Of a stretch of 64,000 nucleotides of DNA, positions 1 through 64,000 are shown piece by piece. Within the stretch, counting starts at the first letter, position 1; each line of letters begins with the position of its first letter. The notes below the pieces were generated by a model. The model saw only the letters and a list, made by a program, of their open reading frames with translations, ran no database searches and was not told the origin of the DNA. The position numbers and the translations under genes are program-made. Source of the stretch: Promethearchaeota archaeon (GTDB lineage Archaea > Asgardarchaeota > Heimdallarchaeia > Hodarchaeales > Hodarchaeaceae); the NCBI GenBank assembly GCA_048938105.1, contig JBHLMN010000025.1, positions 1-64,000 of the forward strand. Reading direction: 5' to 3'.

Positions 1-1260
1 GCAACGATTCTGGATGCTGATGGAACCAGTTTTAAAGTCGCAAAAGGAGCTCCACAGGTCATTCTATCTCTAGTTTCCAATAAAGCAAAAATAAAAACTA
101 GGGTAAATAAGTTTGTTACTGTTTCAGCTCATAAGGGTTATCGGTCACTTGGTATTGCCAGAACAATTGATAGTGAAGAAAACTGGCAATTTGTAGGCAT
201 AATTGCTCTTTTTGATCCACCGCGTGAAGATTCAGCTGAGACAATCGCTATAGCTGAAACTATGGGATTGCAGGTTAAAATGATTACAGGAGATCATCTT
301 GCTATTGCCAAAGAGATCGCAGGACAAGTTAATTTGGGTTCCAATATTACTCGGTTCACCTCTTTTCAATCTAAAGCCGCCACGGGGGTGCCTCATTACA
401 TGGACAAAATTGATGGGTTTGCACAGGTTCTGCCAGAGGATAAATACCACATTGTCGATCATTTCCAACAAAATGAGCATATTGTTGCTATGACTGGAGA
501 TGGGGTTAATGATGCTCCTGCTTTAAAGAAGGCTGATGTGGGAATCGCGGTTGCGAATGCTACGGATGCAGCGAGATCTGCAGCGGATATTGTTCTTACT
601 AACCCAGGGCTTTCAATAATAATCGACGCCATAAAAGAAAGTCGAAAGATATTTCAGCGAATGACGAATTATGCGGTTTATCGTGTCACAGAAACGATTC
701 GGGTTGTAATTTTCATTACTTTAGCCATAATTATTTTCAATTTTTATCCTATAACACCTCTTATGATAGTCTTATTAGCCATTCTAAACGATGCACCGAT
801 TATGACTATTGCGTTTGACAATGTTAGATATTCAAACAAACCCGAAAAATGGGATATGTTAACCTTATTAAGTGTTGCCAGTTTTCTTGGAGTTATAGGA
901 GTTTTATCATCTTTTGGAATGCTATACATTGGGCAAGAAGTGTTACAACTGAATCGAGAGGTTCTCCAGTCCTTAATTTATCTAAAACTATCTGTCGCAG
1001 GTCATTTGACTTTGTTTGTGGCAAGGACTAAAGGTCCTTTTTGGTCATTAAAGCCAAATAAATTATTATTAATAGCGGTAATATCAACACAATTAATTGC
1101 TACAATAATCACAGTTTATGGAATATTGTTGCCTCCGATGGGCTGGGGATTGGCCTTGTTAGTATGGGGATATGCATTAATAGCGTTTATAATTACGGAT
1201 TACTTAAAAGTCCGTTTTTATAGATTATGTGGACGCAATGGCGTAAAATATCATAACTAA
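1..1260 (+). CDS. Plasma-membrane H+-transporting P-type ATPase (type IIIA), 5'-truncated by the window edge
   Basis: Frame 1 is open from base 1: KGAP, DPPR, MITGD, TGDGVNDAPALKKAD, and TM6 AILND (proton-binding Asp of P3A pumps). Confidence 0.92.
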   Translation, partial: ATILDADGTSFKVAKGAPQVILSLVSNKAKIKTRVNKFVTVSAHKGYRSLGIARTIDSEENWQFVGIIALFDPPREDSAETIAIAETMGLQVKMITGDHLAIAKEIAGQVNLGSNITRFTSFQSKAATGVPHYMDKIDGFAQVLPEDKYHIVDHFQQNEHIVAMTGDGVNDAPALKKADVGIAVANATDAARSAADIVLTNPGLSIIIDAIKESRKIFQRMTNYAVYRVTETIRVVIFITLAIIIFNFYPITPLMIVLLAILNDAPIMTIAFDNVRYSNKPEKWDMLTLLSVASFLGVIGVLSSFGMLYIGQEVLQLNREVLQSLIYLKLSVAGHLTLFVARTKGPFWSLKPNKLLLIAVISTQLIATIITVYGILLPPMGWGLALLVWGYALIAFIITDYLKVRFYRLCGRNGVKYHN

Positions 1261-1314
1261 AAAACAGAATAGGAAAAGTATGATTCTATGCACACTTAAT
1301 AGAGTTGTTTAATT

Positions 1315-1689
1315 ATGAGAGTTCATGATGAATATCATCACATTCATTTAAAAGCACCCATTCTTGAGATATGGACTACTCATGAAATGGTGGTTGAGCT
1401 ATTTAAGCTGCTGAAGTTGAATGGAGCAGAGATTTCAGAATTTGATAAAAACTTTGAAAAAAAACACTCAATTATTTCGATTAACAATGGCGCTTTCCAT
1501 ATTAGTATTGAGGAAGAAACGGGAGAAGATAACCAGATTATTAGCTTTTATGAATCTGATGCTTCTTTACACCCTCATTTATTACACAATGTGCTCGCTT
1601 TCGCGCAGGAAAAAGGTTTAAAGATAATAGCTAACAAGATAAATAAGTTACACCCTGAAGATTACCCTCCTCCTTCCCTTCATGGCTGA
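1315..1689 (+). CDS. Hypothetical protein with His-rich N-terminus
   Basis: 124-aa ORF closely spaced between the ATPase and nuoL; no family recognised. Confidence 0.6.
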   Translation: MRVHDEYHHIHLKAPILEIWTTHEMVVELFKLLKLNGAEISEFDKNFEKKHSIISINNGAFHISIEEETGEDNQIISFYESDASLHPHLLHNVLAFAQEKGLKIIANKINKLHPEDYPPPSLHG

Positions 1690-1746
1690 TAATCCACTTT
1701 TGGTTCCTGATTATTGTATAAAATGAGAGAATAAAAATAGGAAAAG

Positions 1747-3915
1747 GTGAATATAATAGTATTACTCTTCGGAAATCTCACGATTCTAATCCCTCTCATC
1801 CCGATAATAGCTGCATTTATTGCATTATTCTTTGGCAATAAAATTGATCGCCCTCACCATGGATTTCTGGTTGCCTTCATCAGCCTTGGCTCCAGTCTTG
1901 TATTAACGCTTTTGGTTTCAGGAGAAGTTATATTCCAGCTCCTCTTCTTGGATGCATCTGTCGAGGAGGTCACGATGAGAGCTGTTATTGAATGGTTTCA
2001 TGTTGGAGGGATTTCTCTTGATATTGGTATTTTGCTAGATCCTTTAACAGCTGTTGTTAGTTTAATGGTAATATTAATCTCATTCTTGGTAGTAGTATAT
2101 AGTCGAAGTTATATGGCGCATGATGGCTCACCTCGCTACTATGCGGAGATTAATTTATTTGCCGCTGCAATGCTGGGTTTATGCCTTTCCCCTAACTTCA
2201 TTCAGTTTTTTCTTTTTTGGGAAATCATGGGGGTCTGTTCATACCTACTAATTGGTTATTATTATGACAAAGAGCTCGTTCCAGAAGGCCAACCTCATCC
2301 TGCATCTGCCGCGAAGAAAGCTTTTCTTACGACTAAAGTCGGAGATGTATTTTTATTTGTCGGAATCATCTTAATTTATCTAGAGACGCATACATTTGAT
2401 TTTTTGGAAATGCAGCGTTTGCTTGAAGAAGGGGTTATTAATATTGATCCAAATCTTATTATGCTTATTGCATTACTTATCTTTGCGGGAGCAATTGGAA
2501 AATCTGCCCAATTCCCGCTCCATGTTTGGCTTCCCGATGCAATGGCAGGTCCTACAACAGTTAGTTGTTTGATCCATGCAGCTACCATGGTCAAGGCTGG
2601 AATTTTCCTTGTTGCAAGAACCTATTTCATTTTTGAACAAGCAGATATGGCTAATAGTGGGTATACACTACTCGTAATAGGGCTAATAGGTGGAATAACA
2701 GCAATTATGGCTGCAACAATTGCTCTTGTCCAGACAGATATTAAAGGTGTTCTTGCTTATTCTACTATCAGTCAAATTGGCTTTATGACAATTGGCCTGG
2801 GTATTGAAGGAATGGCAGATTCGATATTTTATCTGATAAATCACGGAATCTTTAAAGCTTTACTATTTCTGTCAGCAGGATCAGTCATTCATGCTGCTAA
2901 TAGCCAAGACATAAGGGAGATGGGTGGATTGAAAGAGAAAATGCCTCATACTTGGAAGGTTATGTTGATTGGATCGTTATCACTAGCTGGGATTGGTAAT
3001 GGCTTCTTTAGTAAAGATGCAATCATTGAACGCGACTTATTTGAGGTCATAGATCCGCGTTTTCCTCTCCTCCATGAACAACTAGTGCTGCTGATCTGGC
3101 TATCAATGGTAATTACTACTTTTTTAACAGCGTTCTATATCTTTAGATTGTGGTTTTTGGTTTTTCCAGGAACCAATCGGCTACCTGGACATGAGATTCA
3201 TGAATCCGATCACTGGATGATAATACCATTATGGATATTGGCAATAATATCCTTATTGTTGACAGGTTACTATTCAATAGGATTATTTCTTTCTAGCATT
3301 TCATTCGAACATTTTCTTTTTCAGTGGTTGGAACCTGGTGTATCAATATTGGAGTTTGATTGGCTTGTTGGCATTTCATCAATTGTTTTAGCTGTTGGGG
3401 GAATCGCTTTCGCTTACTTAATCTACTACCCTCGAGGTAGTGCAAAAGTCAGTTTTTCAGAGGAAAAGGACATCAAATTTGAAGTCTATAAAAAAGATTC
3501 AATAATTGCTACCCAACGCGAAATCCGTTCAATGGTCAGTAAATTTAAACTATCTGTCTTTGGTGGAATGATCCTACGCCTGCTAGAAAAGGGTTATTAT
3601 ATCGATGATTTATATCTAACTTTTGTTTATTTTGTAGATATGAAATATTGTGCAATGATGAATTGGATTGAATTTCATGTTTTTGATGCGACTGTCCGAT
3701 TTATTGGTAAGCTTGGATATTGGCTCTGTGGTGTCTCAAAATGGTGTGATGAGAAAGTAATTGACCAAGGTATTATCCGAAATTGCGCCAATGGGGTGAT
3801 GAAAGGTGCGAAGTATTTACGATATATTCAGACAGGTGTCATAGAAGATTATTTATTTTACGGCCTAGTAGGAGCAATTGCACTTTTAATAATTGCTTTA
3901 GCATTATCAGGGTAA
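1747..3915 (+). CDS. nuoL: NADH-quinone oxidoreductase subunit L-like antiporter subunit, copy 1 (lateral helix ~78 aa)
   Basis: FWE..G..SY.LIG, GKSAQFPLHVWLPDAMAGPT.VS.LIHAATMV, LAYSTISQ, H..FKALLFL, FFSKD, C-terminal QTG plus TM16. The GTG at 1747 lies inside the AGGTGA RBS, so the real start may be ATA at 1756. Confidence 0.93.
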   Translation: MNIIVLLFGNLTILIPLIPIIAAFIALFFGNKIDRPHHGFLVAFISLGSSLVLTLLVSGEVIFQLLFLDASVEEVTMRAVIEWFHVGGISLDIGILLDPLTAVVSLMVILISFLVVVYSRSYMAHDGSPRYYAEINLFAAAMLGLCLSPNFIQFFLFWEIMGVCSYLLIGYYYDKELVPEGQPHPASAAKKAFLTTKVGDVFLFVGIILIYLETHTFDFLEMQRLLEEGVINIDPNLIMLIALLIFAGAIGKSAQFPLHVWLPDAMAGPTTVSCLIHAATMVKAGIFLVARTYFIFEQADMANSGYTLLVIGLIGGITAIMAATIALVQTDIKGVLAYSTISQIGFMTIGLGIEGMADSIFYLINHGIFKALLFLSAGSVIHAANSQDIREMGGLKEKMPHTWKVMLIGSLSLAGIGNGFFSKDAIIERDLFEVIDPRFPLLHEQLVLLIWLSMVITTFLTAFYIFRLWFLVFPGTNRLPGHEIHESDHWMIIPLWILAIISLLLTGYYSIGLFLSSISFEHFLFQWLEPGVSILEFDWLVGISSIVLAVGGIAFAYLIYYPRGSAKVSFSEEKDIKFEVYKKDSIIATQREIRSMVSKFKLSVFGGMILRLLEKGYYIDDLYLTFVYFVDMKYCAMMNWIEFHVFDATVRFIGKLGYWLCGVSKWCDEKVIDQGIIRNCANGVMKGAKYLRYIQTGVIEDYLFYGLVGAIALLIIALALSG
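1939..2309 (+). repeat. Near-identical ~370-bp tract shared by the two nuoL genes (partner 4538-4908)
   Basis: Direct DNA comparison at offset 2599 shows only a few substitutions. A second identical ~50-bp tract lies at 2497-2546 / 5096-5145. Confidence 0.9.
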
Positions 3916-4351
3916 TGATTGAAGTAAAATTCAACCAATATGTCTTCTAATAGGCTTTGTAGATTTTTTTATTCAACCAGAGCAATATGCGAGTTTACAG
4001 TGAAATTGATCCGCAACAATATATTGTTTTAAAAACAGATCAAATATTCTATCTTATCCCTTTAAGATGAGATATAAGACTCTATTCAACTGCTAATAAG
4101 CTTGTACGAGGTTTAACGACGGATCCTGTTACTCCCCTCCTTGATCTTCTTGCTAATTTGTTGGAAACTCCTCAAATATTTCAGGTTTGGATTTCAAATT
4201 TATATTGCGATACTTATCATTCATCACTACTTTCTTAAGCAATTCATAAGCTAAACAATATTGATAAGAAATACGGTTGTATAGCTATTCACAACTCACC
4301 AGGATACGATACAGCGTTACGATTTCTTTTGCTAGCATAAGGTGACAATTA

Positions 4352-6601
4352 ATGACTGATTTGATTTTTGGTAATTTAGCATTCTTGATTCCGATCATCC
4401 CAATCCTAGCAGCATTTTTTGCAATATTTTTCGGAAAATTTCTAGACAAAAAGGCCCATGGGAATATAATTGCCCTCATGGCGTTAGGAACAAGTTTAAT
4501 ACTGACTATTATTGTTTCAGGTGAGGTTATACTCCGCCTCCTCTTCTTGAACGCATCTGTCGAGGAGGTCACGATGAGAGATGTTATTGAATGGTTTCAT
4601 GTTGGAGGAGTTTCTCTTGATATTGGTATTCTGCTAGATCCTTTAACAGCTGTTGTTAGTTTAATGGTAGCATTAATCTCATTCTTGGTAGTAGTATATA
4701 GTCGAAGTTATATGGCGCATGATGGCTCACCTCGCTACTATGCGGAGATTAATTTATTTGCCGCTGCAATGCTGGGTTTATGCCTTTCCCCTAACTTCAT
4801 TCAGTTTTTTCTTTTTTGGGAAATCATGGGGGTCTGTTCATACCTACTAATTGGTTATTATTATGACAAAGAGCTCGTTCCAGAAGGCCAACCTCATCCT
4901 GCATCTGCGGCGAAGAAAGCATTCTTAACAACAAAGGTTGGAGACGTGTTTCTTTTTATGGCAATAATTCTTCTCTGGTTGGAAACCCATACAATCGATT
5001 TTATCGAGCTTCGTAATAAATTGGAGGAAGGAACAATTAATATTGAACCTATGTTGTTTTTCTTCATCGTTTTATTCATTTTTGCTGGAGCAGTTGGAAA
5101 ATCTGCCCAATTCCCGCTCCATGTTTGGCTTCCCGATGCAATGGCCGGGCCGACCACGGTTAGTTGTCTGATTCATTCAGCAACCATGGTCAAAGCAGGG
5201 ATTTTCTTAGTAGCACGTACTTATTTTTTGTTCGAGCATGTACATGAAGTGATTCATGAAAATACGTTATTAGTGGTTGCATTAATCGGTGGGATCACTG
5301 CTATTTTAGCTGGGACAATTGCTATTGTAAAAACTGATATTAAAGGCATATTGGCCTATTCTACTATTAGTCAATTAGGGTATATGACTATCGGTCTAGG
5401 TGTCGGAGGGATGGCTGTGTCAATTTTTCACGTTATTAATCACGGTATTTTCAAAGCATTGCTGTTCCTATCTGCTGGATCAGTTATCCATGGGTCAGGA
5501 ACTCAAGATATCCGAGAAATGGGGGGATTGAAAGAGAAAATGCCCCATACTTGGAAAGTAATGTTAATTGGATCCTTGTCTATTACTGGAATTGGTAATG
5601 GTTTTTTCAGTAAGGATGCGATAATTCTTCATGCTCTTCACCGTTGGCAAGATCCCTCATTTTCTATTTTCCATAATCAATTGGTCATGATCGTGTGGCT
5701 ATCTGCGGTCGTTACAGCTTTTGTTACAGCTTTTTACATGTTTAGGTTATGGTTTTTAGTCTTTCCAGGCAAGAATCGGCTACCTGAGTCTGAGATTCAT
5801 GAATCGGATAGATGGATGATAACTCCTTTATGGATATTAGGTATTATATCGTTAGGGATGGCAGCATATTATACAATAGGGTTATTCAACACGGATCTTT
5901 CTTTTGAACATGATCTTATTGCGTGGTTAGAGGGTACTCACGTGTACCCTCTTCCATTTAATTGGAATATGGCGTTTATAACGCTAATTCTATCAATTCT
6001 TGGAATCGCTTTGGCTTATTTAATCTATTATCCAAGGGCTGATGCACAAATCAGCTTTCCCAAGGATGAACCTTCATTCTACATTGATGTAGCTGAACCT
6101 GACAACCTCGCAAAATTACAGAGAAGAATACGCTCCTTTGCTCGTAAACTTAAATTAACTATATTTGGTCTAAGTATTCAACGGATTCTAGAAAATGGAT
6201 ACTATATTGATGACCTCTATCTCATTTTTGTCTATTTCATTAATGCCAAATTTTGCTCTACAATGAATTGGATAGAGGAAAACATCTTTGATGGTGCTGT
6301 TCGACTTGTTGGAAAAGTGGGATATGAACTCTGTAGCCTTTCTAAATGGTGGGATGAATATGTGGTTGAGGGATTGGTAAATTCAGTCGCACAAGCGTCC
6401 TATGCTTTGTGCGGGTTTGTAAAAGTTATTGATGAACGTGTGATTGATCACGGTATTATCCGAAATTCTGCTAAGAGAGTTATGAAAACAGGGGGCTACC
6501 TGCGTCGAATTCAAACAGGTGTAGTAGAAAATTACGCTTTCTATACTCTCTTGGGAGCAATCTTTCTCATCTTGGCTGCAATCTATTTAGTAGGGGGATA
6601 A
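4352..6601 (+). CDS. nuoL: NADH-quinone oxidoreductase subunit L-like antiporter subunit, copy 2 (lateral helix ~104 aa)
   Basis: Same NuoL motifs as copy 1; AAGGTGA RBS before the ATG; one extra 26-aa repeat in the C-terminal helix. Confidence 0.93.
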   Translation: MTDLIFGNLAFLIPIIPILAAFFAIFFGKFLDKKAHGNIIALMALGTSLILTIIVSGEVILRLLFLNASVEEVTMRDVIEWFHVGGVSLDIGILLDPLTAVVSLMVALISFLVVVYSRSYMAHDGSPRYYAEINLFAAAMLGLCLSPNFIQFFLFWEIMGVCSYLLIGYYYDKELVPEGQPHPASAAKKAFLTTKVGDVFLFMAIILLWLETHTIDFIELRNKLEEGTINIEPMLFFFIVLFIFAGAVGKSAQFPLHVWLPDAMAGPTTVSCLIHSATMVKAGIFLVARTYFLFEHVHEVIHENTLLVVALIGGITAILAGTIAIVKTDIKGILAYSTISQLGYMTIGLGVGGMAVSIFHVINHGIFKALLFLSAGSVIHGSGTQDIREMGGLKEKMPHTWKVMLIGSLSITGIGNGFFSKDAIILHALHRWQDPSFSIFHNQLVMIVWLSAVVTAFVTAFYMFRLWFLVFPGKNRLPESEIHESDRWMITPLWILGIISLGMAAYYTIGLFNTDLSFEHDLIAWLEGTHVYPLPFNWNMAFITLILSILGIALAYLIYYPRADAQISFPKDEPSFYIDVAEPDNLAKLQRRIRSFARKLKLTIFGLSIQRILENGYYIDDLYLIFVYFINAKFCSTMNWIEENIFDGAVRLVGKVGYELCSLSKWWDEYVVEGLVNSVAQASYALCGFVKVIDERVIDHGIIRNSAKRVMKTGGYLRRIQTGVVENYAFYTLLGAIFLILAAIYLVGG

Positions 6602-6962
6602 AATAGTGAGGGGAAAATCTATTCAGAATATCTTCCAGTAACACATTTTGTATCACAATATATAAGGCGAGTGTTATGGTTGACTTCAAGACACTGTTTT
6701 GACAAAAGATAAGTAATCAAAATTGACGCTGGTCGGATGGAACTCAAAGGATTCTTTTCCATTAAGACCAATAAACCTGGAATGTTAATTGCGTTCTCCT
6801 TCTGTAATATCTATGGCTTTTGAAGAAGTGAGGAACCCCTCCCTCTAATAATGACTTTCATGTCATTATTGGAGCAACCTCTTTTTTTTATTTTTTTCCA
6901 ATTAGCTTATCTGACTATATACTTATTAAGGGGAATTTTATTCCCAATAAATCACGATTATA

Positions 6963-8159
6963 ATGAAATACATTGTTATAGGCAATGGAGTAGCTGGTGT
7001 TTCTGCTATTCAAGTCTTAGCGCAGGAAAAATCATCTAATTCGACAATACTCCAATTTACTGATGAACCTTTTCCAGGTTATTATAACCGCCCAAAAATC
7101 CCAGCTTTCATTGGTAACAATAAGATAGCTGTGAAAGACATCATTGCTTATAATCTTGACTGGTACAAAAAATTGGAAGTAGATTTACATACTCAAGAAA
7201 AAATAGAGAAAATTAATATCAAAACAAATGAAGTTTTGACTCACAAAACAGCTTATCCGTTCGAACGATTGTTAATAGCAACTGGGGCAGATTGTTGGTG
7301 CCCTCCTATTGAGGGAAGACAATTAAATCATTTTTATGAGGTAAGAAGTCTCAGTGATGCGTTAAAAATTCGTGATCGATTTAGAGTAAGTAAAAAGGCA
7401 GTGATTATAGGAGGTGGAGTTCTTGGGCTTGAAATTGCTAGTGCAGCTGTCAAACAAGGCCAAGAAACAACTGTTATTGAATTCTTTCCTTATCTATTAC
7501 CAAGACAATTGGATGTGGAAGGAGGAAACATCCTCAGAAAAATACTTGAAGAACGTGGGATTAAAATCTATGTAAAAAAAGAAGTTCAGAAAATTGCTGG
7601 AGAAAGTGAAGTGGAACAGGTCATTACTAAAGATGGTTTAGAAATCTCAACAGATTTGGTACTGGCTTGTACGGGTATAAAACCTAGAGTAGAACTGGTA
7701 AAGGATTTCTTGAAAATTAATCGAGGTATTATTGTTAATGATTACCTAGAAACATCACAAAAAAATATTTTTGCTTCAGGAGATTGCGCAGAACATAATG
7801 GAATGGTATATGGGCTTATTCCTCCTAGTATCCAACAAGCAAGAATCGCGGCCCATAATATGATTAATATGGAGACTGAATATAAGGGTTCGAAGATTTC
7901 TTCAACTCTCAAAGTAACTGATTTATTTTTGAGTTCTTTTGGTTACACTGGAAAAGAACCTGAATTAGGTTATAGCATAAGAAAATATGTTAATGAGAAT
8001 GAATATGTTAAACTATTTGTTCACAATGATAAAATTAAAGCAGCCATTATTTTAGGTTTCAAAAGAGCTATCCCTCTAATTAGAAATATATTTACAGAAG
8101 AGAAATCCGTTTCAGACAATGAAACCAAAATAAGAAAAGTTCTACCAGAGCTAAATTGA
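6963..8159 (+). CDS. FAD-dependent NAD(P)H:rubredoxin oxidoreductase-like (NirB/NROR family)
   Basis: GNGVAG, YYNRPK, ATGA, GGGVLGLE, GD motifs; near rubredoxin and fprA. Confidence 0.85.
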   Translation: MKYIVIGNGVAGVSAIQVLAQEKSSNSTILQFTDEPFPGYYNRPKIPAFIGNNKIAVKDIIAYNLDWYKKLEVDLHTQEKIEKINIKTNEVLTHKTAYPFERLLIATGADCWCPPIEGRQLNHFYEVRSLSDALKIRDRFRVSKKAVIIGGGVLGLEIASAAVKQGQETTVIEFFPYLLPRQLDVEGGNILRKILEERGIKIYVKKEVQKIAGESEVEQVITKDGLEISTDLVLACTGIKPRVELVKDFLKINRGIIVNDYLETSQKNIFASGDCAEHNGMVYGLIPPSIQQARIAAHNMINMETEYKGSKISSTLKVTDLFLSSFGYTGKEPELGYSIRKYVNENEYVKLFVHNDKIKAAIILGFKRAIPLIRNIFTEEKSVSDNETKIRKVLPELN

Positions 8160-8228
8160 ATTTACATCATTATACATAATAATGAAGGATTCCTGTACTC
8201 TTAATTTATTCTTAACCTATTGACAACG

Positions 8229-8558
8229 TTATAATATTGGGGGACGTCTTTCAGGAATCATTTTCATAGGTTGGTTTTGATCATAATCGATTTTTACATA
8301 AAGAGTGCAATAACAATAACCATATTCTAAAATATCTGGTTCTGCATACCGACAAGGGCAGATAATATCTCTGTCAAGTTGATGGTCTTCTTGACTGTCA
8401 CGACAAGGGCAATTATAATATCCCAATCTATTAAAGTTAGCTAACAATCCTTTGATCAAATCATTCAGGGTTTCAGGGTCAGAATTCAGCTTCCATCCTT
8501 TTCTGTTCGAGATTTTCTTTACATATTCCTGAACATCTTCAAATGATTTTTTTGTCAT
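8229..8558 (-). CDS. Ferredoxin:thioredoxin reductase catalytic subunit
   Basis: CPC...CPC...CYC motifs; the start ATG at 8558 overlaps the upstream stop (ATGA). Confidence 0.9.
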   Translation of the reverse strand: MTKKSFEDVQEYVKKISNRKGWKLNSDPETLNDLIKGLLANFNRLGYYNCPCRDSQEDHQLDRDIICPCRYAEPDILEYGYCYCTLYVKIDYDQNQPMKMIPERRPPIL

Positions 8559-8884
8559 TGGATAATATCCTCCCAAATTTCTGGGTTAAATCCTGAATCA
8601 TATTGCATTTTATTGACAACAAGAAAAGGAAATCTTGGTCTAATTCCAAAAACCTTTTCAATGTCGTTTTTCAATTGGTTCTTTTTCGTCACTGGAATTT
8701 TATCTATATCAAGGTACGAATAACTATATCCATGCTCATTAAGCCATCTTTTACCCCTTTTACACCACATACACGTTGAGATTGCAAAAACAAAAATATC
8801 ACTATATTGTTTTCTTGTACCTTCGACAGTTTCAATATTCCCAGGGATTTTAATCGAATCTAAAGACATAATCGTACTACTCAT
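8555..8884 (-). CDS. Glutaredoxin/NrdH-like redoxin
   Basis: STCMWC active site, cis-Pro in RFP, GF..E.W tail; start uncertain (8884 or 8869). Confidence 0.85.
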   Translation of the reverse strand: MSSTIMSLDSIKIPGNIETVEGTRKQYSDIFVFAISTCMWCKRGKRWLNEHGYSYSYLDIDKIPVTKKNQLKNDIEKVFGIRPRFPFLVVNKMQYDSGFNPEIWEDIIQ

Positions 8885-9183
8885 GCCATTTTTTGCATAA
8901 AGAAAGTCAATAAAAGCGAACTTCAGCATTTTAATGAAATTCTCTATAAGTAAAAAACTGTTACGTTGTAATTTCCATATTTTGAAAATTATAGATCAAA
9001 AAAATGTTGGTAAAAAAGATGTTTTAGAAAATAATTATATCTCTCTCACAATAAACCGAAATCATTATTAAAAGAACTTGAATAATAAGTTCTGCTAGTG
9101 AGATTACTTTAAATCCTCCTAATGAACATAAAAAAATCACAGCTTCTGAAAAATGGGAAATTTATTGAAAAAAGGTGATTATA

Positions 9184-9321
9184 ATGGCTAAATGGGAATG
9201 TGACATATGTGGTTATGTTTACGATGAAGAAGTTGAAGGAATACCATTTGCAGAGCTTCCAGATGACTGGACATGCCCTGATTGTGGAGCAGGTAAGGAA
9301 GATTTTTCAGAAATAGATTGA
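9184..9321 (+). CDS. Rubredoxin (45 aa, absent from the ORF track)
   Basis: [45 protein letters not shown]; AGGTGA RBS 5 nt upstream. Confidence 0.95.
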
Positions 9322-9471
9322 ATGATCAAAAAAGCAACAAAAAACAATCCAGTAAAAACTTCTTTTGGTAAAGTTTGAAAACCATAGAATTAATTTGAAC
9401 AGGACTGTTCAGTTTGGGATTCAATCTGAAATCTCTAAGTAAGCTCAAGTGGTATGAGGAGTGTATAGTAT

Positions 9472-10695
9472 TTGCCAGCAATTAAGCTAACAGATACAAT
9501 TTTTTGGATTGGAGTTAATGATCGAACAACTGATCTTTTTGAAGGCCTCTGGCCAATAAATGATGTTGGAGTTTCGTATAATAGCTATATCATTAAAGGA
9601 GAGAAGATTGCCCTCATAGATTTGGCTAAAGGAATTAAAGTGGATGATTACTTAAGTCAGGTTGAAGAAGTAGTAGAACCTTCTAATATAGACTACATTG
9701 TTATCAATCATGTCGAACCTGATCATACAGGATTAATCAAAATAATATCTAGATTAGCGCCCAGCGCCACATTTATTGGAACCGAAAAAGCTAAAAATAT
9801 GATTGCTGATTTCTATCAACTGGAAGACGCAAAAAATATCAAATGGAAGGTAGTTACTAATGGAGACGAAATTCCTCTAGGAAATCATCAACTGGTGTTT
9901 TATGAAGCACCATTTGTGCATTGGCCAGAAACAATGGTTACATATGATAAAAAATCTCAGATATTATTCTCTTGTGACGCATTTGGAAGTTATGGGGCAT
10001 TAAGCGGAAAAATATTTGACGATGACAAAGGTATTGACCAACACTTCTATGAAGAAGAAGCCTTACGTTATTACACTAATATAGTGGCGAAATTTTCTAG
10101 ATTTGTAATAAAGGTCATTAATTCATTAGAGGGATTAGAAATTTCAATGATCGCACCAAGTCATGGTCTAGTATGGAGAAAAAACCCAGAACGAATAGTT
10201 GAACTCTATAAACGTTGGGCCGAATATGCAGATGACCCTACTGGGGGTGAAACTGGGATCACTCTTGTTTATGCTTCTATGTATGGTAATACAAATAAAA
10301 TGATGAATGCTATTGCTCAAGGAATAGGAAAAACAGGAATCCCACTCAAGATATTTGATGCTGCACGAACACATGTTTCTTTTATTTTACCTTATCTGTG
10401 GAAAAATAAAGGTGTCATCATTGGAGCTCCGACATATGAAGTAAATATTTTTCCCCCGATTGCATATATTCTGGATATGGCATTACGAAAAAGAATTCAT
10501 AACAAGAAAACAGCTTTTTTTGGTTCTTATGGATGGAATGACGGGGCAAAGAGAGATTATGAAAAAATCGCTGAAAAACTAAAATGGGACATCTTGGAAG
10601 CCTACGACTTTATTGGTGGGCCTTCTGAATTAGATCTAAAAAAAGGAGAAGATTTTGGAGAAAGAATAGCGAAATTGATTATGAAATCTGACTAA
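9472..10695 (+). CDS. fprA: Flavodiiron protein (FprA, A-type flavoprotein)
   Basis: HVEPDH, VHWPE, SCDAFG, PSHG, and flavodoxin motifs SMYGNT and GSYGW. Confidence 0.93.
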   Translation: MPAIKLTDTIFWIGVNDRTTDLFEGLWPINDVGVSYNSYIIKGEKIALIDLAKGIKVDDYLSQVEEVVEPSNIDYIVINHVEPDHTGLIKIISRLAPSATFIGTEKAKNMIADFYQLEDAKNIKWKVVTNGDEIPLGNHQLVFYEAPFVHWPETMVTYDKKSQILFSCDAFGSYGALSGKIFDDDKGIDQHFYEEEALRYYTNIVAKFSRFVIKVINSLEGLEISMIAPSHGLVWRKNPERIVELYKRWAEYADDPTGGETGITLVYASMYGNTNKMMNAIAQGIGKTGIPLKIFDAARTHVSFILPYLWKNKGVIIGAPTYEVNIFPPIAYILDMALRKRIHNKKTAFFGSYGWNDGAKRDYEKIAEKLKWDILEAYDFIGGPSELDLKKGEDFGERIAKLIMKSD

Positions 10696-10732
10696 AAATC
10701 CTCTCTTTGAAAGAATTACAGAAAGTTTAAGA

Positions 10733-11233
10733 TCAATCTTGTAGCTCTCTAAGAATCTTGAAAATCTTATCTTCGTCTGGAGGACCTTCATTTAATTCAT
10801 GGGGAATATCAATATAACGAATAATTCCTTTTTTGTCAATAATGAAGATAGCTCGTTTTCCAAATCCCAAACTGGGGATAAAAGCGTCATATTTCTTACT
10901 CACTTCAGCATAAGGAACCCAATCAGCAAGGAGAGGAAAATCTAAACCTCCAAGACTATCTATCCATGCAATATGGACTGGAATTGACGCCACACCAATC
11001 GCAAGAACTTGGGTATTTAATTTCTCAAACTTATTGACCTTTTCACTATAAGAAGGGAGTTGATGAGAACAAACAGGTGTGAACGCTTGAGGAAAAAAAG
11101 CCAACATCACATTTTTTTTGCCACGATAATCTGAAATGTGAATTTTTTTCCCATCTTGAGCAGGAAGTGCGAAATCTGGGGCTTCATCTCCAATTTGTAA
11201 TTTTGATTTGCTTTGAATAACTTTTTCGGTCAT
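10733..11233 (-). CDS. Peroxiredoxin (AhpE/BCP-like)
   Basis: APDF.L, FFPQAFTPVC peroxidatic motif, RAIFIIDK.G.IR. Confidence 0.9.
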   Translation of the reverse strand: MTEKVIQSKSKLQIGDEAPDFALPAQDGKKIHISDYRGKKNVMLAFFPQAFTPVCSHQLPSYSEKVNKFEKLNTQVLAIGVASIPVHIAWIDSLGGLDFPLLADWVPYAEVSKKYDAFIPSLGFGKRAIFIIDKKGIIRYIDIPHELNEGPPDEDKIFKILRELQD

Positions 11234-11435
11234 TTTAAATCACTTTGAATTAATAAATTGTTGTTGTTAATCTACGCGAAGATATTGATCAGGAATTCTT
11301 AACTATTGTTATGTGAAAATATTATTTTCATTCAAAAAACAAAATTTGTGAAAAAATCACAATAATCAACTTTAATAGTAATCCAAAAAAAGTTTAATTG
11401 AAGTAATGATCTCTAAATATTAAAGAGGATCAGAT

Positions 11436-11909
11436 ATGCTTTCTAATTCCTATTTTAATCACCCACCTTTCGATAGCTTTCCCTTTAAAACATTTGCACA
11501 AGTTATTGATAAAATGGAATATCTAAATGAGGAATCTTCTCCATATGAAATTTCTCCAGGCACAGATCTTTGCATAAGTGACACATATTATTCATTGGGT
11601 TTCTTAACTTATTTACATGCTTTTGGGCGAGTAAATAACAAAGAAAGTAAATGGATTCTTAATCCTAGAGGAGAAAAGCCAACAGAGAAGCCATATAGGT
11701 TCAAGTTGATATCAGATGCTGCAGAGATTCTAGAAGCCCTTTTGAATGGACATAAAACTACTGGTGAAATAAAAAGAGTTATTCCTAATCTCACTGAAGA
11801 ACAGATTAACGAATACCTTAATGTTCTTTTATTGTTGGCTCAAAGAGGGAAAGTTGTACAACGCGCAACAGGATGGGATGCTACTTTCTTGTTAACAGAA
11901 TGGGAATAA
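11436..11909 (+). CDS. Hypothetical protein, possibly tandem winged-helix
   Basis: GAGGA RBS; the C-terminal half has a wHTH-like helix pattern. Confidence 0.6.
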   Translation: MLSNSYFNHPPFDSFPFKTFAQVIDKMEYLNEESSPYEISPGTDLCISDTYYSLGFLTYLHAFGRVNNKESKWILNPRGEKPTEKPYRFKLISDAAEILEALLNGHKTTGEIKRVIPNLTEEQINEYLNVLLLLAQRGKVVQRATGWDATFLLTEWE

Positions 11910-11972
11910 ATTAAGAAATTTTATAGAATAAATGATCCAAATATTTGAGATTAATAAAAAGGAGTTGAAATT

Positions 11973-12443
11973 ATGGCTGATGATGTATTTATATTGCAAA
12001 CTTCTGGAGTTCCACTTTTTGCTAGATGTTATGGTGGGGATTATTGTAAATTACACCCCGATCATGCCTTACAAACGGGTTTTTTGGCAGCAATGTATTC
12101 TTTCGCAGAGGAATCTTTTGGACAAGATGAATTGATCTCGGTAGTATTCAATGATATCAGGTTAGATTTCAAAATCGATAAAGAAAAGGAAATCATTATG
12201 GTTTTTGCAAATCCATTAAGTACAGAGAATGTTGAAGATCGTTTGAATCGAGCAATGAAGATCTTCCTAGACAAGTTTGGTTCGAAGATTGGCCCTGTTA
12301 TTAAAGAAGGTATGTTTCAGGAGTTTGAAAATGATTTACTTGATCTTGATATTGTACGAAGTCAAGCAATGGGTGATATTTCCCCTAAAATGAGAAGAGG
12401 AAAATCATTTTGGGTAAAGCTAAAAAACCTCTTTAAGAGATAA
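11973..12443 (+). CDS. Longin-like domain protein with C-terminal amphipathic basic helix
   Basis: VFIL..SGVPLF...L.TGFLAAM.SFA pattern typical of Asgard longin-fold proteins; tail SFWVKLKNLFKR; AGGAG RBS. Confidence 0.65.
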   Translation: MADDVFILQTSGVPLFARCYGGDYCKLHPDHALQTGFLAAMYSFAEESFGQDELISVVFNDIRLDFKIDKEKEIIMVFANPLSTENVEDRLNRAMKIFLDKFGSKIGPVIKEGMFQEFENDLLDLDIVRSQAMGDISPKMRRGKSFWVKLKNLFKR

Positions 12444-13102
12444 AAAATCCAAGCTTACATACAAGAAATAATATTATCATAGATATCTGAATATTATCAG
12501 AATGGTTACGTAAAGTCATCACTGCAATTACACTCACATGACTAGAAGCGATAATAACGACATATATTGATATCACTTTCAACAAAAAGGACACATAAAA
12601 GGCATGGGCTCTGAATTTTATTAGAGCTCAAAAGTCTTGACGGAGATTCAGTTCAGTTGCTATATCTGAACTTAATAGATAACCACAACACTTCTTTTTT
12701 TTGATATTGAATATTATAAATGATTATAGTTTGGCTGTAGAAACAATTTAACACATAAGTGATTCATAAATGGAGAGTTTTTTTTCTTATCTTTTTCAAT
12801 GATGTCAAAATAACATTAAGGAATTGGAATAAACGATTGCTTGAGTATCATTATTCGGATTCTCTCTACCAGAACCATTGCGAACAGTAATCATATCGCT
12901 TCATTTATTCTTTTTTGGATGACTGCAAAACAAACATTCAACATCTGGTCTCATTTTTACATTTATTTAAGTGAATCTTTGCATAAATCCTTTTCTAAAA
13001 AAGTTTATTATAATTTTATGTAAAAATATTTAAAAAAGTTAAAAAATACATATTTCTTGAATAAGAAAACACTCCACAAAATTTTCATTAGGCGAGTAAT
13101 AT

Positions 13103-13783
13103 ATGCTTCAAGTAGCTAGTGAACAGCTTTCATCTACTCGGTTAGAAATTCTTAGCTATTTACTTGTAAATTGTAATATTCAAGACGATTCACAGGGATG
13201 TTCAATAAAAGAGATAGCAAAGACATTTAACTTAAGTCCCAACGCGATTCGCCAGTATTTAATAGAATTAGAGAAAGATAAGCTAGTAGTTAGAAAGAAA
13301 AAGAAGGGAAAAACTGGCCGTCCAGCGATGACTTATTTCTTACATAAAAACGCTTTACCTATTTTTCCAAAAGCCTATGCGGATTTTTCTGTTCGATTAC
13401 TAGATCAAGTGCTGAAGAAATACGGGGAGGAAGAAACACGATGTCTTTTGATTGAGATGGGAAAAGATAAAGCCGAAGAAATGAAAATTAAACTCATTTC
13501 AAGATTAAAAGAAAAGAATACGAGTTTTAATTCGCTAAAAGAGAAGATAAATGCAATTATTGATGTATTTCAAGAATATGGAAGCTTTCCTAAAATAGAA
13601 GAGGATAGTAATTCATTTAAAATAACTAATCACAACTGTTTAATTTATGATATTGTTCATAATCATCCATTAGCATGTATTGTTGATGAAACTCTGGTAA
13701 GTGAACTAGTGGGGAAAAAAGCGGATAAGGTTCAATGTCTATCCAAGGGAGACAAACTTTGTGTTTATAAAATAAATAAATGA
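13103..13783 (+). CDS. SufR-like HTH transcriptional regulator, copy 1
   Basis: HTH A.RQYL..LEK, GRP, FPK.Y, and C-terminal NC...C...C-x5-C. Confidence 0.85.
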   Translation: MLQVASEQLSSTRLEILSYLLVNCNIQDDSQGCSIKEIAKTFNLSPNAIRQYLIELEKDKLVVRKKKKGKTGRPAMTYFLHKNALPIFPKAYADFSVRLLDQVLKKYGEEETRCLLIEMGKDKAEEMKIKLISRLKEKNTSFNSLKEKINAIIDVFQEYGSFPKIEEDSNSFKITNHNCLIYDIVHNHPLACIVDETLVSELVGKKADKVQCLSKGDKLCVYKINK

Positions 13784-13821
13784 ATCTGAGAAAGCTAATA
13801 TAATATCTAAGGGCTTTCAAG

Positions 13822-14499
13822 CTAAGATATTTGAGGTTGGAAACCTTGATTATCTTTCAGGATTAATGGTTTTAAATGATGTATAAGAAAATAGACTGTT
13901 GTCCCAAGAAAGAAGAATGCTGTGTAAGAAATTATTGCAGCAATCGAATAGAATAATATTGATAATTCTGTTGAAACGAAGGGGATATATCCCATCTGGA
14001 ACAAATAAACACTCGCTGCATATCCATCAGTGACCGCGTTAATCATAGGAGGATGTATCGGAAAAAGATTTGGAATATCACACAACAATATAAACTTTAG
14101 AAAATGATTTCCAGCCATTTTAAGGTCTGATGAAGGATTTTTTTGAAGAGTAATAATGCCTAAAATAGTCAGAATCAAGATTGATAATGGGCCAATGAGG
14201 AAGGAAATAACTGACCCCAAACAGATAGGAAGATTCTCAAACTTGACACTAGCAGCAGTGATTCCATTATCAAGTAGATGGAATTCAACCTGAGCTTCTT
14301 TCCCTGGGAAAAAGCATCCAAGTGCTAAAAGGTGATTTAATTCATGAATTACTGTAAATGGGAAGATTATCAAGTTGTAGATGAGTGCGAAGACTGAGAA
14401 AAGCTGTATTAAAAGAAGAAAAGTAAGGGCAAAGATAAAAGAAAACAGGAAGTTGGGCTGCTGTTTTGGAAGTATGTCCGTGTCATGTCCTAGATACAC
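13822..14499 (-). CDS. Membrane zinc metalloprotease, M50-like
   Basis: IHELNH (HExxH) within a TM segment, GP, and a distal TDG motif. Confidence 0.7.
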   Translation of the reverse strand: MYLGHDTDILPKQQPNFLFSFIFALTFLLLIQLFSVFALIYNLIIFPFTVIHELNHLLALGCFFPGKEAQVEFHLLDNGITAASVKFENLPICLGSVISFLIGPLSILILTILGIITLQKNPSSDLKMAGNHFLKFILLCDIPNLFPIHPPMINAVTDGYAASVYLFQMGYIPFVSTELSILFYSIAAIISYTAFFFLGTTVYFLIHHLKPLILKDNQGFQPQIS

Positions 14500-14796
14500 T
14501 TTTATCGTGTAGAAAGTAGTCCAAAAGTGTATAAAAAGGTATTTATTAATTTATCTTCGTTTTAAACATATTAAAATCTTTTAATATATTTTTGTTGTTT
14601 TAATTACAAAAATAATAAAATTTCCCTCCTAAATTAATTTTTCATTATACAGGAATTAAATCTTATCAATTGAAAAAGGAAGTAGGTTTTAACCATTTTC
14701 AAATCTTTATTAAGTAGAAGAATAACCAAAATTAGAAAAAAAAGGTAAAATATTTTTCTATCTATTGGTTCCAAAGTCACTGTCTAAGAATAAAAA

Positions 14797-15528
14797 TCAA
14801 GTAACTTTGATCTTCTCTTTACCAGTTACCATTCCTTTTAAACGGTGCCGATTTTGGGGGATTACTGCGAAATAGAAATGAAGCAACGTGGTAAAGAGGA
14901 AGTACAGATATATTCCAAAGTGAATGAACCGAATATCCAGTTCAAACATTTGAAAAGGGAAAACTAATAATCCTAATATGGCTAATATCCCTGTAGATCC
15001 AGGAACGAGTTCTTCTGCAAGAGCAATACCCGTTACTCCCATAAGAAAGATCATTATGATATTACTTACTGTCAGAAGTTTTTGAAGGGGATGGTATTGC
15101 ATTATATACTTCTTTTTCTCACGCACATAGAAATCATACTTCGGATACTTCTCATCTGGAAGAACTCCTATCGCACAAAGAAAGATTATAGCAATATCAA
15201 GAAAATCCCTAGGATAAGGAATGATCTCATTGAGCTTTTTACTCCCAATTATAATCGCACCAAAGAAGATTATATCCCAGAAACCAGCGAAAATCCCTAA
15301 GGCAAAATGAAGTGTTCGGGTAAAGAAATAATCTCCTATGAAATATATTTGAATGAATAATTCAAATCCAATGAGGAAGAACACAACCATCACGATAACA
15401 TGAACCCAATGGTGAAGTCTTTGGAGATTATTATACCTAACAACGGTAATAGTTACATCAATATCAGTTGTTGACTCAACACCTTTTTTGCTATCAACTG
15501 TATTAGCTTTTATCATTTTTAATACCAA
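14797..15528 (-). CDS. Di-heme cytochrome b (HyaC/FdnI-like, 4 TM)
   Basis: RY...R..HW.H, TLH, Y.PLQK, IHF...LHFY heme-ligand histidines. Confidence 0.85.
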   Translation of the reverse strand: MVLKMIKANTVDSKKGVESTTDIDVTITVVRYNNLQRLHHWVHVIVMVVFFLIGFELFIQIYFIGDYFFTRTLHFALGIFAGFWDIIFFGAIIIGSKKLNEIIPYPRDFLDIAIIFLCAIGVLPDEKYPKYDFYVREKKKYIMQYHPLQKLLTVSNIIMIFLMGVTGIALAEELVPGSTGILAILGLLVFPFQMFELDIRFIHFGIYLYFLFTTLLHFYFAVIPQNRHRLKGMVTGKEKIKVT

Positions 15529-15557
15529 TATATATAAGAAATAAAAGGCTAATATTC

Positions 15558-16433
15558 TTATTCTTTCTTGGAGAGGAATGTCTCTTTAAACCTTTCAACA
15601 AAGGTTGGAGGTTTCCATGAACTTGAAACAATCCTCCCATGATCGTGGTATATCGGACTGTAAAAAACTCTACGGATCAGATGAATACCCATGAAGCCAA
15701 AAACACCAATAGGGGTGATTCCCAGCAATAGAAATTTGACCTGATTAAGATCTACTGTTTCTGGAATATCAGGAATAATTAGTTCTCCCTCTGTTGAATC
15801 ACTACCAACATGAACATAAAGATAATATATATCGTGATTCCCAAAATGCTTTTTCTCGGATGCAAATCGAAGTAAATTTGTGCTACCATTTTCAAAGACA
15901 ATGTCAAGACCATCTGGATCTAAAGTATCAAAAGGTCTAATTACTTCAATGTAGACTAATCCTTCGGAAAAAACACTTTCTATTTGTAAGTCGTTTTTCT
16001 CATCATCTTCTGGAATACGAGTACCTATAAACATAATGTCTTTCGCTAGTACTGTTTCATTCTCCTTATCAATATAAAAAGACCAACCATCATTTAAATT
16101 TTTCATACATTGAGAGGGATCTGGCTCAAATTCAACTGAAATCCAAGTATTTTCTATTGAGCTGACTAAGAGTGCATACAAATGAGTTTCATTGTTAGCA
16201 AATTTTACATAACCTTGTTCTCCAAATTCAGTGACATTTTGATAAGTTGTGATATTTACCCAAAATGATGTGATTTCTCCATCATTTAGATTTATATCAC
16301 CACCTATTTTCGGTGAAATAAAACCTGTTTGGTCATCAGTAACCTCTCCTACAACAGTAAATACAGTAAAACTGATCAGGCTGAAAATAATAACAAAAAA
16401 GTTGAATTTTAAAGTTTTTTTCAGGATCTTCAT
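15558..16433 (-). CDS. Membrane-anchored extracytoplasmic DOMON-like protein (possible heme b binding)
   Basis: Signal peptide, W.SV.F, CM..DGW, E..RP..T.D..D..F, distal His residues, C-terminal TM; directly upstream of the cytochrome b gene. Confidence 0.6.
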   Translation of the reverse strand: MKILKKTLKFNFFVIIFSLISFTVFTVVGEVTDDQTGFISPKIGGDINLNDGEITSFWVNITTYQNVTEFGEQGYVKFANNETHLYALLVSSIENTWISVEFEPDPSQCMKNLNDGWSFYIDKENETVLAKDIMFIGTRIPEDDEKNDLQIESVFSEGLVYIEVIRPFDTLDPDGLDIVFENGSTNLLRFASEKKHFGNHDIYYLYVHVGSDSTEGELIIPDIPETVDLNQVKFLLLGITPIGVFGFMGIHLIRRVFYSPIYHDHGRIVSSSWKPPTFVERFKETFLSKKE

Positions 16434-16686
16434 CTTTTCAACCACATATAAGGAGTAAAACACATGTTACAGAGATAAAATCGCTTTTTCAAACGTGAAT
16501 GTTCAGTTTCTTTGTGATTTCATCTGGATTAAAATTTATTTAATTTAATTAATAAATATATCTTTTTACATTTTTTTTATTTTTTTCCAATAAAAATTAA
16601 AAAACTTTCACTTTCTAGAAGATTTGAAAAAATAAATAAAGAGGTATAAAAAAGCACTAAAAACAGATTGGAGTAATAAGATCGAC

Positions 16687-16810
16687 CTTTAGACGATTCG
16701 GATCATTCTACGCACAATCTTCTGATAATATTATAAATTCATTTATTCCTTCAAAAACCATGCTTGTATTCTCGACTCCGCCATTGATTATGAGCCTAAA
16801 TCGTCTAAAG
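16687..16810. mobile_element. MITE-like element with ~20-bp imperfect terminal inverted repeats
   Basis: CTTTAGACGATTcGGaTCAT (16687-16706) and ATGAgCCtaAATCGTCTAAAG (16790-16810), flanked by AC on both sides; no ORF. Confidence 0.5.
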
Positions 16811-16838
16811 ACCTCTCTTTCTGTTATTTAGAGTGTCT

Positions 16839-17840
16839 CTATAGGGAGACAGAAGGTACTGAAGCTTTTTCGATTGGTTTCCCATCAAAATAGGTACAAC
16901 GGATAGCATATCTCTGTGCACATTCAAGGCAGCGCTCGGGGGTGCAGAGTGTCGTTGAAAGATATCTTTCACCACCATCAGGTGCTATTACGACCATCAC
17001 TCCCTTTTCGAGCTCTTTTGCCTTCTTCATGGCTATATGTAGAATCGCGCCAGAACTGGGACCGATAAATAACCCTTCTTTTAAGGTGACTAACCTTGCC
17101 ATTTCTTCAGCTTCATCATACCTGACGAGATGGATTTCGTCAATATACTCTGGTTGCCAAATTTTTGGGGTGTAGCTTGCTTCTGGAAAATTCTTAAGCC
17201 CAGGTATTGGTGTGTCAGGAGATGGCATTACGGTAATAACCTTTAATTTAGGATTAAGGTGAGTCTTAATTCTTTTTGAAACCCCAAGAGCAGTACCTGT
17301 AGTGCCAAGGCCGCAGATGAAGTGGGTGATAGTACCATTTGTATCCCTCCAAATCTCTTCCGCGGTAGTTTCATAGTGGGCTAACACGTTGGCCTTATTC
17401 GAAAACTGGTCAGGTAGGAAGAATCTGTCAGGATATTCTGTCACCAAGTTCCTCGCATAATCTTCTGCAGCATTCATCCCTTTTTCAGCCTCGGTCACTA
17501 TTATCTTCGCACCGAGGGCGATGAGTATCTGCTTACGTTCGAGGCTCATATTTTCAGGCATTACAGCAATAAAGTCGTAACCTTTAAGTCTGCATACGAG
17601 AGCTAACCCGATGCCTGTGTTCCCGCTTGTCGGTTCAATAACAATCATTCCCTTTTTTAGAGTTCCCTCCTCTTCTGCCTGTTCGATCATGTACTTCGCG
17701 ATTCGATCTTTTACAGATCCCCCAGGATTAAATTTTTCGAGTTTAATGTAAATTTCCACTCGTTCATTTGAGTTCATATTTTGCAGCCGTACCATGGGGG
17801 TATTGCCAATTAAATCTTGTAAACTATCATAGATCACCAC
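16839..17840 (-). CDS. cysM: PLP-dependent cysteine synthase (CysM-like) with Cys-rich C-terminal extension
   Basis: NPGGSVKDR, EPTSGNTG, GTTGT, IPG, GPSSG, DGGERYLST. Confidence 0.85.
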   Translation of the reverse strand: MVIYDSLQDLIGNTPMVRLQNMNSNERVEIYIKLEKFNPGGSVKDRIAKYMIEQAEEEGTLKKGMIVIEPTSGNTGIGLALVCRLKGYDFIAVMPENMSLERKQILIALGAKIIVTEAEKGMNAAEDYARNLVTEYPDRFFLPDQFSNKANVLAHYETTAEEIWRDTNGTITHFICGLGTTGTALGVSKRIKTHLNPKLKVITVMPSPDTPIPGLKNFPEASYTPKIWQPEYIDEIHLVRYDEAEEMARLVTLKEGLFIGPSSGAILHIAMKKAKELEKGVMVVIAPDGGERYLSTTLCTPERCLECAQRYAIRCTYFDGKPIEKASVPSVSL

Positions 17841-17994
17841 TAAATTTTCATCTCCATATACGTGTTTGTCTTATATAAAATAATTTGATAACTGGTGCAG
17901 AATGCCATCGTTTGTGATACATAATGCTCATCTTTTCATCAATGGATTTATCATTGAAAAGAGAGAACCCACCTGCTTTGTTAAAAGAATACAA

Positions 17995-18417
17995 TTATTC
18001 ATTAATGTCTCTCCTTTTGATCACCCCTTCGTCTTTTTGATGGAATATTTCCTCGGTTTTATTTCCAGAATATATGTTTGTCTTATCGAACATGTCTTTG
18101 AAATGCTTACATTGGAGCGATCTACAAATTGAACAGATTTTATTCATCATTTTTTCATTAGTTTCCTGTCCTTCGTTTTTAACTAGCATATTTGATATAA
18201 TTTTGATCTCATCTTCTAATTTGTTGTCATATTCTTTTAAGTCAAGTATTGAACCTCGAGTCTTTGTACTATACTGACTAATTGCACTTTGGGCGACATT
18301 CAATCTTTTTGCAATATCTACTTGTTTTAATTTATATGTAGTCTGGAGCTCACTTACGATCATCGCCCTGATTGCAGGAAGTATATACGATACAACTCGT
18401 TCGCATGGAGGTCTCAT
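17995..18417 (-). CDS. Archaeal XRE-type HTH regulator (M.PPCE family)
   Basis: MRPPCE, Q..IA..L.V.QSAISQY...RG, C..C. Confidence 0.85.
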   Translation of the reverse strand: MRPPCERVVSYILPAIRAMIVSELQTTYKLKQVDIAKRLNVAQSAISQYSTKTRGSILDLKEYDNKLEDEIKIISNMLVKNEGQETNEKMMNKICSICRSLQCKHFKDMFDKTNIYSGNKTEEIFHQKDEGVIKRRDINE

Positions 18418-18476
18418 AATTACCCCTTATTGCCAAGTTTATGAATTAATTTCTTATTAATATTCTTCTTACAATT

Positions 18477-18493
18477 ATATCACACCGTGATAT
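18477..18493. promoter_or_regulatory. Palindromic operator candidate ATATCAC-N3-GTGATAT
   Basis: Perfect 7-bp inverted repeat 60 bp upstream of the HTH gene start. Confidence 0.55.
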
Positions 18494-19045
18494 TTTGATT
18501 TTTTATATATAAAAACTTTACTACAATAATTATCTTGAAGTATTAAGATATACTCTTTTTACTTCAGACATAATGTCTTATATTTTTTAATTCAAGGAGT
18601 AAGTAGTACCTAATATCTATGGGAGAAATGAGAGTGAACTAGCATAATAGAGGTAACTTTATTGGATAAACATATATCAGATGAATGGGATCTTGTTTTT
18701 CTTTATCTAATTTCACCCAGTCTCTTTGGTACGCAATAACTCTTTTATTGAGAGAATTCGGCTTCATTTTTGCGTCTCTTGACTATAGTGCTTTTAGAAC
18801 AGGGAGACTAAACAAAGTACATTAATTTGAGGAAGATTTATAGTGATATATTTAATAAAGATGAAATTTTCCCAAAAAAAAAGAAATCTAATCCAGAACT
18901 CATTGAAAATTAATGAATGATGAAAAAAATGTAGGATCAAGAGCTCATGAAGGAGTGCTTAAGAAGAACTTGAAATACGTATTTTTGAATTACTTCAGAA
19001 ACCTTGATCAATTATTTTTCTTGTTATAACCTTAACTACTCTATA

Positions 19046-19735
19046 TCAATCTTTAATTTTCTTTATCCTATAGAGGCAACATTCATCTCCCTGCCTCAAA
19101 CATTTTTCTTTTATTGCTTTCTGACCAATAAGTTCGCTGACAATGGTCTCATCAACAGCACAAACCAATGGATCTGCTTTCGCTATTTCATAGATTAGAC
19201 AATTTGAATTCTTTAGAGCGAAAGATTCTTCTTCTTCAATCAATTCGGGGTATTTTCCATACTTCATATAGATCTTAGCTACTGCTTCCAGTCGATTTCT
19301 TAGAGGATCTAAATCTTTATCAGTATTCATTTCAGCCTCCATTTCACCACGTACCTCATCAGCGATCCGTTTTCCAACATCTATTAGAAGTTTATTTGTC
19401 TCTGCTATACCAATGCGTTCTTTGATTTCATTGATCAATTTTATGGTAAAATCTGCATAAGTTTTTGGGAAAACACTCAAAGCATCTTCAGTAATGGTGT
19501 AACCCATTGCAGGCCGACCGCTACTTCCCTTTTTTTGAGATTTGGTAACAAATCCTTCCTTTTCTAAGACTATCAAATATTGTCTGGTTGCGTTTATGCT
19601 AATATCTAATTCACTTGCTATTTGTTTTATTGAACTTGTTTTTTCTAATGAGCGATTCAGCAACAAATATTGAAGAATTTTGTCCCTAGTGGATAAGTAT
19701 TGACCACTATCTTCTTGAATTGCCAAAATTAACAC
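19046..19735 (-). CDS. SufR-like HTH transcriptional regulator, copy 2
   Basis: Clear paralogue of 13103-13783 (RQYL..LEK, GRPAM.Y, FPK.YADF, NCLIY, C.VDET, C-x5-C); divergent from cytochrome cassette 1. Confidence 0.85.
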   Translation of the reverse strand: MLILAIQEDSGQYLSTRDKILQYLLLNRSLEKTSSIKQIASELDISINATRQYLIVLEKEGFVTKSQKKGSSGRPAMGYTITEDALSVFPKTYADFTIKLINEIKERIGIAETNKLLIDVGKRIADEVRGEMEAEMNTDKDLDPLRNRLEAVAKIYMKYGKYPELIEEEESFALKNSNCLIYEIAKADPLVCAVDETIVSELIGQKAIKEKCLRQGDECCLYRIKKIKD

Positions 19736-19899
19736 TTTCTATTTTTTATCGGACATTCTTATTTGTTCTTAAGGATTAGAAATTTCTTAAATTATTTAAA
19801 TTATTTAATAAAATAATTGTATTTTTTCTTTATAAGTATTCACCTAAAATTCATTGTTGAAATTTCAGTAAGATCAAATATAGTAGTGAGAACGATCAT

Positions 19900-19928
19900 A
19901 AACACTTTGATCAATGATCAAAGAGTTT
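19900..19928. promoter_or_regulatory. Inverted repeat CTTTGATCA-A-TGATCAAAG, operator candidate
   Basis: Perfect 9-bp arms (19905-19923) extending to AAAC/GTTT, in the divergent intergenic region. Confidence 0.45.
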
Positions 19929-20393
19929 GTACACTATTTTCCCTATTGTTAGCTCAGTTTCAATGATATAAATTTAGGTTATTTTTCTAAAGAAATAAAC
20001 CATATATCAATAACGTAGTTTAAAAATTGATATTTAATGAAGATAAAGCGAAAAATCTTTTTCTTTCCTTGAAGAATGCATAAAATTCTTTCTCTTTTAA
20101 CTTTTATTTTGGAGATTAAAGGAGCTCAGGTTTCTTTGCTAACTATGGTTAAATGTATTATGAACAAAATTCGCGAAACATTTTAAAATGATAGTCGCGT
20201 TTCTCCCAATTGTTTCTCTAATTTATCAATTTCTTTAATGTAAAATATAAAAAACATTTAAATCATGTTATTGTTACATTAACAGAATGGACTGAGAAAT
20301 CAATCTGTACTCAATTAAAATCAATAAAAAAACAATGATTCACCTATTACATTATGATAATGGGTGAGGATTGTACTTTACGGCGGTATATTA

Positions 20394-21785
20394 ATGAATG
20401 ACCAAGAAGAAATACTAATACAAAAAACTAGATGGAATAGTCGCAGGTTTCTCCTTTTGTATTGGTTCGCTTTCGTTTTCGTAGGAACTGCAGCAGCAGC
20501 TGGTTTAGGAACTAGTGTTCTAAATCCTAAAATAAAGATTAACAAAGTCGATCACAGTTCGCTCAACTTACCAAGTGAATGGGGTCCAGAAGACTGCACA
20601 GGTTCCATGTGTCATAATGATACAGTCGCTTCCTGGAATGAGACAGGCCATTCAAGAGCTGGGACTCTCTTGCCAAATGGCTCATGGCTTGTAGGAGACG
20701 ATCATATCTACAACGATTCCTTTTTCCGCTCCTGTTATGGAGGTGATGAAGCATTAATTCAATGCCATACTACTCGATACAACGAAACAGATGGAACCTA
20801 CTGGACTGGAACCAACGGTGTTAGCTGTGCGGCGTGTCATGAAGAACCAGGTATGATAGATTATGCAGCTGACAACTGCCAAATCTGTCACGAGTATTCA
20901 AATAATAATATAACTGGAGACTATCAGATGAGTGCACATAGTAAATCATATGAAGATTTGTTAGCAGGTGGATATGCACCTAGCAGCTGTTTACACTGTA
21001 TGACTGGTCAAGGGGTATATATGGATGTGACAGGTCAAGAAGACATCTTGACTTCGATAAACTGTGGAACTTGTCATGATCCACATGATGCAACTAATGA
21101 AGCCCAACTCAGAGAAACCGAGGTTAATGAACTTTGTGGCACTTGTCACAGTAGTACAGTAGAAGTATTCGAGGATTCCCGCAATAAACACTTGAACTAC
21201 GTAGATGAAGCTTGTGCTTCATGTCATGGATATCAGCTAGACCCTAAACCCTGGAACCCCAATAATGCGAGGATTAACCATTCATGGACGATTAATTTCG
21301 AAGATGCCTGTGGACAATGTCACACAGGTCAAGTCGACACACGAAAAGACATGTTAAATTATATCCAGGGGAACTTCGAATCTCTGAATGCCACATACTA
21401 CACCCAACTCGCTAATGTCACTGCTAAAGTTGATGAAGCAAATGGGACAGCTGGAGTGGATCTGTGCACAATCGAAGATGCGTATGCTCTGATCGAAGAA
21501 GCTGAAGAACTGATTTATCCAGTTGAACATGATGGAAGTTATGGTTTCCATAATCCCACAATGATGGAAGATAATTTTGCACTGGCCCTAGCCAAACTAG
21601 ATGAGGCATATGTTAAAGCCGAGACTGCTATTGGTGGTGAACAAACTAGTTCTACAAGCACTACTGGATCTACTAGTTCAATTACAACTTCAGGTGGTAC
21701 ACCTGGATTCGAGTTGTCCACTATCTTGGCAGTAATCAGCCTCGTATCAACAGCAACAATCTTATTACACAGAAAGAGACGCTAA
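20394..21785 (+). CDS. Cell-surface multiheme cytochrome c (NrfA/c552-like clade), copy 1, with PGF-type sorting tail
   Basis: Six CXXCH plus CX4CH, CX9CH and CLHCM; helical C-domain with DGSYGFHNP; Ser/Thr linker; TPGFE-TM-RKRR. Confidence 0.9.
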   Translation: MNDQEEILIQKTRWNSRRFLLLYWFAFVFVGTAAAAGLGTSVLNPKIKINKVDHSSLNLPSEWGPEDCTGSMCHNDTVASWNETGHSRAGTLLPNGSWLVGDDHIYNDSFFRSCYGGDEALIQCHTTRYNETDGTYWTGTNGVSCAACHEEPGMIDYAADNCQICHEYSNNNITGDYQMSAHSKSYEDLLAGGYAPSSCLHCMTGQGVYMDVTGQEDILTSINCGTCHDPHDATNEAQLRETEVNELCGTCHSSTVEVFEDSRNKHLNYVDEACASCHGYQLDPKPWNPNNARINHSWTINFEDACGQCHTGQVDTRKDMLNYIQGNFESLNATYYTQLANVTAKVDEANGTAGVDLCTIEDAYALIEEAEELIYPVEHDGSYGFHNPTMMEDNFALALAKLDEAYVKAETAIGGEQTSSTSTTGSTSSITTSGGTPGFELSTILAVISLVSTATILLHRKRR

Positions 21786-21819
21786 ACACTTGGTTGGATC
21801 CATCTCTAAAATAAAAAAC

Positions 21820-21856
21820 GATAACAGCTCATTCGCTGTTATCTTTACCCTTTTTC
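21820..21856 (+). terminator. Hairpin plus T-tract downstream of cytochrome 1
   Basis: GATAACAGC-tcattc-GCTGTTATC followed by TTTACCCTTTTT. Confidence 0.6.
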
Positions 21857-22016
21857 CAGAAGTGTGGGGAATGAGGAAGGTTTCGTTGTAAAACATGAGT
21901 CTATCGAGCTTGCTTGAAGTGTTTTCCAAGATTTAATTTTTGCTTTTAAAACTGGTACTTTTTCAATAATCCGCTATAAATTACGATTGTCTTGATACCC
22001 CTTCAGAAAAACTGAG

Positions 22017-24191
22017 ATGATTAAATATATGCAAAATAGTTTATCTACACTACTAAAGTGTAATCAAAGGTATCTTTTCTTGCCTTTACTAGTATTACTT
22101 ATCATAATCCCTTCGATTATGATGTTATCTCCGACTAGTAAAAGGTTGGATTTTGTAGAGTCTCAAAAAAATACTTCTAGTATTTCTCCTAAAGTGAGTA
22201 ACAACGAACAAGACAACAATCCTGATGCTTATTTTCCAAATTTTCTTTATTATTCAATTTCAGTGGCAAATGCCCTGATTGATTACTTATACGACAATGA
22301 TTCTGGTGGATTCTTCCGCTCAGTTAACCAGTTCTGGTCTAATAATTCCATTAATATGTTGAAATATTCTTATGATCAAGCACAAGCTATTCTTGCATTA
22401 TTAAAACTTTCTGATGCTGTAATTAATGATTCTGAACGTGATTTTGCGATTCATTTTGCTGAATTAATCGGTAATTATATGATAACACGTCTTTATGACA
22501 ATGAAGTTGGAGGATTCTATACATCCACTAGTAGTTCATATAAAAAGCCAGGAGTGAATGGAAAAGTTATTCAGTCTCTCCTCTCCCTATACAAGACCAC
22601 TGGCAACATTTCTTATAGAGATAAAGCAATTGAAACTTTTGAGTTTATAGACAATTTTGGTTGGGATAGTGAAAGTGGTGGTTATGTTTATCTACTGTCT
22701 CATAGTGGTCTCATTGCATCATCGAATCCCAGTTCAGCCGATCCTTATGATCCTAACTCAAAAAAAGTAGATCATAATGCTATTATGGGGGAAGCCTTAC
22801 TTGAACTATATCTTTTAACTTCTGATCCTTCATACATTTCTAAAGCAACAGAACTTTACCAGTTAATCAACACCTCTTCCAGAGACTATACCACTGAATT
22901 GTTCTATATTGGATTTAACAATGGTGGAATTGTTGAGCCGGATTATACTGACATTTTTATAAATTCCCTGATGCTAGAGTTTCTATCTCAGCTCTACAAC
23001 ATAACTGGGGATTTGACTTACTTTTATGATTTTCAATCTTTAATAAATGCTGTTCTTTTAAATTTTTGGGACTCTTCCAATGGAGGATTTTTTGCCACAT
23101 TCCCCTATAATAGTCAAGTTGAGAAAGACGAGAAGAAATACACAGAGAGGCAATTTTATGCAATTAGAGCTCTTGATGAGGCCTACAAGTTGACAAACAA
23201 TAACTTATATTATAATCTCATTCTGGATGTAATGGAATTTCTAAATAATAATCTCTATGATAATGTTCATGAGGGATACTACCTATTAGCAAACGCTGAT
23301 GGAACAGAAGGAGAACAAAACTGGAAAGATAAATATTCTGTTACTCAATCCCTAGCTATCTACGAATTAGCCAATCTCTGGCTTTATAGTAAGCCTAGTG
23401 TTCTCAATGCTCTCTGGTCCCCTTTAAATCCACGACCTTCAGATGCTGTTACGATTAGGATTGCAGCGTTTGATGCGGATGGTCTTTCCACCGTATTGTT
23501 GAATTATTCTATGAATAACCAACCCTACAAGTTAATAGAAATGACCACCAATGAACTAATAGGGAATATGTATGATTTTACCTTTGATTCTCAACCACAT
23601 GGCACAACAGTGAATTTTAACATCATTGTTAATGATACCTTAGGGAATATCGTTGTTCGAGAGTCATATTTCTTTGTTTGGGAGAATGATATTTTACCTC
23701 CTCATATTATGTTATTGGGAATAAATCCAAGTAACGAGATTTTTGTCAGTTCTAATTTTAGTATAACTGTGAGTGTACATGATAATCCTCCCCAAGGAGA
23801 TGTCACGAGTGTTCGTATGTATTATAAAGAAACGGGTCAATCAAAGTGGGCATCCAGGGCATTATTTCGGTTAGGTGATTATTTGTGGAGGATAGAATTC
23901 CCCGATGGTTTCAAAAAACCTAATAGATATGAATACTTCTTTGAAGCAATTGATAATCGAGGAAATTTTGGATTTAGTCCTTATTTTTACTTAGAAGTCT
24001 ATGGCCATCCAAAAAACTTCCCATTAACTGCATTTATTGGTGGCCTTTTTTTCATATTATTTATTGTTCCTGCAGGGATTATTGTTTACAAAGAATACAG
24101 TAAAAATAGTGCTCGTACAACCTTAAGAAACATTAAGAAGACACGCAATGTAAAACGGAGGAAAAAGAGAGGGACAAGACGTATAACGTAG
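22017..24191 (+). CDS. Membrane-anchored (alpha/alpha)6-barrel protein (AGE/YyaL-SPATA20-like) with Ig-like domains, copy 1
   Basis: Repeated LYD...GGF[FY] barrel motifs, KY.YDQA, two beta-rich domains, N- and C-terminal TM segments, basic tail. Confidence 0.75.
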   Translation: MIKYMQNSLSTLLKCNQRYLFLPLLVLLIIIPSIMMLSPTSKRLDFVESQKNTSSISPKVSNNEQDNNPDAYFPNFLYYSISVANALIDYLYDNDSGGFFRSVNQFWSNNSINMLKYSYDQAQAILALLKLSDAVINDSERDFAIHFAELIGNYMITRLYDNEVGGFYTSTSSSYKKPGVNGKVIQSLLSLYKTTGNISYRDKAIETFEFIDNFGWDSESGGYVYLLSHSGLIASSNPSSADPYDPNSKKVDHNAIMGEALLELYLLTSDPSYISKATELYQLINTSSRDYTTELFYIGFNNGGIVEPDYTDIFINSLMLEFLSQLYNITGDLTYFYDFQSLINAVLLNFWDSSNGGFFATFPYNSQVEKDEKKYTERQFYAIRALDEAYKLTNNNLYYNLILDVMEFLNNNLYDNVHEGYYLLANADGTEGEQNWKDKYSVTQSLAIYELANLWLYSKPSVLNALWSPLNPRPSDAVTIRIAAFDADGLSTVLLNYSMNNQPYKLIEMTTNELIGNMYDFTFDSQPHGTTVNFNIIVNDTLGNIVVRESYFFVWENDILPPHIMLLGINPSNEIFVSSNFSITVSVHDNPPQGDVTSVRMYYKETGQSKWASRALFRLGDYLWRIEFPDGFKKPNRYEYFFEAIDNRGNFGFSPYFYLEVYGHPKNFPLTAFIGGLFFILFIVPAGIIVYKEYSKNSARTTLRNIKKTRNVKRRKKRGTRRIT

Positions 24192-24208
24192 TGAATGGAG
24201 AAATTACA

Positions 24209-26422
24209 ATGATTTATATTGATTTTGGAGCTTTTGGGATGGATTTAGGTATGTTGATATTGCTTTTTAGCCTAGTAGCCCTTTTGATTGATGTCTTTTT
24301 AGTGATTTATGGTGGATACATTGAAAAATGGGAAATTTATTCAGAAATAAGCCTTTCTGCTGGTATTCTGGCTATTATCATCTCTTTCCTATATTTTAGT
24401 TATTCAGTTATAACAGCTGATTATCACTTCACCTATGTGAGTGATCATATTAACAATGATATGGACTTTTTCTTAAGACTATCAGCCATTTGGTCTGGAC
24501 AGTCTGGATCTTATTTCTTTTGGACATTTCTAGTTGTAATGGTTTATTCAATCTTCAGGCTGATGTTCAAAGAGTACGCGCATGAGACAATCTTTTGGCG
24601 AGCGTTTGTCTTATCAGCTCTTCAAACATCTGTTTTGGTGGCCTTAACACTGCTAAGTGATCCGTTTAAAATAAATGATGGTGTTTTTTCCGATGGTATT
24701 GGATTAAATCCATTATTAATGACGTATTGGAATCTCATACATCCTCCAATTGTTTTCATTGGTTATGCTCTATGTTTAATTCCAATGGTCATTGGAATAA
24801 CAAGAATCTCTATTCTTAAAAATGGTGAGTTGCCAGAATTTGAAGGTAAAGAAAAATTAGATAATTTCTTTGAATTTTTAGTTTCATTTGCATGGCTTAT
24901 ATTAAGCCTTGGAATAATAATTGGTGCTTATTGGGCTTATATGACTCTCGGTTGGGGTGGTTTCTGGGCATGGGATCCCGTAGAAACAGCTTCGTTGATA
25001 CCCTGGCTTTTTATAACCCTTTATTTCCATGGAAAACCTTTTTTTGGCAAAACTAAATACCTAGAAAATTACATTATTAGCATGAGTTACATTGGTGCTT
25101 TGTTTACTACATATTTAACAAGAAGTAATATAATTTCAAGTGTACACGCATTTCAATCCGAAGCAACTTTAGAAAATATTCTAAAGATTTTTATCCCAGA
25201 AAATAGTTTTTTTATGTCCATTATATTGCGATTCATTCCTGATGAGAAGATGTTATTACTTTTTATTGTCATAATAAGCACTTTTCTTATCCCACATTAT
25301 TTTGGAATTAGGAGTAAGGATATAACAAGGATTCCAATCTATTTTGAAAGAAAAGATTTTCAAGGATCAAGATCTCATATAACTGCCTTAAAAATCTCCT
25401 TTATTTCAGGTCTTATAGGTTCTTATATTATCATCATAGGTTTGATAACCCCTACTATTTATGATATTGTTGGATATATAATCACTTTCAGTCCAGAGGG
25501 AGTTGGTTCAAGCATTGTTGTAGACCAATTGTATTTTAATACAGTTATAACGATTTTTGGAGGTATAATGTTACTTGCGCAGTTTTTCTGTACTTTTTAT
25601 CCGAGATTGGATGTTAAGAAGAAGTTTATGTTAATGATAGGAGGATTAACAGCAGGAATCACATTTTCAATAGGAGGTTTCTTATATCGAAGTGGTTTTC
25701 TTAATCAGATTCTTGGAGACAAAAACCTAATACTTCTCTTATTCAATAACTTCTGGACAACTAGTGACAAAGCAAACTTAGTAATTCCTCTTCTATTTCT
25801 GGGAGTGGTTGGATTGCTAGTAGAGTTTTTAAAAGTGGCTTTTAAAGAAGAAAAGAATGTTATCCGAAAAACATCGCAAATACTGTTACATCTTTCTTTC
25901 TTAGTAATTCTCCTTGGTGCATTAATGAGTGCAAATATGACTGTTTCTAGTCAAATTTTGGGTCAAGAAGGAGGTGAATATAAAATTCCAGGAACTTCTG
26001 TAACAATTATTATTATAGATTTAGATAGAAGATTTCCTGAATCAGGTTTCAATCGAGTCGAATATGATACACAATTCATGTTGTCATCAGATGCACGAAT
26101 CATTGCATTTGGAATCAGTAGACTCGCTTATGATAAGATAAACCGAATGGATCATGAGGTGACAATAATTAACGATCTCTTTTCTAACATTTACATCGTA
26201 ACTAGTGGGGTTTTTGAAAACCCCATTTCTGGAATTTTTGAGGCTGCTTCCCTCCAGATTAAAGTTATACCATATATTAACATTTTGTGGGTAGGATGTC
26301 TTCTCCTCCTTTTTGCTATCCTCCCCTTGACCATAGGGAGATTTATTATCCTGAAAAAGACCTTATCTTTTAGAGAAATAGAACAGAAAGATGTTAAAAC
26401 GAAAATAGTGCCAATTAAATGA
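24209..26422 (+). CDS. ccmF: Cytochrome c heme lyase CcmF, copy 1
   Basis: GLNPLL, IHPP, WAY.TLGWGGFWAWDPVETAS (WWD domain), SSVHAF, LLHLS. Confidence 0.93.
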   Translation: MIYIDFGAFGMDLGMLILLFSLVALLIDVFLVIYGGYIEKWEIYSEISLSAGILAIIISFLYFSYSVITADYHFTYVSDHINNDMDFFLRLSAIWSGQSGSYFFWTFLVVMVYSIFRLMFKEYAHETIFWRAFVLSALQTSVLVALTLLSDPFKINDGVFSDGIGLNPLLMTYWNLIHPPIVFIGYALCLIPMVIGITRISILKNGELPEFEGKEKLDNFFEFLVSFAWLILSLGIIIGAYWAYMTLGWGGFWAWDPVETASLIPWLFITLYFHGKPFFGKTKYLENYIISMSYIGALFTTYLTRSNIISSVHAFQSEATLENILKIFIPENSFFMSIILRFIPDEKMLLLFIVIISTFLIPHYFGIRSKDITRIPIYFERKDFQGSRSHITALKISFISGLIGSYIIIIGLITPTIYDIVGYIITFSPEGVGSSIVVDQLYFNTVITIFGGIMLLAQFFCTFYPRLDVKKKFMLMIGGLTAGITFSIGGFLYRSGFLNQILGDKNLILLLFNNFWTTSDKANLVIPLLFLGVVGLLVEFLKVAFKEEKNVIRKTSQILLHLSFLVILLGALMSANMTVSSQILGQEGGEYKIPGTSVTIIIIDLDRRFPESGFNRVEYDTQFMLSSDARIIAFGISRLAYDKINRMDHEVTIINDLFSNIYIVTSGVFENPISGIFEAASLQIKVIPYINILWVGCLLLLFAILPLTIGRFIILKKTLSFREIEQKDVKTKIVPIK

Positions 26423-26433
26423 GAGTACATGAA

Positions 26434-26826
26434 ATGATTAGATCTAAAAACCTTATGTTCGCTATAATTATAATGTTTGTAAGTGTAAGTGCATTATTGT
26501 TTCTATTAAGTAGTTCCAGTGTTCCAGTTTTTTCCGTAAAAGAACTTAAAAGCCATTCCCAACCCAGTTCTTTCTTAAATCATAATATTCAAGTGGTAGG
26601 TGTCGTTCAGGATATAAATAGTACTGGTTTTTTTATAACAGATCCAGAGGATGTAACAAATTCATCCTTGATTATATACATTAATGCGACTAATGTAGAA
26701 AAGCCTGTAGGTTTTGAATCTGGAAAAACTATTCTCGTTGAAGGAAAACTCATTTCAACAACAGGTATGTGGAAGCTAAAAGCGTCAATGATTAGCACTA
26801 AGTGTCCATCTAAGTACACAGAGTGA
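26434..26826 (+). CDS. ccmE: Heme chaperone CcmE (CXXXY, System I* type), copy 1
   Basis: N-terminal TM, P.GF..G..V.VEG, KCPSKY. Confidence 0.9.
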   Translation: MIRSKNLMFAIIIMFVSVSALLFLLSSSSVPVFSVKELKSHSQPSSFLNHNIQVVGVVQDINSTGFFITDPEDVTNSSLIIYINATNVEKPVGFESGKTILVEGKLISTTGMWKLKASMISTKCPSKYTE

Positions 26827-26875
26827 GATCTTTTCTTATCAAGAAATATAGAGTAAAGTGTTAAAGTGAGTATAA

Positions 26876-27364
26876 ATGAACATCCAATCAAAGAAAGTAA
26901 ATGATGAAAGTCTTGAATGGAGTGGAGAGTTTAAGCAATTCTTAAAGGAATGGTTCTCTGGGTTAATAGCTGGAATTGAAAGATTGAATGATAGTACTTG
27001 GCCTATGATTTTAGAGTTAACGGGTCGTGCTTGTGCACGAATCCATTCTAATGCATTATTTTGGGAGATTTGGGAACTTACCCGTAACCTTGATGATTTC
27101 ATTGAAAAAGTTAATGAAATATATAAAGAAAAAGTCTTTGAGATTATTGACAAGGATACTATCTCTGTATGTTATTCTAAATGTAATTGCCCATTAGTCG
27201 AACATGGTTTAGTAGACTCACCTCTCCTGTGTAATTGTTCCCCAAACTGGTTAGCAGAGAATTTTGAATCAATTCTTAAAAAATCAGTAATAATAACCAC
27301 TAAAAATACGATTTTAAGAGGAGCAAAGAGTTGTAATTTTATTATTTCTATTGAAAGCGAATAA
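26876..27364 (+). CDS. Cys-rich V4R/DUF6144-like protein
   Basis: GRACA, CNCP, CNCS, RG...C.F pattern. Confidence 0.65.
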   Translation: MNIQSKKVNDESLEWSGEFKQFLKEWFSGLIAGIERLNDSTWPMILELTGRACARIHSNALFWEIWELTRNLDDFIEKVNEIYKEKVFEIIDKDTISVCYSKCNCPLVEHGLVDSPLLCNCSPNWLAENFESILKKSVIITTKNTILRGAKSCNFIISIESE

Positions 27365-27687
27365 GGGTATATTAGAATACAGTTATTTTGATTATTTCAA
27401 TTTGTTTTATCATTCTGAATTATTTTTTGGTTTAAAAAAATCCTCACATAGTTTTACTATATATGGGCATCTGATTATCTATAAGGTTTTACTGATTTTT
27501 CAATCAATTCAACAACAATGAAAACAACTCTACATGATATAGTCTGTCTAGCAAACGCATTATCTCTTCTGAGAATGACAAAACTGATATACATCAAATA
27601 AACTAGATAACTCTATGTTTAAGGTTAGCTTCGTTAATTCTGATAACAATAATTCTGCTGATCTTCCTTAGTGAAGCCAAATATAAT

Positions 27688-27873
27688 TCATTTCATCTTG
27701 TTTCTTAATTCTTCCAAGTTATTATTTGCCATAATCAGTTCTTGAAGAGCTATTTCAGAAAATTCATCATTCAATCCGTTATTAGGGTAGCATTTGAAAA
27801 AAAAGTTACAAATATTACAATTTGGGAAGAAATCACGACAAATCTTTTCTCTATCGGTCTTTCCATTTTTCAT
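27688..27873 (-). CDS. Small Cys-rich hypothetical protein
   Basis: C-x6-C-x2-C-x5-C; AGGAG RBS-like sequence upstream. Confidence 0.4.
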   Translation of the reverse strand: MKNGKTDREKICRDFFPNCNICNFFFKCYPNNGLNDEFSEIALQELIMANNNLEELRNKMK

Positions 27874-28140
27874 TTTTTCACTTCTCCTTAATACTTATTT
27901 ACTTAACAACAATTATGTTGTAGTTATGTTATATTTTTTATATTTATAACATTTTTTATTTTTAAAATTTTTTTTGTGTTTTAATTATTTTATTCATTCT
28001 ATTAATGAATGGTATATTTCTGAAGAAATAAACTAAATAACAATAAGACAATTTAGAAATGGGTGCTTGAAAACTTAAATTGAATTTTTCCCTTCTATCC
28101 CAACGTATAGCACAATTAGCAGAAAAAAGAAAAAGAATTT

Positions 28141-28329
28141 TCTGAAGATATGATTAGCAAATCTTTGGTTATTTTTATCAATGTAAATAATGTTAACATA
28201 CTTACAGGATTTGAATCTGGAAAAACTGTACTGGTAGAAGGAAAACTCATCTCAACATTTTATACATAGTTCCTTAAAGCTACAATGATTAATACCTAAT
28301 GTCTGTTTAAAAATAAAAATGAATTATGA
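28141..28329 (+). pseudogene. ccmE: Degraded third ccmE copy (3' half)
   Basis: Translates SEDMISKSLVIFINVNNVNILTGFESGKTVLVEGKLISTFYT*FLKATMINT*CLFK, colinear with both CcmE proteins; stops at 28267 and 28297. Confidence 0.85.
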
Positions 28330-28415
28330 GGAACTAGTCTTGATAACTAATAAATTTCAATGAAACCTAAACTGGATTTTTTTATCATAGTAATTTGTAT
28401 TGCCATCCTGAACTA

Positions 28416-28661
28416 TTATTTCGAAGATCCTAAGCTTCCCATTAAGATAAATACCTTTCTCTTTCCAATTTGATTTGACAAGATTGCAGTTAAAATATCA
28501 GCAATCAAGTAAGAAGCATAGAGGGCTGTGTCGAAATAGGAAGCTTTCAATAAGTATAAACTAAACCGCTCAACCAGGAATTCATATTGATTTGTGTGTA
28601 GAAGTGTTGGAGTCAAAATGGTTACGAAAACCAAAACACCCAACACAATGATTTGCGTCAT
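28416..28661 (-). pseudogene. N-terminal remnant of an MFS transporter
   Basis: TM segments plus a degenerate motif A (AILSNQIGKRK); truncated at 81 aa. Confidence 0.55.
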
Positions 28662-28795
28662 TGAACTGGGATTTATTGCACTCTAGAAATCCCGATCCCT
28701 ATTTTCCTTTTTCATTTCTCATCTATTAATTAATATATTACTGATTGGTAATTCAAACCTTTGTTGAAATAATTTAATTCTATGATAAATCCTTG

Positions 28796-29749
28796 TTATG
28801 GGAGAAAAGAAGTAATGACCACTCCCACAAATAACCAGAGAAATGCAAATGCCATAAAAATTGATGCCAGTTTGAAGATCTTAAATGTCCTTTCATGAGA
28901 TGGTTTTCTAAGATTAGTAAATGCTTGAAAAAGGATGAATAAACAAAAAAGAATTAAAGGGAGAAGAGCGAGAAGATTAATTTCTAGACTGATCCCAGCT
29001 AGAACAATGATTGAAGCACTAAGAATAGCTGATAATGTTACAACACGAATTGTTTGGGTTTGACTACTGACTACAGGCCACATGGGGACACCGGCATTCT
29101 TATATCCCTCTAGGTTCTTGGGGATAAGAGCTAGAGTAAGAATATGCAAAGGAATCCAACAGAGAACAAAAAGCCCCATCAATATTGCAGTCAGATCAAT
29201 TATTCCAATCACTGCAGCTCGCCCCGCAACAGCTGGGAGTCCTCCTGCAACACCCCCAAAAATTATAGATAACCGTGTTCGTCGTTTTAACAAAAGTGAA
29301 TAAACAACAACATCAAAAAAAAACCCTAAGAAGACAACAACCATTGTAAGAAAATTAACAAATATTCCCACCACCAGAGTACCTGCAGCTGTGAAGAGAA
29401 TTCCGTGTTTTAACACAGTCGAAGGAGGAACTCTTCGACTGGGTAAAGGACGATCTCTTGTTCTTTCCATAAGTGCATCAATATTACGATCTACGTACAT
29501 ATTAAGCAATGTGGAGCCAGAAATTGCAAAAAAAAGCCCAACAACAAACCAAATGAATGACAATAGGTTGAAGCTTGCGCCCCAAGCGGTTATTAGATGA
29601 GCAAAAATTGCAGTATATAGAAGAAGAAATGTTTGTTTGCTTTTGATAAGTTCCCCGTATGTAGAAAGAGAAAGAGGGGGGTATGAATATTTTACCAATT
29701 CTTCATGTTCCAGTTGTTGTTGGGGAATTTCCATTTCATCCATCAACAA
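28796..29749 (-). CDS. ctaB: Protoheme IX farnesyltransferase (heme O synthase)
   Basis: N.Y.DR.ID..M.RT..RPLP, Y...LKRRT, GG.AG, W.P.H, Y..AGVPM.PV. Confidence 0.92.
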   Translation of the reverse strand: MLMDEMEIPQQQLEHEELVKYSYPPLSLSTYGELIKSKQTFLLLYTAIFAHLITAWGASFNLLSFIWFVVGLFFAISGSTLLNMYVDRNIDALMERTRDRPLPSRRVPPSTVLKHGILFTAAGTLVVGIFVNFLTMVVVFLGFFFDVVVYSLLLKRRTRLSIIFGGVAGGLPAVAGRAAVIGIIDLTAILMGLFVLCWIPLHILTLALIPKNLEGYKNAGVPMWPVVSSQTQTIRVVTLSAILSASIIVLAGISLEINLLALLPLILFCLFILFQAFTNLRKPSHERTFKIFKLASIFMAFAFLWLFVGVVITSFLP

Positions 29750-29781
29750 GCCATTCCATAATTACTCAATTGAATAGGGTA

Positions 29782-31365
29782 TTATTCTGGGAACTCCTTA
29801 ACATCTTTTCTTCCTTTGAGAATCTGGATGAGCTGATGGAAACAAAAGATGGTAATTGCAATGACAAAAAGCATTATTCCAAAATCAATTATAAGATTAA
29901 TTAAAGATAGATTGGGTAGTAAAGGCATATTGTGAAGCCAGTAATCCAGTACATCATCGTATTTATCTAATTCTGCCGCCCAAGTCTGATCAAAGTGGGG
30001 AAAATACATATAGATCGCTGTAGGAAGAAATGCCATGATGCTACCAGCAAAAGACAGCCAACCCATTGCTATTCGTGGCTTACCTTGAATATCTAATATG
30101 TCAATGAAGAAAAGGAGGAGGAGGATCGCTGATAACACAGCTAAAACGTGCCAATGACCACGGGCAACCGTATCTTCGATAGCTACAGGGCCCGATCGAA
30201 ATGATACCATACCTGTTACCCTCGTCAAAATTGAATCATCGCGAAGACTAAGCGCAAGGAATATACCTGTAAAAGTCATTACGAAATTTACCCATATGAA
30301 TAAGAAATATAACGTAAGTTTCACAGGATCTTTGAACACAGCTTTTGCACGAGTAAGCCAGGATGCAGATCCATAAGAATCACCAAGGATTTCCTTACTC
30401 GTTTTATTCCAACCAGTTAATGCCAATATTAAACCAACAGTTACGAGAATTGCTGAGCCTGCATAAATTAGATAATGAATATCAACATCAGCGAATGAAT
30501 GAATCCACTCGGAGATTGTAACAAGCCAACATCCTATTGACATGATGATAAATCCTGGAATAGCAAGTAACATTGAAATAAGATACCACTTCCCCTTTTG
30601 ATCTGGAACAGTGTACCGATATACAACTAGTAAGATAATCACATCGATAAGTCCCAACATTATATGTAAATGACCCTTAATCCCATCAACAAATATAACT
30701 GGGTAAGTAATATAGTCATATTCTCTAAGAAAATATTCTGCTTGTAATACTGTCAATCCATTACCGAAGAAAGCTCCTATTGACGCTCCGAGTACAACAC
30801 TTGCTAAGATACAGATAGTAAGTAGTGCTAATGCAAGTTGTGCGACAAAAATATTCCTACCTGTATCTGGATCTCGTCTTGGGAAGGTCCTGGTTGGGAA
30901 AACACCGATAAGTAACATGATACCCGCATAGAAACAAAGAGACATCCCTACCAAGAACAGACCATGTAATATCCACGCCTCTGGAAGAATATACGCAAAA
31001 ATCAGTGCATTCGCAGAAGCTAAAATACTCCCAATAAATAAAGGCCATTTCACGCGCGATCTAAACTTCTCCCGAACATCCATGAATTCCAGAACAAAAT
31101 ATGTACATACAGCAATGAATGGAACCGAGATTGCATGATAAACCATAATTATACGGCCCGCTTTTTCAACTGGATCGGGGTCTAATGTCATCCAAGGCTC
31201 TACATTTAAGAGTCCCGTTATTGGTTCAGAAAAGGTCGATAAAAAGAGAACAATACAGAACTCCCAAACAATCGTAAAAGTTATCATTCCTTTATAGGTC
31301 AGACCATAATTGATTTTGTACTTTAACCAGGGAATAATTCCTTCTTCTTTTACTTCAGTCGTCAT
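29782..31365 (-). CDS. Polytopic membrane protein with heme-copper-oxidase-like His pattern, function unknown
   Basis: About 12 TM; VYHA (TM2), GHLH, ARGHWHVL; 32 bp upstream of ctaB on the same strand. Confidence 0.6.
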   Translation of the reverse strand: MTTEVKEEGIIPWLKYKINYGLTYKGMITFTIVWEFCIVLFLSTFSEPITGLLNVEPWMTLDPDPVEKAGRIIMVYHAISVPFIAVCTYFVLEFMDVREKFRSRVKWPLFIGSILASANALIFAYILPEAWILHGLFLVGMSLCFYAGIMLLIGVFPTRTFPRRDPDTGRNIFVAQLALALLTICILASVVLGASIGAFFGNGLTVLQAEYFLREYDYITYPVIFVDGIKGHLHIMLGLIDVIILLVVYRYTVPDQKGKWYLISMLLAIPGFIIMSIGCWLVTISEWIHSFADVDIHYLIYAGSAILVTVGLILALTGWNKTSKEILGDSYGSASWLTRAKAVFKDPVKLTLYFLFIWVNFVMTFTGIFLALSLRDDSILTRVTGMVSFRSGPVAIEDTVARGHWHVLAVLSAILLLLFFIDILDIQGKPRIAMGWLSFAGSIMAFLPTAIYMYFPHFDQTWAAELDKYDDVLDYWLHNMPLLPNLSLINLIIDFGIMLFVIAITIFCFHQLIQILKGRKDVKEFPE

Positions 31366-31454
31366 ATAATAACCTCTTGAGTAATATCTCTTATTATGGT
31401 TTTTTGATGGTTTTTTGACATTTTATCAATTCTTCATAAGAAATATTTATGATT

Positions 31455-31577
31455 TAATTTCAACTACTTTAGTAAGTTAAGACTGAGATTTCGATATTTT
31501 TATTCAATCTTCTGACAATAAGTAAGTTTTCTATGGTTTTTCTAATTTGGTGAGAAAAAAGTAATCTGATAACTTCC
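31455..31577 (-). promoter_or_regulatory. Shared upstream element, copy A (HCO-like/ctaB operon)
   Basis: Core AAGTAA-TCTGA-TAACTT at 31559-31575 plus ~35 bp matching the other copies. Confidence 0.7.
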
Positions 31578-31683
31578 ATTCCCAATGATTGGAAAAAAAA
31601 AATAAGGTAGAAAAGACATATTTTCTACTGGATTGTAATTATTTACCTTCAATGTGTTTGAACGTCAATTACTAGGAATTTAT

Positions 31684-32349
31684 TTAGAAAGGGATTTCTG
31701 CTTTCCATTTACTGGGTAACAGAATTCCTAGAACGAAGAAGACTCCAACAATTACTAATAAGAGAGGTAACACATCAAAAATTTGTTGTTCAGTTAAAAA
31801 TGGATTTTCCAATGCAACAAAGGCAAGCAATACTCCACCAAATGAAATTAGTAATCCACCAATTGAGAAGAGAATACTTGTCATTTCCGTTTTTTTAGTG
31901 AAGGCGGTATAAAGTGGAATACCAACAATTGAAAGACCACTGGGGATATGGAGGCCCATTAATACAGGTGAGGAAAAGGCATCAAGACCAGAAATGAGCT
32001 CAAGTCGGACAACTGCCAAAACTAGTACCATTACAACTGTAAAAATAGTGTAAAATAATCCGTAAGGTTTGTCCTTCCAAACAGCAAAGAATAGTCCAAT
32101 TGCTAAACAAGCAGGTATAAAAGCTGCAACTACTGGCACTAAGGGTTCCTTAAGGATGATAAAACCGTTCAATATAATCAAAACTCCCGATACAAACAGA
32201 ACAAGGAAGCTAATGGCCCATGCTATATGATAGACTTTCTTATTCTTTAAGTAATTTAAAATAAGCAAGATTGCCATAACTAGTGCCACAACACCAGTCA
32301 CCAATAATAGTAGTATTGGTATTAGGTTCGTTGATATATCATCTAACAT
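31684..32349 (-). CDS. Hypothetical 7-TM membrane protein
   Basis: Hydrophobic ORF with GAGG RBS. Confidence 0.75.
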   Translation of the reverse strand: MLDDISTNLIPILLLLVTGVVALVMAILLILNYLKNKKVYHIAWAISFLVLFVSGVLIILNGFIILKEPLVPVVAAFIPACLAIGLFFAVWKDKPYGLFYTIFTVVMVLVLAVVRLELISGLDAFSSPVLMGLHIPSGLSIVGIPLYTAFTKKTEMTSILFSIGGLLISFGGVLLAFVALENPFLTEQQIFDVLPLLLVIVGVFFVLGILLPSKWKAEIPF

Positions 32350-32625
32350 CTTTAAACCTCAAATAACAATTGTTAAATCTGCAGAATAGTAGTAGGTGGC
32401 AAAAATATTAGGATTTGCTAAACGAAAGCTCATGGATTAATAGTTCAGATAGTACATAACAAAAAAATAACCTAATTATTTTTGAGGTAAAAAAATATAT
32501 ACTTGAATTAGGAGTAGCTAATAGTTATTATGAAAAATTATTCAATATAATTAATGAATAATTCCCTATTATTAAGAACTGGTTTTTTTCTTAAACCTAA
32601 GTTTAATTAAGAAGGTAAATATACG

Positions 32626-33096
32626 ATGAATAATTACTCAGAAGATGAATGCTCTGCTATGGTCGCTATCAAGATTCTTGGACGGAAGTGGATTCCTTGG
32701 ATTGTGTGTGAACTCTTATCAGCGGGAGAACTATTCTTTTCTGACCTCCTAGACAGAATTGAAGGAACTTATGGGGAAAAAATATCCGCAAGAGTCTTAT
32801 CGGAGTCTTTGTCCAGGTTAGAAGAGATGAACTTATTAGAACGTACGGTAGTTAGCGAAACAATGCCCATTAGAGTGAGATACTCCTTGACTCCTAAAGG
32901 AACAGATCTTCAGGTAGTTTTTGCGGTTTTAAAGGGGTGGGGAATAAAATGGGGAGACATTCGTCAGAAAAGATGTCGTTCATTCAGTTGTATTCATAAT
33001 TGTGTTCCAATGATTGATATTGATAAAGCAGCAGGTTTGTTGGAACTAAGAGATCCAGAATCACCCCCTCTGAATAAGATTGAGGATTCTTCTTAG
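32626..33096 (+). CDS. HxlR-family winged-helix regulator with N- and C-terminal Cys
   Basis: C...A..ILGRKW, F..L, ISARVLS..L..LE, P.RV.YSLT.KG..L, W G. Confidence 0.9.
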   Translation: MNNYSEDECSAMVAIKILGRKWIPWIVCELLSAGELFFSDLLDRIEGTYGEKISARVLSESLSRLEEMNLLERTVVSETMPIRVRYSLTPKGTDLQVVFAVLKGWGIKWGDIRQKRCRSFSCIHNCVPMIDIDKAAGLLELRDPESPPLNKIEDSS

Positions 33097-33282
33097 CTTG
33101 TCGTTCTAGCGTTTTTTATTAGGATTGATCAAAAAGAACTCCATATCGAAGGGTTTATTGTTAAAAAACGAGGGTACTTCATTCGTGAGATGATTAGGTA
33201 ATAAAAAAAGAGTGGAAGAAAACCTACCAAGTTGTTTTCTTCGGATGTTGTCAGGCTTAGTCTCAAGAAAATAATTTCTTAA

Positions 33283-34017
33283 TTAGGTTTTCAAAGGTAC
33301 TGGTTTAGGAGAATAGATTACATTTAACAATCGTCCAGCAATTTGTGTAATCATCCCAAGTAAGAAACACAACATTCCACCAAAGAACTGAAGTGTGCCT
33401 GAGGATAAGAGATAACCATATCTATCTACACCAATATTTACCCCATCAATTATGTGTGTTGGCATAATTAAAGGTTGAACCATCATTACAATCCCTAAAC
33501 CAAATAACACAAAAGCAAAGTTTGCAACTTGAGATCCAACGCTTCCTCCAGAAGAAGAAGCAGGTTCTTCTATATGTACCTTAATTTCTTGCTTAAACTT
33601 TGGTAATAATAGTAAGATCAATATGATCAAATTCAGGATCGCTGAAATCCAAGAAGGGGTGAAAAGTAAACCTGTCCGTGGTGTAGAAAAAAAGCCAATT
33701 GACATTAATATAGCAGGAATACCTCTCCCTATAATTCCTGTAATACTGGCAATAAGGGCTGCTGGATAGAACCACGTTTTTCTAGCCCAATATGCCCAGA
33801 TAAGAACTCCCCACGCAAGCGCTGAGAACCAGGTCACAAAGTAAGTGATAAACCAGATTTCTGAATAGTCTCCTGCAATTGCGAATGGCCCCTTTTGCCA
33901 AAATGGATCAAGTGATACGCACGTACTTCCAATGGCACTAACAACTCCAACAGCTGCTGCCGCACCTATTAAGAATTCCATTTTATGTTGAGTTATTGCT
34001 TTTAATATACTACTCAA
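33283..34017 (-). CDS. Hypothetical membrane protein
   Basis: About 6 TM segments; carries the shared upstream element. Confidence 0.75.
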   Translation of the reverse strand: MSSILKAITQHKMEFLIGAAAAVGVVSAIGSTCVSLDPFWQKGPFAIAGDYSEIWFITYFVTWFSALAWGVLIWAYWARKTWFYPAALIASITGIIGRGIPAILMSIGFFSTPRTGLLFTPSWISAILNLIILILLLLPKFKQEIKVHIEEPASSSGGSVGSQVANFAFVLFGLGIVMMVQPLIMPTHIIDGVNIGVDRYGYLLSSGTLQFFGGMLCFLLGMITQIAGRLLNVIYSPKPVPLKT

Positions 34018-34076
34018 GTTCCTAACCTTCTTTTTTCTGATTAAATTTCTGCATTAATTTTTAGGATGTACAAGGC

Positions 34077-34202
34077 TTGAAATTTCAACTAATCATTTGA
34101 TTGACTATCAAAAATTCAGTTCTTGGTTCCTTCCAATGTTGCGAATAAGAGCATTTGGTAAGATTTGAATAATATAGTGAGAAGAAAGTAACCTGATTAC
34201 TT
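34077..34202 (-). promoter_or_regulatory. Shared upstream element, copy B
   Basis: Perfect core AAGTAA-CCTGA-TTACTT at 34186-34202; hairpin/TTGAAATTTCAA at 34077-34118. Confidence 0.75.
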
Positions 34203-34351
34203 AGTAAGGGAAAAAACCAGAATAAAAATCATCCTAAAAATATACTACAAAAAGCTTTGAAATTAAGATGTTAATTACTTCCCGAGAATTACAGCGCTAT
34301 CCCACACGATTTATTAAATTCACAATTACACTAAGCCTATAAACAACCTTG

Positions 34352-34484
34352 CATGTTATCGGGTTACTTTCTGTTTACTTGATTATTGAAAACTTAGAAA
34401 ACACTTCTTATTGAAGGAGGGTGCCTTTTAATAGAGCCCCCTGAAATTTCAATGATCATTCTGATGATTGATTGATATTTCAAA
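34352..34484 (+). promoter_or_regulatory. Shared upstream element, copy C
   Basis: catgttatcgggttactttctgtttacttgattattgaaaacttagaaaa; hairpin at 34442-34482. Confidence 0.75.
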
Positions 34485-34530
34485 GAGAATTGGGGCTTAA
34501 TGGCATTAATAAACATGAGGAGATAAGGAT

Positions 34531-35907
34531 TTGAATGGAAAGCCGAAACATACCATGCTTTTAACCTCAGTGATTGCTATATTTTTCTTGATCGGAGGAG
34601 TATTTGTTATTAAAACTTCTGTTCATTTTTTCCCGATAGATAGCTCAATTGATTCGAATTTAATTAGCAATGAAGCGAATAAAGTTATTCCTCAGAATTA
34701 CACCAGACGGGAGGTTATGAATGTTCAACAAGACGCGTGTTGTGGTCATACTGATACAACTCCTCCTACAATACAAATCAATTCGCCTGCTAATAATTCC
34801 TTTGTACTTGGAGGTACAATTATTGATCTAAAAATTTTTGATGATAATCCGTTTTATGATTACGAAGCAAAACAAGTCCTTTATCGTTGGGGAACAGACC
34901 AAAGTAATACAACCCTTGACTCTCCTCATAATGTGGTTATATCAAATGATATTGGAACATATGTTTTGTATGTCTATGCAGAGGATAATGATGATAATTG
35001 GGGTTCAGCTATATTCAGTTTTACAGTTACATTAACTTACAATCCACCGACTATAGAAATAATTTTCCCCAGCACTAGTAATCAAACTCTTACAGGAATG
35101 AAGTTATTCAGTGCCAATGTGAATGATGATAATGGAATTCTCGACGTAAAAATACAAATCGATGTAGTGGTGGATGGTGTTAGGTATCCTGGTCGTACTT
35201 ACCCTATGTATTATAACGAGACATCTAGTTATTATGACATGAATTTCAATGTTTCATCGCTGACTAATGGCTACCATTGGCTTGTAACAATCGCTACAGA
35301 TCTTGATGGGGAACAGCACATAGTTACTAAAGAAATTGATTTTACAGTTATTGGTGGGATAGGAGTAATTGTGGGGGGTGATCCACCTGAATGGGATCAA
35401 ATCCAATCAGTTCTTCCCAAAAATGTTAGTAAATATATCGAAGAAGATAAATTCTCAGATTACGAGGCAGAAGTTGGTGATGTTTACTTTAAGCTGGTTG
35501 TATCTGATGAAGTGGGAATTGCAGCAGTTGATCTCACAGTTTACGCGTTGGATGATTTTGATAATAGTACTGGTGAGTTTGAGCTTGGTGATGCTCGGAT
35601 AGAATTATCTGAATCTCTAAGTCAAATTGGAACCAATGGAAACTGGCTTATATATGAATATACATGGGATAGCACATCTTCTTTGGATAATTATTATCTA
35701 TGTAAATTTGAAATCCAAGATGAGGATACGATAACGAATCGCTTAATAATCAGCATAGTTCTTGAGATAGACAACGTTGTTGATGATCAACCAACCGTTG
35801 ACTTTGGTTCACCAGGGTTTGAGGTAGAAATACTAATTCTCGCTCTGTCAAGTTTGGTTCTCTTAGCTGTCCTTATCAACCGTAATCATACTCACAAGAA
35901 TGACTAG
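34531..35907 (+). CDS. Acidic Ig-like-domain surface protein with PGF-type sorting tail
   Basis: Signal/TM, D..PP.I.I.SP.N repeats, SPGFE-TM tail; ACCGH near the mature N-terminus. Confidence 0.8.
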   Translation: MNGKPKHTMLLTSVIAIFFLIGGVFVIKTSVHFFPIDSSIDSNLISNEANKVIPQNYTRREVMNVQQDACCGHTDTTPPTIQINSPANNSFVLGGTIIDLKIFDDNPFYDYEAKQVLYRWGTDQSNTTLDSPHNVVISNDIGTYVLYVYAEDNDDNWGSAIFSFTVTLTYNPPTIEIIFPSTSNQTLTGMKLFSANVNDDNGILDVKIQIDVVVDGVRYPGRTYPMYYNETSSYYDMNFNVSSLTNGYHWLVTIATDLDGEQHIVTKEIDFTVIGGIGVIVGGDPPEWDQIQSVLPKNVSKYIEEDKFSDYEAEVGDVYFKLVVSDEVGIAAVDLTVYALDDFDNSTGEFELGDARIELSESLSQIGTNGNWLIYEYTWDSTSSLDNYYLCKFEIQDEDTITNRLIISIVLEIDNVVDDQPTVDFGSPGFEVEILILALSSLVLLAVLINRNHTHKND

Positions 35908-36126
35908 AGAACTAGACTCCAATCATCTCATCTTTCCCCAAGATTGCTATTTGTTTATTTTGTGATTCAAATTTTCTCATTTTTATTTCCAGAATTATTA
36001 TTAAAATAATCATGTTCAAAGGTGTAGAAGACAACCAAACCTACTCTGACTTAGAATTCCATAGGTTCTCTGCTATTATACCTCAACACAGGGTACTCTA
36101 ATGATGATAATTTCGAGTATTTTTTA

Positions 36127-36253
36127 CATGTAATCAGGTTACTTTCTACTTACTTGATTATTGAAACCTTAGAAAATCTTCTAAAAGTCGTAGGATGTTC
36201 TTTATCAGACTTGAAATTTCCTTAATCTTTCTTATGATTAATCGAAATTTCAA
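36127..36253 (+). promoter_or_regulatory. Shared upstream element, copy D (cytochrome cassette 2)
   Basis: catgtaatcaggttactttctacttacttgattattgaaaccttagaaaa; strong hairpin at 36211-36253. Confidence 0.75.
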
Positions 36254-36337
36254 ACAGAGCCTATTCTCAAAAATTTAAATCAAAACAGAAATTTGCAGTA
36301 ACTTTAAATGAAATCCAAAAAAAATGGCGGAATTTTA

Positions 36338-37900
36338 ATGAATGACCAAGAAGAGATCTTAGTACGCCAAAGTAAGTGGAACGGTCGCAGAGTTGTATTG
36401 CTCTACTGGTTTGCTATTGTCTTCATTGGAACAGCAACAGCTGCTGGTGTTGGAGCTGGTGTTTTAAATCCAAAATACCAGTTTAAAGTGGAACAATACA
36501 CCCATGACGATAAATTCGGCGATGGAACTATCTGGCATCCCGAAGAATGTGCTACTTGCCATCCAGCGGAATACGAAGGTTGGAACCAAACTCTCCACTC
36601 TTATCTTTTCGCTGAGTATAATGAATCTTATTTGATTCATTATAGCGGTACTTACCAGAACACAACCGCATTCCTGGAAAGTAAAGGCTGTTGCCATGTA
36701 ACAAATTGGTACAATGATACTTCTGTTGACCCTTCAGGTGAACTTAAAGTTTGGGATTATGGAGTGACTTGTGCAGCTTGTCACGAGGATCCGGATAATG
36801 GATTTGATCCCGTGGGTTATATGCCATTCGGTCCAGCATCCTACCCCTGTGGTGGTTATGGTATGAAGGGTATGCCACTATGTCATATCCCCCGTGGTGT
36901 TTCTCAGTTTGATATGATTGGTCCTCACTCCCAAGCGCTCGATGATTTGCTTGCTAGTGACGATATAGACGATTCTTGTCTCCATTGTATGACTGGAAAT
37001 GGTCTTGTCTATGGTTATGGCCCAGGTGAAAACAAAAGCTATGAGTACGGAGAACTTATCGGTATCGAGTGTTATGTATGCCACAATCCTATGGGTGTTT
37101 CCAATGAACTGTATAAAGAGGATAAATATCCTAATCTTACTCTTAATTCTACACTGAGAGCAAATAGTATTCCTGAACTTTGTGGAGAATGTCACAGCGG
37201 AGATTACGACTCATCTTATGCAATGATAACAGATACTACTGTTCAAGGTCCCCATTCAAACTTCGATTGCACACAATGTCATGGATATTACTTAGATCCT
37301 GCAACTGAGTCGCAAAATGCTTCTTTTGAGCTCAATCATACATGGACACTCAAACTTCCTGATGCGTGTGCTACTTGCCATCTTCCTACGGGTACAAACA
37401 TGAGTGCTCTCAATGCCACAATAATGGCAACTACTATGGAATCTAGGATGGAGCTCCTTGAGGGCATCCAAGAAGATATTGCAGCATTAGTAGATACAGT
37501 TGAAACTGAGATAACAGCCACCACCACCAAAGCAGACGAAGCTGCAGCAGTTTCAGGTGCTGATGAGGATGAAATCGCTGAAATTTACCTCTTGATTGAA
37601 GAAGCTAAAGCCTTGGTCGAGTTTGTTGAAGCCGATCCAGCAGGTGGATTCCACAATCCTGATCTCACGGAAGTAAAACTACAGTTGGCATTGACTAAGT
37701 TATCTTGGGCGAAAACAGCTGCAGAAGCTATAATCACTCCCCCAGGTACCACCACTGAAGAACCGTTAACAGTAACCAAAACCACACATGCAACTGAAAC
37801 TATAACTGAAACCACAACTGCAGCAGCAACAGCTATTGGTATCTTAGCAGTACTCAGTATCCTCAGTGCAACCGTTCTTTTCCAGAAAAAAAGGCGTTAA
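36338..37900 (+). CDS. Cell-surface multiheme cytochrome c (NrfA/c552-like clade), copy 2
   Basis: Six CXXCH plus CCH, CX10CH and CLHCM; DPAGGFHNP; Thr-rich linker, TM, KKRR (no PGF). Confidence 0.9.
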   Translation: MNDQEEILVRQSKWNGRRVVLLYWFAIVFIGTATAAGVGAGVLNPKYQFKVEQYTHDDKFGDGTIWHPEECATCHPAEYEGWNQTLHSYLFAEYNESYLIHYSGTYQNTTAFLESKGCCHVTNWYNDTSVDPSGELKVWDYGVTCAACHEDPDNGFDPVGYMPFGPASYPCGGYGMKGMPLCHIPRGVSQFDMIGPHSQALDDLLASDDIDDSCLHCMTGNGLVYGYGPGENKSYEYGELIGIECYVCHNPMGVSNELYKEDKYPNLTLNSTLRANSIPELCGECHSGDYDSSYAMITDTTVQGPHSNFDCTQCHGYYLDPATESQNASFELNHTWTLKLPDACATCHLPTGTNMSALNATIMATTMESRMELLEGIQEDIAALVDTVETEITATTTKADEAAAVSGADEDEIAEIYLLIEEAKALVEFVEADPAGGFHNPDLTEVKLQLALTKLSWAKTAAEAIITPPGTTTEEPLTVTKTTHATETITETTTAAATAIGILAVLSILSATVLFQKKRR

Positions 37901-37944
37901 ATCTAGATAACAAATTTCGCATCATAGTTCATTTCCAAAGCAAG

Positions 37945-37983
37945 AACAGCAGTTTTCTGCTGTTTCTTTTGCCTTTTTTTTCC
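37945..37983 (+). terminator. Hairpin plus T-tract downstream of cytochrome 2
   Basis: AACAGCAG-tttt-CTGCTGTT followed by TCTTTTGCCTTTTTTTT. Confidence 0.6.
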
Positions 37984-38141
37984 AAGTGTTCGGGAGCTGA
38001 GGTAAGTATCGCTTTTTTTGCTTTCTATGATATTATCTCTAATTTAAAAGAATTAAAAGAAACTAATTCCCGTCTTATCATAAAATAACTGCCTTCATCA
38101 TAAAATAATTGTGTGAAATTACTAAAGAGATGGAATAATTC

Positions 38142-40379
38142 ATGATAAATAAAGTAAATATCCAAGTTATTTCTCTAAGAGAATGGTTGTTATATTTCTT
38201 CATATCTATATTAATATTAGGTACAACTCTACCAAGTATTACGTCTTTTACTCAAATAAATTTCACTTTTATTACTATGGAGAATAATAATCAGAAACTG
38301 TCTTGGAATCATGGCATCAAACCTGATATAAAGCCTCTTTTCCCTTTTAAATCGGTAAATCTGGTTGAAGACAACCCAGAAGCATATTTTCCAAACTTTC
38401 TTTATTATTCTGTTGAAATTGCGAATACTCTTATTGATCATTTATACGACAATAAATCTGGTGGATTCTATCGTTCCGCTGATCAGGAATGGTCTAATAA
38501 TAGTATAAATAGACTGAAATATTCTTATGATCAAGCTCAAGCGATTATTGCACTACTAAAACTATCAAATGCCGTAATTAATCAAACAGAAAGGGAATAT
38601 GCTATTAAAATTGCAAAGAGAACAGGAAAATGCTTAATCACTGATTTACTTGACGTTCAATTTGACGGATTCTTTATTAGTGAGTCAAACAGACTTAAAA
38701 AACCTGGAGTTCAAGCAAAAGTAATTCAGGCACTTCTTTCTCTTTACAAATTAACAGAAAATCTTACCTATCGAGACATGGCTATTAATACTTTTAACTT
38801 CCTAGAAGTCGACGCATGGGAAAATATCGACGAGAATAAAGGATATTACAATTATCTATTGTCTCACACAGGTTTGATCGCTACGTCAAATCCAGAGACA
38901 GAGGATCTATATGAACCCAAGGCAAAGCGAGTAGATCATAATATATTAATGGGTGAAGCATTACTAGATCTTTACCATATAGAATCAGATGAGATATACT
39001 TAAGATATGCTAGGCGAATTTATAATTTCTTTAATACCACATGTAGGAATAGTACTACTGGGCTATTTTATACTGGATTAAATGACAATAATGAAATTGT
39101 AGAAAATAGGTCAGCTGATTTATTCATTAATTCCCTTGTGCTTGAATTTTTAGCTCATTTATATACTGCCACTGAGGAGCAGAAATATTATGATGATTTC
39201 TTTACCTTATTATATAGCGTATTAGGTAATTTTTGGGACGATTTATATGGGGGTTTTTATAAAACTTATTCTTATGTAGGGCCTGAAGCAAGAGACAAAA
39301 AGAAACACACAGAAAGACAATTTTACGCTATTAGAGCTCTTGATGAAGCGTACAAACTTACCAACAATAGTCTATACTATAACCTTATTTATGACATGAT
39401 GGAATTTTTAACTAATAAACTCTATGACAATGAGAACTTCGGATATTTTCAAGAGGTTAATCAGGATGGAACAGAAGGACAACCATACTGGAAAGACAAA
39501 TATGCTGTAACTCAATCCTTGGCTATCTATTCATTCGCAAATCTCTGGTTGTATAGTAAACCAGGTGTTCTTAATGGAGTTTGGTCACCCTCAACACCCC
39601 TAGCTGATCAAGATTCAGTGACCATTTCAGTTGCTGCTTTTGATTCTGATGGGCTATCAAATGTTCTTTTCAATTATTCAATAAATAATGATCCATACAA
39701 ACTTGTAGAAATGGTTCCACATAAGCTTATTGGGAATATGTTTGAAACCATGATGGAAGCCCATCCTGATGGTACAACAGTCAATTTTAATATCATTGTC
39801 AATGATACTTTTGGTAACAAAATTGTTCGTGGTTCCTATTTTTTCCTTTGGCAGATTGATGTTTGGGCTCCTCAAATCTTCGTAATTAGTATTGATCCTG
39901 GAATTGAAATCCCAGTCCACAAAAACTTTTCGATTATTGTAACTGCACAAGATGTGCCTTCGCAAGGTAGTGTTGAATATGTGCGCATGTATTATCACCT
40001 TGCAAATAAGCCTGAAGAAACAATTTCTTTAAAACAAATGAGTATCGGATCATATTATTGGAAAGCATCTTTTTCTGAAGGAATCCCAACACCTGGCACA
40101 TATTTATATTATTTTGAAGCAATAGATAATAGGGGGAACCCTGGATTTAGCTATACTAGCTCTTTTTCCATTCTAGGCTACCTAGAAACGCTACCTGCAT
40201 CACTTGTATTTGGTGTACTACTTCTAATACTTGTTTTCATTCCTGCGGGGCTCTATACATATGTGGAATTTAAGAAAAAGAGTGCAAGAAAAACATTAAA
40301 GAATATAAAGAGGGCACGAAACCGGAAAGGGAGAGGAAAGAGAGGAGCAAAAAGAATTAGAAGCACAAAGGAGAAATAA
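38142..40379 (+). CDS. Membrane-anchored (alpha/alpha)6-barrel plus Ig-like protein, copy 2
   Basis: Full-length paralogue of 22017-24191 (NP.AYFPNFLYYS, KYSYDQAQAI, TERQFYAIRALDEAYKLT). Confidence 0.75.
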   Translation: MINKVNIQVISLREWLLYFFISILILGTTLPSITSFTQINFTFITMENNNQKLSWNHGIKPDIKPLFPFKSVNLVEDNPEAYFPNFLYYSVEIANTLIDHLYDNKSGGFYRSADQEWSNNSINRLKYSYDQAQAIIALLKLSNAVINQTEREYAIKIAKRTGKCLITDLLDVQFDGFFISESNRLKKPGVQAKVIQALLSLYKLTENLTYRDMAINTFNFLEVDAWENIDENKGYYNYLLSHTGLIATSNPETEDLYEPKAKRVDHNILMGEALLDLYHIESDEIYLRYARRIYNFFNTTCRNSTTGLFYTGLNDNNEIVENRSADLFINSLVLEFLAHLYTATEEQKYYDDFFTLLYSVLGNFWDDLYGGFYKTYSYVGPEARDKKKHTERQFYAIRALDEAYKLTNNSLYYNLIYDMMEFLTNKLYDNENFGYFQEVNQDGTEGQPYWKDKYAVTQSLAIYSFANLWLYSKPGVLNGVWSPSTPLADQDSVTISVAAFDSDGLSNVLFNYSINNDPYKLVEMVPHKLIGNMFETMMEAHPDGTTVNFNIIVNDTFGNKIVRGSYFFLWQIDVWAPQIFVISIDPGIEIPVHKNFSIIVTAQDVPSQGSVEYVRMYYHLANKPEETISLKQMSIGSYYWKASFSEGIPTPGTYLYYFEAIDNRGNPGFSYTSSFSILGYLETLPASLVFGVLLLILVFIPAGLYTYVEFKKKSARKTLKNIKRARNRKGRGKRGAKRIRSTKEK

Positions 40380-40381
40380 TA

Positions 40382-42643
40382 ATGATTTACATTGGATTTG
40401 GAATGGATTTAGGCATGATTGTGTTGATTGTAGCTCTAATAGCACTTTTACTCGACGCTATCATTGTTCTTTCTGGAGAACATATAGAAAAGTGGGAATC
40501 TCTTTCAGAGCTCTGTCTTACTGTTGGTATCACAGCTATTATCATCTCTTTTGGCTATTTCAGTTATTCAGTCATTTCTGTTGATTATAGCTTTTCTTAT
40601 ATAAGTGGGTATGTTAATAATGACATGGATCTTTTCTTGAGGCTATCAGCTATTTGGTCTGGACAGGTTGGATCATATTTCTTCTGGTTATTTTTGGTTG
40701 CTCTTCTTTATGTGATCTTTAGGTCAATGTTCCGAAAATATGCACATGAATCTGTCATTTGGAAATCATTTGTAATGACGAATGTCCAAGTTATTGTGTT
40801 AACAGCATTAACCCTTTTTAATGATCCCTTCAAACTCAATATAAAGACTGTCACTGATGGTGTTGGACTTAATCCTATACTTTTGACTGAGTGGAATCTT
40901 ATTCATCCACCAATTATTTTTATTGGTTATGCCCTTTGCTTGGTTCCTATGGCCATTGGAATGGCTAGAATTTCTTCTCTTGAAGATGGGAAGGTACCAG
41001 ACTTTGAAGGTAAGGAAAAACTGGATAATTTCTTTGAATTTATGGTTTCACTTTCTTGGCTTGTTTTAAGCTCAGGAATAATAATTGGGGGATATTGGGC
41101 TTATGTAACTCTCGGATGGGGGGGTTTTTGGGCATGGGATCCTGTTGAGACGGCCTCCCTAGTGCCATGGTTTTTTATTACCCTTTATTATCATGGAAAA
41201 CCTATTCTTGGTAAACGGGAATACCTTGGCAATTACCTTGTAAGTATGAGCTACTTAGGTACCTTATTTGCCACATATTTAACTAGGAGTAATATTATAT
41301 CAAGTGTACACACATTTCAACCTGAAGCAACCTTAGAAAATATTCTAAAATTCTTCATTCCTACGAATAGCTTTATGATGAAGATTATCTTACGATTCAT
41401 ACCTGATGAATGGTTATTATTTTTATTCATTGTTCTAATTGTGACTTTTTTAATTCCCCACTATTACGGAATTAAGAGTAGGGAAATATTTCATATTCCT
41501 ATCTCACTTAATAAGAAAGATTTTCAGACTTCAAGATCCCGTATAACCGCATTGAAGATATCCTTCATTTCTGGTCTTTTTTGTTCTTATATCATCATCA
41601 TAGGCTTGTTAACACCTGTTGTTTTTGACATTATTGGTTATTTTATTACTTTTAGTCCGAAAGGATTTGGATCAAGTATTATTATCGATATGGTGTTCTT
41701 TAATACAGTTATAACTATTTTTGGAGGACTAATGCTGCTTGCACAGTTTTTCTGTACTTTTTATCCTAGATTAAGCCTTAAGAAGAAGTATAGTCTCTTG
41801 ATAGGTGGGGTAATAGCTGGACTCACATTTTCAATATCTGGTTTTTTTTATCGGAATGGTTCTCTTAATCTGATTCTAGGTGAAAACAACCCTATCCTTG
41901 TTTTTTTAAGTAATTTCTGGACTACTAGTGATAAAGCAAACTTGGTTATTCCTCTTTTATTTCTGGGAATTATAGGATTGATTATCGAATTTATTAGAGT
42001 AGCATTGAAGGAAGAGAAAAATCTCATCCGTAAAACATCTCAAATAATGTTACATTTCTCTTTTTTAGTAATTCTTCTTGGTGCCTTACTGAGTGCAAAT
42101 ATGACATTTTCAACTGAGATACTTGTTCAAGATGGTGGTGAATATCCAATTGAAGGCACTTCAATTAAGATTACTATCCTTGAGCTAGTTAGAGAATATC
42201 CTACTTCAGGCCCACTTGATGTTGAGTATATTACTAAATTCATGCTATCCTCTGACACACGGGTCATAGGATTTGGAATCAGCAAATTAGTCCGTCATAA
42301 GCGGTGGATTAACCCTTCAGATGAATTATCAGGTTACAATGCCAAAGTGACAATTATAAGTGATCTTTTTTATGATATTTACATTATTACTGCTGGTTTT
42401 AATCAAAATCCATTAATTGGTTTTACAAATTCTCTTCTTCGAATAAAAATTGTACCGTATATTAACATTCTATGGTTGGGATGTCTTTTCCTTCATTTTG
42501 CTATGATTCCTTTAACTATAGGGAGATTTATCCTCTTAAAAAGGGCTTTTTCACCAGTTGGAAAGGAATCAGATAAATTTAATTCTAAAAGTGGCACCTC
42601 AGAGAACGAAAACGTTGTTAATGGTGGTAATGAAAATGGTTAA
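40382..42643 (+). CDS. ccmF: Cytochrome c heme lyase CcmF, copy 2
   Basis: IHPP, WGGFWAWDPVETAS, SSVHTF, MLHFS. Confidence 0.93.
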   Translation: MIYIGFGMDLGMIVLIVALIALLLDAIIVLSGEHIEKWESLSELCLTVGITAIIISFGYFSYSVISVDYSFSYISGYVNNDMDLFLRLSAIWSGQVGSYFFWLFLVALLYVIFRSMFRKYAHESVIWKSFVMTNVQVIVLTALTLFNDPFKLNIKTVTDGVGLNPILLTEWNLIHPPIIFIGYALCLVPMAIGMARISSLEDGKVPDFEGKEKLDNFFEFMVSLSWLVLSSGIIIGGYWAYVTLGWGGFWAWDPVETASLVPWFFITLYYHGKPILGKREYLGNYLVSMSYLGTLFATYLTRSNIISSVHTFQPEATLENILKFFIPTNSFMMKIILRFIPDEWLLFLFIVLIVTFLIPHYYGIKSREIFHIPISLNKKDFQTSRSRITALKISFISGLFCSYIIIIGLLTPVVFDIIGYFITFSPKGFGSSIIIDMVFFNTVITIFGGLMLLAQFFCTFYPRLSLKKKYSLLIGGVIAGLTFSISGFFYRNGSLNLILGENNPILVFLSNFWTTSDKANLVIPLLFLGIIGLIIEFIRVALKEEKNLIRKTSQIMLHFSFLVILLGALLSANMTFSTEILVQDGGEYPIEGTSIKITILELVREYPTSGPLDVEYITKFMLSSDTRVIGFGISKLVRHKRWINPSDELSGYNAKVTIISDLFYDIYIITAGFNQNPLIGFTNSLLRIKIVPYINILWLGCLFLHFAMIPLTIGRFILLKRAFSPVGKESDKFNSKSGTSENENVVNGGNENG

Positions 42644-43034
42644 ATCCAAAAACGTCATAACTTCTGCAATTATCATCATAATATGTATAGGCGCATTTTT
42701 ATATCTATTAGCCAGCTCTTCTACTCCAATCTTCACTGTGAAAGAATTTATGGATCAACAGCAACTTGATTCCTATAAAAATCGTAAAATCCAACTAATA
42801 GGTGTTGTTCAACAAGTTAACAAAACAGGTTTCTTTATAACTGATCCTGATGATATAAATAACGCATCTTTGATTATTTATATTAATTCAACCAATGTAG
42901 AAAAACCTGTAGGATTTGAAACTGGGAAAACTGTCCTTGTTGAAGGAAAACTTATCTCAACAACTAGTATATGGAAGTTCAAAGCTACAATGATTAGCAC
43001 TAAATGTCCATCTAAGTATCAAGATGAAACATAA
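42636..43034 (+). CDS. ccmE: Heme chaperone CcmE (CXXXY type), copy 2
   Basis: KCPSKY; start ATG 42636 inferred from alignment with copy 1. Confidence 0.9.
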   Translation: MVKSKNVITSAIIIIICIGAFLYLLASSSTPIFTVKEFMDQQQLDSYKNRKIQLIGVVQQVNKTGFFITDPDDINNASLIIYINSTNVEKPVGFETGKTVLVEGKLISTTSIWKFKATMISTKCPSKYQDET

Positions 43035-43166
43035 GGATTTTTTATGAAAAATGGTTGTTAATAAAATGTCTATTATTTGTATGTGGAAATATGTTTTCAT
43101 GTTGAGACATTACTTTTTCTTAAATACACTGGTTACTTATAAAACCACAGTGGTGATTAGATAACG

Positions 43167-43847
43167 ATGCTTGAGAAAATACAGGAAAATCAGAACTGGA
43201 TTATTCTGGCTTTGATGAGTATCTTTGCCGTTATTAACTATTTTCTCGTGTTTATAGTTGTCAAACCGTTTCAAGGTTTTAATGTGAGTGGGCATCCAAT
43301 TTTTTACATGGTTCCATTTGCATTTTCAACATACCTGTGTTTTGCTGTTGTTCTTCTAAGTGCTATTCTTTACTTATGGAGAAAAGACACGCGATTCGAT
43401 CTTCTTCTAGTTTCTGGGGCTCAGACTGGAGTCGTTGTTGGAGTAATAACAATTATAGTTGGAATAATCTGGTCTAAACCAGAATGGGGCTATTGGTGGC
43501 AATGGGAGCCCAGACAAACTGTAACATTGATCATGTGGTTGGCTTATGTTGGATTACTAGTTTTTAGAGAGATGATGGATGAGAAAAACTATGAGAAGAA
43601 AGCTACACTTTCCGCGATATTTGGAATTATAACTTCCCCCTCTGTTCCTTTATCCAACTTCGTCGTTGGTGCATTGCATCCACCCCCTCAACAAACAACA
43701 CTTGGACCAGGGGTAGGTCTTTATTTAATGTTAAATTTCTTATTCATTGGTTTTTTAACCTTATTACTTATTTATATGTCTTATAGGGTCAATAAGATTG
43801 ATGTGAAGTTGAAAAAAATTAGAAGAATTAAAATGGACCAAATTTGA
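43167..43847 (+). CDS. ccmC: Heme exporter CcmC
   Basis: WSKPEWGYWWQWEPRQT (WWD domain), LHP; located between ccmE and ccmA/B. Confidence 0.88.
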   Translation: MLEKIQENQNWIILALMSIFAVINYFLVFIVVKPFQGFNVSGHPIFYMVPFAFSTYLCFAVVLLSAILYLWRKDTRFDLLLVSGAQTGVVVGVITIIVGIIWSKPEWGYWWQWEPRQTVTLIMWLAYVGLLVFREMMDEKNYEKKATLSAIFGIITSPSVPLSNFVVGALHPPPQQTTLGPGVGLYLMLNFLFIGFLTLLLIYMSYRVNKIDVKLKKIRRIKMDQI

Positions 43848-43879
43848 AGCTGGCTGGAAATTAAGAGGTGATGATTATC

Positions 43880-44035
43880 ATGACAGATATTTTTGATGAG
43901 CTATTAGGATCTGATTTGAGTTTAATGTTTTTCATTTCGATTGCAGTTTGGATTTTTATCTTTATATATCTGTATTTTACAAATATTAGGTTGAAAAAAC
44001 TTGAAAAAGAATTGAATAGCTTGAAAGATGAATGA
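43880..44035 (+). CDS. ccmD: CcmD-family small membrane protein (absent from the ORF track)
   Basis: MTDIFDELLGSDLSLMFFISIAVWIFIFIYLYFTNIRLKKLEKELNSLKDE: single TM with W/Y then a coiled basic tail; GAGGTG RBS; lies between ccmC and ccmA. Confidence 0.8.
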   Translation: MTDIFDELLGSDLSLMFFISIAVWIFIFIYLYFTNIRLKKLEKELNSLKDE

Positions 44036-44111
44036 AACACCATAATAAGCAGAATAACAAAGATCTTCGCTGATTGTATGGAAATGGATAAATTAAACAG
44101 AGTGTGCTAAG

Positions 44112-44822
44112 ATGTCAGTCTTAAACCACAATAATCCTCCCGTCGTGAAACTAACAAACGTATCCAAGGTTTACGGTTTCATTAATGCCGTGAAAGACAT
44201 CGACTTGACAATTAAAGAAGGTGAAATCGTCGGACTATTAGGGAACAACGGTGCTGGAAAAAGTACACTATTAAAGATCATTTCTCTCTTAATTATACCT
44301 ACAACTGGTAAGATTGAAATGTTTGGGAAAGAAGTGAAAGGAGACCAATTTCTCCTCAAAAGAGAGATTGGTACTCTATTAAGCCATTCTTTTTTTTATG
44401 AAGACTTAACTGGCCGTGAAAATCTTGAATTTTATCTTAAGATGAATAGAAGAACAGATGACCATGTTAACGTTATTAACAAGGTAGTTAAAGAATATGG
44501 ATTAAAGTTTTTTATTGATAGACCTACCCATGAACTCTCAACTGGTATGGCAAAGAAACTTGAACTCTTAAGAGTCACTTTACCCAAGTTACCTAAGTTA
44601 ATGTTACTTGATGAACCTTTTAGTGGTTTGGATATTGAAAACAAACAATTTATAAAAAATATTATAACAGAACGTAAATCTAATACTACTATTATTATCT
44701 GTTCGCATGATTTTAACTCAATTTCTCACATATGTACCAAAGTGTATTATCTTGAAAAAGGGAGGATAAATAAAATTCTGGAACCTTCAGAATTCGATTA
44801 CTTCCTCAATAAGCAAAATTAA
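44112..44822 (+). CDS. ccmA: ABC ATPase CcmA
   Basis: GNNGAGKST, LSTGM, LLDEP, SH; operon context. Confidence 0.85.
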   Translation: MSVLNHNNPPVVKLTNVSKVYGFINAVKDIDLTIKEGEIVGLLGNNGAGKSTLLKIISLLIIPTTGKIEMFGKEVKGDQFLLKREIGTLLSHSFFYEDLTGRENLEFYLKMNRRTDDHVNVINKVVKEYGLKFFIDRPTHELSTGMAKKLELLRVTLPKLPKLMLLDEPFSGLDIENKQFIKNIITERKSNTTIIICSHDFNSISHICTKVYYLEKGRINKILEPSEFDYFLNKQN

Positions 44823-44835
44823 ACCTTGGGGATGA

Positions 44836-45525
44836 ATGTTGTCAATAATTACTGATATTTATTTTCTAGCAAAAAAAGATATTCTGCTAGAATTTAGGAA
44901 AAGAGAAACACTCTTCTCCATGGGCCTCTTCTCCTTTGCTTCTGTCCTCATCTTTTCCACACTCTTTAATCTCATAGATATATCAGTAGAGGGAAAACAA
45001 GCTATTTCTGCTGCTTGTTTATGGTTTATCATCACATTTATGGTGATGTTAGGCTTAACTTCTGTTTTTTCTCGTGAATTGAAAAAAAATTCGATTTATT
45101 CACTATTATCTCTTCCAATAAAACCACAAGCGATCTTTCTAGCAAAACTTTTCTATTTAGTCGCTATTTTAACATTTATTGAAATTATTACACTAATTCT
45201 TGCGGTTATCTTTTTGAGGATAACTTTACAAGTAAATTTTCTTCTTTTATGTGTAGTTTTAACAATTGGAACTCTCGATCTATGTGTTGCAGGCTGTATT
45301 GTCTCCTTTCTAACTATTTATGCAAAGTCAAAAACATTGGCGATTCCAATCCTGTTTTTTCCCCTGATTCTTCCTTCTGTCTTAATAGCCACACAAACAA
45401 CAACTAATCTCTTCCTTTTCGACGATACAATGACAGTAATCAACAATACCTTACTTCTCATCTTTCATGCTGTAATTATCCTTACTTTCATTTTACTTGT
45501 GACAGATGAACTCATTAGAGAATAG
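44836..45525 (+). CDS. ccmB: Heme exporter permease CcmB
   Basis: KD..LEFR, F.RE, IFLAK, L.PIL.FPL..P. Confidence 0.88.
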   Translation: MLSIITDIYFLAKKDILLEFRKRETLFSMGLFSFASVLIFSTLFNLIDISVEGKQAISAACLWFIITFMVMLGLTSVFSRELKKNSIYSLLSLPIKPQAIFLAKLFYLVAILTFIEIITLILAVIFLRITLQVNFLLLCVVLTIGTLDLCVAGCIVSFLTIYAKSKTLAIPILFFPLILPSVLIATQTTTNLFLFDDTMTVINNTLLLIFHAVIILTFILLVTDELIRE

Positions 45526-45553
45526 ATACGTTTAAAATAGTATGATAATGATT

Positions 45554-46519
45554 TTAATCACTACTTGACTGAAGTATCCTTTCATTCATTACAGAGAGAC
45601 TTTTTACTCGCTTGATAGCTATGATAATGACAATATAGTAGAGAACATATGTGAAAACCTCAATCAAAGCTGGGTTATCATTCCAACCAAATAATCCAAC
45701 AATGATTCCACCAATAACACTTTTTTCAAACATTGTGGGATTTAGTGGATCATAACCCCATCCAAACAACAATAATAAGAATTCCCCAAGTGGAGAATCG
45801 TTAATATTCCAGACTTCCATCCAGATGACATTATTAATGAAAGAAGAACCTGAAATTTCTATAAATTCATAGATTTCATGAATACCATGCGCAAGTAACC
45901 CCGCGGCAAAAATAATAAGTATTACACTAGTTACTTGAAAGAACTTCTTAATATCTAATTGTCGGGTCGTCGTAAACAGCAAGAATGCCATTATTGAAGC
46001 AAATAATAGACCAGTGAGAGATCCAATAATTATTGCAGAAAAAGCTGTAACAACTCCTACGTAACCCAAACTGCTTATATAACTGGCATATAAAAAGAAG
46101 ACTAATTCTGCCCCTTCTCTCGCCACTGAAATAAAAACTAAAAATGTTATACCAGCTTTTTCTTGATTTGAAATTATTTTGTCAATTTTATCTTGGATAT
46201 CTGAACGTATGTTCTTAGATTGGTGTGTCATCCAAATAATCATCCATGAGAGAACCGCTGCAGCTAAAAGCATTGCAATTCCTTCGAATAATTTTTGATA
46301 TTCAGCTAGATTTGTGAGAAATGTGAGAAAAATCCAAGCCATTCCAATACTGAAAATTATTGCTACAAAAACACCGTAGAGAATATCCCGATATAAATCT
46401 CTCCGATTTATTAAAGTTAAATAGCTCATAATAATACCTATGATTAGGGCTGCTTCCAAAACTTCACGTAATGACGTTACAAAACTAAAAATTACACTTC
46501 CCAAGATTTCATATGCCAT
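45554..46519 (-). CDS. FTR1-family iron permease
   Basis: Two RExxE motifs (REVLE, REGAE), AAGL...GIHE. Confidence 0.9.
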   Translation of the reverse strand: MAYEILGSVIFSFVTSLREVLEAALIIGIIMSYLTLINRRDLYRDILYGVFVAIIFSIGMAWIFLTFLTNLAEYQKLFEGIAMLLAAAVLSWMIIWMTHQSKNIRSDIQDKIDKIISNQEKAGITFLVFISVAREGAELVFFLYASYISSLGYVGVVTAFSAIIIGSLTGLLFASIMAFLLFTTTRQLDIKKFFQVTSVILIIFAAGLLAHGIHEIYEFIEISGSSFINNVIWMEVWNINDSPLGEFLLLLFGWGYDPLNPTMFEKSVIGGIIVGLFGWNDNPALIEVFTYVLYYIVIIIAIKRVKSLSVMNERILQSSSD

Positions 46520-46688
46520 TTCTTGTTACACCATCTAAAAGACTTATGAAAAGCTGATAGAACATCATTTACAATAAAATTAACAATAGTTTAGTATATT
46601 GTCTTACGATTAAAATATACAAATTTTAAAATTAAATTGAGTAGTATTCCAATATTAAGAATCTAGAACATAATACGGGTATAAGAGT

Positions 46689-47126
46689 ATGGTAGATATA
46701 ATTAAAGCTAGCTACGATGATCTAGAAAGTGTATATTCATTGTTGAAATTAGTAAGCCTCCCTATAGATGGTGTTGCTGATAATTTTCACAATTTTTTTG
46801 TTTTGTGGGAAAAAAACCAACTTCAAGGTTGTGCAGGGATTGAAATTTACGATGAAATTGGTCTCCTTCGATCTGTCGCGGTTCATCCCTCTTTTCAGGG
46901 CCAGGGATTGGGGCAAAAACTAGTTGAGACAATTCAAAGATTCTCCATTGAAAAGGGACTGACCGAAATTTATTTATTAACTGAAACAGCAGAAAGATTC
47001 TTCTTAAAGCTGAACTATGTTGTTATCTCAAGAGATGAAGCTGATGATAAGGTCAAACAATCTATTGAATTTATCTCTCTATGTCCTATTTCAGCGGTTT
47101 GCATGGTAAAAAGATTAACTGAATGA
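46689..47126 (+). CDS. arsN2: GNAT acetyltransferase, ArsN2-like
   Basis: LLRSVAV, QGQGLG, LLTETAE.FF, EF..LCP.SA. Confidence 0.75.
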   Translation: MVDIIKASYDDLESVYSLLKLVSLPIDGVADNFHNFFVLWEKNQLQGCAGIEIYDEIGLLRSVAVHPSFQGQGLGQKLVETIQRFSIEKGLTEIYLLTETAERFFLKLNYVVISRDEADDKVKQSIEFISLCPISAVCMVKRLTE

Positions 47127-47236
47127 ATCAAAATTAACTGTAGAAATCTGATAAATTGAGATTTAAGAAATTAAATCAATAAATTTCGAAGAAGTCACCA
47201 ATTAATTTATGATAAATCTTAAAGGATGAGATTTAA

Positions 47237-48631
47237 ATGTCAAGCATCAAATTAACCGAATCAACTAAGATCAATGATTTGATTGAAGAGTTTCCATTTG
47301 TTATAGATACTTTAATAAAGTTAGATCCTAAATTAAAACGATTGAAAAATCCTTTCCTTCGGAAAACTGTAGGAAGACGAGCTACGTTAACTGATGTATC
47401 CCAAATGTGTGGAACACCCCTTCCACAGTTACTTCAAGTCATTAATTCAGATATTGAAAAAAATATATCGAAAGAAGTTCTAATTAAATTAACTGTTGAA
47501 GATGTGAGTGGTTGGCATAGTGAACAAGCAAGAAGGCAAGAAATGCTTAAAGCTTTAGTTCTGGAATTACATGAAGGAGGAGATTTGAATGAACTCCAAA
47601 GGCGTTTTAATGAACTCTTAGGTGATGTTGAGGCTTCTGAAATTGCAGCCATGGAACAGGCACTTATTGATGAAGGATCTTTAACAGCGGAACAGATTAC
47701 TAAGCTATGTGATCTCCATATCGGGATTTTTGAATATTCACTTGATCAACACAAGCGACCCGAAACAATTCCAGGCCATCCAGTTCATACATATATGCAT
47801 GAAAATCAAGTGGCAAGAACTTTGATTTCCGAAATCCGTCAAACCTCTAATCTTGAAACAGTTAAGAAGCTTCAGAAAATCGAGATTCATTATACACGAT
47901 TGGAGAATCAGCTTTTTCCAAGGTTAGAAAATGTGGGTTTCACAGGCCCCTCTCAAGTCATGTGGGCAAAACACGATGAGATACGGGAATTATTTCGACA
48001 AAAAAATATCAATGTCGAAGAACTGACTAAGCAGGTTGAAGATTTAATCTATAAAGAAGAAACAATCCTTTTCCCAACAGCTCTCGATTTATTGGGTTCA
48101 AGAGAATGGATTGAAGTCAGAAATGGAGAGGAGAAAATAGGTTATGCTTGGGTAACACCAGGTACAGAATGGGTGCCCATTACACCTGAAATAATTCATC
48201 AACCTGAGATTAAAGAGCGTGACCTTCTAGAGTTAAGGACTGGTCAGTTAAGTCTCTCACAAGTGTCACTCTTATTAACCCATCTCCCAATTGAAATATC
48301 TTTTATTGATGAGAATGATATTATTCGCTTCTATTCTGATACTCCAAATCGAATCTTTCCCCGTAGTCCAGGAGTGATAGGGAGGAAAGTCCAAAATTGC
48401 CATCCTACAAAAAGTGTTCATATTGTCAATCGTATCTTAGATGCCTTTAAAAATGAACAGAAAAATAGTGCAGAATTCTGGATTCAATCAAAAGAAAAAT
48501 TTATTCATATACGTTATTTTGCTGTTCGAGACAAGAATAGAAAATATCAAGGAACGCTAGAAGTAACCCAGGACATATCTAAACTACGGGGACTAGAAGG
48601 GGAACAGCGACTTCTTAATTGGCAAGATTAA
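47237..48631 (+). CDS. DUF1858/DUF438 hemerythrin-PAS domain protein
   Basis: L.NP..R.T, EQ.L, LCD.H, GHP...Y..EN, HY.R.EN.LFP, VMW..HD, R.V..CHP..S. Confidence 0.85.
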   Translation: MSSIKLTESTKINDLIEEFPFVIDTLIKLDPKLKRLKNPFLRKTVGRRATLTDVSQMCGTPLPQLLQVINSDIEKNISKEVLIKLTVEDVSGWHSEQARRQEMLKALVLELHEGGDLNELQRRFNELLGDVEASEIAAMEQALIDEGSLTAEQITKLCDLHIGIFEYSLDQHKRPETIPGHPVHTYMHENQVARTLISEIRQTSNLETVKKLQKIEIHYTRLENQLFPRLENVGFTGPSQVMWAKHDEIRELFRQKNINVEELTKQVEDLIYKEETILFPTALDLLGSREWIEVRNGEEKIGYAWVTPGTEWVPITPEIIHQPEIKERDLLELRTGQLSLSQVSLLLTHLPIEISFIDENDIIRFYSDTPNRIFPRSPGVIGRKVQNCHPTKSVHIVNRILDAFKNEQKNSAEFWIQSKEKFIHIRYFAVRDKNRKYQGTLEVTQDISKLRGLEGEQRLLNWQD

Positions 48632-48650
48632 ATTATGATAGGATGACGAA

Positions 48651-49040
48651 TCAACCTTTAGCTCTAGGTTCAGCTACAATTTGAATTCTATTCCCTTCAG
48701 AGTCATACATGTCAAAAAAGGAAACCAATTTTGGAATGTCAGTAATATCGGTTGTTTTTATGTCATTTTTTTCTAAATATGATTTAGCTGCATCAAGATC
48801 AGTTACATCGAAAGTAAGTATTCCTGAACCTGGAGTTATTTCGCCTTCTAGTTTTAAACTCAGTCCGAGTTTTACTCCTTTAATAGGGAGGGCTAACTCA
48901 CACCATCCTACTTCTGAACCACCATCCCAGGTAACTTTAAACCCAAATATATCAGCATAGAAATTCTTAGCACGATCGATATCCTTTACATTGTATTGAA
49001 AATATATTGAATTTTTTTTAAAAGGAAATTCTTTATTCAT
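48651..49040 (-). CDS. VOC (glyoxalase/bleomycin-resistance) family protein
   Basis: V.D..RA..FY..FGF, F.V.DL, D.EGN.I; GGTGA RBS before ATG 49040. Confidence 0.85.
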   Translation of the reverse strand: MNKEFPFKKNSIYFQYNVKDIDRAKNFYADIFGFKVTWDGGSEVGWCELALPIKGVKLGLSLKLEGEITPGSGILTFDVTDLDAAKSYLEKNDIKTTDITDIPKLVSFFDMYDSEGNRIQIVAEPRAKG

Positions 49041-49110
49041 TGCAGTTTCACCATCAAAAATAGTTGCGATCCTTTGAAATTTATATTTTTTTCTGTTTAA
49101 AATCCTTTTT

Positions 49111-49950
49111 TTAACCAAATTCAATCCTTAATTCTGTAGCATTAACCCAGAGTTCTTGAAATTTTGGTTTTAATTCCATTGCAAGTTTTTTCTGCCAGAC
49201 AAAAATCCAAGCAAAAAACTCGTCAGGGTTTACTGGATTCATTACTTTCAATAGGATTTTCTCACCATCAATAATATCAAAAGCTGTTGGTGTTAATTGA
49301 GTACGTTTTACTTCAGCTTTATCTAAAAGAACGAAAAAATGTGCTATAGAGGTAAAATATCTCTCTTCCAAGCTGCCTGGTGTAATACCGCTCAATAAGA
49401 CTTGAACAGTTACCCCCCTCTTGGTTAACATATCGATTGTGGCAATTAAATTTTGAATTATCCCCTTCTGGGGCACACGAGCTGCAACTCTGATATTAAT
49501 TATTGTTTGTAATTCCTTTTCAGCTTCACTAATTTTTTCAATATAACGATTAATTGCTTTTTCACCAAGAGCCACACTCCAGAATAAGCTATCCTCTGGT
49601 TTTATAGTTTGTAAATTGCTTAATTTCTCTTCAATCACGGCTGCTGTTGCAGTTAGAGTTTGAAGTTCGGCCCTCTTCATCTTCAAGATATTGTTTAAGG
49701 CAATTTTGGGTTCTTTTGCAATGAATTTTTTTGGTCTAGATTCTTGTCTATCAGCAAGTCCTTTGTCTTCTAAGGAACTTAAAACATCATAAACTCTTCC
49801 AAATGGGATTTTTGATTGATTAGCTATTTCTTTTGCGGTTCTAATTCCAGTTGATAATAAAGTAAGATAAGCGCGAGATTCATAGTTGGATAAACCAAGC
49901 ATTTCAAGCTCTTTAGAAGTTATTTCTGCATTATTACTAATAATATCCAC
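49111..49950 (-). CDS. TrmB-family transcriptional regulator
   Basis: GLS.YE.RAY..LL, IP..RVYDVL.SL..KGL, RP..F, IIDG. Confidence 0.9.
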   Translation of the reverse strand: MDIISNNAEITSKELEMLGLSNYESRAYLTLLSTGIRTAKEIANQSKIPFGRVYDVLSSLEDKGLADRQESRPKKFIAKEPKIALNNILKMKRAELQTLTATAAVIEEKLSNLQTIKPEDSLFWSVALGEKAINRYIEKISEAEKELQTIINIRVAARVPQKGIIQNLIATIDMLTKRGVTVQVLLSGITPGSLEERYFTSIAHFFVLLDKAEVKRTQLTPTAFDIIDGEKILLKVMNPVNPDEFFAWIFVWQKKLAMELKPKFQELWVNATELRIEFG

Positions 49951-50089
49951 CCAAGTTTTATTGATTATTCTCCTTTTTATAGTTTACAACTCTTTGTTGT
50001 GAAAATCTGAGTGAAAGGTATTAATACACCACAAATAGTTGTTATAGATATTATGATTTATAAAAATCGTAATGAGGATTGGTTAACTC

Positions 50090-50941
50090 ATGAATAAGCA
50101 TCAACTCTTAGGAATTGTACTCTCCTTAGGAGGTGCAATTATAGGAATAATAGGTGGTATGGTACTCTTTTTCCTGACCTACGAACCTTACTGGATTGCT
50201 GAGCTTGATCCTGTTAATTTAGGAGAACAGGGATGTGATATCATTATAAGGGATATTCTACCCATAATTGCTGACCTTTGTATCATTGGTGGCCTTTGTT
50301 TTGCATTAAGTGCTTATGGTTTTTTCACAGACGAAGAATGGGCTGTTTCATTAGCAGTTGTTGGAAATACACTTTGTTTGTTGGCTGGTTTCTGGCCAAC
50401 AATTCCTGCAATGCAAATGGGATTAGTTCCTCTATGGGGAATCGTGTTTATCCCCAACTTAATCATTTTCTTCATCATGACACATTATGTTGACAATATC
50501 CCATGGATTACTGTTCTATTTGCTTTAATGATGGGAATTGCCTATGTCATGGCTTTCTTGAATGGTGTAGCTAGTACAAACCGTCTAAACTTATATTCTC
50601 CTAATATAGACCTCGAAGGAACCCGATTGCCATCAATACATGCCATATTTAAGGGTTTACAACGTGTGAATTGGATTGCAGCCATCGGTTTTGGTGTTGC
50701 AACAATTGGAATACTACGTCGTCCAGAGAAAGATTGGGTACGCATAGTTGCTTTAGGATCTGCTATTCTAGAAGTTGTCGCAGGGTATCCTGTAGCTGTT
50801 ACATCATCAATAACTTTTGGAAAATTCTCCATGTTTTTCATGGCACCAATCCTTGCTACTTTATTATTAATAGTACCATTTTGGCCAAATTTATGGAAGA
50901 AACTTGCCTCCCCAAGAGCTAAATCATCAATATCTCTCTAG
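50090..50941 (+). CDS. Hypothetical polytopic membrane protein
   Basis: About 8 TM with an internal two-fold repeat; divergent from trmB. Confidence 0.75.
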   Translation: MNKHQLLGIVLSLGGAIIGIIGGMVLFFLTYEPYWIAELDPVNLGEQGCDIIIRDILPIIADLCIIGGLCFALSAYGFFTDEEWAVSLAVVGNTLCLLAGFWPTIPAMQMGLVPLWGIVFIPNLIIFFIMTHYVDNIPWITVLFALMMGIAYVMAFLNGVASTNRLNLYSPNIDLEGTRLPSIHAIFKGLQRVNWIAAIGFGVATIGILRRPEKDWVRIVALGSAILEVVAGYPVAVTSSITFGKFSMFFMAPILATLLLIVPFWPNLWKKLASPRAKSSISL

Positions 50942-51098
50942 AAGATAAACTACATCCAAAATGTATCAACTTGAATGTATTTAACTGAAAAATAGGGCTA
51001 TTTTTGGGGATATGAGAACGGTGTCTTTCTTTATATCCCCAACAACATCCAGGGATTAAAAGAGAACCTAGAAACAACTCTTCAATAGTCTAAATTAC

Positions 51099-51980
51099 AT
51101 GGGAAATAGTGAAATGGATTTTTACAATAATTTAACGGTTCTCCAAAATGAAATAGTACTTCCTTTTGACTACTCCTTCGGAGTTCCAATGCTTGTCTCT
51201 TGGATAGTTACTTTTCTGTTTTGTATTATATTAATAGATGCAGAATTAATGAATAAAAAGATAAGCTTTCTAGTTTATCTAATTACTATCATTGTTGGAG
51301 GTCTGCTATTAGGTGGTACTCCAAATGCGGTCATGCCTATCCAACAAATTCTCACAACTTTAAGTATCAAAGCTGAAGTTGGCTATCTTCTTCCAGCTAT
51401 CATCACATTATGTGTCTTGCTAACTTCTTCCATTCTTATTGGTAGGATTTTTTGTGGATTTGCGTGCCCTTTAGGCGCATTACAAGAGATAATCTCAAAA
51501 ATCAACTTTAAAACGGATTTGAAAGCACAAAAAAAGGTTAAATATCGCATTGAAGTATCCTCACAAACTCCAACCATAATACGTTGGATATTTTTAGGGA
51601 TCTTAATCCTATTTGTGTTTTGGGGTATATCGCTTCTTCCTGTATTCAATCCATTTTCTGGATTTTCGTTTCTCAAGACGCCATCAGAGCAAACACTATT
51701 ATTACCTTTTTTTGGTTTAACTATAGTGTGTATCGCTAGTGTATTCATGTACCGTCCTTGGTGTAGGTTTTTATGTCCATTTGGAGCAGGATCATCTTTC
51801 TGTAGCCAATTTGCTAGAAGCAAATATCAACGAACGGAAGATTGCACTGAATGTGGATTGTGTGAAGAAATTTGTCCAACTCAAGAGGCTGCAAAAGAGA
51901 GTAAAAAAAGTGAATGCTATTATTGCAATCGGTGTATAGAAATATGTCCTCATAATGCTATCAAACTCAATTTAGGTTGA
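51099..51980 (+). CDS. Membrane 4Fe-4S protein (NapH/MauN/Fer4_5 family)
   Basis: GR.FCG..CP.G, R.WC...CP.G, two CxxCxxCxxxCP motifs. Confidence 0.88.
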   Translation: MGNSEMDFYNNLTVLQNEIVLPFDYSFGVPMLVSWIVTFLFCIILIDAELMNKKISFLVYLITIIVGGLLLGGTPNAVMPIQQILTTLSIKAEVGYLLPAIITLCVLLTSSILIGRIFCGFACPLGALQEIISKINFKTDLKAQKKVKYRIEVSSQTPTIIRWIFLGILILFVFWGISLLPVFNPFSGFSFLKTPSEQTLLLPFFGLTIVCIASVFMYRPWCRFLCPFGAGSSFCSQFARSKYQRTEDCTECGLCEEICPTQEAAKESKKSECYYCNRCIEICPHNAIKLNLG

Positions 51981-52170
51981 AGCAAGAAGAAAAGATGACA
52001 GAGACTTTGGTAGAATTTCTACTAGCATAATTCTGCTTTTTTAAGACAATAATGATATCTAATCCCCGAACATCGCAGAAATTTGTAAATAGTAAAACTA
52101 CGAAAACCTTAAATATTACTAACTTAACAATTGTTAATTGGAAAATATTTATTCAATATAGGTGAATATA

Positions 52171-52626
52171 ATGATTTCTGACGATATTGACAGACAAATT
52201 TTGGAAATTCTAAATCGTGACGGTAGAACTAAATTTACTACTATTGCTAAGAGAATAAAACGAACTGAAGGGACAGTTCGCAACCGTGTCCGTCGTTTGC
52301 GGGAACAGGGAATTATTCAGGGATTTCGTGTTGTTACTGATCCTGAGAACCTTGGTTATGAAGGACAAGCAGTTGTTAAATTCTATTTAGAACCTAGCTA
52401 TGATACTTACGCCCAAATGGATCAACTACCTTTCTTATGTGATACAGAACAGTGTAAACTAATCTCCTTATATAGATCTAATGGTGAGAGTTCGTTCATA
52501 CTCGAAGTTCTTACTAAGAATAAACAAGATTTGGATCGCTTTGTCCATGAATTAGGTAAATTTACAGGAATAAAGGATATCGAAGTACTTATTAAAGAGC
52601 AAAAAATCTATGACCATCTTTCCTAG
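52171..52626 (+). CDS. Lrp/AsnC-family regulator
   Basis: DDID..IL..L..DGR, IA, EGTV.NRV..L...GII..F; AGGTGA RBS. Confidence 0.9.
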   Translation: MISDDIDRQILEILNRDGRTKFTTIAKRIKRTEGTVRNRVRRLREQGIIQGFRVVTDPENLGYEGQAVVKFYLEPSYDTYAQMDQLPFLCDTEQCKLISLYRSNGESSFILEVLTKNKQDLDRFVHELGKFTGIKDIEVLIKEQKIYDHLS

Positions 52627-52708
52627 TGTCCAAAATCCCCACAATATTTAAGTAGGGAGGGAGTATTATCCCTTTTGAAGATCCAGAAATTTATTAAGGG
52701 ATAAAATC

Positions 52709-53275
52709 ATGAAAGATAAAGTGAAGTTCCGATTCAGTGGACGTGGTGGGCAGGGCATTAAGTTTTTAGGAAGTGCATTGGTTCGAGTTGCAATGCTTGC
52801 CAAATACCATGCTACGCTCGCTGTTGATTATACCCCTTCAGTTCGGGGTGGCCCCATTTTTTGTGATGTTGTTCTCAGCGAAAATCCAATTTCTTACCCA
52901 TATTGTGATGGAGATGCCGATTTCTTTTTGGCAATTGACCAAAATGGGATTGAACGTGCTACAGAATGCACTAGTGACACAACAGATTGCTTTATTGATT
53001 CCGATTCAATCGATGATATAGCTGAGAAAATCATTAAGAGCCCGATGCATCGTGTTCCCATTACTAGACGTGCTGATGAAACTAATATGACTGGATCAGT
53101 AAATATTCTTTCTCTAGGATTTCTCTCTGAACATCTCAATAAGAAAAATGCCATTAACTTGACAGATGATCAATATATCCAAGTCTTTAAAAGCATGCGA
53201 AATAGTGAGAATAATATTCGAACCTTCCAAATCGGGAAAGACTTGTATCATGAAATATTTAGCAATGCTGCTTAA
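52709..53275 (+). CDS. 2-oxoacid:ferredoxin oxidoreductase gamma-subunit-like protein
   Basis: F.G.GGQGI, Y.P..RGG, I.YP, N...LG, N...F..G. Confidence 0.8.
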   Translation: MKDKVKFRFSGRGGQGIKFLGSALVRVAMLAKYHATLAVDYTPSVRGGPIFCDVVLSENPISYPYCDGDADFFLAIDQNGIERATECTSDTTDCFIDSDSIDDIAEKIIKSPMHRVPITRRADETNMTGSVNILSLGFLSEHLNKKNAINLTDDQYIQVFKSMRNSENNIRTFQIGKDLYHEIFSNAA

Positions 53276-53468
53276 AATAGAACATTAGTCATTAGAATAT
53301 TATAACAAAAATTCATCTCTGAAGTTTTTATGGATTTATTTACTATAAAATACGATAACGCGCTTTTAATGGGCCACATTTCTATTGATATGACCCTAAT
53401 CGCATTTTATTACACTAAAACGAAAAATCTTTTAAGCAGGGATTCTGGTATTATAAGAGGTTTTGATT

Positions 53469-55067
53469 ATGTTAAATCGTCCGATTTTAATATATAATGG
53501 TACTCTTGTTGACGGAACAGGAAAACCAGCTGCTCAAAATAGTGCGGTTATTATCCATGGATCTCGTATTGTTGGTGTAGGAACAGTTGGGGGTATCGAT
53601 GTCCCAAAGAATGCGGAAATTTTTGATGCAACAGGAAAAACTATTATTCCAGGCTTCATAGACAGTCATACTCATTTTATTTTGATGGGAGTTCGAACGC
53701 TCACTACTATAGATCTTTCTAATACAAAATCTATCTTAGAGCTCGTGGAGCAGGTCAAAGCAAGATTGACTAACCTGCCAAAAAGAACATGGCTTAGTGG
53801 CCATGGATGGGACGAAAGCGGTTGGTTTGAGAAAAGATATCCAACGAAAAAAGATCTTGATCATATATCTCCTAATAATCCCGTGGTTCTCACTCCTTGT
53901 TATGGACACTTAATGTCAGTTAATTCTCGCGCACTCGAGCTGGCAGAAATAACCAAAGAGACTGTCGACCCTTCAGGGGGGAAAATTGATCGAGATCCGA
54001 TAACAGGAGAACCAATAGGCGTACTGAGGGAGGAAGCAATGACATTAATAGATAATATTAAACCTCTTATTACAAAAGAAGAATCCTTGAAAGGTTTGCA
54101 TAAGGCTTGCGAAATCTCATTGAGTTGGGGCTGTACGAGTATCCACGAACTTGAAGCACAAGCTCTCGACTTCCGTACCTACCAAACTGCTCTTGAACAG
54201 GGAAACCTCAGAGTGAGAGCTTATGTCATGCCCACAGCGCGGTTCACTGAGAAGATGTTGGATGGAATACAGACTCTTGGTGTTAGAACATTTTTTGGGG
54301 ATGAATTTCTTAGAATCGGAGCTGTGAAGATCTATATAGATGGGTCAATGGGAGCTCGCACTGCAGTATTTTCTGAACCATATTCAGATGATCCTTCAAC
54401 CAAAGGGATTTTTACTATATCTCCCGAAGAGCTTGAACAAAGAGTGATAAGAGCGCATAAATTAGGAATGCAAGTTGCCATTCATGCTATTGGTGACAGA
54501 GGAATTGAAGAAGCCCTTAATGCTATTGAAGTGGCACTTGAACAAGAACCAAGGAAAGATCATAGGCATAGAGTCGAGCACTGCGAAATACTAACAGCTG
54601 ATCAGATCCTTAGGATAAAGCGTCTTGGAATTATTCCATCAATGCAACCAAACTTTGTTGGAGAGTGGGGACAACGAGGAGGGATGTATGAACAACGTTT
54701 AGGGCCAAATCGCCTTAAACTTAACAATCCCTACCGAAGGTTGCTTGATGAGAATATCACAGTGACATTCGGCTCTGACTGTGGTTATTGCCCCCCTTGG
54801 CCTTTTAACCCAATGTATGGAATTTGGTCTGCTGTAAATCACCCTATAAAAGAGAATAGAATCTCTTTAGAAGAAGCTGTAAGATGTTATACCCTTAATG
54901 GAGCATATGCTTCTTTTGAAGAAGATATCAAAGGGACAGTCGAACCTGGTAAACTTGCTGACATTGCCATTCTCTCTAAAGATTTAACTTCCATCCCTCC
55001 AGAAGAAATCAAGGATATAACAGTCGAATTGACCATGGTAAATGGCAGAATCCAATGGAGAGCTTAA
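53469..55067 (+). CDS. YtcJ-like metal-dependent amidohydrolase
   Basis: PGFIDSHTH, G.GWD, K...DGS.GARTA, HAIGD, R.EH, GSD, GKLAD. Confidence 0.9.
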   Translation: MLNRPILIYNGTLVDGTGKPAAQNSAVIIHGSRIVGVGTVGGIDVPKNAEIFDATGKTIIPGFIDSHTHFILMGVRTLTTIDLSNTKSILELVEQVKARLTNLPKRTWLSGHGWDESGWFEKRYPTKKDLDHISPNNPVVLTPCYGHLMSVNSRALELAEITKETVDPSGGKIDRDPITGEPIGVLREEAMTLIDNIKPLITKEESLKGLHKACEISLSWGCTSIHELEAQALDFRTYQTALEQGNLRVRAYVMPTARFTEKMLDGIQTLGVRTFFGDEFLRIGAVKIYIDGSMGARTAVFSEPYSDDPSTKGIFTISPEELEQRVIRAHKLGMQVAIHAIGDRGIEEALNAIEVALEQEPRKDHRHRVEHCEILTADQILRIKRLGIIPSMQPNFVGEWGQRGGMYEQRLGPNRLKLNNPYRRLLDENITVTFGSDCGYCPPWPFNPMYGIWSAVNHPIKENRISLEEAVRCYTLNGAYASFEEDIKGTVEPGKLADIAILSKDLTSIPPEEIKDITVELTMVNGRIQWRA

Positions 55068-55126
55068 ATGTTCATCTTTTTTTTCTAAAAAAGGAATAGC
55101 GGTATTAACCATTAATTTAAATGCAA

Positions 55127-55606
55127 TTAAAGCTCTTTCTGCAGATTTTCTCCATAGCTGGATAAGGAAGAGTCGTATTTAATTGCCTCCTCTGAATTTA
55201 TCAATTCATATTCATTTAACATTTTTCTATGACTTTCAGACCAGTCACCTAGTTGGTCATGCATTTTAATATAATTTGTAGGCATAGGATGCGTTCCCAC
55301 AATAACAGGTAACTCAGTATACTCCTCGATGAATTTTTTAAGAACATCCAAATAAAGACATGGAGGATAACCTGCCAATACTCCTGTGGCAAAATGAATT
55401 GCTTGAGCCCCATACTTTTTCATTCCCATGACTGCATTTTCAACATTTCCTCCAGGACAACCACCACAGGTTGTATAAGAAACCACTTCTAAAGATTCCT
55501 CTTTTGAGTAACGTCTAAAAGCTCCCTCTCGATTTCTAACTGCACGAAAACACTTCCCTCCTTCGCATGATTTATAGCGATCACATATTATTATACCAAT
55601 TCTCAT
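55127..55606 (-). CDS. CGGC domain protein
   Basis: IIIC, C.G.KC, TCGGCPG, IH, PPC, GTH. Confidence 0.88.
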   Translation of the reverse strand: MRIGIIICDRYKSCEGGKCFRAVRNREGAFRRYSKEESLEVVSYTTCGGCPGGNVENAVMGMKKYGAQAIHFATGVLAGYPPCLYLDVLKKFIEEYTELPVIVGTHPMPTNYIKMHDQLGDWSESHRKMLNEYELINSEEAIKYDSSLSSYGENLQKEL

Positions 55607-55713
55607 TTTAATTCCCAGATCTTTACTCAGTTATACTCATTTTAAAACTTCCTTATTACAGAGTTATAAGAGATAAAAAGGAGAAAAGAATGAAGATTAG
55701 CTAATGATAATTA

Positions 55714-56088
55714 TTATTCTTTCTTTTTCTCTACTAATTCTTGCAATCTTTTCTCAATAACTTCCATCTCTTTCTTCAAACTTGTAAGAGTCTGTTCTAG
55801 AAATTTTGATTCTTCTTTCGGATCTAGAGTAGGAGGAGCAATTGGATAAGGAGGAACTACTTCTGAGGAATAAGGATATGGATAGTAGAAAGGCCCGAAA
55901 TCTCGTCCCCAACCTATATCCAGTCCAGCACGGCCCCAACCACGGCCCCAACCGCGTCCTCCACCGCGACCCCAACCCATGCCTGGCCCCTTGGTATATC
56001 CAGGACTAGAGAAACCACTACAATATCCCAGTCCTCGGCCAGTTCTAGCTCCAAATCCCCATGGTCCAGTTCTATCTCCTCTTGGCAT
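55714..56088 (-). CDS. DUF5320-family protein (RG-rich, C-terminal coiled coil)
   Basis: MPRGDRTGP.G.G..TGRG.G.C.G. Confidence 0.88.
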   Translation of the reverse strand: MPRGDRTGPWGFGARTGRGLGYCSGFSSPGYTKGPGMGWGRGGGRGWGRGWGRAGLDIGWGRDFGPFYYPYPYSSEVVPPYPIAPPTLDPKEESKFLEQTLTSLKKEMEVIEKRLQELVEKKKE

Positions 56089-56128
56089 TTTATCACCAAT
56101 GAGCTATTGCACAAAACTTCCTTATAAA

Positions 56129-56148
56129 TTTTGTGCATATGCACAAAA
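56129..56148. promoter_or_regulatory. 20-bp palindromic operator TTTTGTGCATATGCACAAAA
   Basis: Perfect palindrome upstream of DUF5320; degenerate second site at 56097-56116. Confidence 0.7.
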
Positions 56149-56190
56149 CTCAAATCGCTATTTCAAATGATTTTCCTCATCTTAAAGTAC

Positions 56191-56970
56191 TTATTCTTTT
56201 AAGAAAACATATTTCTCGGTGTAATTTTTAAAAAATTTATATCCTCCACCTTCCTGTATAATCTTCATTGTTAATTTGGAGTCGATTATTCTTGAACTTC
56301 CAACAGCTGAAAATCCAAGATCAAAAGCTAATTTAGGAAAGATCTGAGCTGATGGCCCAACAAGGACTTTTTTTCCAGATACATAAGGTAATAAATGGAT
56401 GATCTCATCAAAGTTATCAAATAACAAAGCTGAACCAGAAATAAGGATAATATCAACTTCATTAAGATCTGATACCTTATAAACTTGAGTAATACTGTTT
56501 ATATGTGTTGGTGGCATAAATTTGTCTAAAATCCTCATTGAGACGCCTTCTTTTGCCAAATAAGAAGAAATTGGATGGACATTCCCTACCATTCCTACCA
56601 CCATGCCAGGTAATGGTGTAAAAATCTCGATAATATTGTTACATGATGCATCAGAAAAATTAATATGAGCTTGACAATAAGCGTTAAGTGCAGCAACCCC
56701 AATTGATCTTAATATAGCATAAGGGGAAGAACAATATTCAATTAATTCAATTAAGGTTTTATCTGAAAGAAATCCTTTACGGAGAAGACGATGGTACCCC
56801 TCATGGTCGATTGAACGATCCGTTAATGTGAAGGATACTCCAGTTGTGTTATCTTCTAATTCAATTCCTGTATAGAGAACTCCTACAACTACTTTTTTAA
56901 TAAACAAATTCTTAGTTGGTTTAATTAATTTTAGAGCTCGTTTCGAAATTTTTGCAAGTTGAGAAGACAT
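56191..56970 (-). CDS. DUF364 / Rossmann-like putative metal-binding protein
   Basis: G..YT, SIG.AALNA, VGMVG...P, ISGSAL, GPSA, GG. Confidence 0.8.
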   Translation of the reverse strand: MSSQLAKISKRALKLIKPTKNLFIKKVVVGVLYTGIELEDNTTGVSFTLTDRSIDHEGYHRLLRKGFLSDKTLIELIEYCSSPYAILRSIGVAALNAYCQAHINFSDASCNNIIEIFTPLPGMVVGMVGNVHPISSYLAKEGVSMRILDKFMPPTHINSITQVYKVSDLNEVDIILISGSALLFDNFDEIIHLLPYVSGKKVLVGPSAQIFPKLAFDLGFSAVGSSRIIDSKLTMKIIQEGGGYKFFKNYTEKYVFLKE

Positions 56971-57058
56971 CTATTTAGCCTCACAAATAACAAAGGAGTT
57001 TTAATTCTTCTTTCATCAATTGACATATAAAGAGTAGATTCCTCTTAATTCCCCCTAT

Positions 57059-57856
57059 TTACGAATTTTTAGTTTTTGATAGAATTTTCTCAACAATAGG
57101 ATTGAAATACTTAAAAGCCTGTGTAATCCCTTGATCCTCATCAGCTCTGATTTTAGGATCAAAAGGAATCTGTCCAAGAAGTTCGGTTCCAAATTCTTTA
57201 GCCATTCTTTCTCCACCCCCTTCTCCAAAAATTGCATGTTTTTTCCCACAAGAGGGACAGACAAACCCTGACATGTTTTCTATTATCCCAATGACTGGAC
57301 GATCCATTTTCCTTGACATGACAAGTGATTTTCCCGTATCTAAGAGACTCATTTCTTGCGGGGTAGTAACAATCACAACTCCATCCATATCTGGAATTAT
57401 TTGCATAATAGAAATAGCTTCATCTCCTGTTCCAGGTGGTAAATCAAAAATTAACACCTCTAAATCGCCCCAGATGAAGTCTGTTAGAAATTGTCGAAGA
57501 GCTTTGATCTTTAAAGGACCACGCCAAACGACAGGTGTGGAAGTTGTCTCTAAAAAAAAGGCCATAGATACTATCTTAAGATCCAGAGGTCCTTTCATTG
57601 GATGAAACTTCTCATTTTCAGGAGGGTCTAATCTTCCAGCCTCCACACCTAATATTTTTGGAATATTAGGGCCCGAAAAATCTAAATCAGCAATTCCAAC
57701 CTTACCAGGAAACTTTTCCGCAAAACCTAAGGCAAGATTGGCCGCGACTGTTGACTTTCCTACACCTCCTTTACCCGAAAGAACTACAATTTTTCGTTTA
57801 ATTCTTTTCATGTAAGAATCGATTTCTTCTTGTTGTTTTTGTAAGTTTTTTTGCAT
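57059..57856 (-). CDS. mrp: Mrp/NBP35 (ApbC) Fe-S carrier ATPase
   Basis: SGKGGVGKST, D.D..GP, WRGP, DLPPGTGD, VTTPQ, ENMS.F.CP.C. Confidence 0.92.
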   Translation of the reverse strand: MQKNLQKQQEEIDSYMKRIKRKIVVLSGKGGVGKSTVAANLALGFAEKFPGKVGIADLDFSGPNIPKILGVEAGRLDPPENEKFHPMKGPLDLKIVSMAFFLETTSTPVVWRGPLKIKALRQFLTDFIWGDLEVLIFDLPPGTGDEAISIMQIIPDMDGVVIVTTPQEMSLLDTGKSLVMSRKMDRPVIGIIENMSGFVCPSCGKKHAIFGEGGGERMAKEFGTELLGQIPFDPKIRADEDQGITQAFKYFNPIVEKILSKTKNS

Positions 57857-57951
57857 TTAATCTTCCTTCATCAATTGTTTTGACTTTCTATCTATTGAGA
57901 TCCATTTATTTTTTCACAAATTCACTTTTTTTCTGTATTAAATCTATACAT

Positions 57952-59256
57952 CTATTCGGTTTTTTGGGCTTTTTTTTGATAAATTACGAATCCCTCCAGA
58001 ATTTCTTGAATTGTTTCACCATGAAATTGATATAATAAGACATTATTCTCAGTAAGAACCGCTTTAGGACCAATACCAAAGGTTGTGGTATCCTTAATTG
58101 CAAGTACGTCTATTCCCTCTTTCACCAGAAATTTAGCACTTAAAATTCCTCGTTTTCTTTCAGCCTGTCTATGAGGATTCTCTACTATTTTTTCTGTAAG
58201 AATTGTTTTTCTTAGAATATCAATATCAGTAAGTAGAAATGCTGGTGCTAGTCCAAAATGCTCTGTAGGAATTTCATTTGTGTTAATATCAATAGAGGAA
58301 ACAGCTATTGCAACTTTGAAATGAGTTTTTACAATAGGCTTAACACTTATCATGATACTATCTAGTTGAGGTATTTTTTCCTTCAATGATGATTCTAATT
58401 GGTGAGTCACATCAGCAAGGGATTTTACTGTCTCTGTGGCTTGCATTTGAATTTTAATATCTGCAAAATAAAAAGGGCCAGAGCGTCTAATTCTAATATT
58501 TGACACCTCTTGAACCTCGGGAGATTGTATCACGACTGATCGTATTTGTTTAATTATATCAGGATCATCAATGGCATCTAAAAGGGTTAAAAGGGAATTT
58601 TTACCAAATCCCAACCCAGTTTTAATAATAAGAATACTAATCACTAAACCAACCAATCCTTCCAATTGAGGAAATTCCACTAAATGAGCTAAAATTCCCA
58701 AAAAGACTAATGAATTGGTAATAATATCTAATTGAAATTCTTTGGCTGTCCCGATCATTGCATTAGAGGCTATTTTGGTACCAATTTTCAAATTATAACG
58801 ATAAAGAAAAAATGCTGCGAAAATAAAGATTAGGGAAATCATTAACCCGAAAACAGGCTGAAATAACGTATTGGGGGCCAAAATAATACTAATACTTTCA
58901 ATAAAAACACTTATACCAAACAAAAGAATGAAAATAGCGACAATTAAGGTAGCTAATGTTTCCATTCGGTAATATCCATAAGGGAATCGAGCTGATGGAT
59001 CCTTTTGAGAGTAACGAAGACCTAAAAGAACTGCTAAAGTTGCTATTAGATCTGTTAGAGCATCCAAGCCAGAAGCAAGTAAGGCGATACTTCCAATAAA
59101 TATTCCTGTAGCAATTTTAAAAATAACCAAGAGAATGTTGCATATCATTGTTATAAATGTAGCCCTTTCTCCTTCAGCTAATAGAACCTTTCTATCCTGC
59201 TCTTTTATGGAGCTCACCCTCTTTATAGCTGTAATAACTCTTGAATTTCTAACCAC
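57952..59256 (-). CDS. Cation diffusion facilitator with C-terminal NifB/NifX-like domain
   Basis: GS.ALLA...D..TD, FPYGY.R.E, R.R.SG, HFG.AP.F, NP; the start is probably nearer 59208-59217. Confidence 0.88.
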   Translation of the reverse strand: MVRNSRVITAIKRVSSIKEQDRKVLLAEGERATFITMICNILLVIFKIATGIFIGSIALLASGLDALTDLIATLAVLLGLRYSQKDPSARFPYGYYRMETLATLIVAIFILLFGISVFIESISIILAPNTLFQPVFGLMISLIFIFAAFFLYRYNLKIGTKIASNAMIGTAKEFQLDIITNSLVFLGILAHLVEFPQLEGLVGLVISILIIKTGLGFGKNSLLTLLDAIDDPDIIKQIRSVVIQSPEVQEVSNIRIRRSGPFYFADIKIQMQATETVKSLADVTHQLESSLKEKIPQLDSIMISVKPIVKTHFKVAIAVSSIDINTNEIPTEHFGLAPAFLLTDIDILRKTILTEKIVENPHRQAERKRGILSAKFLVKEGIDVLAIKDTTTFGIGPKAVLTENNVLLYQFHGETIQEILEGFVIYQKKAQKTE

Positions 59257-60104
59257 ATATCATTCAAAGGATTCTCTAGATCTTCAATACCATACTCTAA
59301 TACAGTTTTTCTATTAATCATCGCCTTATAAATCTCCAAATTGTAAGGAATCTCAGTTAGAATGGGAATTTTTCTTTTTTTACAAAAATTAATGATATTG
59401 CTTCGCTGTTCCTCATTTATAGACGCCTTATTGATGATGATTGCTGGAGATAACTTAAAAAATTGTACAAGTTCTAGAGTTCTTTTCATGTCATGAATTG
59501 CGGTAGATGTGGGTTCAACTACAATGATGACTAGTTTTGCATTAGTTAAAGCAGCAATTACTGGACAACCAATCCCTGGGCTACCATCAACAATAACAAT
59601 GTCTTTGTTAAGTTGGTTAGCTTTGAAATGACTTTTTTGAATGACTTCACTGACTAATTTTCCAGAATTTTCAGCCCCAATATCTAAACGAGCATGTACC
59701 ATTGGTCCAAATCGTGTGTTAGCTTCATAGACCTTTCCAGATGGCTGAATTTCCATCTTTATTGCATTTGTAGGACAAATCCAAGCACAAGCACCACAAC
59801 CTTCGCAACTCATGGGTTTAATGTCAAAATCAGCGGTTATTGCTCCAAAACGACACACCTCTAGGCATTTTCCACAATTAGAGCATTTTTCAAGATCCTT
59901 AATTGCTAATTTCCCACTCATAAATCGTTCTTCTGAGGTATTGGTTGGATTCATAAGTAAGTGTAAATTCGGCGCATCAACATCACAATCTGCCAGAAGA
60001 GATCTAGGAGCTGACAATTGAGCAAGTACTGCAGTGATTGTAGTTTTGCCAGTTCCTCCTTTGCCTGAAAGAACAGTTATTTGACTTTTAATATTTTCTG
60101 TCAT
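59223..60104 (-). CDS. MinD-like P-loop ATPase with inserted ferredoxin
   Basis: SGKGGTGKT, DCDVDAPN, two 4Fe-4S motifs, SGKLV, DG.PGIGCP, EPT. Confidence 0.9.
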   Translation of the reverse strand: MTENIKSQITVLSGKGGTGKTTITAVLAQLSAPRSLLADCDVDAPNLHLLMNPTNTSEERFMSGKLAIKDLEKCSNCGKCLEVCRFGAITADFDIKPMSCEGCGACAWICPTNAIKMEIQPSGKVYEANTRFGPMVHARLDIGAENSGKLVSEVIQKSHFKANQLNKDIVIVDGSPGIGCPVIAALTNAKLVIIVVEPTSTAIHDMKRTLELVQFFKLSPAIIINKASINEEQRSNIINFCKKRKIPILTEIPYNLEIYKAMINRKTVLEYGIEDLENPLNDMWLEIQELLQL

Positions 60105-60955
60105 TTCATGACCTCCTCAATTCGAGTCCACAGATTTGAAAACATTGGATCAAATTTAATTGTTGTCCCGATAAGAGGATGCCCATTTGAGTAAAGCCAA
60201 AGAATCTCTTTATCATGGGGGATGTTTAATAACAACTCATAACCTTCGTTTTTAACCAGAAGATCAATGCGATTATCACCCACATCAGAGCGATTATTTA
60301 CAATTCCGAAAGGGATTCCAAGCTGTTTTACTAGATCAATAGCAATAAGGAGGTCATGTTCACCAGCAGGAGTTGGTTCTGTTACCAAAATTGTAAAATC
60401 AGTTTCAGATAACGCTTCAATAACAGGACAAGCAGACCCAGGCGGTAAATCCAAGATGATAAATTCATGATTTTCTTCAAATGCTATCTTCTTAAGTTCA
60501 TGTATGATTGGGGTAGCAAGAGCCTCCCCAACCCTCATTATTCCTTCATAAAATGTTAAGTTGTTATTTCCTTTTCTCGATTTTCGAATAAGTCCCAATC
60601 GATGAGATTTCTCTTTTATAGCTTTCTCGGGGCAAGCCATAGAACATAATCCACAGCCATGGCATAATTCCTCGAATACCATGACTTGTGTAGGTAAAAC
60701 TGCTAAAGCATTGAATTCACATAATTCACCGCAAAGACCACAATGTGTACAGATTGATTCGTCAATTAATGGCCTTGATATATTGACATCTTTAAAATTA
60801 GTTAACTCAAAATGAAGAAAATGATTATCATTTGGTTCTTCAACATCAAGGTCAAATAAAGCTACTTTATGCGATTTTGTTAGATAGAGTGCTAAGTTAA
60901 CTGCAATTGTGGTTTTGCCAGTCCCACCTTTACCACTAGCCACACTAATAATCGT
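60101..60955 (-). CDS. MinD-like P-loop ATPase with inserted ferredoxin
   Basis: (M)IISVASGKGGTGKT, DLDVEEPN, two Fe-S motifs, D.PPG..CP; best-placed start is ACG at 60955. Confidence 0.9.
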   Translation of the reverse strand, partial: TIISVASGKGGTGKTTIAVNLALYLTKSHKVALFDLDVEEPNDNHFLHFELTNFKDVNISRPLIDESICTHCGLCGELCEFNALAVLPTQVMVFEELCHGCGLCSMACPEKAIKEKSHRLGLIRKSRKGNNNLTFYEGIMRVGEALATPIIHELKKIAFEENHEFIILDLPPGSACPVIEALSETDFTILVTEPTPAGEHDLLIAIDLVKQLGIPFGIVNNRSDVGDNRIDLLVKNEGYELLLNIPHDKEILWLYSNGHPLIGTTIKFDPMFSNLWTRIEEVMK

Positions 60956-60967
60956 ATAGTGTGCCTC

Positions 60968-61366
60968 CTAATGGTGATGTCCATGATGTTCCCCATGTGC
61001 TTCCCCACGATATTTATGCTGTTGACAGGCATCTTTATCTGTGGCCATTTGCAATCTTTTTTGGTTATACTGTTCAATTGCGTCCTTAACTGTCCCTTGC
61101 GCACCTATATACACTTCAACTCCGAATTGTTCAAATAATTGTATCGCTCGTCGACCGACTCCGCCACATAGCATAATATCAACGTTATGATCACGTAAAA
61201 GTTCTGCAGGTAATTTTGTTCCACCCATGTGGGAGGAAGTATTCTCTATAATTTCAACCTCTTTTGTTTCATCATTATAAATAGTATATGATGGTACTCG
61301 ACCAAAATGATAACCTATTTGAGCCTGAAGTCCATCCTTTGTTTCAGAAGGAATACCTAATCGCAT
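60968..61366 (-). CDS. NifB/NifX-family cofactor-binding protein with His-rich tail
   Basis: HFGR, GG.G.RA, C..H...HGEHHGHHH. Confidence 0.88.
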   Translation of the reverse strand: MRLGIPSETKDGLQAQIGYHFGRVPSYTIYNDETKEVEIIENTSSHMGGTKLPAELLRDHNVDIMLCGGVGRRAIQLFEQFGVEVYIGAQGTVKDAIEQYNQKRLQMATDKDACQQHKYRGEAHGEHHGHHH

Positions 61367-61404
61367 TACATTTTACCTCTAAAGTAATTAATATCAAATT
61401 TACC

Positions 61405-61830
61405 TTAACCTTGACCACGACCCATACCGCGTCCTCCACCGCGGCCCATACCTCTTCCCCTGCCACGACCCATACCAGGTCCAAAATTTGCAACCCCAGT
61501 CATCTCAACTAATTTTCCTGCAATATAAGCTTCAATATTTTGCTGAACAGTACCATTTATTCCTGTGAATATTTTTATACCAGCCCCCTGCAGTACATTC
61601 CAAGCGTTTGGGCCCATTCTTGGAGCTATAATTACCTCTACTTGTTGATTAATCAGTGATTGAGCGGCCTGAATTCCTGCGCCTCCTGCAGCATTTCGGG
61701 CTTCATTTGGGTAAGTAGTTATAATTTTCTGTTCAGATGAATCTACTACTACAAAATGTGAGCAACGTCCAAAGACTGTTGCAAATGCTTGAGAAAGATC
61801 ATTTCCATTTGAAGGTATACCGATTTTCAT
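61405..61830 (-). CDS. NifB/NifX-family protein with GR-rich tail
   Basis: FGRC, N......GAGI.AAQ, GPNA, GMGRGRGRG repeats. Confidence 0.88.
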   Translation of the reverse strand: MKIGIPSNGNDLSQAFATVFGRCSHFVVVDSSEQKIITTYPNEARNAAGGAGIQAAQSLINQQVEVIIAPRMGPNAWNVLQGAGIKIFTGINGTVQQNIEAYIAGKLVEMTGVANFGPGMGRGRGRGMGRGGGRGMGRGQG

Positions 61831-61835
61831 TCAAT

Positions 61836-62294
61836 TCACTTCTTTGTATTCATTTTGTTTTGTTGAATTGGTTGTTTGTCATTGGAATGACCATGAAGAT
61901 GAAATTCGGTTGATCCACACTTTTCACATTGCCTTACTGTGCTTAAATCCTCAGGAAATGACCAAGTGTGGCCGCATTGATCACAATGAAAAAAATCTGC
62001 AGGATTAGCAATTCGAATTGCATACCCCAATATTAAAGCCTTAGCAATCTTATGATGGGCCTCTTCTAAATGCCTTGAAATAGTTGATTGCGATACACTC
62101 ATTCTTTTTCCTGCTTCGTTCTGGGATAAACCTTCCAAATCAGTCAAACGAATTGCTTCTAACTCTTCCAAAGTCACGGCCACTTCACCTTTGATTTCTA
62201 ACAATGGGATTCCACGTGGTTTAAAGTAAGTATGTGTAGGATCACAACGAATTGTTCTCGGATTTCTGCTTCGTGGTATTGTTTGCCACTCCAA
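61836..62294 (-). CDS. DUF134-family DNA-binding protein with C-terminal zinc ribbon
   Basis: PR.R..R, FKP.G, E.EAIRL.D..GL.Q..A...M.VSQ.T, CxxC...CxxC; best-placed start is ATA at 62279. Confidence 0.88.
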   Translation of the reverse strand: MEWQTIPRSRNPRTIRCDPTHTYFKPRGIPLLEIKGEVAVTLEELEAIRLTDLEGLSQNEAGKRMSVSQSTISRHLEEAHHKIAKALILGYAIRIANPADFFHCDQCGHTWSFPEDLSTVRQCEKCGSTEFHLHGHSNDKQPIQQNKMNTKK

Positions 62295-62320
62295 AAAACT
62301 AATTCTATCTGTTTTTAAAA

Positions 62321-62363
62321 TTATGAATATTTATTCATAAAGTTTTTGCATAATTATTCATAA
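62321..62363. promoter_or_regulatory. Tandem 20-bp operators TTATGAATATTTATTCATAA and TTTTGCATAATTATTCATAA
   Basis: Share the TTwTG-N10-CAwAA geometry of 56129-56148; upstream of DUF134. Confidence 0.65.
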
Positions 62364-62444
62364 TACATAAATTTATTTAAATTTTCTAGGAATACCTCCA
62401 TTCGCTCTCTCTAATTTCATTGAGATAAATAAGATAAAGTGATA

Positions 62445-62939
62445 ATGATGGGTTTTAAAGAAACGTATGAAGCAGTCAAAGCAGACCCTTCCAAGGGTGA
62501 AAAAAACTTTAACGTCGTTGTAGAATCTCAACCTGATGGAAGTTTCCTAGCGAACATGGGAGAAGATTTTCGATTTACTTTTGACGCTCCTCCTGGACTT
62601 GGAGGAAAAGACCTCGGCCCCTCACCACTCTTAGGTATTCTTGCCACGGTTGGGGCTTGCATTGGTGCAGTAATCAAATTTTGGAGCCAAATCTTGGACG
62701 TTCCTATTGATCATGTTAAAATTTTCTCACGAGGCCATATAAATTTAGCTGGCATATTTGGTACAGACAATGCAAACTATAAGGGAATGTATGATAAAGT
62801 TGAACCCACAGTGGAAATCAAAACTTCAGCACCAAAAGAGAAAGTCGATGAGCTCTTGGATCAAGTATGGAAACATTGCCCTATTGTCAATAATTTTAAT
62901 AACGAATCTGGATTACAATGGAAAATAAGAATAAAATAA
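62445..62939 (+). CDS. OsmC/Ohr-family protein
   Basis: D.P..LGG.D.GPSP, GAC, CP. Confidence 0.88.
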   Translation: MMGFKETYEAVKADPSKGEKNFNVVVESQPDGSFLANMGEDFRFTFDAPPGLGGKDLGPSPLLGILATVGACIGAVIKFWSQILDVPIDHVKIFSRGHINLAGIFGTDNANYKGMYDKVEPTVEIKTSAPKEKVDELLDQVWKHCPIVNNFNNESGLQWKIRIK

Positions 62940-63057
62940 CTCAATTTTCACTCCAGTTTCTCCCTTTTTTTCTATTAATTTTTAAGACACCTTTCTATGC
63001 TTAAACTGTACTATAACTATCATCAAGCACACTTGAAGACACCACGAGGAAAATAAG

Positions 63058-64000
63058 ATGAAAATAATTGTTATAGGGGGAAATCCTGCAGGATTGAGTG
63101 CCGCTAGTGCTATTCGTAGGAATCATGCAGATTGGAGAATTGATGTTTATGAAAAGGATCAATATATTTCCTATGGTTCATGTGGTATTCCTTATTATGT
63201 TGCAGATGAAGTTAAAAGCTTAGATAATTTAATAACTCTGACAAGAGAAAAGATAGAACAGAAACGAAATATTCCAGTTCATCTATTTCATGAAGTTGTC
63301 AATGTTGATTTCGAAAAAAAAATGGTTCAGGTAAGAGATATTAAGAACAATAAGGAATTTGAGAAAGAATACGATTATCTAATCATTGCTACGGGGGGTA
63401 AAGCTAAAGATATTCCAAATATGGAAATGGATCATCCGCATATTTTTAAAATCCATACGTTAGGTCATGCAAAGAGACTAAAGACATTTCTGAAAGAAAA
63501 CAAGGTGAATTCAGTAATAATTATTGGTGCAGGTTATATTGGATTAGAAATGCTCGAATCTTATGAAGCACAAGGAGTCACTGAGGTCACCATCATTGGT
63601 CCTCGGCTAGTATTCAATTCACAAAGCCAAAACTATATTAAAGAAGAACTGGAAAAACATGGTGTAAAAGTAATTCTCCAGAAGCGCGTTAAAGCTATTG
63701 AACCTTTATCGAATAAGCAATTGAAAGTTATCCTAAAAAGTGGCCAAGAATTAATAGCTGATATCGTACAAGTCTCCATTGGAGTAGAACCCGCGACAGA
63801 TATCTTTAGAGGGACGGATTTATCCATGTTACCCAATGGGGCAATCATTACAGACGAATATATGCGAACAAACATTGAAAATGTATACGCTGCAGGAGAC
63901 TGTGTTGCTTCTTATCATCAAATTTTAAAAGAAAATGTCTATATTCCATTGGCTCCCGCTGCTAACAAACAAGGTAGAATTGCAGGAGTACATATTTCAG
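63058..64000 (+). CDS. CoA-disulfide reductase/NADH oxidase-family flavoprotein, 3'-truncated (absent from the ORF track)
   Basis: MKIIVIGGNPAG, SYGSCGIPY, ATGG, GAGYIGLE, YAAGDC, PLA..ANKQGR; frame open to the window end. Confidence 0.9.
   Translation, partial: MKIIVIGGNPAGLSAASAIRRNHADWRIDVYEKDQYISYGSCGIPYYVADEVKSLDNLITLTREKIEQKRNIPVHLFHEVVNVDFEKKMVQVRDIKNNKEFEKEYDYLIIATGGKAKDIPNMEMDHPHIFKIHTLGHAKRLKTFLKENKVNSVIIIGAGYIGLEMLESYEAQGVTEVTIIGPRLVFNSQSQNYIKEELEKHGVKVILQKRVKAIEPLSNKQLKVILKSGQELIADIVQVSIGVEPATDIFRGTDLSMLPNGAIITDEYMRTNIENVYAAGDCVASYHQILKENVYIPLAPAANKQGRIAGVHIS

Follow-up and report, generated by a model that had tools for sequence, protein, structure and literature searches.

Two tandem NuoL paralogues of a Hodarchaeales archaeon differ by one 26-residue unit of the lateral helix and most likely replace the nuoL gene of its complex I operon

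INTRODUCTION

Within complex I, the lateral helix (HL) is the one element that mechanically ties the pump modules to each other, and predictions of how many modules a complex holds have been based on HL length. A stretch of 64,000 nucleotides from a Promethearchaeota archaeon (Heimdallarchaeia, Hodarchaeales; contig JBHLMN010000025.1, positions 1 to 64,000), referred to here as the window, contains two NuoL genes, nuoL-S (1747..3915, plus strand; 722 amino acids, GTG start) and nuoL-L (4352..6601, plus strand; 749 amino acids), that stand alone and differ in HL length. A first-pass annotation, made from the sequence alone, proposed that the first copy accommodates one extra antiporter module and the second copy two, and that the cell swaps NuoL to alter the H+/e- stoichiometry. 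This raises the question of whether helix length counts pump modules in this organism and, more generally, of which complex the two proteins serve.

RESULTS

The window opens with the 3' part (1..1260, plus strand; 419 codons) of a gene for a type IIIA plasma-membrane-type H+-ATPase, which showed Pfam Hydrolase/HAD matches and is the first member of a conserved cassette in the window. The encoded part aligns at 95% identity with residues 398-816 of its orthologue in another genome of the order (G021), and this full-length orthologue scored 1040 bits against TIGR01647 (cut-off, 615.5 bits). Between the H+-ATPase gene and nuoL-S lies a 124-amino-acid ORF (1315..1689, plus strand) of unassigned function that had no match in Pfam or NCBIfam; a 126-amino-acid orthologue aligns at the equivalent place in G021, and the ORF is missing from a scaffold deposited in ENA (ERZ). 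The cassette, composed of an ArsR-type regulator, the type IIIA H+-ATPase, nuoL-S, and nuoL-L, is also present in G021 and the ENA scaffold, in both of which the regulator is located upstream of the H+-ATPase gene; in our genome it would lie beyond the 5' end of the window. The two nuoL genes are in tandem, co-oriented, and adjacent in all three assemblies, and their junction is bridged by contigs from three sequencing runs of two studies, showing that the region is contiguous. Such co-oriented, always-adjacent genes fit co-expression as well as switching. They are separated by a spacer of 436 nucleotides (3916..4351), the three-way column identity of which (82%) appeared high. A regulatory RNA at this site was considered and dropped; compared pairwise with the other two assemblies, the spacer is only 62-77% identical, less than the coding DNA (79-88%), and it had no Rfam match and lacked both a conserved ORF and a convincing consensus fold.

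Both proteins matched the Pfam families Proton_antipo_N (PF00662) and Proton_antipo_M (PF00361) and exceeded the cut-off of the NCBIfam model TIGR01974 (NDH_I_L; 509 bits for nuoL-S and 513 bits for nuoL-L versus 407.5 bits), whereas their scores against the equivalog model NF005141 (534 and 544 bits) were slightly below its cut-off of 556 bits. The nearest solved structure for both is NdhF (6hum_F). Alignment to standard NuoLs showed that both possess the C-terminal lateral helix and the TM16 anchor, as well as a further insertion of ~33 amino acids between TM15 and the lateral helix. The proton-path residues E157, K250, H275, H364, K368, K421, and D422, which are invariant in the alignment, are kept in both copies. 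We take the pump residues to be the TM5 Glu, the TM7 Lys, the His switch, the TM11 His/His/Lys, and the TM12 Lys-Asp, with E. coli numbering assigned by offset except for His254, Lys229, and Lys342, which are named in PMC13358369. The first TM11 His (H360 in nuoL-L numbering) is replaced by Tyr in nuoL-S (residue 362); this position is His in all 62 other sequences and Y, H, Y, and F in the four members of the S clade. Assignment of the proteins to DabB of the DAB CO2-hydration complex was rejected, since they nest among operon-encoded NuoLs and DabA (PF10070) had no match in this genome, which is 99% complete.

A BLASTP alignment of nuoL-S and nuoL-L (69% identity) contained a sole large gap, of 26 residues, in the C-terminal helix. 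The annotated helix coordinates proved exact at the level of codon positions: the segment from D620 to G697 of nuoL-S corresponds to 3604-3837 (78 codons), and that from D620 to G723 of nuoL-L corresponds to 6209-6520 (104 codons), the codons of G648 and G674 of nuoL-L being located at 6293 and 6371. In nuoL-S, the HL core from the IDDLY anchor to QTG (I619 and Q695; 3601..3837, plus strand) contains two units of the D..VIDG type and is directly followed by the TM16 anchor (3838-3912, plus strand). In nuoL-L, three units (residues 641-666, 667-692, and 693-718) share the pattern [DE]E.v[IV][DE]G.v...Y.LC, with 8 of 26 positions identical between units 1 and 2. The MAFFT alignment and the BLASTP gap place the unit missing from nuoL-S at ~D668-I693 (6353..6430, plus strand), limits that the repeated sequence allows to slide by a few residues.

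The proposed 26-residue repeat also holds beyond this locus. In ~120 homologues, the distance from the xDxxY anchor to the QTG anchor is quantised at 44-46, 70-71, and 97 residues, i.e., in steps of 26, and these discrete classes indicate that the repeat exceeds chance. The spacing is 71 residues in nuoL-S and 97 in nuoL-L, the latter being the usual length in the clade, as opposed to 44-46 in the standard-length reference set (NuoLs of the Bacillus group, Bacteroidota, Ignavibacteria, and Methanomassiliicoccaceae). The lateral helix is thus longer by 26 or 52 residues, and the roughly 50 residues given for the standard helix in the first-pass annotation agree with a measured anchor spacing of ~45. 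A protein with a spacing of 174 (P0076), the gene of which adjoins a DabA gene, was excluded as a complex I subunit. An AlphaFold2 monomer model of nuoL-L (mean pLDDT, 81) contained a continuous helix at residues 616-676; it assigned helices to residues 585-720 and 725-748, but pLDDT was below 50 at residues 672-730 and in units 2 and 3, where the helix may run straight or loop out. A search of solved structures with the C-terminal 183 residues returned chance matches only.

We then compared helix length with the number of antiporter genes. This genome contains six PF00361 genes, namely, the two in the window, nuoM and nuoN in the nuo operon, and, on another contig (C4), a pair designated L'/M'. 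The last pair forms part of a separate complex-I-like operon, the D-like subunit of which also matches the NiFe-hydrogenase family. The Nuo complex is hence provided with a single M and a single N, and no second nuoM for the same complex was found. This is at odds with the assignment of one and two extra antiporter modules to the two copies, an idea that had been made to depend in part on the nuoM/nuoN count in the rest of the genome. Moreover, a 97-residue helix is typical of the clade, where plain A-B-C-D-H-I-J-K-L-M-N operons with a single nuoM and a single nuoN encode it; it accompanies plain L-M-N in most of the genomes of the order that were searched, and a closed relative of 4.9 Mb has three PF00361 genes in total, L, M, and N. 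Since a three-unit helix occurs with one M/N set, also in the closed relative, gene content indicates that helix length is not a count of pump modules here and that no extra antiporter modules are encoded.

To our knowledge, no complex I has been described that contains the same M subunit more than once. This counts against a scheme in which helix length sets the number of clamped antiporters, the product of a single nuoM or nuoN gene is reused, and the choice between S and L alters the H+/e- ratio. The quantised spacing agrees with such a scheme, as do two operons: in the complex-I-like operon of contig C4, L' has a single partner and its spacing, 17, falls one unit short of the canonical form, and a 2M-type operon outside the clade (P0081), in which L is accompanied by three further PF00361 genes, encodes a helix longer by 26 residues. 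However, neither this genome nor the closed relative holds the extra antiporter-like genes, and a helix longer by 26 residues is also found elsewhere with just M and N. The 26-residue HL insertion has been published as a mark of 2M complex I, as stated in PMC9040806, which cites Chadwick et al. 2018, and this element of the first-pass annotation agrees with the literature; the same article also reports an HL insertion with only the standard three pumps (PMC9040806). We therefore consider the reuse scheme very improbable. With only one NuoM/NuoN set, an altered H+/e- stoichiometry is an idea that does not follow from gene content.

As had been annotated, the two genes lie beside an H+-ATPase gene and apart from the nuo operon: contig C50 carries the pair and contig C56 the operon, so that the NuoLs of the window are not encoded between nuoK and nuoM. 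The operon reads nuoA-B-C-D-H-I-J-K-stub-M-N and has lost the body of nuoL. Its nuoK-nuoM slot contains, in this genome (G000) as in G021, a 73-amino-acid ORF that consists of the last HL unit and TM16, and the last 58 residues of this stub are ~90% identical to the tail of an operon-type protein (P0007). The stub has a dN/dS of 0.14 (56 codons, G000 versus G021), and a third lineage carries a 75-amino-acid version in the equivalent slot. Among 23 genomes of the order, G000 and G021 are the only ones with the stand-alone pair; most of the others have an L-type frame of 746-775 amino acids contiguous with M and N, which is absent from that place in these two. Because the operon nuoL is reduced to the stub in both pair-carrying genomes, the stand-alone genes would supply the L subunit, and their most likely role, as judged from gene content, is the replacement of the operon's own nuoL. 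Two L-type paralogues for one core without its own L are also the gene content expected of isoform switching in the manner of NDH-1. A swap of NuoL as such is consequently plausible, whereas its proposed consequence, a change in the number of modules, finds no extra modules to act upon. The conserved stub could occupy the TM16 docking site, which would complicate a simple replacement. Four other short proteins were rejected as stubs and are probably cut nuoL genes: P0131 starts 80 nucleotides from its contig end, and P0127, P0130, and P0132 begin inside full-length NuoL sequence on contigs of ~1-2 kb.

In a maximum-likelihood tree, nuoL-S and its orthologues P0057, P0059, and P0060 formed a clade with 100% support that was nested within the clade of spacing 97. 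Furthermore, at four columns with at least 95% conservation among the operon forms, nuoL-S and the stand-alone nuoL-L share a derived residue. The alternative of S as the sister of all long forms was not rejected by the AU test (p = 0.32), so that the direction of the indel rests on (i) the tree, (ii) the four shared substitutions, and (iii) the narrow distribution of S. On these grounds, we infer that the three-unit helix is the ancestral form in the clade, retained by nuoL-L, and that nuoL-S is a derived sister copy that has lost exactly one 26-residue unit. Identities between assemblies of 84% (S/S) and 86% (L/L), versus ~70% for S/L, indicate that the duplication is older than these splits and that both copies were kept. 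Gene conversion between S and L was rejected: residues 101-200 are 98-100% identical within a genome, yet they are also 94-96% identical between genomes, and strong constraint accounts for this identity, so that conversion is not needed.

The same data bear on whether nuoL-S functions outside complex I, either as a moonlighting cation/H+ transporter tied to the H+-ATPase or as a redundant copy on which selection has relaxed, with nuoL-L alone replacing the operon gene. The long branch of S (0.24), ~15 S-specific changes at conserved columns, the loss of the otherwise invariant His in three of its four members, and the tight linkage to the H+-ATPase and regulator genes in three assemblies are in line with such a role. 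We nevertheless regard it as unlikely, because the S orthologues are full length and 79-86% identical, and all four have kept the HL and TM16, elements that serve no purpose other than docking to adjacent subunits. In addition, none of the lysines has changed, nor has the glutamate or the His-switch residue, and the genome offers no DabA partner.

Another arrangement would have S and L as neighbours in one complex with four pumps (N-M-S-L). The distal L would then have to bridge one more subunit than the proximal S, and the helices would differ by exactly one unit, which, according to PMC9040806, is the increment tied to one extra subunit in 2M complexes. The 2M-type operon mentioned above, the conservation of pump residues in both copies, and the tandem arrangement in three assemblies, which suggests co-expression, all agree with this. 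However, the ancestral single L already had three units with only M and N, so that a distal L should have four, and one contig (P0057) carries S in a different context, with neither the H+-ATPase gene nor L downstream. We know of no complex I with two L-type subunits that each have their own HL and TM16, which likewise counts against this arrangement, and we consider it improbable.

DISCUSSION

The explanation that we favour, and to which we give about an even chance of being correct, is that nuoL-L is the relocated housekeeping L subunit and nuoL-S an alternative distal subunit for the same core, in both cases without extra antiporter modules. The different context of the S orthologue P0057 counts against this explanation. 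Having kept the ancestral three-unit helix and every conserved pump residue, nuoL-L would continue the role of the former operon gene. By analogy with other systems, nuoL-S may join this same core when conditions differ, perhaps alongside the adjacent H+-ATPase, and its TM16 anchor would dock ~39 Å (26 x 1.5 Å) nearer the L body than that of nuoL-L. We infer this differential use of S and L purely by such reasoning.

A bolder reading, which we hold to be quite improbable, is that the HL of Hodarchaeales-type complex I is a four-segment strap and that the lineage builds its membrane arm from parts, giving two differently coupled enzymes. Composed of the IDDLY segment and the three units, the strap would reach ~78 Å beyond the canonical docking site, over NuoK/J/A in the direction of NuoH, and would thereby clamp the entire membrane arm. 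Its last unit and TM16 would constitute an autonomous anchoring module, which would explain its survival as a selected 73-amino-acid operon gene; S, one unit short, and the stub would jointly restore the full strap, whereas L would bring its own. If true, there would be two differently coupled enzyme forms in an archaeon of the group closest to eukaryotes. The respiratory chain of Heimdallarchaeia has been discussed in the context of eukaryote origin (bioRxiv 10.1101/2024.07.04.601786), and since these organisms belong to that class, the way in which their complex I is built is of more general interest. Independently of the reading chosen, the clade breaks the rule that links helix length to modules, with two extra units and only M and N, and a single lineage offers a natural experiment that comprises two L subunits one unit apart and a free-standing tail piece.

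Cyanobacterial NDH-1 exchanges NdhF and NdhD paralogues. Its isoforms NDH-1L and NDH-1MS are the precedent for an exchange of distal subunits, and they resemble the present case in that several distal L-type paralogues are encoded away from the core genes; the cyanobacterial ones assemble on a shared core into complexes of different function (PMC6358722, PMC7021789). In cyanobacteria, however, the exchange extends to the D-type partner and CupA/CupB proteins are added, whereas here the L type alone occurs twice, a helix module sets its two copies apart, and their differential use is a prediction. With the 2M NuoL of Nitrospira and others (Chadwick et al. 2018, via PMC9040806), the window proteins share an in-register 26-residue HL insertion (71 in nuoL-S versus 45), but 2M operons encode a second NuoM, which is found neither here nor in relatives, and nuoL-L has two extra units instead of one. 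The Complex_I_1 and Complex_I_2 of 'Ca. Manganitrophaceae' also combine an HL insertion with the standard three pumps (PMC9040806); these are bacterial, have one extra unit, and come with no reported tandem paralogues or operon stub. Finally, canonical NuoL/Nqo12/ND5 proteins agree with the two paralogues in domain content, pump residues, and the presence of HL and TM16, and with the clade's other members also in operon position, whereas the genes described here are set apart by an HL longer by 26 or 52 residues, the ~33-residue insertion between TM15 and the helix, their location outside the operon, and the 73-amino-acid tail gene that occupies the nuoL slot.

Two tandem NuoL paralogues differ by one unit of a modular helix

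The window carries two co-oriented genes for NuoL-type proteins, nuoL-S (S; positions 1747-3915, an ORF of 722 aa) and nuoL-L (L; 4352-6601, 749 aa). Both proteins contain the Proton_antipo_N and Proton_antipo_M domains and pass the NCBIfam NuoL subfamily model. They share 69% identity, and the single large gap in their alignment amounts to 26 residues in the C-terminal lateral helix (HL). The first-pass annotation had delimited this segment by IDDLY and QTG anchors, and its coordinates are correct to the base: the segment corresponds to D620-G697 of S (3604-3837; 78 codons) and to D620-G723 of L (6209-6520; 104 codons), and the glycines claimed at 6293 and 6371 correspond to L residues G648 and G674. 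The names of the homologues place the host genome (G000) in the Asgard Heimdallarchaeia/Hodarchaeales.

As a measure of helix length, the separation of QTG from the xDxxY motif was determined in about 120 homologues. The values are discrete, namely, (i) 44-46 in NuoLs of the Bacillus group, Bacteroidota, and Ignavibacteria, (ii) 70-71 in several lineages, S among them, and (iii) 97 in about 50 Heimdallarchaeial clusters, L among them. The homologue alignment shows that HL grows by whole D..V[IV]DG.V units. At the lower end, in the 656-aa L-type subunit (L') of a second cluster in G000 (contig C4; L008:9977-11947), the YLDTIY and QTG anchors are separated by 17 residues, one 26-aa unit below canonical NuoL and in step with the single antiporter-like partner of L'. 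Together with the 26-aa HL insertion published for 2M complex I, which has an extra NuoM (PMC9040806), these data indicate that the helix difference and the 2M background put forward in the first pass are sound. A spacing of 174 residues was seen in a 752-aa NuoL-like protein (P0076) whose gene neighbour encodes a DabA-family protein of 1266 aa; the two make up a DAB-type pair (L021:1866-7973), with a spacer of unusual length and no relation to the clade of the window genes.

Helix length is not matched by antiporter gene content

It had further been proposed that HL length counts the antiporter modules clamped by the helix. G000, which is 99% complete, has six PF00361 genes in all: S and L in the window, nuoM and nuoN in the operon nuoA-B-C-D-H-I-J-K-M-N on contig C56, and the L'/M' pair in the complex-I-like C4 cluster B-CD-H-I-J-K-L'-M'. 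The 97-residue helix is the norm in the clade, and the genes that accompany it are the usual ones; of the 23 genomes searched from the order, most have an L of 746-775 aa that adjoins one M and one N. A closed 4.9-Mb relative has the operon A-B-C-D-H-I-J-K-L(757 aa)-M-N and no PF00361 genes genome-wide beyond L, M, and N, and the same kind of operon encodes P0007, one of the operon-type proteins closest to L (75% overall identity). Module counting is thus not borne out here. Outside the clade, a +26 helix is found with three further antiporter genes (P0081) and also with only M and N (P0091 and P0062), and helix insertions have also been reported where the complex has the standard three pumps (PMC9040806). 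Counting would need M or N to be used repeatedly, which we consider highly improbable.

The HL of the clade is 52 residues longer than the canonical one, with only M and N there to hold. An AF2 monomer model of L predicts residues 616-676 as a continuous helix, with confidence below 50 in units 2 and 3, and it is geometrically possible that HL forms a strap over NuoK/J/A/H. In a Thorarchaeota-labelled assembly, antiporter modules are likewise apart from the rest of the operon; there L (729 aa, +26 helix), M, and N form a stand-alone trio without nuoA-K upstream (L020:10001-15261).

The operon copy of nuoL is reduced to a stub

Between nuoK and nuoM of the C56 operon lies a 73-aa ORF on the minus strand (L007:13046-13267) that consists of the nuoL start, residues equivalent to 594-609, the last HL unit, and the anchor that follows it, TM16; over its last 58 residues, the ORF shares about 90% identity with the P0007 tail. 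The same slot holds a 73-aa tail ORF in G021, another assembly of the order (L016:5951-6172, minus strand), with different deletion end points, and a 75-aa ORF with a junction of the G021 type in a third lineage (L017:945-1172). There are two deletion architectures in three lineages, both in frame. Over the 56 codons shared by the G000 and G021 stubs, dN/dS is 0.14, part of which divergence may predate the deletions. Among the order's genomes searched, only G021 carries the S and L pair besides G000. The stand-alone pair and the loss of the operon nuoL body occur together, and it is chiefly on this that we base the view that G000 complex I obtains its L subunit from the window genes.

In the mechanism that we favor, at about even probability, L would be the relocated housekeeping distal pump and S an alternative distal subunit on the same core, and the TM16 anchor would dock nearer to the L body in S than in L, by about one module width. 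We infer differential use of the two. Assembly of S and L together into one four-pump complex we judge unlikely.

S is more altered than L; about 15 conserved columns carry a change private to S. A His in TM11 (H360 in L numbering), present in 62/62 other aligned NuoLs, is Y, H, Y, and F in the four S-clade proteins; the equivalent site in nuoL-S is Y362 (2830-2832). This replacement may alter the lateral proton path in the short paralogue. Both S and L retain the His-switch residue, the lysines, and the glutamate. For part of these sites we take the pumping roles to be those generally held. Others follow PMC13358369. That S acts outside complex I or is drifting could be read from its private changes, less readily from its intact pump residues, and seems improbable to us.

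History and genomic context of the pair

Orthologues are 84% (S/S) and 86% (L/L) identical, versus about 70% for S/L, so the duplication predates the splits and both copies were kept. The S type is known from four clusters only; in the tree, its four proteins form a clade with 100% support, nested in the 97-spacing clade beside stand-alone L. Four derived residues are common to S and stand-alone L, in columns for which the operon forms show at least 95% conservation. The likeliest history is that a three-unit gene was duplicated in tandem and that S then lost one unit; S as sister to all long forms was not rejected by the AU test (p = 0.32).

Upstream of nuoL-S, the window includes a 124-aa ORF and the 3' portion of a gene for a P-type ATPase. 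This portion matches a full-length orthologue at 95% identity, and the orthologue reaches 1040 bits with the type IIIA H+-ATPase equivalog model. The cassette to which these genes belong is found again in G021 and on an ENA scaffold; it is made up of an ArsR-type regulator, the H+-ATPase, an optional small ORF, S, and L. Downstream of nuoL-L are a rubredoxin-reductase-type flavoprotein (Pyr_redox_2 + Rubredoxin_C; 6963-8159) and a flavodiiron-type protein (ODP/metallo-beta-lactamase + flavodoxin; 9472-10695), likely an O2/NO-scavenging pair; this neighbourhood is not conserved in G021. The window also contains two paralogous three-gene cassettes (20364-26422 and 36308-42643), each encoding a multihaem cytochrome c (473 and 530 aa; matches to c552/NrfA-like and c554), a 724/745-aa protein with weak GlcNAc-2-epimerase-like (alpha/alpha)6 matches, and a CcmF-type cytochrome c assembly protein (743 and 753 aa).

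Comparison with known systems

The tandem S/L pair differing by one unit is conserved, and its combination with a clade-wide +52 helix without extra pumps and an operon stub was not found in the literature searched. The 26-aa helix modules and the exchange of distal-subunit paralogues are already known; S as an alternative distal subunit would have its analogue in cyanobacteria, in the NdhF paralogues found among NDH-1 isoforms (PMC6358722, PMC7021789).

Follow-up and report, generated by a model that had tools for sequence, protein, structure and literature searches.

Can a c-type heme be held by a motif in which methionine takes the place of the CXXCH histidine? The question is raised by two paralogous cytochrome genes in the window, i.e. 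the whole stretch of 64,000 nucleotides analysed here, from an Asgard archaeon of the Hodarchaeales. Both lie on the forward strand, MHC-A at 20394..21785 (463 amino acids counted from the methionine at 20394) and MHC-B at 36338..37900 (open reading frame from 36308), and their products are 34% identical. Because the homologues begin at MN.Q.E, the true starts are likely the methionines at 20394, as a preliminary description of this DNA had it, and at 36338. The fifth heme motif reads CLHCM in both proteins (20988..21002 in MHC-A, tgt tta cac tgt atg; 36977..36991 in MHC-B, tgt ctc cat tgt atg; both forward strand). That description had reported it there with different synonymous codons, as we find for Ser, Leu, His and Gly. 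The motif order is CX4CH, CX9CH, two CXXCH, CXXCM and four CXXCH in MHC-A, and CXXCH, CCH, CXXCH, CX10CH, CXXCM and four CXXCH in MHC-B. The nine ordered cysteine motifs described earlier are present in both proteins, but only when non-standard spacings are counted. These nine motifs contain all 18 cysteines of MHC-B and 18 of the 19 of MHC-A. Motif 2, at the position of OcwA heme 2, is CX9CH in MHC-A (20733..20768, forward strand) and a CCH with adjacent cysteines in MHC-B (36689..36697, forward strand). Downstream of motif 5, four CXXCH motifs are followed by a long helical bundle and GFHNP in both proteins, again as first described.

Both proteins have a conserved N-terminal transmembrane helix, a C-terminal transmembrane helix and 10 to 11 N-glycosylation sequons. 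In MHC-A the N-terminal helix comes with an RR pair, and the C-terminus is made of a Ser/Thr-rich linker, a PGF signature and the transmembrane helix. From these features it is plausible that the proteins are membrane-anchored and expose their heme domain on the outside, in line with the cell-surface location proposed before. Searching for an archaeosortase A that would act on the PGF tail of MHC-A returned sub-threshold matches only.

Automatic annotation names both genes ammonia-forming nitrite reductase. Profile comparison places MHC-A and MHC-B in the NrfA/MccA/ONR superfamily, among the OcwA-like nonaheme cytochromes. A profile built from 60 relatives was aligned to OcwA with an E-value of 5e-35 in three blocks, corresponding to site 1, sites 2-4, and sites 5-9 together with the bundle. 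In this alignment, c554-like sites 1-4 precede NrfA-like sites 5-9 and a three-helix bundle, and CLHCM falls on CLKCH, the fifth CXXCH of OcwA (heme 5). Hemes 5-9 of OcwA superpose on NrfA hemes 1-5, heme 5 being an active site (PMC6703420), so that motif 5 does lie at the NrfA catalytic-heme position (heme 1), as originally proposed. Foldseek also returned OcwA as the top match, with a TM score of 0.45 for a query model of pLDDT 72. The similarity to NrfA is more restricted. PDB NrfA chains could be aligned with the C-terminal part of the family profile only, the Pfam PF02335 match of a window cytochrome covers only residues 282-423 (31.8 bits), and no NrfA model of NCBIfam matched at an E-value of 1e-3. 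The NrfA-type pentaheme core seen earlier therefore holds for the layout of sites 5-9, whereas the closest protein is OcwA. Where NrfA proteins have CXXCK (or CXXCH in some clades), MHC-A and MHC-B have CLHCM. As the catalytic and distal motifs of NrfA are both missing and no curated model matches, NrfA identity was ruled out, and the name given by the automatic annotation is not supported.

Judging from the alignment of relatives, the CxHCM change is conserved over the whole archaeal family. Site 5 is C-[LMI]-H-C-M in 45 of the 57 full-length relatives at a mean column identity of 30%, and CLHCM is thus no chance feature. When more distant sequences are included, Met occupies the position following the second Cys (hereafter +1) in 69 of the 103 aligned relatives. 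The check for clade-specificity suggested by the preliminary description hence showed a motif that is clade-wide. In a provisional FastTree phylogeny, the CxHCM clade comprises about 63 to 69 rows and outgroups carry CXXCH at site 5, one outgroup having CWACM, i.e. Met without an internal His. The residue before the second Cys (X2) is His in every one of the 69 sequences with Met at +1 and in 1 of the 15 with the usual CXXCH. The internal His, presented before as a mere alternative to Met, is therefore not optional; its coupling to Met had been missed. The exchange of His for Met at the axial-ligand position can be followed within a single genome, two paralogues of which carry CVHCH and CIHCM. 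Six members without the site 5 cysteines have also lost the internal His and retain the remaining hemes. Since this His disappears along with site 5 while the neighbours stay, a role as distal ligand of a neighbouring heme was ruled out.

The phenomenon had been described for motif 5 alone, but motif 2 shows the same signature. Among the relatives, site 2 takes the forms CxHCM, CxxCM, CCM, CCH or CXXCH, with a His at X2 in 16 of 21 CxxCM forms versus none of 40 CxxCH forms. This recurrence of the covariation between X2 and +1 marks CxHCM at site 2 as a second, independent origin. Heme 2 is the other active-site heme of OcwA besides heme 5 (PMC6703420). Site 2 also holds Met without the internal His (CAGCM, CAACM, CCM). 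Met, a rare residue, is the chief alternative to His at +1 of both sites. In some relatives this position is taken by V, Q, L or R in site 5, or by F, W, R or K in site 2; a ligand at +1 is thus not obligatory for the protein to persist.

What surrounds these sites was read from the distal pockets. The KAQHPE motif of NrfA, already found missing, is absent from MHC-A and MHC-B, although their relatives keep a recognisable version of it (RH..YE or HHPQYE in the pocket stretch). Between the third and fourth core heme motifs of the two window proteins the pocket-motif His is absent, and in MHC-A the sole His of this stretch is the conserved one just before the heme-8 motif. Among the 69 CxHCM proteins, 38 have a His no more than 14 residues downstream of the heme-7 motif ([RH]H[PT]xYE-like pocket region), a His that differs from the pocket-motif His in a few of them, MHC-A included. 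At site 2, all 8 CGHCM proteins keep HHPQY, one of them as NHPQY. One relative has retained the two pockets together, HHPQY with CGHCM and RHTTYE with CLHCM. The persistence of pockets beside CxHCM argues that heme is still present there. From these motifs an NrfA-like active site is plausible in the relatives that retain RH..YE. In the two window copies, which have lost the distal His, an active site of NrfA type is unlikely, and a catalytic role is doubtful.

Each cytochrome gene is followed, on the same strand, by genes for a six-hairpin protein, CcmF and CcmE. Behind MHC-A are found a membrane-anchored (alpha/alpha)6 six-hairpin protein (22017..24191), conserved between the cytochrome gene and ccmF, then the heme lyase CcmF-A (24191..26422), with an intact WWD segment WGGFWAWDP, and CcmE-A (26419..26826), of the archaeal CxxxY type (CPSKY; PMC9084895). 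The second set consists of a six-hairpin protein 54-56% identical to the first (38142..40379), CcmF-B, 67% identical to CcmF-A (40382..42643), and CcmE-B, again with CPSKY (42558..43034, the likely start being the methionine at 42621). It is followed by ccmC, ccmA and ccmB (43167..45525, forward strand). All the components expected of a streamlined archaeal Ccm (System I), namely CcmABC, a CxxxY CcmE and a WWD CcmF, are therefore present. One copy each of ccmC and ccmB was found in the genome; the copies of ccmA could not be counted because the query also matches many other ABC ATPases. The first six-hairpin protein has a single Cys, in its N-terminal region, with no CXXC motif and no thioredoxin match, which rules out a thioredoxin-type (YyaL-like) reductase.

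MHC-A and MHC-B are the only multiheme cytochromes (at least 3 CXXCH motifs) of this genome, which is 99% complete, and no separate general lyase was found in it besides the two CcmF copies of the cassettes. Relatives with a single CcmF still carry CxHCM, and one member without the site 5 cysteines has retained the cassette. A dedicated lyase working beside a general one, according to the logic of NrfEFG or CcsA1, was thus ruled out, since the cassette persists where site 5 is lost and there is no other CcmF or cytochrome set. A heme-copper oxidase was likewise rejected as electron acceptor, there being no COX1 in the genome and no oxidase match (Pfam, NCBIfam, PDB profile search) for a neighbouring His-rich membrane protein of 527 amino acids. 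In the ESM Atlas, the latter protein has a feature-level resemblance only.

The homology, position, conservation, covariation and gene context observed here point to a mode of c-type heme binding that has not been described before. In the literature that could be searched, also that on Asgard or Hodarchaeales multiheme cytochromes, we found neither a natural CXXCM (CX2CM) motif nor these proteins described. The explanation that we propose, and to which we give an even chance, is that MHC-A and MHC-B are outward-facing OcwA-like cytochromes matured by CcmABCEF, with a heme c on the Cys pair of CxHCM, Met as axial ligand, His serving the same site, and the window copies acting in electron entry or exit. 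The ancestral CXXCH of site 5, an end-of-chain heme that is catalytic in NrfA and OcwA, would have been replaced by C-x-H-C-M. As to heme occupancy and ligation, we infer that a heme c is still attached through both Cys and that Met, located exactly where the proximal His usually stands, is the axial ligand of the iron. The coupled internal His would serve this same heme, whether by supplying the histidine that the lyase requires when heme is attached or by standing beside Met as a second-sphere or switchable partner. With a thioether as its proximal ligand, the terminal heme should have a higher potential and an altered reactivity, and the same would hold for site 2 in the relatives with CxHCM there. 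In the model of the local fold, CLHCM takes the shape of a helical turn similar to that of the canonical motifs, with low confidence in this region (block pLDDT 62-67). The co-located archaeal CcmABCEF would mature both cytochromes. Concerning their physiological role, the site in the window copies, which lack the His/Tyr pocket, would more probably be the electron entry or exit of a surface conduit than a centre of nitrite-reductase type.

The requirement of the lyase bears directly on this proposal. The bacterial Ccm system is not known to attach heme once the motif His is missing. HCCS does not attach it either (PMC4158909). A surrogate histidine inside the motif might answer this requirement, yet the absolute coupling of the internal His would fit just as well a role as true ligand. 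In that case heme c would be attached at CxHCM with the X2 His as proximal ligand, moved two residues N-terminal, and Met would pack against the heme or tune it. X2 is His whenever Met is at +1 of site 5, mostly so at site 2, and almost never otherwise; CLHCV and CAHCV keep the His without the Met; and many members keep distal pockets like those over the five-coordinate, His-ligated hemes of OcwA type. We nevertheless consider this reading improbable. In the usual CXXCH helical turn, the X2 side chain is directed away from the iron. Moreover, Met makes up 93% of the +1 residues found with an X2 His, beyond what packing would need, and it occurs in CCM, CAGCM and CWACM although X2 His is missing there.

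Unlikely too is a site 5 free of heme, in which CxHC would form a redox-active disulfide, following the logic of the DsbA-like CPHC, or a Cys/His/Met metal site, for instance for copper, the protein being a seven- or eight-heme wire. Site 5 is indeed dispensable, one subclade being without both of its Cys. According to the authors of the OcwA structure, MccA has no counterpart of heme 5 of OcwA; hemes 2 and 5 occupy the chain ends, so that losing them would leave the chain unbroken (PMC6703420). Copper is classically bound by Cys, His and Met, and the MccA active site holds copper (PMC6703420). Known maturation systems also require the motif His (PMC4158909). A heme-free site leaves aside, however, that His and Met are swapped precisely at the axial position, also between paralogues, that the NrfA/OcwA-type distal pocket is found beside CxHCM in many members, that the signature recurs at a second heme site, and that CCH and CCM retain a His or Met after the Cys, which a disulfide does not need.

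A heme on both Cys with a remote proximal ligand, like the Lys of octaheme tetrathionate reductase, or with none, His and Met being second-sphere residues, is very improbable: CMVCV, CMPCV, CLKCQ and CLKCL do keep both Cys with no possible ligand in the motif, but when the CxHCM group was compared with the CXXCH group for H, K, M, Y, C and other polar residues, the only ones specific to it were, besides the His and Met of the motif, a His near the N-terminus at position 64, where most outgroups have Tyr or Phe, and the seven conserved non-motif His are just enough for the seven canonical hemes.

The proposed Met-ligated heme can be extended into a broader and more doubtful hypothesis. CxHCM might represent a natural c-type heme site of a new class, with a proximal Met, made by an Asgard-specific co-evolved module of CcmF, CcmE and the six-hairpin protein that uses the internal His as attachment surrogate, its terminal hemes forming a surface electron outlet or inlet. 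If this were true, Hodarchaeales would owe such an outlet or inlet to terminal hemes of high potential or distinct chemistry, and the conduit could serve syntrophic partners, minerals or a neighbouring heme-O-dependent membrane protein.

In cytochrome c biogenesis the CXXCH histidine is regarded as all but inviolable, and to our knowledge the natural exception at its position is the Lys of NrfA, for which a separate lyase is needed. A Met shared by the whole family, strictly coupled to an internal His and with two origins in one scaffold, would bear on what Ccm-type lyases recognise and mature, and on the bioinorganic chemistry of a catalytic or terminal heme with a thioether ligand. The host lineage matters as well. 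Hodarchaeales, the proposed closest relatives of eukaryotes, are reported to be without cytochrome c, and an isolate-based study relying on a class-I domain search found none in Heimdallarchaeia (10.1101/2025.02.26.640444). In some Hodarchaeales and in a second Asgard lineage there are genes for surface multiheme cytochromes and for a complete Ccm system, a finding of consequence when electron flow and syntrophy are modelled for the archaea most closely related to eukaryotes.

Compared with known systems, the window proteins share with NrfA the layout of the heme core at sites 5-9, the helical bundle and a non-His motif residue at the same position (Lys in NrfA, Met here), and the [RH]HPxYE of their relatives resembles the QHPEYE of NrfA; they differ from it by four additional N-terminal heme sites. 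Precedents for unusual ligation or spacing are the octaheme tetrathionate reductase, whose Lys ligand lies outside the motif, and anammox cytochromes with a contracted CXCH. We know of no Met in place of the motif His, nor of a coupled internal His, in either of them. The octaheme sulfite reductases MccA/SirA belong to the same superfamily as the window proteins and also have non-standard heme motifs (CX15CH or CX12NKGCH), the maturation of which needs specialised lyase components (PMC6976685). These odd motifs still end in CH, and their hosts also possess a general lyase, whereas in the Hodarchaeales genome none was found besides the two cassette CcmF copies. The closest likeness is to OcwA, the cell-surface terminal reductase of Thermincola potens (PDB 6i5b), with nine heme sites in the same order, a C-terminal three-helix bundle with G-x-H-N, a cell-envelope location, and sites 2 and 5 that are special in both cases. 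All 9 sites of OcwA are CXXCH; here, site 5 is CLHCM and site 2 is CX9CH or CCH. In OcwA a His ligates each of the five-coordinate hemes 2 and 5, which lie beneath His-His pockets. Both pockets are lost in the window proteins, and the latter are archaeal with a transmembrane anchor at each end. Finally, the maturation genes resemble the streamlined Ccm of Methanosarcina acetivorans, made of CcmA, B, C, E (CxxxY) and F without CcmD, CcmH and CcmI (PMC9084895). Unlike in that system, CcmF is here unsplit and duplicated, a conserved six-hairpin membrane protein is encoded between the cytochrome gene and ccmF, and the motifs found in the substrates include CxHCM, CCH and long CXnCH.

Stop-free translation of the two cytochrome genes, MHC-A (20364/20394-21785) and its paralogue MHC-B (36308/36338-37900), gave proteins sharing 34% identity. 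Counting every Cys pair, we obtained nine motifs per protein, in the order CX4CH, CX9CH, CXXCH, CXXCH, CXXCM and four CXXCH for MHC-A, and CXXCH, CCH, CXXCH, CX10CH, CXXCM and four CXXCH for MHC-B. Of the 19 Cys in MHC-A only one falls outside these motifs, and of the 18 in MHC-B none does. Motif 5 is CLHCM in both (20988-21002 and 36977-36991), within an SCLHCMTG stretch whose synonymous codons differ between the two genes, and a long helical bundle with GFHNP lies downstream of the nine motifs. The preliminary observation on the two proteins is thereby confirmed. The N-terminal leader (20394-20531 and 36338-36475), which comprises an RR pair and a TM helix, shows higher conservation in the family than the greater part of the mature sequence, W34, F39, G41, A45 and G47 being nearly invariant; this conservation points to an anchor that is retained, or to a recognition element, rather than to a signal peptide that is cleaved off.

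Pfam yielded only partial multiheme matches and, in the C-terminal part, one to the NrfA family. In the PDB, OcwA, the nonaheme cell-surface reductase of Thermincola potens (6i5b), ranked first both with a single sequence and with a profile of 60 relatives, ahead of MccA, the undecaheme OmhA, octaheme nitrite reductases and the pentaheme nitrite reductase NrfA. The profile match to OcwA (E-value 5e-35) is made of three blocks corresponding to site 1, sites 2-4 and sites 5-9 with the bundle, and OcwA is the first Foldseek match of the AlphaFold2 model (pLDDT 72). CLHCM is aligned onto CLKCH, the fifth CXXCH of OcwA. Because OcwA hemes 5-9 superpose on NrfA hemes 1-5 (PMC6703420), this alignment supports the position proposed earlier for CLHCM, that of the NrfA catalytic heme. 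OcwA hemes 2 and 5 are its two active-site hemes; five-coordinate and His-ligated, they are located at opposite chain ends, each beneath a His-His motif (PMC6703420).

Site 5 reads C-[LMI]-H-C-M in 45 of the first 57 full-length relatives; V, Q or L replaces M in 6, and both Cys are lost in 6 members of a single subclade. A distant Asgard family exhibits CMHCM in 13 of 16 sampled proteins, one genome (G396) encoding paralogues with CVHCH and CIHCM at this site, and more distant OcwA-like outgroups exhibit CXXCH. In a provisional FastTree, obtained with a fast method, unrooted in principle and indicative of direction only, CxHCM characterizes a clade of about 63-69 rows, and the sequences outside it have CXXCH. 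Among 103 aligned sequences, the internal His is present in all 69 that carry Met at +1 (the residue after the second Cys, normally the proximal His) and in only 1 of the 15 that carry His, these counts being drawn from related rather than independent sequences, with approximate alignments in loop regions. Members without site 5 also lack the internal His, yet keep the motifs of all other hemes, which argues that this His serves site 5 and not a neighbouring heme.

Motif 2, the counterpart of heme 2 in the second active site of OcwA, also departs from the canonical form in a large part of the family (CxHCM, CxxCM, CCM, CCH, CX3-9CH and, rarely, CxxC[F/W/R/K]). Here again His and Met are coupled, the internal His being found in 16 of 21 CxxCM forms versus none of 40 canonical CxxCH, so that the same four-residue signature has arisen at two homologous yet separate sites. 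In MHC-A motif 2 is CX9CH (20733-20768) and in MHC-B it is CCH, with adjacent cysteines (36689-36697). The adjacent-Cys form is conserved in relatives as G-C-C-H or G-C-C-M; if heme-binding, the CX0CH arrangement would be a further undescribed motif.

In OcwA and the outgroups, an HHPQYE-like motif, resembling QHPEYE of NrfA, follows the heme-7 motif and constitutes the heme-5 pocket, and a twin motif after the heme-4 motif constitutes the heme-2 pocket. In 38 of the 69 CxHCM proteins, a His is present among the 14 residues that follow the heme-7 motif (the [RH]H[PT]xYE-like region); in a few of these proteins, including MHC-A, the His counted is not that of the pocket but another conserved His immediately ahead of the heme-8 motif. 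HHPQY is kept in all 8 proteins with CGHCM at site 2 (in one as NHPQY). An active-site pocket kept beside the altered motif argues that heme would still be bound there. MHC-A and MHC-B, however, have lost the His of both distal pockets, which makes NrfA-like catalysis unlikely in these copies.

The H/M exchange at the ligand position, the Cys bookkeeping, the retained pockets and the intact lyase are most simply accounted for by a heme c attached at CxHCM with Met as axial ligand, a reading to which we give even chances. The coupled internal His would then be needed for the same heme site, either as the histidine required by the lyase or as the partner of Met. However, some members carry non-ligating residues at +1, and model confidence is low at the motif. 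Moreover, we know of no maturation system accepting a motif without its His, which also counts against a Met ligand. The case cited for the need of the motif His is HCCS (PMC4158909). The internal His, present with Met in all site-5 cases, could itself be the true ligand, which we judge unlikely. CxHCM could also bind no heme and form a disulfide or a metal site, as the need for a motif His would allow; the retained pockets speak against it and we judge it equally unlikely. A remote or absent ligand would suit the non-ligating residues at +1 but is very improbable.

Surface electron exchange, as previously proposed, is the likely role of the window cytochromes in view of their OcwA homology and membrane anchors; nitrite reduction finds no support in the case of these copies. 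A candidate membrane electron input module is encoded at 14797-16463 (- strand), where a cytochrome b561-like (Ni_hydr_CYTB) membrane protein is paired with an exported protein of 301 aa that has a TM anchor at each end. L003, another Hodarchaeales locus, has the same pair upstream of its cytochrome. HTH + MetOD1 regulators lie upstream of MHC-A (19046-19735 and 13103-13783), similar ones preceding the cytochrome in L003. A heme O synthase (TIGR01473, 215 bits) adjoins a polytopic protein of 527 aa in which seven His are invariant, among them those of an H-x-H in a late helix (28796-31365, - strand); other genomes keep these two genes together with the cytochrome cluster. No oxidase was matched when the 527-aa protein was compared with the PDB by profile search, and COX1 is absent from the window's genome (99% complete). 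An FTR1-type iron permease directly follows ccmB and precedes a DUF1858/DUF438/hemerythrin/PAS_10 sensor-like protein (45554-46519 and 47237-48631); in none of the other examined loci was FTR1 seen beside ccm genes.

Contig C50, which carries the window, is part of a 5.85-Mb genome. The family profile matched 50 of 399 representative genomes of the phylum, with no match in other families of the same class. Matches were obtained in 15 of 20 same-genus genomes, plus the window's own, and in 34 of 89 genomes of two or three distant families. Close homologues are labelled Hodarchaeales, Heimdallarchaeota or other Asgard names, and one more distant homologue has a cluster member labelled Sifarchaeia. 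In full-text literature searches, CXXCM was found only as an engineered, non-matured variant, and no paper on Hodarchaeales multiheme cytochromes was found. A recent isolate study described Heimdallarchaeia as devoid of cytochrome c, from a class-I domain search (10.1101/2025.02.26.640444).

Downstream of each cytochrome gene come a membrane-anchored (alpha/alpha)6 six-hairpin protein of ~730 aa (22017-24191 and 38142-40379), a CcmF whose WWD is intact and a CcmE with the CxxxY typical of archaea; the MHC-B set is further followed by CcmC, CcmA and CcmB. A whole-genome search recovered no extra CcmF, CcmE, CcmC or cytochrome family member, and no other ORF with more than two CXXCH motifs. Other Hodarchaeales loci and those of the distant family keep the gene order cytochrome, six-hairpin protein, CcmF, as do the locus of a member without site-5 Cys and loci with a single CcmF. 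Judging from these results, the maturation system co-evolves with this one cytochrome substrate family; a general lyase alongside a dedicated one was rejected on the same grounds and for want of a further CcmF in the genome. The six-hairpin protein is always encoded between the cytochrome gene and ccmF, even in the distant Asgard family, where its identity is 25%. It has a single Cys, located N-terminally, and lacks a CXXC motif; it may serve as a chaperone for the apocytochrome or act on the heavily glycosylated substrate. A third, truncated CcmE-like fragment (28141-28323) shares 54-59% identity with the last 56-61 residues of both CcmEs and is probably a remnant of cassette duplication. A distant family member with canonical CMRCH at site 5 (G318:C1:2167524-2168828; loci L016, L031) belongs to a genome with a CcmC-like gene only and no match to the window's CcmF or six-hairpin protein, a single case in a single-contig genome 86% complete.

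The cytochromes belong to the known OcwA/NrfA superfamily, and what is new is a family-wide motif not previously described. The Ccm set of the window agrees with the streamlined archaeal system reported from Methanosarcina (PMC9084895), except for the additional six-hairpin protein.

Follow-up and report, generated by a model that had tools for sequence, protein, structure and literature searches.

System I of cytochrome c maturation is regarded as fully inventoried, and its archaeal version as a stripped-down CcmABCEF. NrfEFG and SirEFG are dedicated haem-lyase sets, paralogous to System I, that serve CXXCK or CX12–15CH sites, and CcmI and NrfG are TPR adaptors for the apocytochrome. In Methanosarcina, CcmABCEF is both required and enough for cytochrome c maturation (PMC9084895), so that archaea do not need a general replacement of CcmH/I. 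On the substrate side, the closest solved relative is OcwA, which has nine haem sites, c554-like (1–4) and NrfA-like (5–9), haems 2 and 5 being the open-site ones (PMC6703420).

The stretch of DNA analysed here (the window, 64,000 nucleotides) contains two cassettes, A (20394–26826) and B (36338–43034), which share the gene order cytochrome, barrel, ccmF, ccmE. Features called from ORFs and Pfam searches of the window, all on the + strand, are:

20394–21785 (ORF 20364/20394), +, cytochrome A (Pfam multihaem families; profile match to OcwA 6I5B; nine Cys-pair sites)
21820–21857, +, terminator- or attenuator-like hairpin and T-run 3′ of cytochrome A (9-bp stem, −12.9 kcal/mol, then a T-rich run)
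22017–24191, +, barrel A, 724 aa (N-terminal transmembrane helix, AGE-like (alpha/alpha)6 barrel, two Ig-like domains, C-terminal transmembrane helix, basic tail)
24191–26422 (start maybe ATG 24209), +, ccmF A, haem lyase, 743 aa (PF01578, CcmF_C; WWD motif, invariant His residues)
26419–26826, +, ccmE A (Pfam; C-terminal CPSKY)
28141–28330, +, decayed third ccmE fragment (repeat family D1; translation with in-frame stops)
36338–37900 (ORF 36308/36338), +, cytochrome B, paralogue of A (CCH, CX10CH and CLHCM sites)
37940–37982, +, hairpin and T-run 3′ of cytochrome B
38142–40379, +, barrel B, 745 aa
40382–42643, +, ccmF B, 753 aa
42558–43034 (likely start ATG 42621), +, ccmE B (C-terminal CPSKY)
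43167–43847, +, ccmC, single copy
43868–44035, +, CcmD-like ORF, 55 aa, one helix
44112–44822, +, ccmA, single copy
44836–45525, +, ccmB, single copy

These calls agree, in order and coordinates, with the original prediction of two identically arranged cassettes. Of the spacings it gave between barrel and ccmF, that of 2 bp holds for cassette B, and that of 17 bp holds for cassette A only if ccmF A starts at ATG 24209, a start at GTG 24191 giving a one-base overlap. Pairwise protein identity between A and B is 34% for the cytochromes, 54% for the barrels, 67% for CcmF and 62% for CcmE, and in-register DNA repeats are spaced about 16.16 kb apart in the window. Such a duplication is atypical for the group: four other genomes (G072, G073, G326 and G339) also have two cassettes, and most relatives carry one.

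The single ccmABCD set (43167–45525) and the lack of ccmG and ccmH in the window, both claimed earlier, are borne out. Pfam searches of the genome, which is 99% complete, found no CcmH (PF03918), and the sole redoxin-fold gene in the window (10733–11233) encodes a cytosolic peroxiredoxin rather than CcmG. The CPSKY end of both CcmE copies is a CXXXY, not an HXXXY, motif, which with the genome-wide absence of CcmH corresponds to System I*. A second, housekeeping CcmF is also absent from the genome, and a comparison of CcmF proteins revealed no insertion specific to the barrel-linked ones. One Thor CcmF bears a C-terminal TPR domain of its own. The claim that each cytochrome has its own lyase is correct for this genome, and fails as a rule, since in five genomes we found orphan cytochrome paralogues that come with neither barrel nor ccmF.

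By searching 399 Asgard genomes, we identified 57 barrel matches in 54 of them, the same set as that of the cytochrome family (53 genomes). The barrel is the gene immediately upstream of ccmF, in the same orientation and with gaps of 2–22 bp, in 53 of the 54 informative places; in the remaining one, ccmF is adjacent but convergent. Wherever the contig extends far enough, the barrel follows downstream of a cytochrome of the same family, and all 24 named loci of Hod, Heimdall and Thor MAGs show the order cytochrome–barrel–ccmF (barrel–ccmF gap 3–22 bp). Order, strand and spacing are kept across two to three Asgard families, in which the barrels are only 22–28% identical. The farthest full-length relative, P0107 (E-value 4e-34), is flanked by a cytochrome C-terminus and ccmF, and in the G396/P0107 clade barrel and cytochrome point the same way, with ccmF convergent; a scan of the genome collection with P0107 as query returned no matches. 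No orphan barrel was found in the 399 genomes, and a literature search found no published description of the cytochrome–barrel–ccmF arrangement. This gene linkage supports a functional tie of the barrel to the cytochrome/ccmF module, and to that extent only is the proposal of a new maturation component supported. Replacement of CcmH/I, the form suggested for it, fares worse: a general replacement of CcmH is ruled out by the 28 genomes with family f20 CcmF loci, and others, which have ccmF and ccmABCE and no barrel, and a replacement in the chemical sense is unlikely because the barrel has no thiol.

The AF2 model of barrel A (mean pLDDT 83, above 90 over the barrel) predicts a 12-helix (alpha/alpha)6 barrel (residues 73–456), two Ig-like domains (466–662) and a transmembrane helix at each terminus, which, along with Foldseek, confirms the membrane-anchored, extracytoplasmic barrel-Ig protein that had been proposed. 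Membership in the AGE superfamily is indicated by PF07221 scores of 33–34 bits (cut-off 23.4), by best Foldseek matches to epimerases (E-value 5e-22; TM to target 0.75–0.84) and by repeated D-x-x-x-G-G-F hairpin motifs common to the barrel and AGE enzymes. A weak sequence match to YyaL/SSP411 was also obtained (E-value 4e-4), and an Atlas feature search gave scores below 0.9, with generic six-hairpin glycosidase leads only. The AGE catalytic residues, which we assign from the literature and the HDIE and YHxxR motifs rather than from structure superposition as a His at the start of each of inner helices 8 and 12 and a Glu at H+3, are replaced in the barrel. In a global hhalign profile–profile alignment with 12 cellobiose-epimerase-like sequences (probability 99.8%), His(alpha8) becomes T/A/S311, Glu becomes F314, His(alpha12) becomes S/T/A441 and Arg becomes Q444, and the helix-6 His (H253) is the only AGE His retained. 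HMMER alignments to solved epimerases were unusable for this mapping because the internal repeats of the barrel shifted them by whole hairpins. The original prediction was to fall if homologues were usually unlinked from ccm or cytochrome genes and kept an intact active site; they are linked, and both catalytic His are gone.

GH76 alpha-1,6-mannanases have adjacent catalytic Asp-Asp residues, and the hallmark of LanC is a Cys-Cys-His Zn site with GxxG repeats. An alignment of 27 barrel sequences shows no adjacent pair of conserved acidic columns anywhere, as judged by sequence columns rather than by superposing structures residue by residue on a GH76 enzyme, and the GH76 Pfam score is at threshold or just under. 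The same 27 sequences have no conserved ectodomain cysteine, hence neither a LanC site nor the LRCXXC thiol motif of CcmH/NrfF, and LANC_like is not matched by the barrels of the window in Pfam. The reported lack of LanC Zn motifs is thus upheld, and a LanC-like thioether-forming role is ruled out by the absence of a conserved Cys/His zinc site.

The cytochromes are of the OcwA type, as indicated by a full-length profile match to 6I5B (E-value 4.8e-40), nine aligned Cys-pair sites in OcwA order and a C-terminal three-helix bundle. The AF2 model has a mean pLDDT of 60 (above 90 for helices 314–414), and because its haem core is of low confidence, its Foldseek ranking was used only where the sequence profile agrees; the nearest solved cytochromes are OcwA and an S-layer undecahaem protein, both cell-surface terminal reductases. 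Cytochrome A combines an N-terminal transmembrane helix, a Ser/Thr-rich linker and a PGF-CTERM-like anchor. Non-canonical haem motifs of the family (CXXCM, CCH, CX4–13CH; in cytochrome A they include CX4CH, CX9CH and CLHCM) occur chiefly at haems 2 and 5, the open-site haems of OcwA, where Asgard cytochromes do not keep canonical CXXCH: haem 5 is CxHC[M/Q] in 22 of 28 sequences, and haem 2 in Hodarchaeales is CXXCM, CCH, CCM or CX9CH. Judging from these motifs, a dedicated lyase could be called for.

The barrel very probably serves its cytochrome as a new helper or partner. Our leading but tentative proposal, made by analogy with NrfG/CcmI, is a cassette-specific accessory or adaptor that serves a single cytochrome family at the haem-lyase step of CcmF; a permanent surface partner is nearly as likely. 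The adaptor would descend from sugar epimerases and, its catalytic histidines lost, would now be a binding module. As a bitopic ectoprotein with both ends in the membrane and a cytoplasmic basic tail, presumably produced from a tightly packed unit with CcmF (and with CcmE in Hodarchaeales), it would capture the nonahaem cytochrome after export and N-glycosylation, in its apo- or partly loaded form, and hold it at CcmF, where haems would join the unusually spaced or Met-ended motifs. Its role would be akin to that of NrfG and CcmI, substrate adaptors built of helical repeats, and unlike that of the thiol protein CcmH. Its binding to both cytochrome and CcmF is inferred, as is any influence on how haem is attached.

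Besides the linkage to ccmF and the loss of the AGE catalytic residues, several observations support an adaptor. The gap between cytochrome and barrel (87–283 bp) holds a hairpin and T-run in 8 of 10 loci, which groups the barrel with ccmF and not with the abundant structural gene. Orphan cytochromes exist, as do orphan ccmF genes (G065, G070 and G347), and the lack of orphan barrels is the pattern expected if both partners are needed. The flanks of P0107, the farthest relative, point the same way, as does the fact that the only c-type cytochromes of the whole genome are the two cassette copies, and the odd-motif substrate parallels NrfA, whose CXXCK site goes with NrfEFG. In mirror-tree analysis, the barrel covaries with cytochrome and CcmF alike, and these two are no longer correlated after controlling for the barrel; this is weak evidence, because a middle operon position gives the same pattern. 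On the other hand, CcmABCEF alone matures cytochromes c in Methanosarcina (PMC9084895), the G396/P0107 barrel follows the strand of the cytochrome, and G347 has lost cytochrome and barrel yet retains ccmF. The two-Ig stalk may, in the model, put the barrel far from the periplasmic face of CcmF. The Thor CcmF with its own TPR domain also argues against an adaptor, as does the lack of any barrel–CcmF fusion, the longer proteins searched having yielded only giant multi-barrel Asgard proteins. Complex prediction of CcmF-A (1–725) with the Ig1-Ig2-TM-tail part of the barrel protein (463–724), the barrel domain being left out, scored 0.00, which counts neither for nor against an adaptor.

Alternatively, the barrel-Ig protein might stay permanently with the mature cytochrome at the surface, as a subunit (scaffold, stalk or sheath) of an extracellular complex that serves as a reductase or in electron transfer; ccmF would then be nearby only because the cytochrome needs CcmF. 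The strict co-occurrence with the cytochrome family, the co-loss in G347, the co-orientation where ccmF is on the other strand, the surface location of the nearest solved cytochromes and the sufficiency of CcmABCEF elsewhere all fit this possibility. Its main support comes from a sister family of LanC-like, membrane-anchored, Cys-less barrels, which adjoin EB_dh/DOMON haem proteins that are mostly without Cys and have no ccmF nearby. These pairs, which also weigh against an adaptor, sit in cox, NrfCD-like or multicopper-oxidase clusters, one barrel being within an NrfCD-like operon; LanC-like proteins beside ccmF in family f6 are Cys-free too. Only structural Gly/Trp residues are conserved in the family, as would befit a scaffold. 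The setting of the EB_dh/DOMON pairs suggests that barrels follow surface haem proteins, not ccmF. Against a surface partner stand the tight packing of the barrel with ccmF, the terminator-like element that parts it from the cytochrome, the cytochrome paralogues that lack a barrel of their own, and barrel copy numbers that track ccmF cassettes rather than cytochromes. A more speculative extension, which we consider unlikely, is that Asgard archaea have a hitherto unrecognised class of factors for assembling haemoproteins outside the cytoplasm, made up of membrane-anchored ectoproteins with an alpha/alpha toroid, spanning the AGE-like and the Cys-less LanC-like (Heimdall-group family f6, some Hodarchaeales) families and acting with CcmF for non-standard c-type motifs and alone for the b-type DOMON/EB_dh proteins of oxidase clusters.

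There is still less to recommend the idea that the barrel, with a new catalytic set, acts on carbohydrates as an enzyme or lectin, trimming or reading N-glycans of the cytochrome (quality control) or of the surrounding envelope. All fold neighbours of the barrel are sugar enzymes, N-X-S/T sequons are 2–3-fold enriched in the cytochromes (z 2.7–4.7), with five to six conserved in position and some abutting haem motifs, and Hod and Thor barrels retain a polar/aromatic set at inner-helix N-termini (Y119, D252-H253, D312, N316, K374, E377, Q379, W436). However, this set is lost in the P0107/G396 clade despite the same gene linkage, the canonical AGE histidines are gone, a GH76-like Asp-Asp pair is not conserved, and a glycan role alone leaves the constant ccmF adjacency unexplained. 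Least probable is an unrelated hitch-hiker in a mobile cytochrome cassette, which the duplication, the patchy distribution and the turnover betrayed by the decayed ccmE fragment might suggest, but which is disfavoured because the linkage is conserved among such divergent barrels and in a more distant clade.

With either a helper or a partner, an enzyme fold with no known link to haem handling lies between substrate and lyase genes in the closest archaeal relatives of eukaryotes. An adaptor would represent a novel type, one for substrates with haem sites that are poorly served by standard lyases (CXXCM, CCH, CX4–13CH), and a surface partner would add a new subunit to an OcwA-related electron-transfer complex on the archaeal surface; the answer would guide the production of unusual Met-ligated multihaem proteins.

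Compared with known systems, the cassette resembles NrfEFG/SirEFG and CcmI/NrfG in placing a CcmF paralogue beside an odd-motif cytochrome, along with a membrane-anchored, extracytoplasmic, all-helical repeat protein encoded with CcmF. It differs in that the candidate helper, instead of an open TPR, has a closed (alpha/alpha)6 barrel and Ig domains, that no CcmH/NrfF thiol protein is included, and that the genome lacks a second, housekeeping CcmF. Archaeal System I* (PMC9084895) shares the CPSKY CcmE, the absence of CcmH and single ccmC/A/B, whereas here an extra conserved gene separates the substrate gene from ccmF, CcmF is a single chain of about 745 aa instead of being split, and CcmF and CcmE are duplicated. 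Fold and hairpin motifs are those of AGE enzymes (cellobiose/glucose 2-epimerase, N-acylglucosamine 2-epimerase, YihS; 8H1L, 3WKF), unlike which the barrel has its two catalytic His and Glu replaced and is extracellular, membrane-anchored and fitted with Ig domains. YyaL/SSP411 (SPATA20; 7TKV) offers an AGE-like barrel in a probable protein-handling context, but the Asgard barrel has neither its thioredoxin domain nor a CXXC. Finally, the cytochromes match OcwA of Thermincola potens (6I5B; PMC6703420) in the order of their nine haem sites, the C-terminal three-helix bundle and surface location, and depart from it by their TM/PGF-CTERM anchors, their variable Cys spacing and the Met (or Gln) that takes the place of His behind the second Cys, at haem 5 and, for Hodarchaeales, at haem 2 too.

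The window belongs to a 5.85-Mb, 99%-complete Asgard genome, of a genus that takes in public MAGs labelled Hodarchaeota/Heimdallarchaeota, and carries two copies (cassettes A and B) of a module encoding a cytochrome, a membrane-anchored AGE-like (alpha/alpha)6 barrel protein with Ig-like domains (hereafter the barrel), CcmF and CcmE. By ORF calling and Pfam searches, gene order was identical in the two, as the original prediction had it, and the barrel-to-ccmF gaps that it gave, 17 bp (A, with ccmF starting at ATG 24209) and 2 bp (B), also stood:

20394-21785, + strand, cassette A cytochrome
22017-24191, + strand, cassette A barrel
24191-26422, + strand, cassette A ccmF
26419-26826, + strand, cassette A ccmE
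36338-37900, + strand, cassette B cytochrome
38142-40379, + strand, cassette B barrel
40382-42643, + strand, cassette B ccmF
42558-43034, + strand, cassette B ccmE

Cassette B is followed 3' by single-copy ccmC, a 55-aa one-helix CcmD-like ORF, ccmA and ccmB. Judging by protein identities between A and B (cytochrome 34%, barrel 54%, CcmF 67%, CcmE 62%), the copies are old. Both CcmE proteins end in CPSKY; no CcmH was found in the 99%-complete genome, and a CcdA-like and redoxin pair is encoded on a different contig. At 28141-28330 lies a degenerate third ccmE fragment, interrupted by in-frame stops and sharing 62-73% DNA identity with the ends of the two ccmE genes; it is probably the relic of a lost cassette. 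Between the cassettes, 28796-31365 holds a gene of the UbiA family (haem O synthase-like) and another for a 527-aa polytopic protein without Pfam match, and a 53-nt direct repeat (89% identical; 34349-34401 and 36124-36176) sits 5' of a Big_7/Y_Y_Y gene and of cytochrome B, close to an HxlR-type regulator gene (32626-33096).

On profile similarity, the two cytochromes are classed as OcwA-type nonahaem surface cytochromes (E 4.8e-40 to the OcwA structure 6I5B; an S-layer undecahaem cytochrome also matched). OcwA, a terminal reductase at the cell surface, has open-site haems at positions 2 and 5 (PMC6703420). All nine haem sites are present but irregular across 28 aligned family cytochromes: haem 1 shows CX2, CX4, CX5 or CX10CH; for haem 2, Thor sequences have CXXCH and Hodarchaeales ones CXXCM, CCH, CCM or CX9CH; haem 4 shows CX2, CX3 or CX10CH; haem 5 is CxHC[M/Q] in 22 of the 28; and for haem 9, Hodarchaeales have CX2 and Thor CX4-5, with CX13 in a single sequence. 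Equivalent sites thus differ greatly in Cys spacing (CX2 to CX13CH, CCH, CCM), and at the positions that match haems 5 and 2 of OcwA, both open-site, the second Cys is followed by Met or Gln. A canonical CXXCH stands at haem 5 in two orphan, barrel-less paralogues (L023, L024). N-glycosylation sequons are enriched 2-3 times, several at conserved positions, and cytochrome A has a PGF-CTERM-like end. Despite an overall identity of only 34%, the cytochromes share an N-terminal cytoplasmic segment and TM helix (MNDQEEIL...LLYWF...; 20394-20560 and 36338-36500) that is ~80% identical and kept in other Hodarchaeales copies; such conservation may mark a targeting or recognition signal. Because no other c-type cytochrome was found in the host genome, the whole Ccm set serves cytochromes A and B.

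We compared the coordinates of barrel, ccmF and cytochrome genes in 399 Asgard genomes. The barrel occurs in 54 (16/20 congeners, 36 Thor-like f31, one f32), and across these groups its sequences are 22-28% identical. CcmF occurs in 88 and the cytochrome family in 53, very nearly the genomes that have the barrel. The original prediction of a new maturation component called for a conserved barrel-ccmF neighbourhood, and this held: once three barrel genes cut by contig ends were left out, ccmF lay directly 3' of the barrel on the same strand in 53 of 54 informative places. In the other (G396) it adjoins the barrel convergently, so that, far from being usually unlinked, homologues adjoin ccmF in 54/54. 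The cytochrome is 5' of the barrel wherever the contig reaches far enough, and all inspected loci (9 loci and 24 named MAG loci) show the order cytochrome-barrel-ccmF, to which Hodarchaeales add ccmE, with gaps of 87-283 bp before the barrel and 2-22 bp after it. Of the full-length relatives among 1.8 billion representatives, the farthest, P0107, likewise has a cytochrome C-terminus and ccmF as its neighbours; a limited, one-pattern scan of 185,579 species matched Asgard genomes only. The arrangement appears undescribed so far, as no description was found in the literature searched. Gene context could give no stronger support than it does here for a functional tie between the barrel and the cytochrome/CcmF module.

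Next in closeness to the barrel come giant Asgard proteins of ~2450 aa (P0095, P0099, P0239; G319:C80, G311:C10), each combining multiple copies of an AGE-like barrel with Ig-like domains, and one locus (L040) has a 784-aa barrel-Ig paralogue with neither cytochrome nor ccmF nearby. A single-contig, 86%-complete Thor genome (G318:C1, L023) has a family cytochrome; CcmF and barrel were undetected in it.

We tentatively prefer a reading in which the barrel would be an adaptor at the CcmF step. A lyase-side accessory is favoured by the tight packing of barrel and ccmF, and by a hairpin and T-run that separate the cytochrome from the barrel in 8/10 loci, conserved in sequence within Hodarchaeales:

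21820-21857, + strand, hairpin and T-run after cytochrome A
37940-37982, + strand, hairpin and T-run after cytochrome B

The Hodarchaeales element reads AGAACAGCAG...CTGCTGTTCT, then the T-run, then GGTCGGGAG (window copies, L008, L009 and L016), and may act in RNA processing or regulation and not just as a terminator. Also favouring a lyase-side accessory, orphan cytochromes occur in five genomes and orphan ccmF in three (G065, G070, G347), and no orphan barrel was found in the Asgard genomes surveyed for the three genes. In a mirror-tree comparison the barrel was the node linking cytochrome and CcmF divergence (partial cytochrome-CcmF correlation ~0 or negative), an outcome that the barrel's central place in an operon undergoing recombination would also yield. 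Weighing against an adaptor, one Thorarchaeota CcmF (L005:9664-12093, same record as L064) itself ends in a TPR domain (TPR_16 at E 4e-10, with a weak TPR_CcmH_CycH match), a CcmF-CcmI-like fusion with the barrel present alongside.

Nearly as likely is a reading in which the barrel would instead stay with the mature cytochrome as its permanent partner at the cell surface. In its favour, CcmABCEF is sufficient in Methanosarcina (PMC9084895), the barrel stays with the cytochrome in G396/P0107 where ccmF is convergent, and G347 lost barrel and cytochrome together. An unexpected sister case points the same way: in Heimdall-group f6, the neighbours of ccmF are monohaem EB_dh/DOMON cytochromes and LanC-like barrels that are membrane-anchored and Cys-free, and the LanC-like family, in which only structural glycines are conserved, lies mostly beside Cys-free EB_dh proteins, with ccmF absent, within COX1/COX3, NrfCD-like or multicopper-oxidase clusters. 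These barrels have a signal sequence, C-terminal TM helix and basic tail (L019:2278-8521; L028:3605-10896; L031, L032, L034, L014); their neighbours are EB_dh/DOMON surface proteins with PGF-CTERM-like anchors, some monohaem c proteins next to ccmF, others Cys-free in oxidase/NrfCD-like clusters. DOMON proteins have been reported in Heimdall oxidase clusters, with no mention of barrels (preprint, 10.1101/2024.07.04.601786).

A glycan enzyme or lectin is improbable. The AF2 model (mean pLDDT 83; 27 relatives in the input alignment) begins with an N-terminal helix and a disordered linker, followed by the 12-helix (alpha/alpha)6 barrel (residues 73-456) and a pair of Ig-like domains (466-555, 563-662); its C-terminal helix, in which a Pro is invariant, precedes a tail rich in Lys and Arg. 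Under the positive-inside rule, most of the protein is predicted to lie outside the cell. Foldseek placed it closest to glucose and cellobiose 2-epimerases, AGE, YihS and GH76 enzymes. In a global profile-profile alignment with twelve cellobiose-epimerase-like proteins (probability 99.8%), the residues taken as catalytic on the basis of the literature and of the HDIE and YHxxR motifs correspond to T/A/S311 (first His, HDIE), F314 (its Glu), S/T/A441 (second His, YHxxR) and Q444 (Arg). The intact glycosidase/epimerase active site that would have counted against the original prediction is thus replaced at its catalytic positions. Because of these substitutions, and since neither a conserved Asp-Asp pair nor a conserved cysteine was found among 27 aligned sequences, the barrel is ruled out as an epimerase, as a GH76-type mannanase, and as a LanC-like or thiol protein, respectively. 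Hodarchaeales and Thor barrels share a polar set at pocket-facing helix starts (Y119, D252-H253, D312, N316, K374, E377, Q379, W436), a set absent from the linked but more remote clade (P0107, G396). An unrelated neighbour is very hard to credit beside ccmF in all informative places.

An adaptor at the CcmF step would have a parallel in NrfEFG, which handle CXXCK sites: by analogy, this likeness would favour a lyase-side accessory, NrfEFG being a lyase set for non-standard sites, as we propose for the barrel and CcmF.
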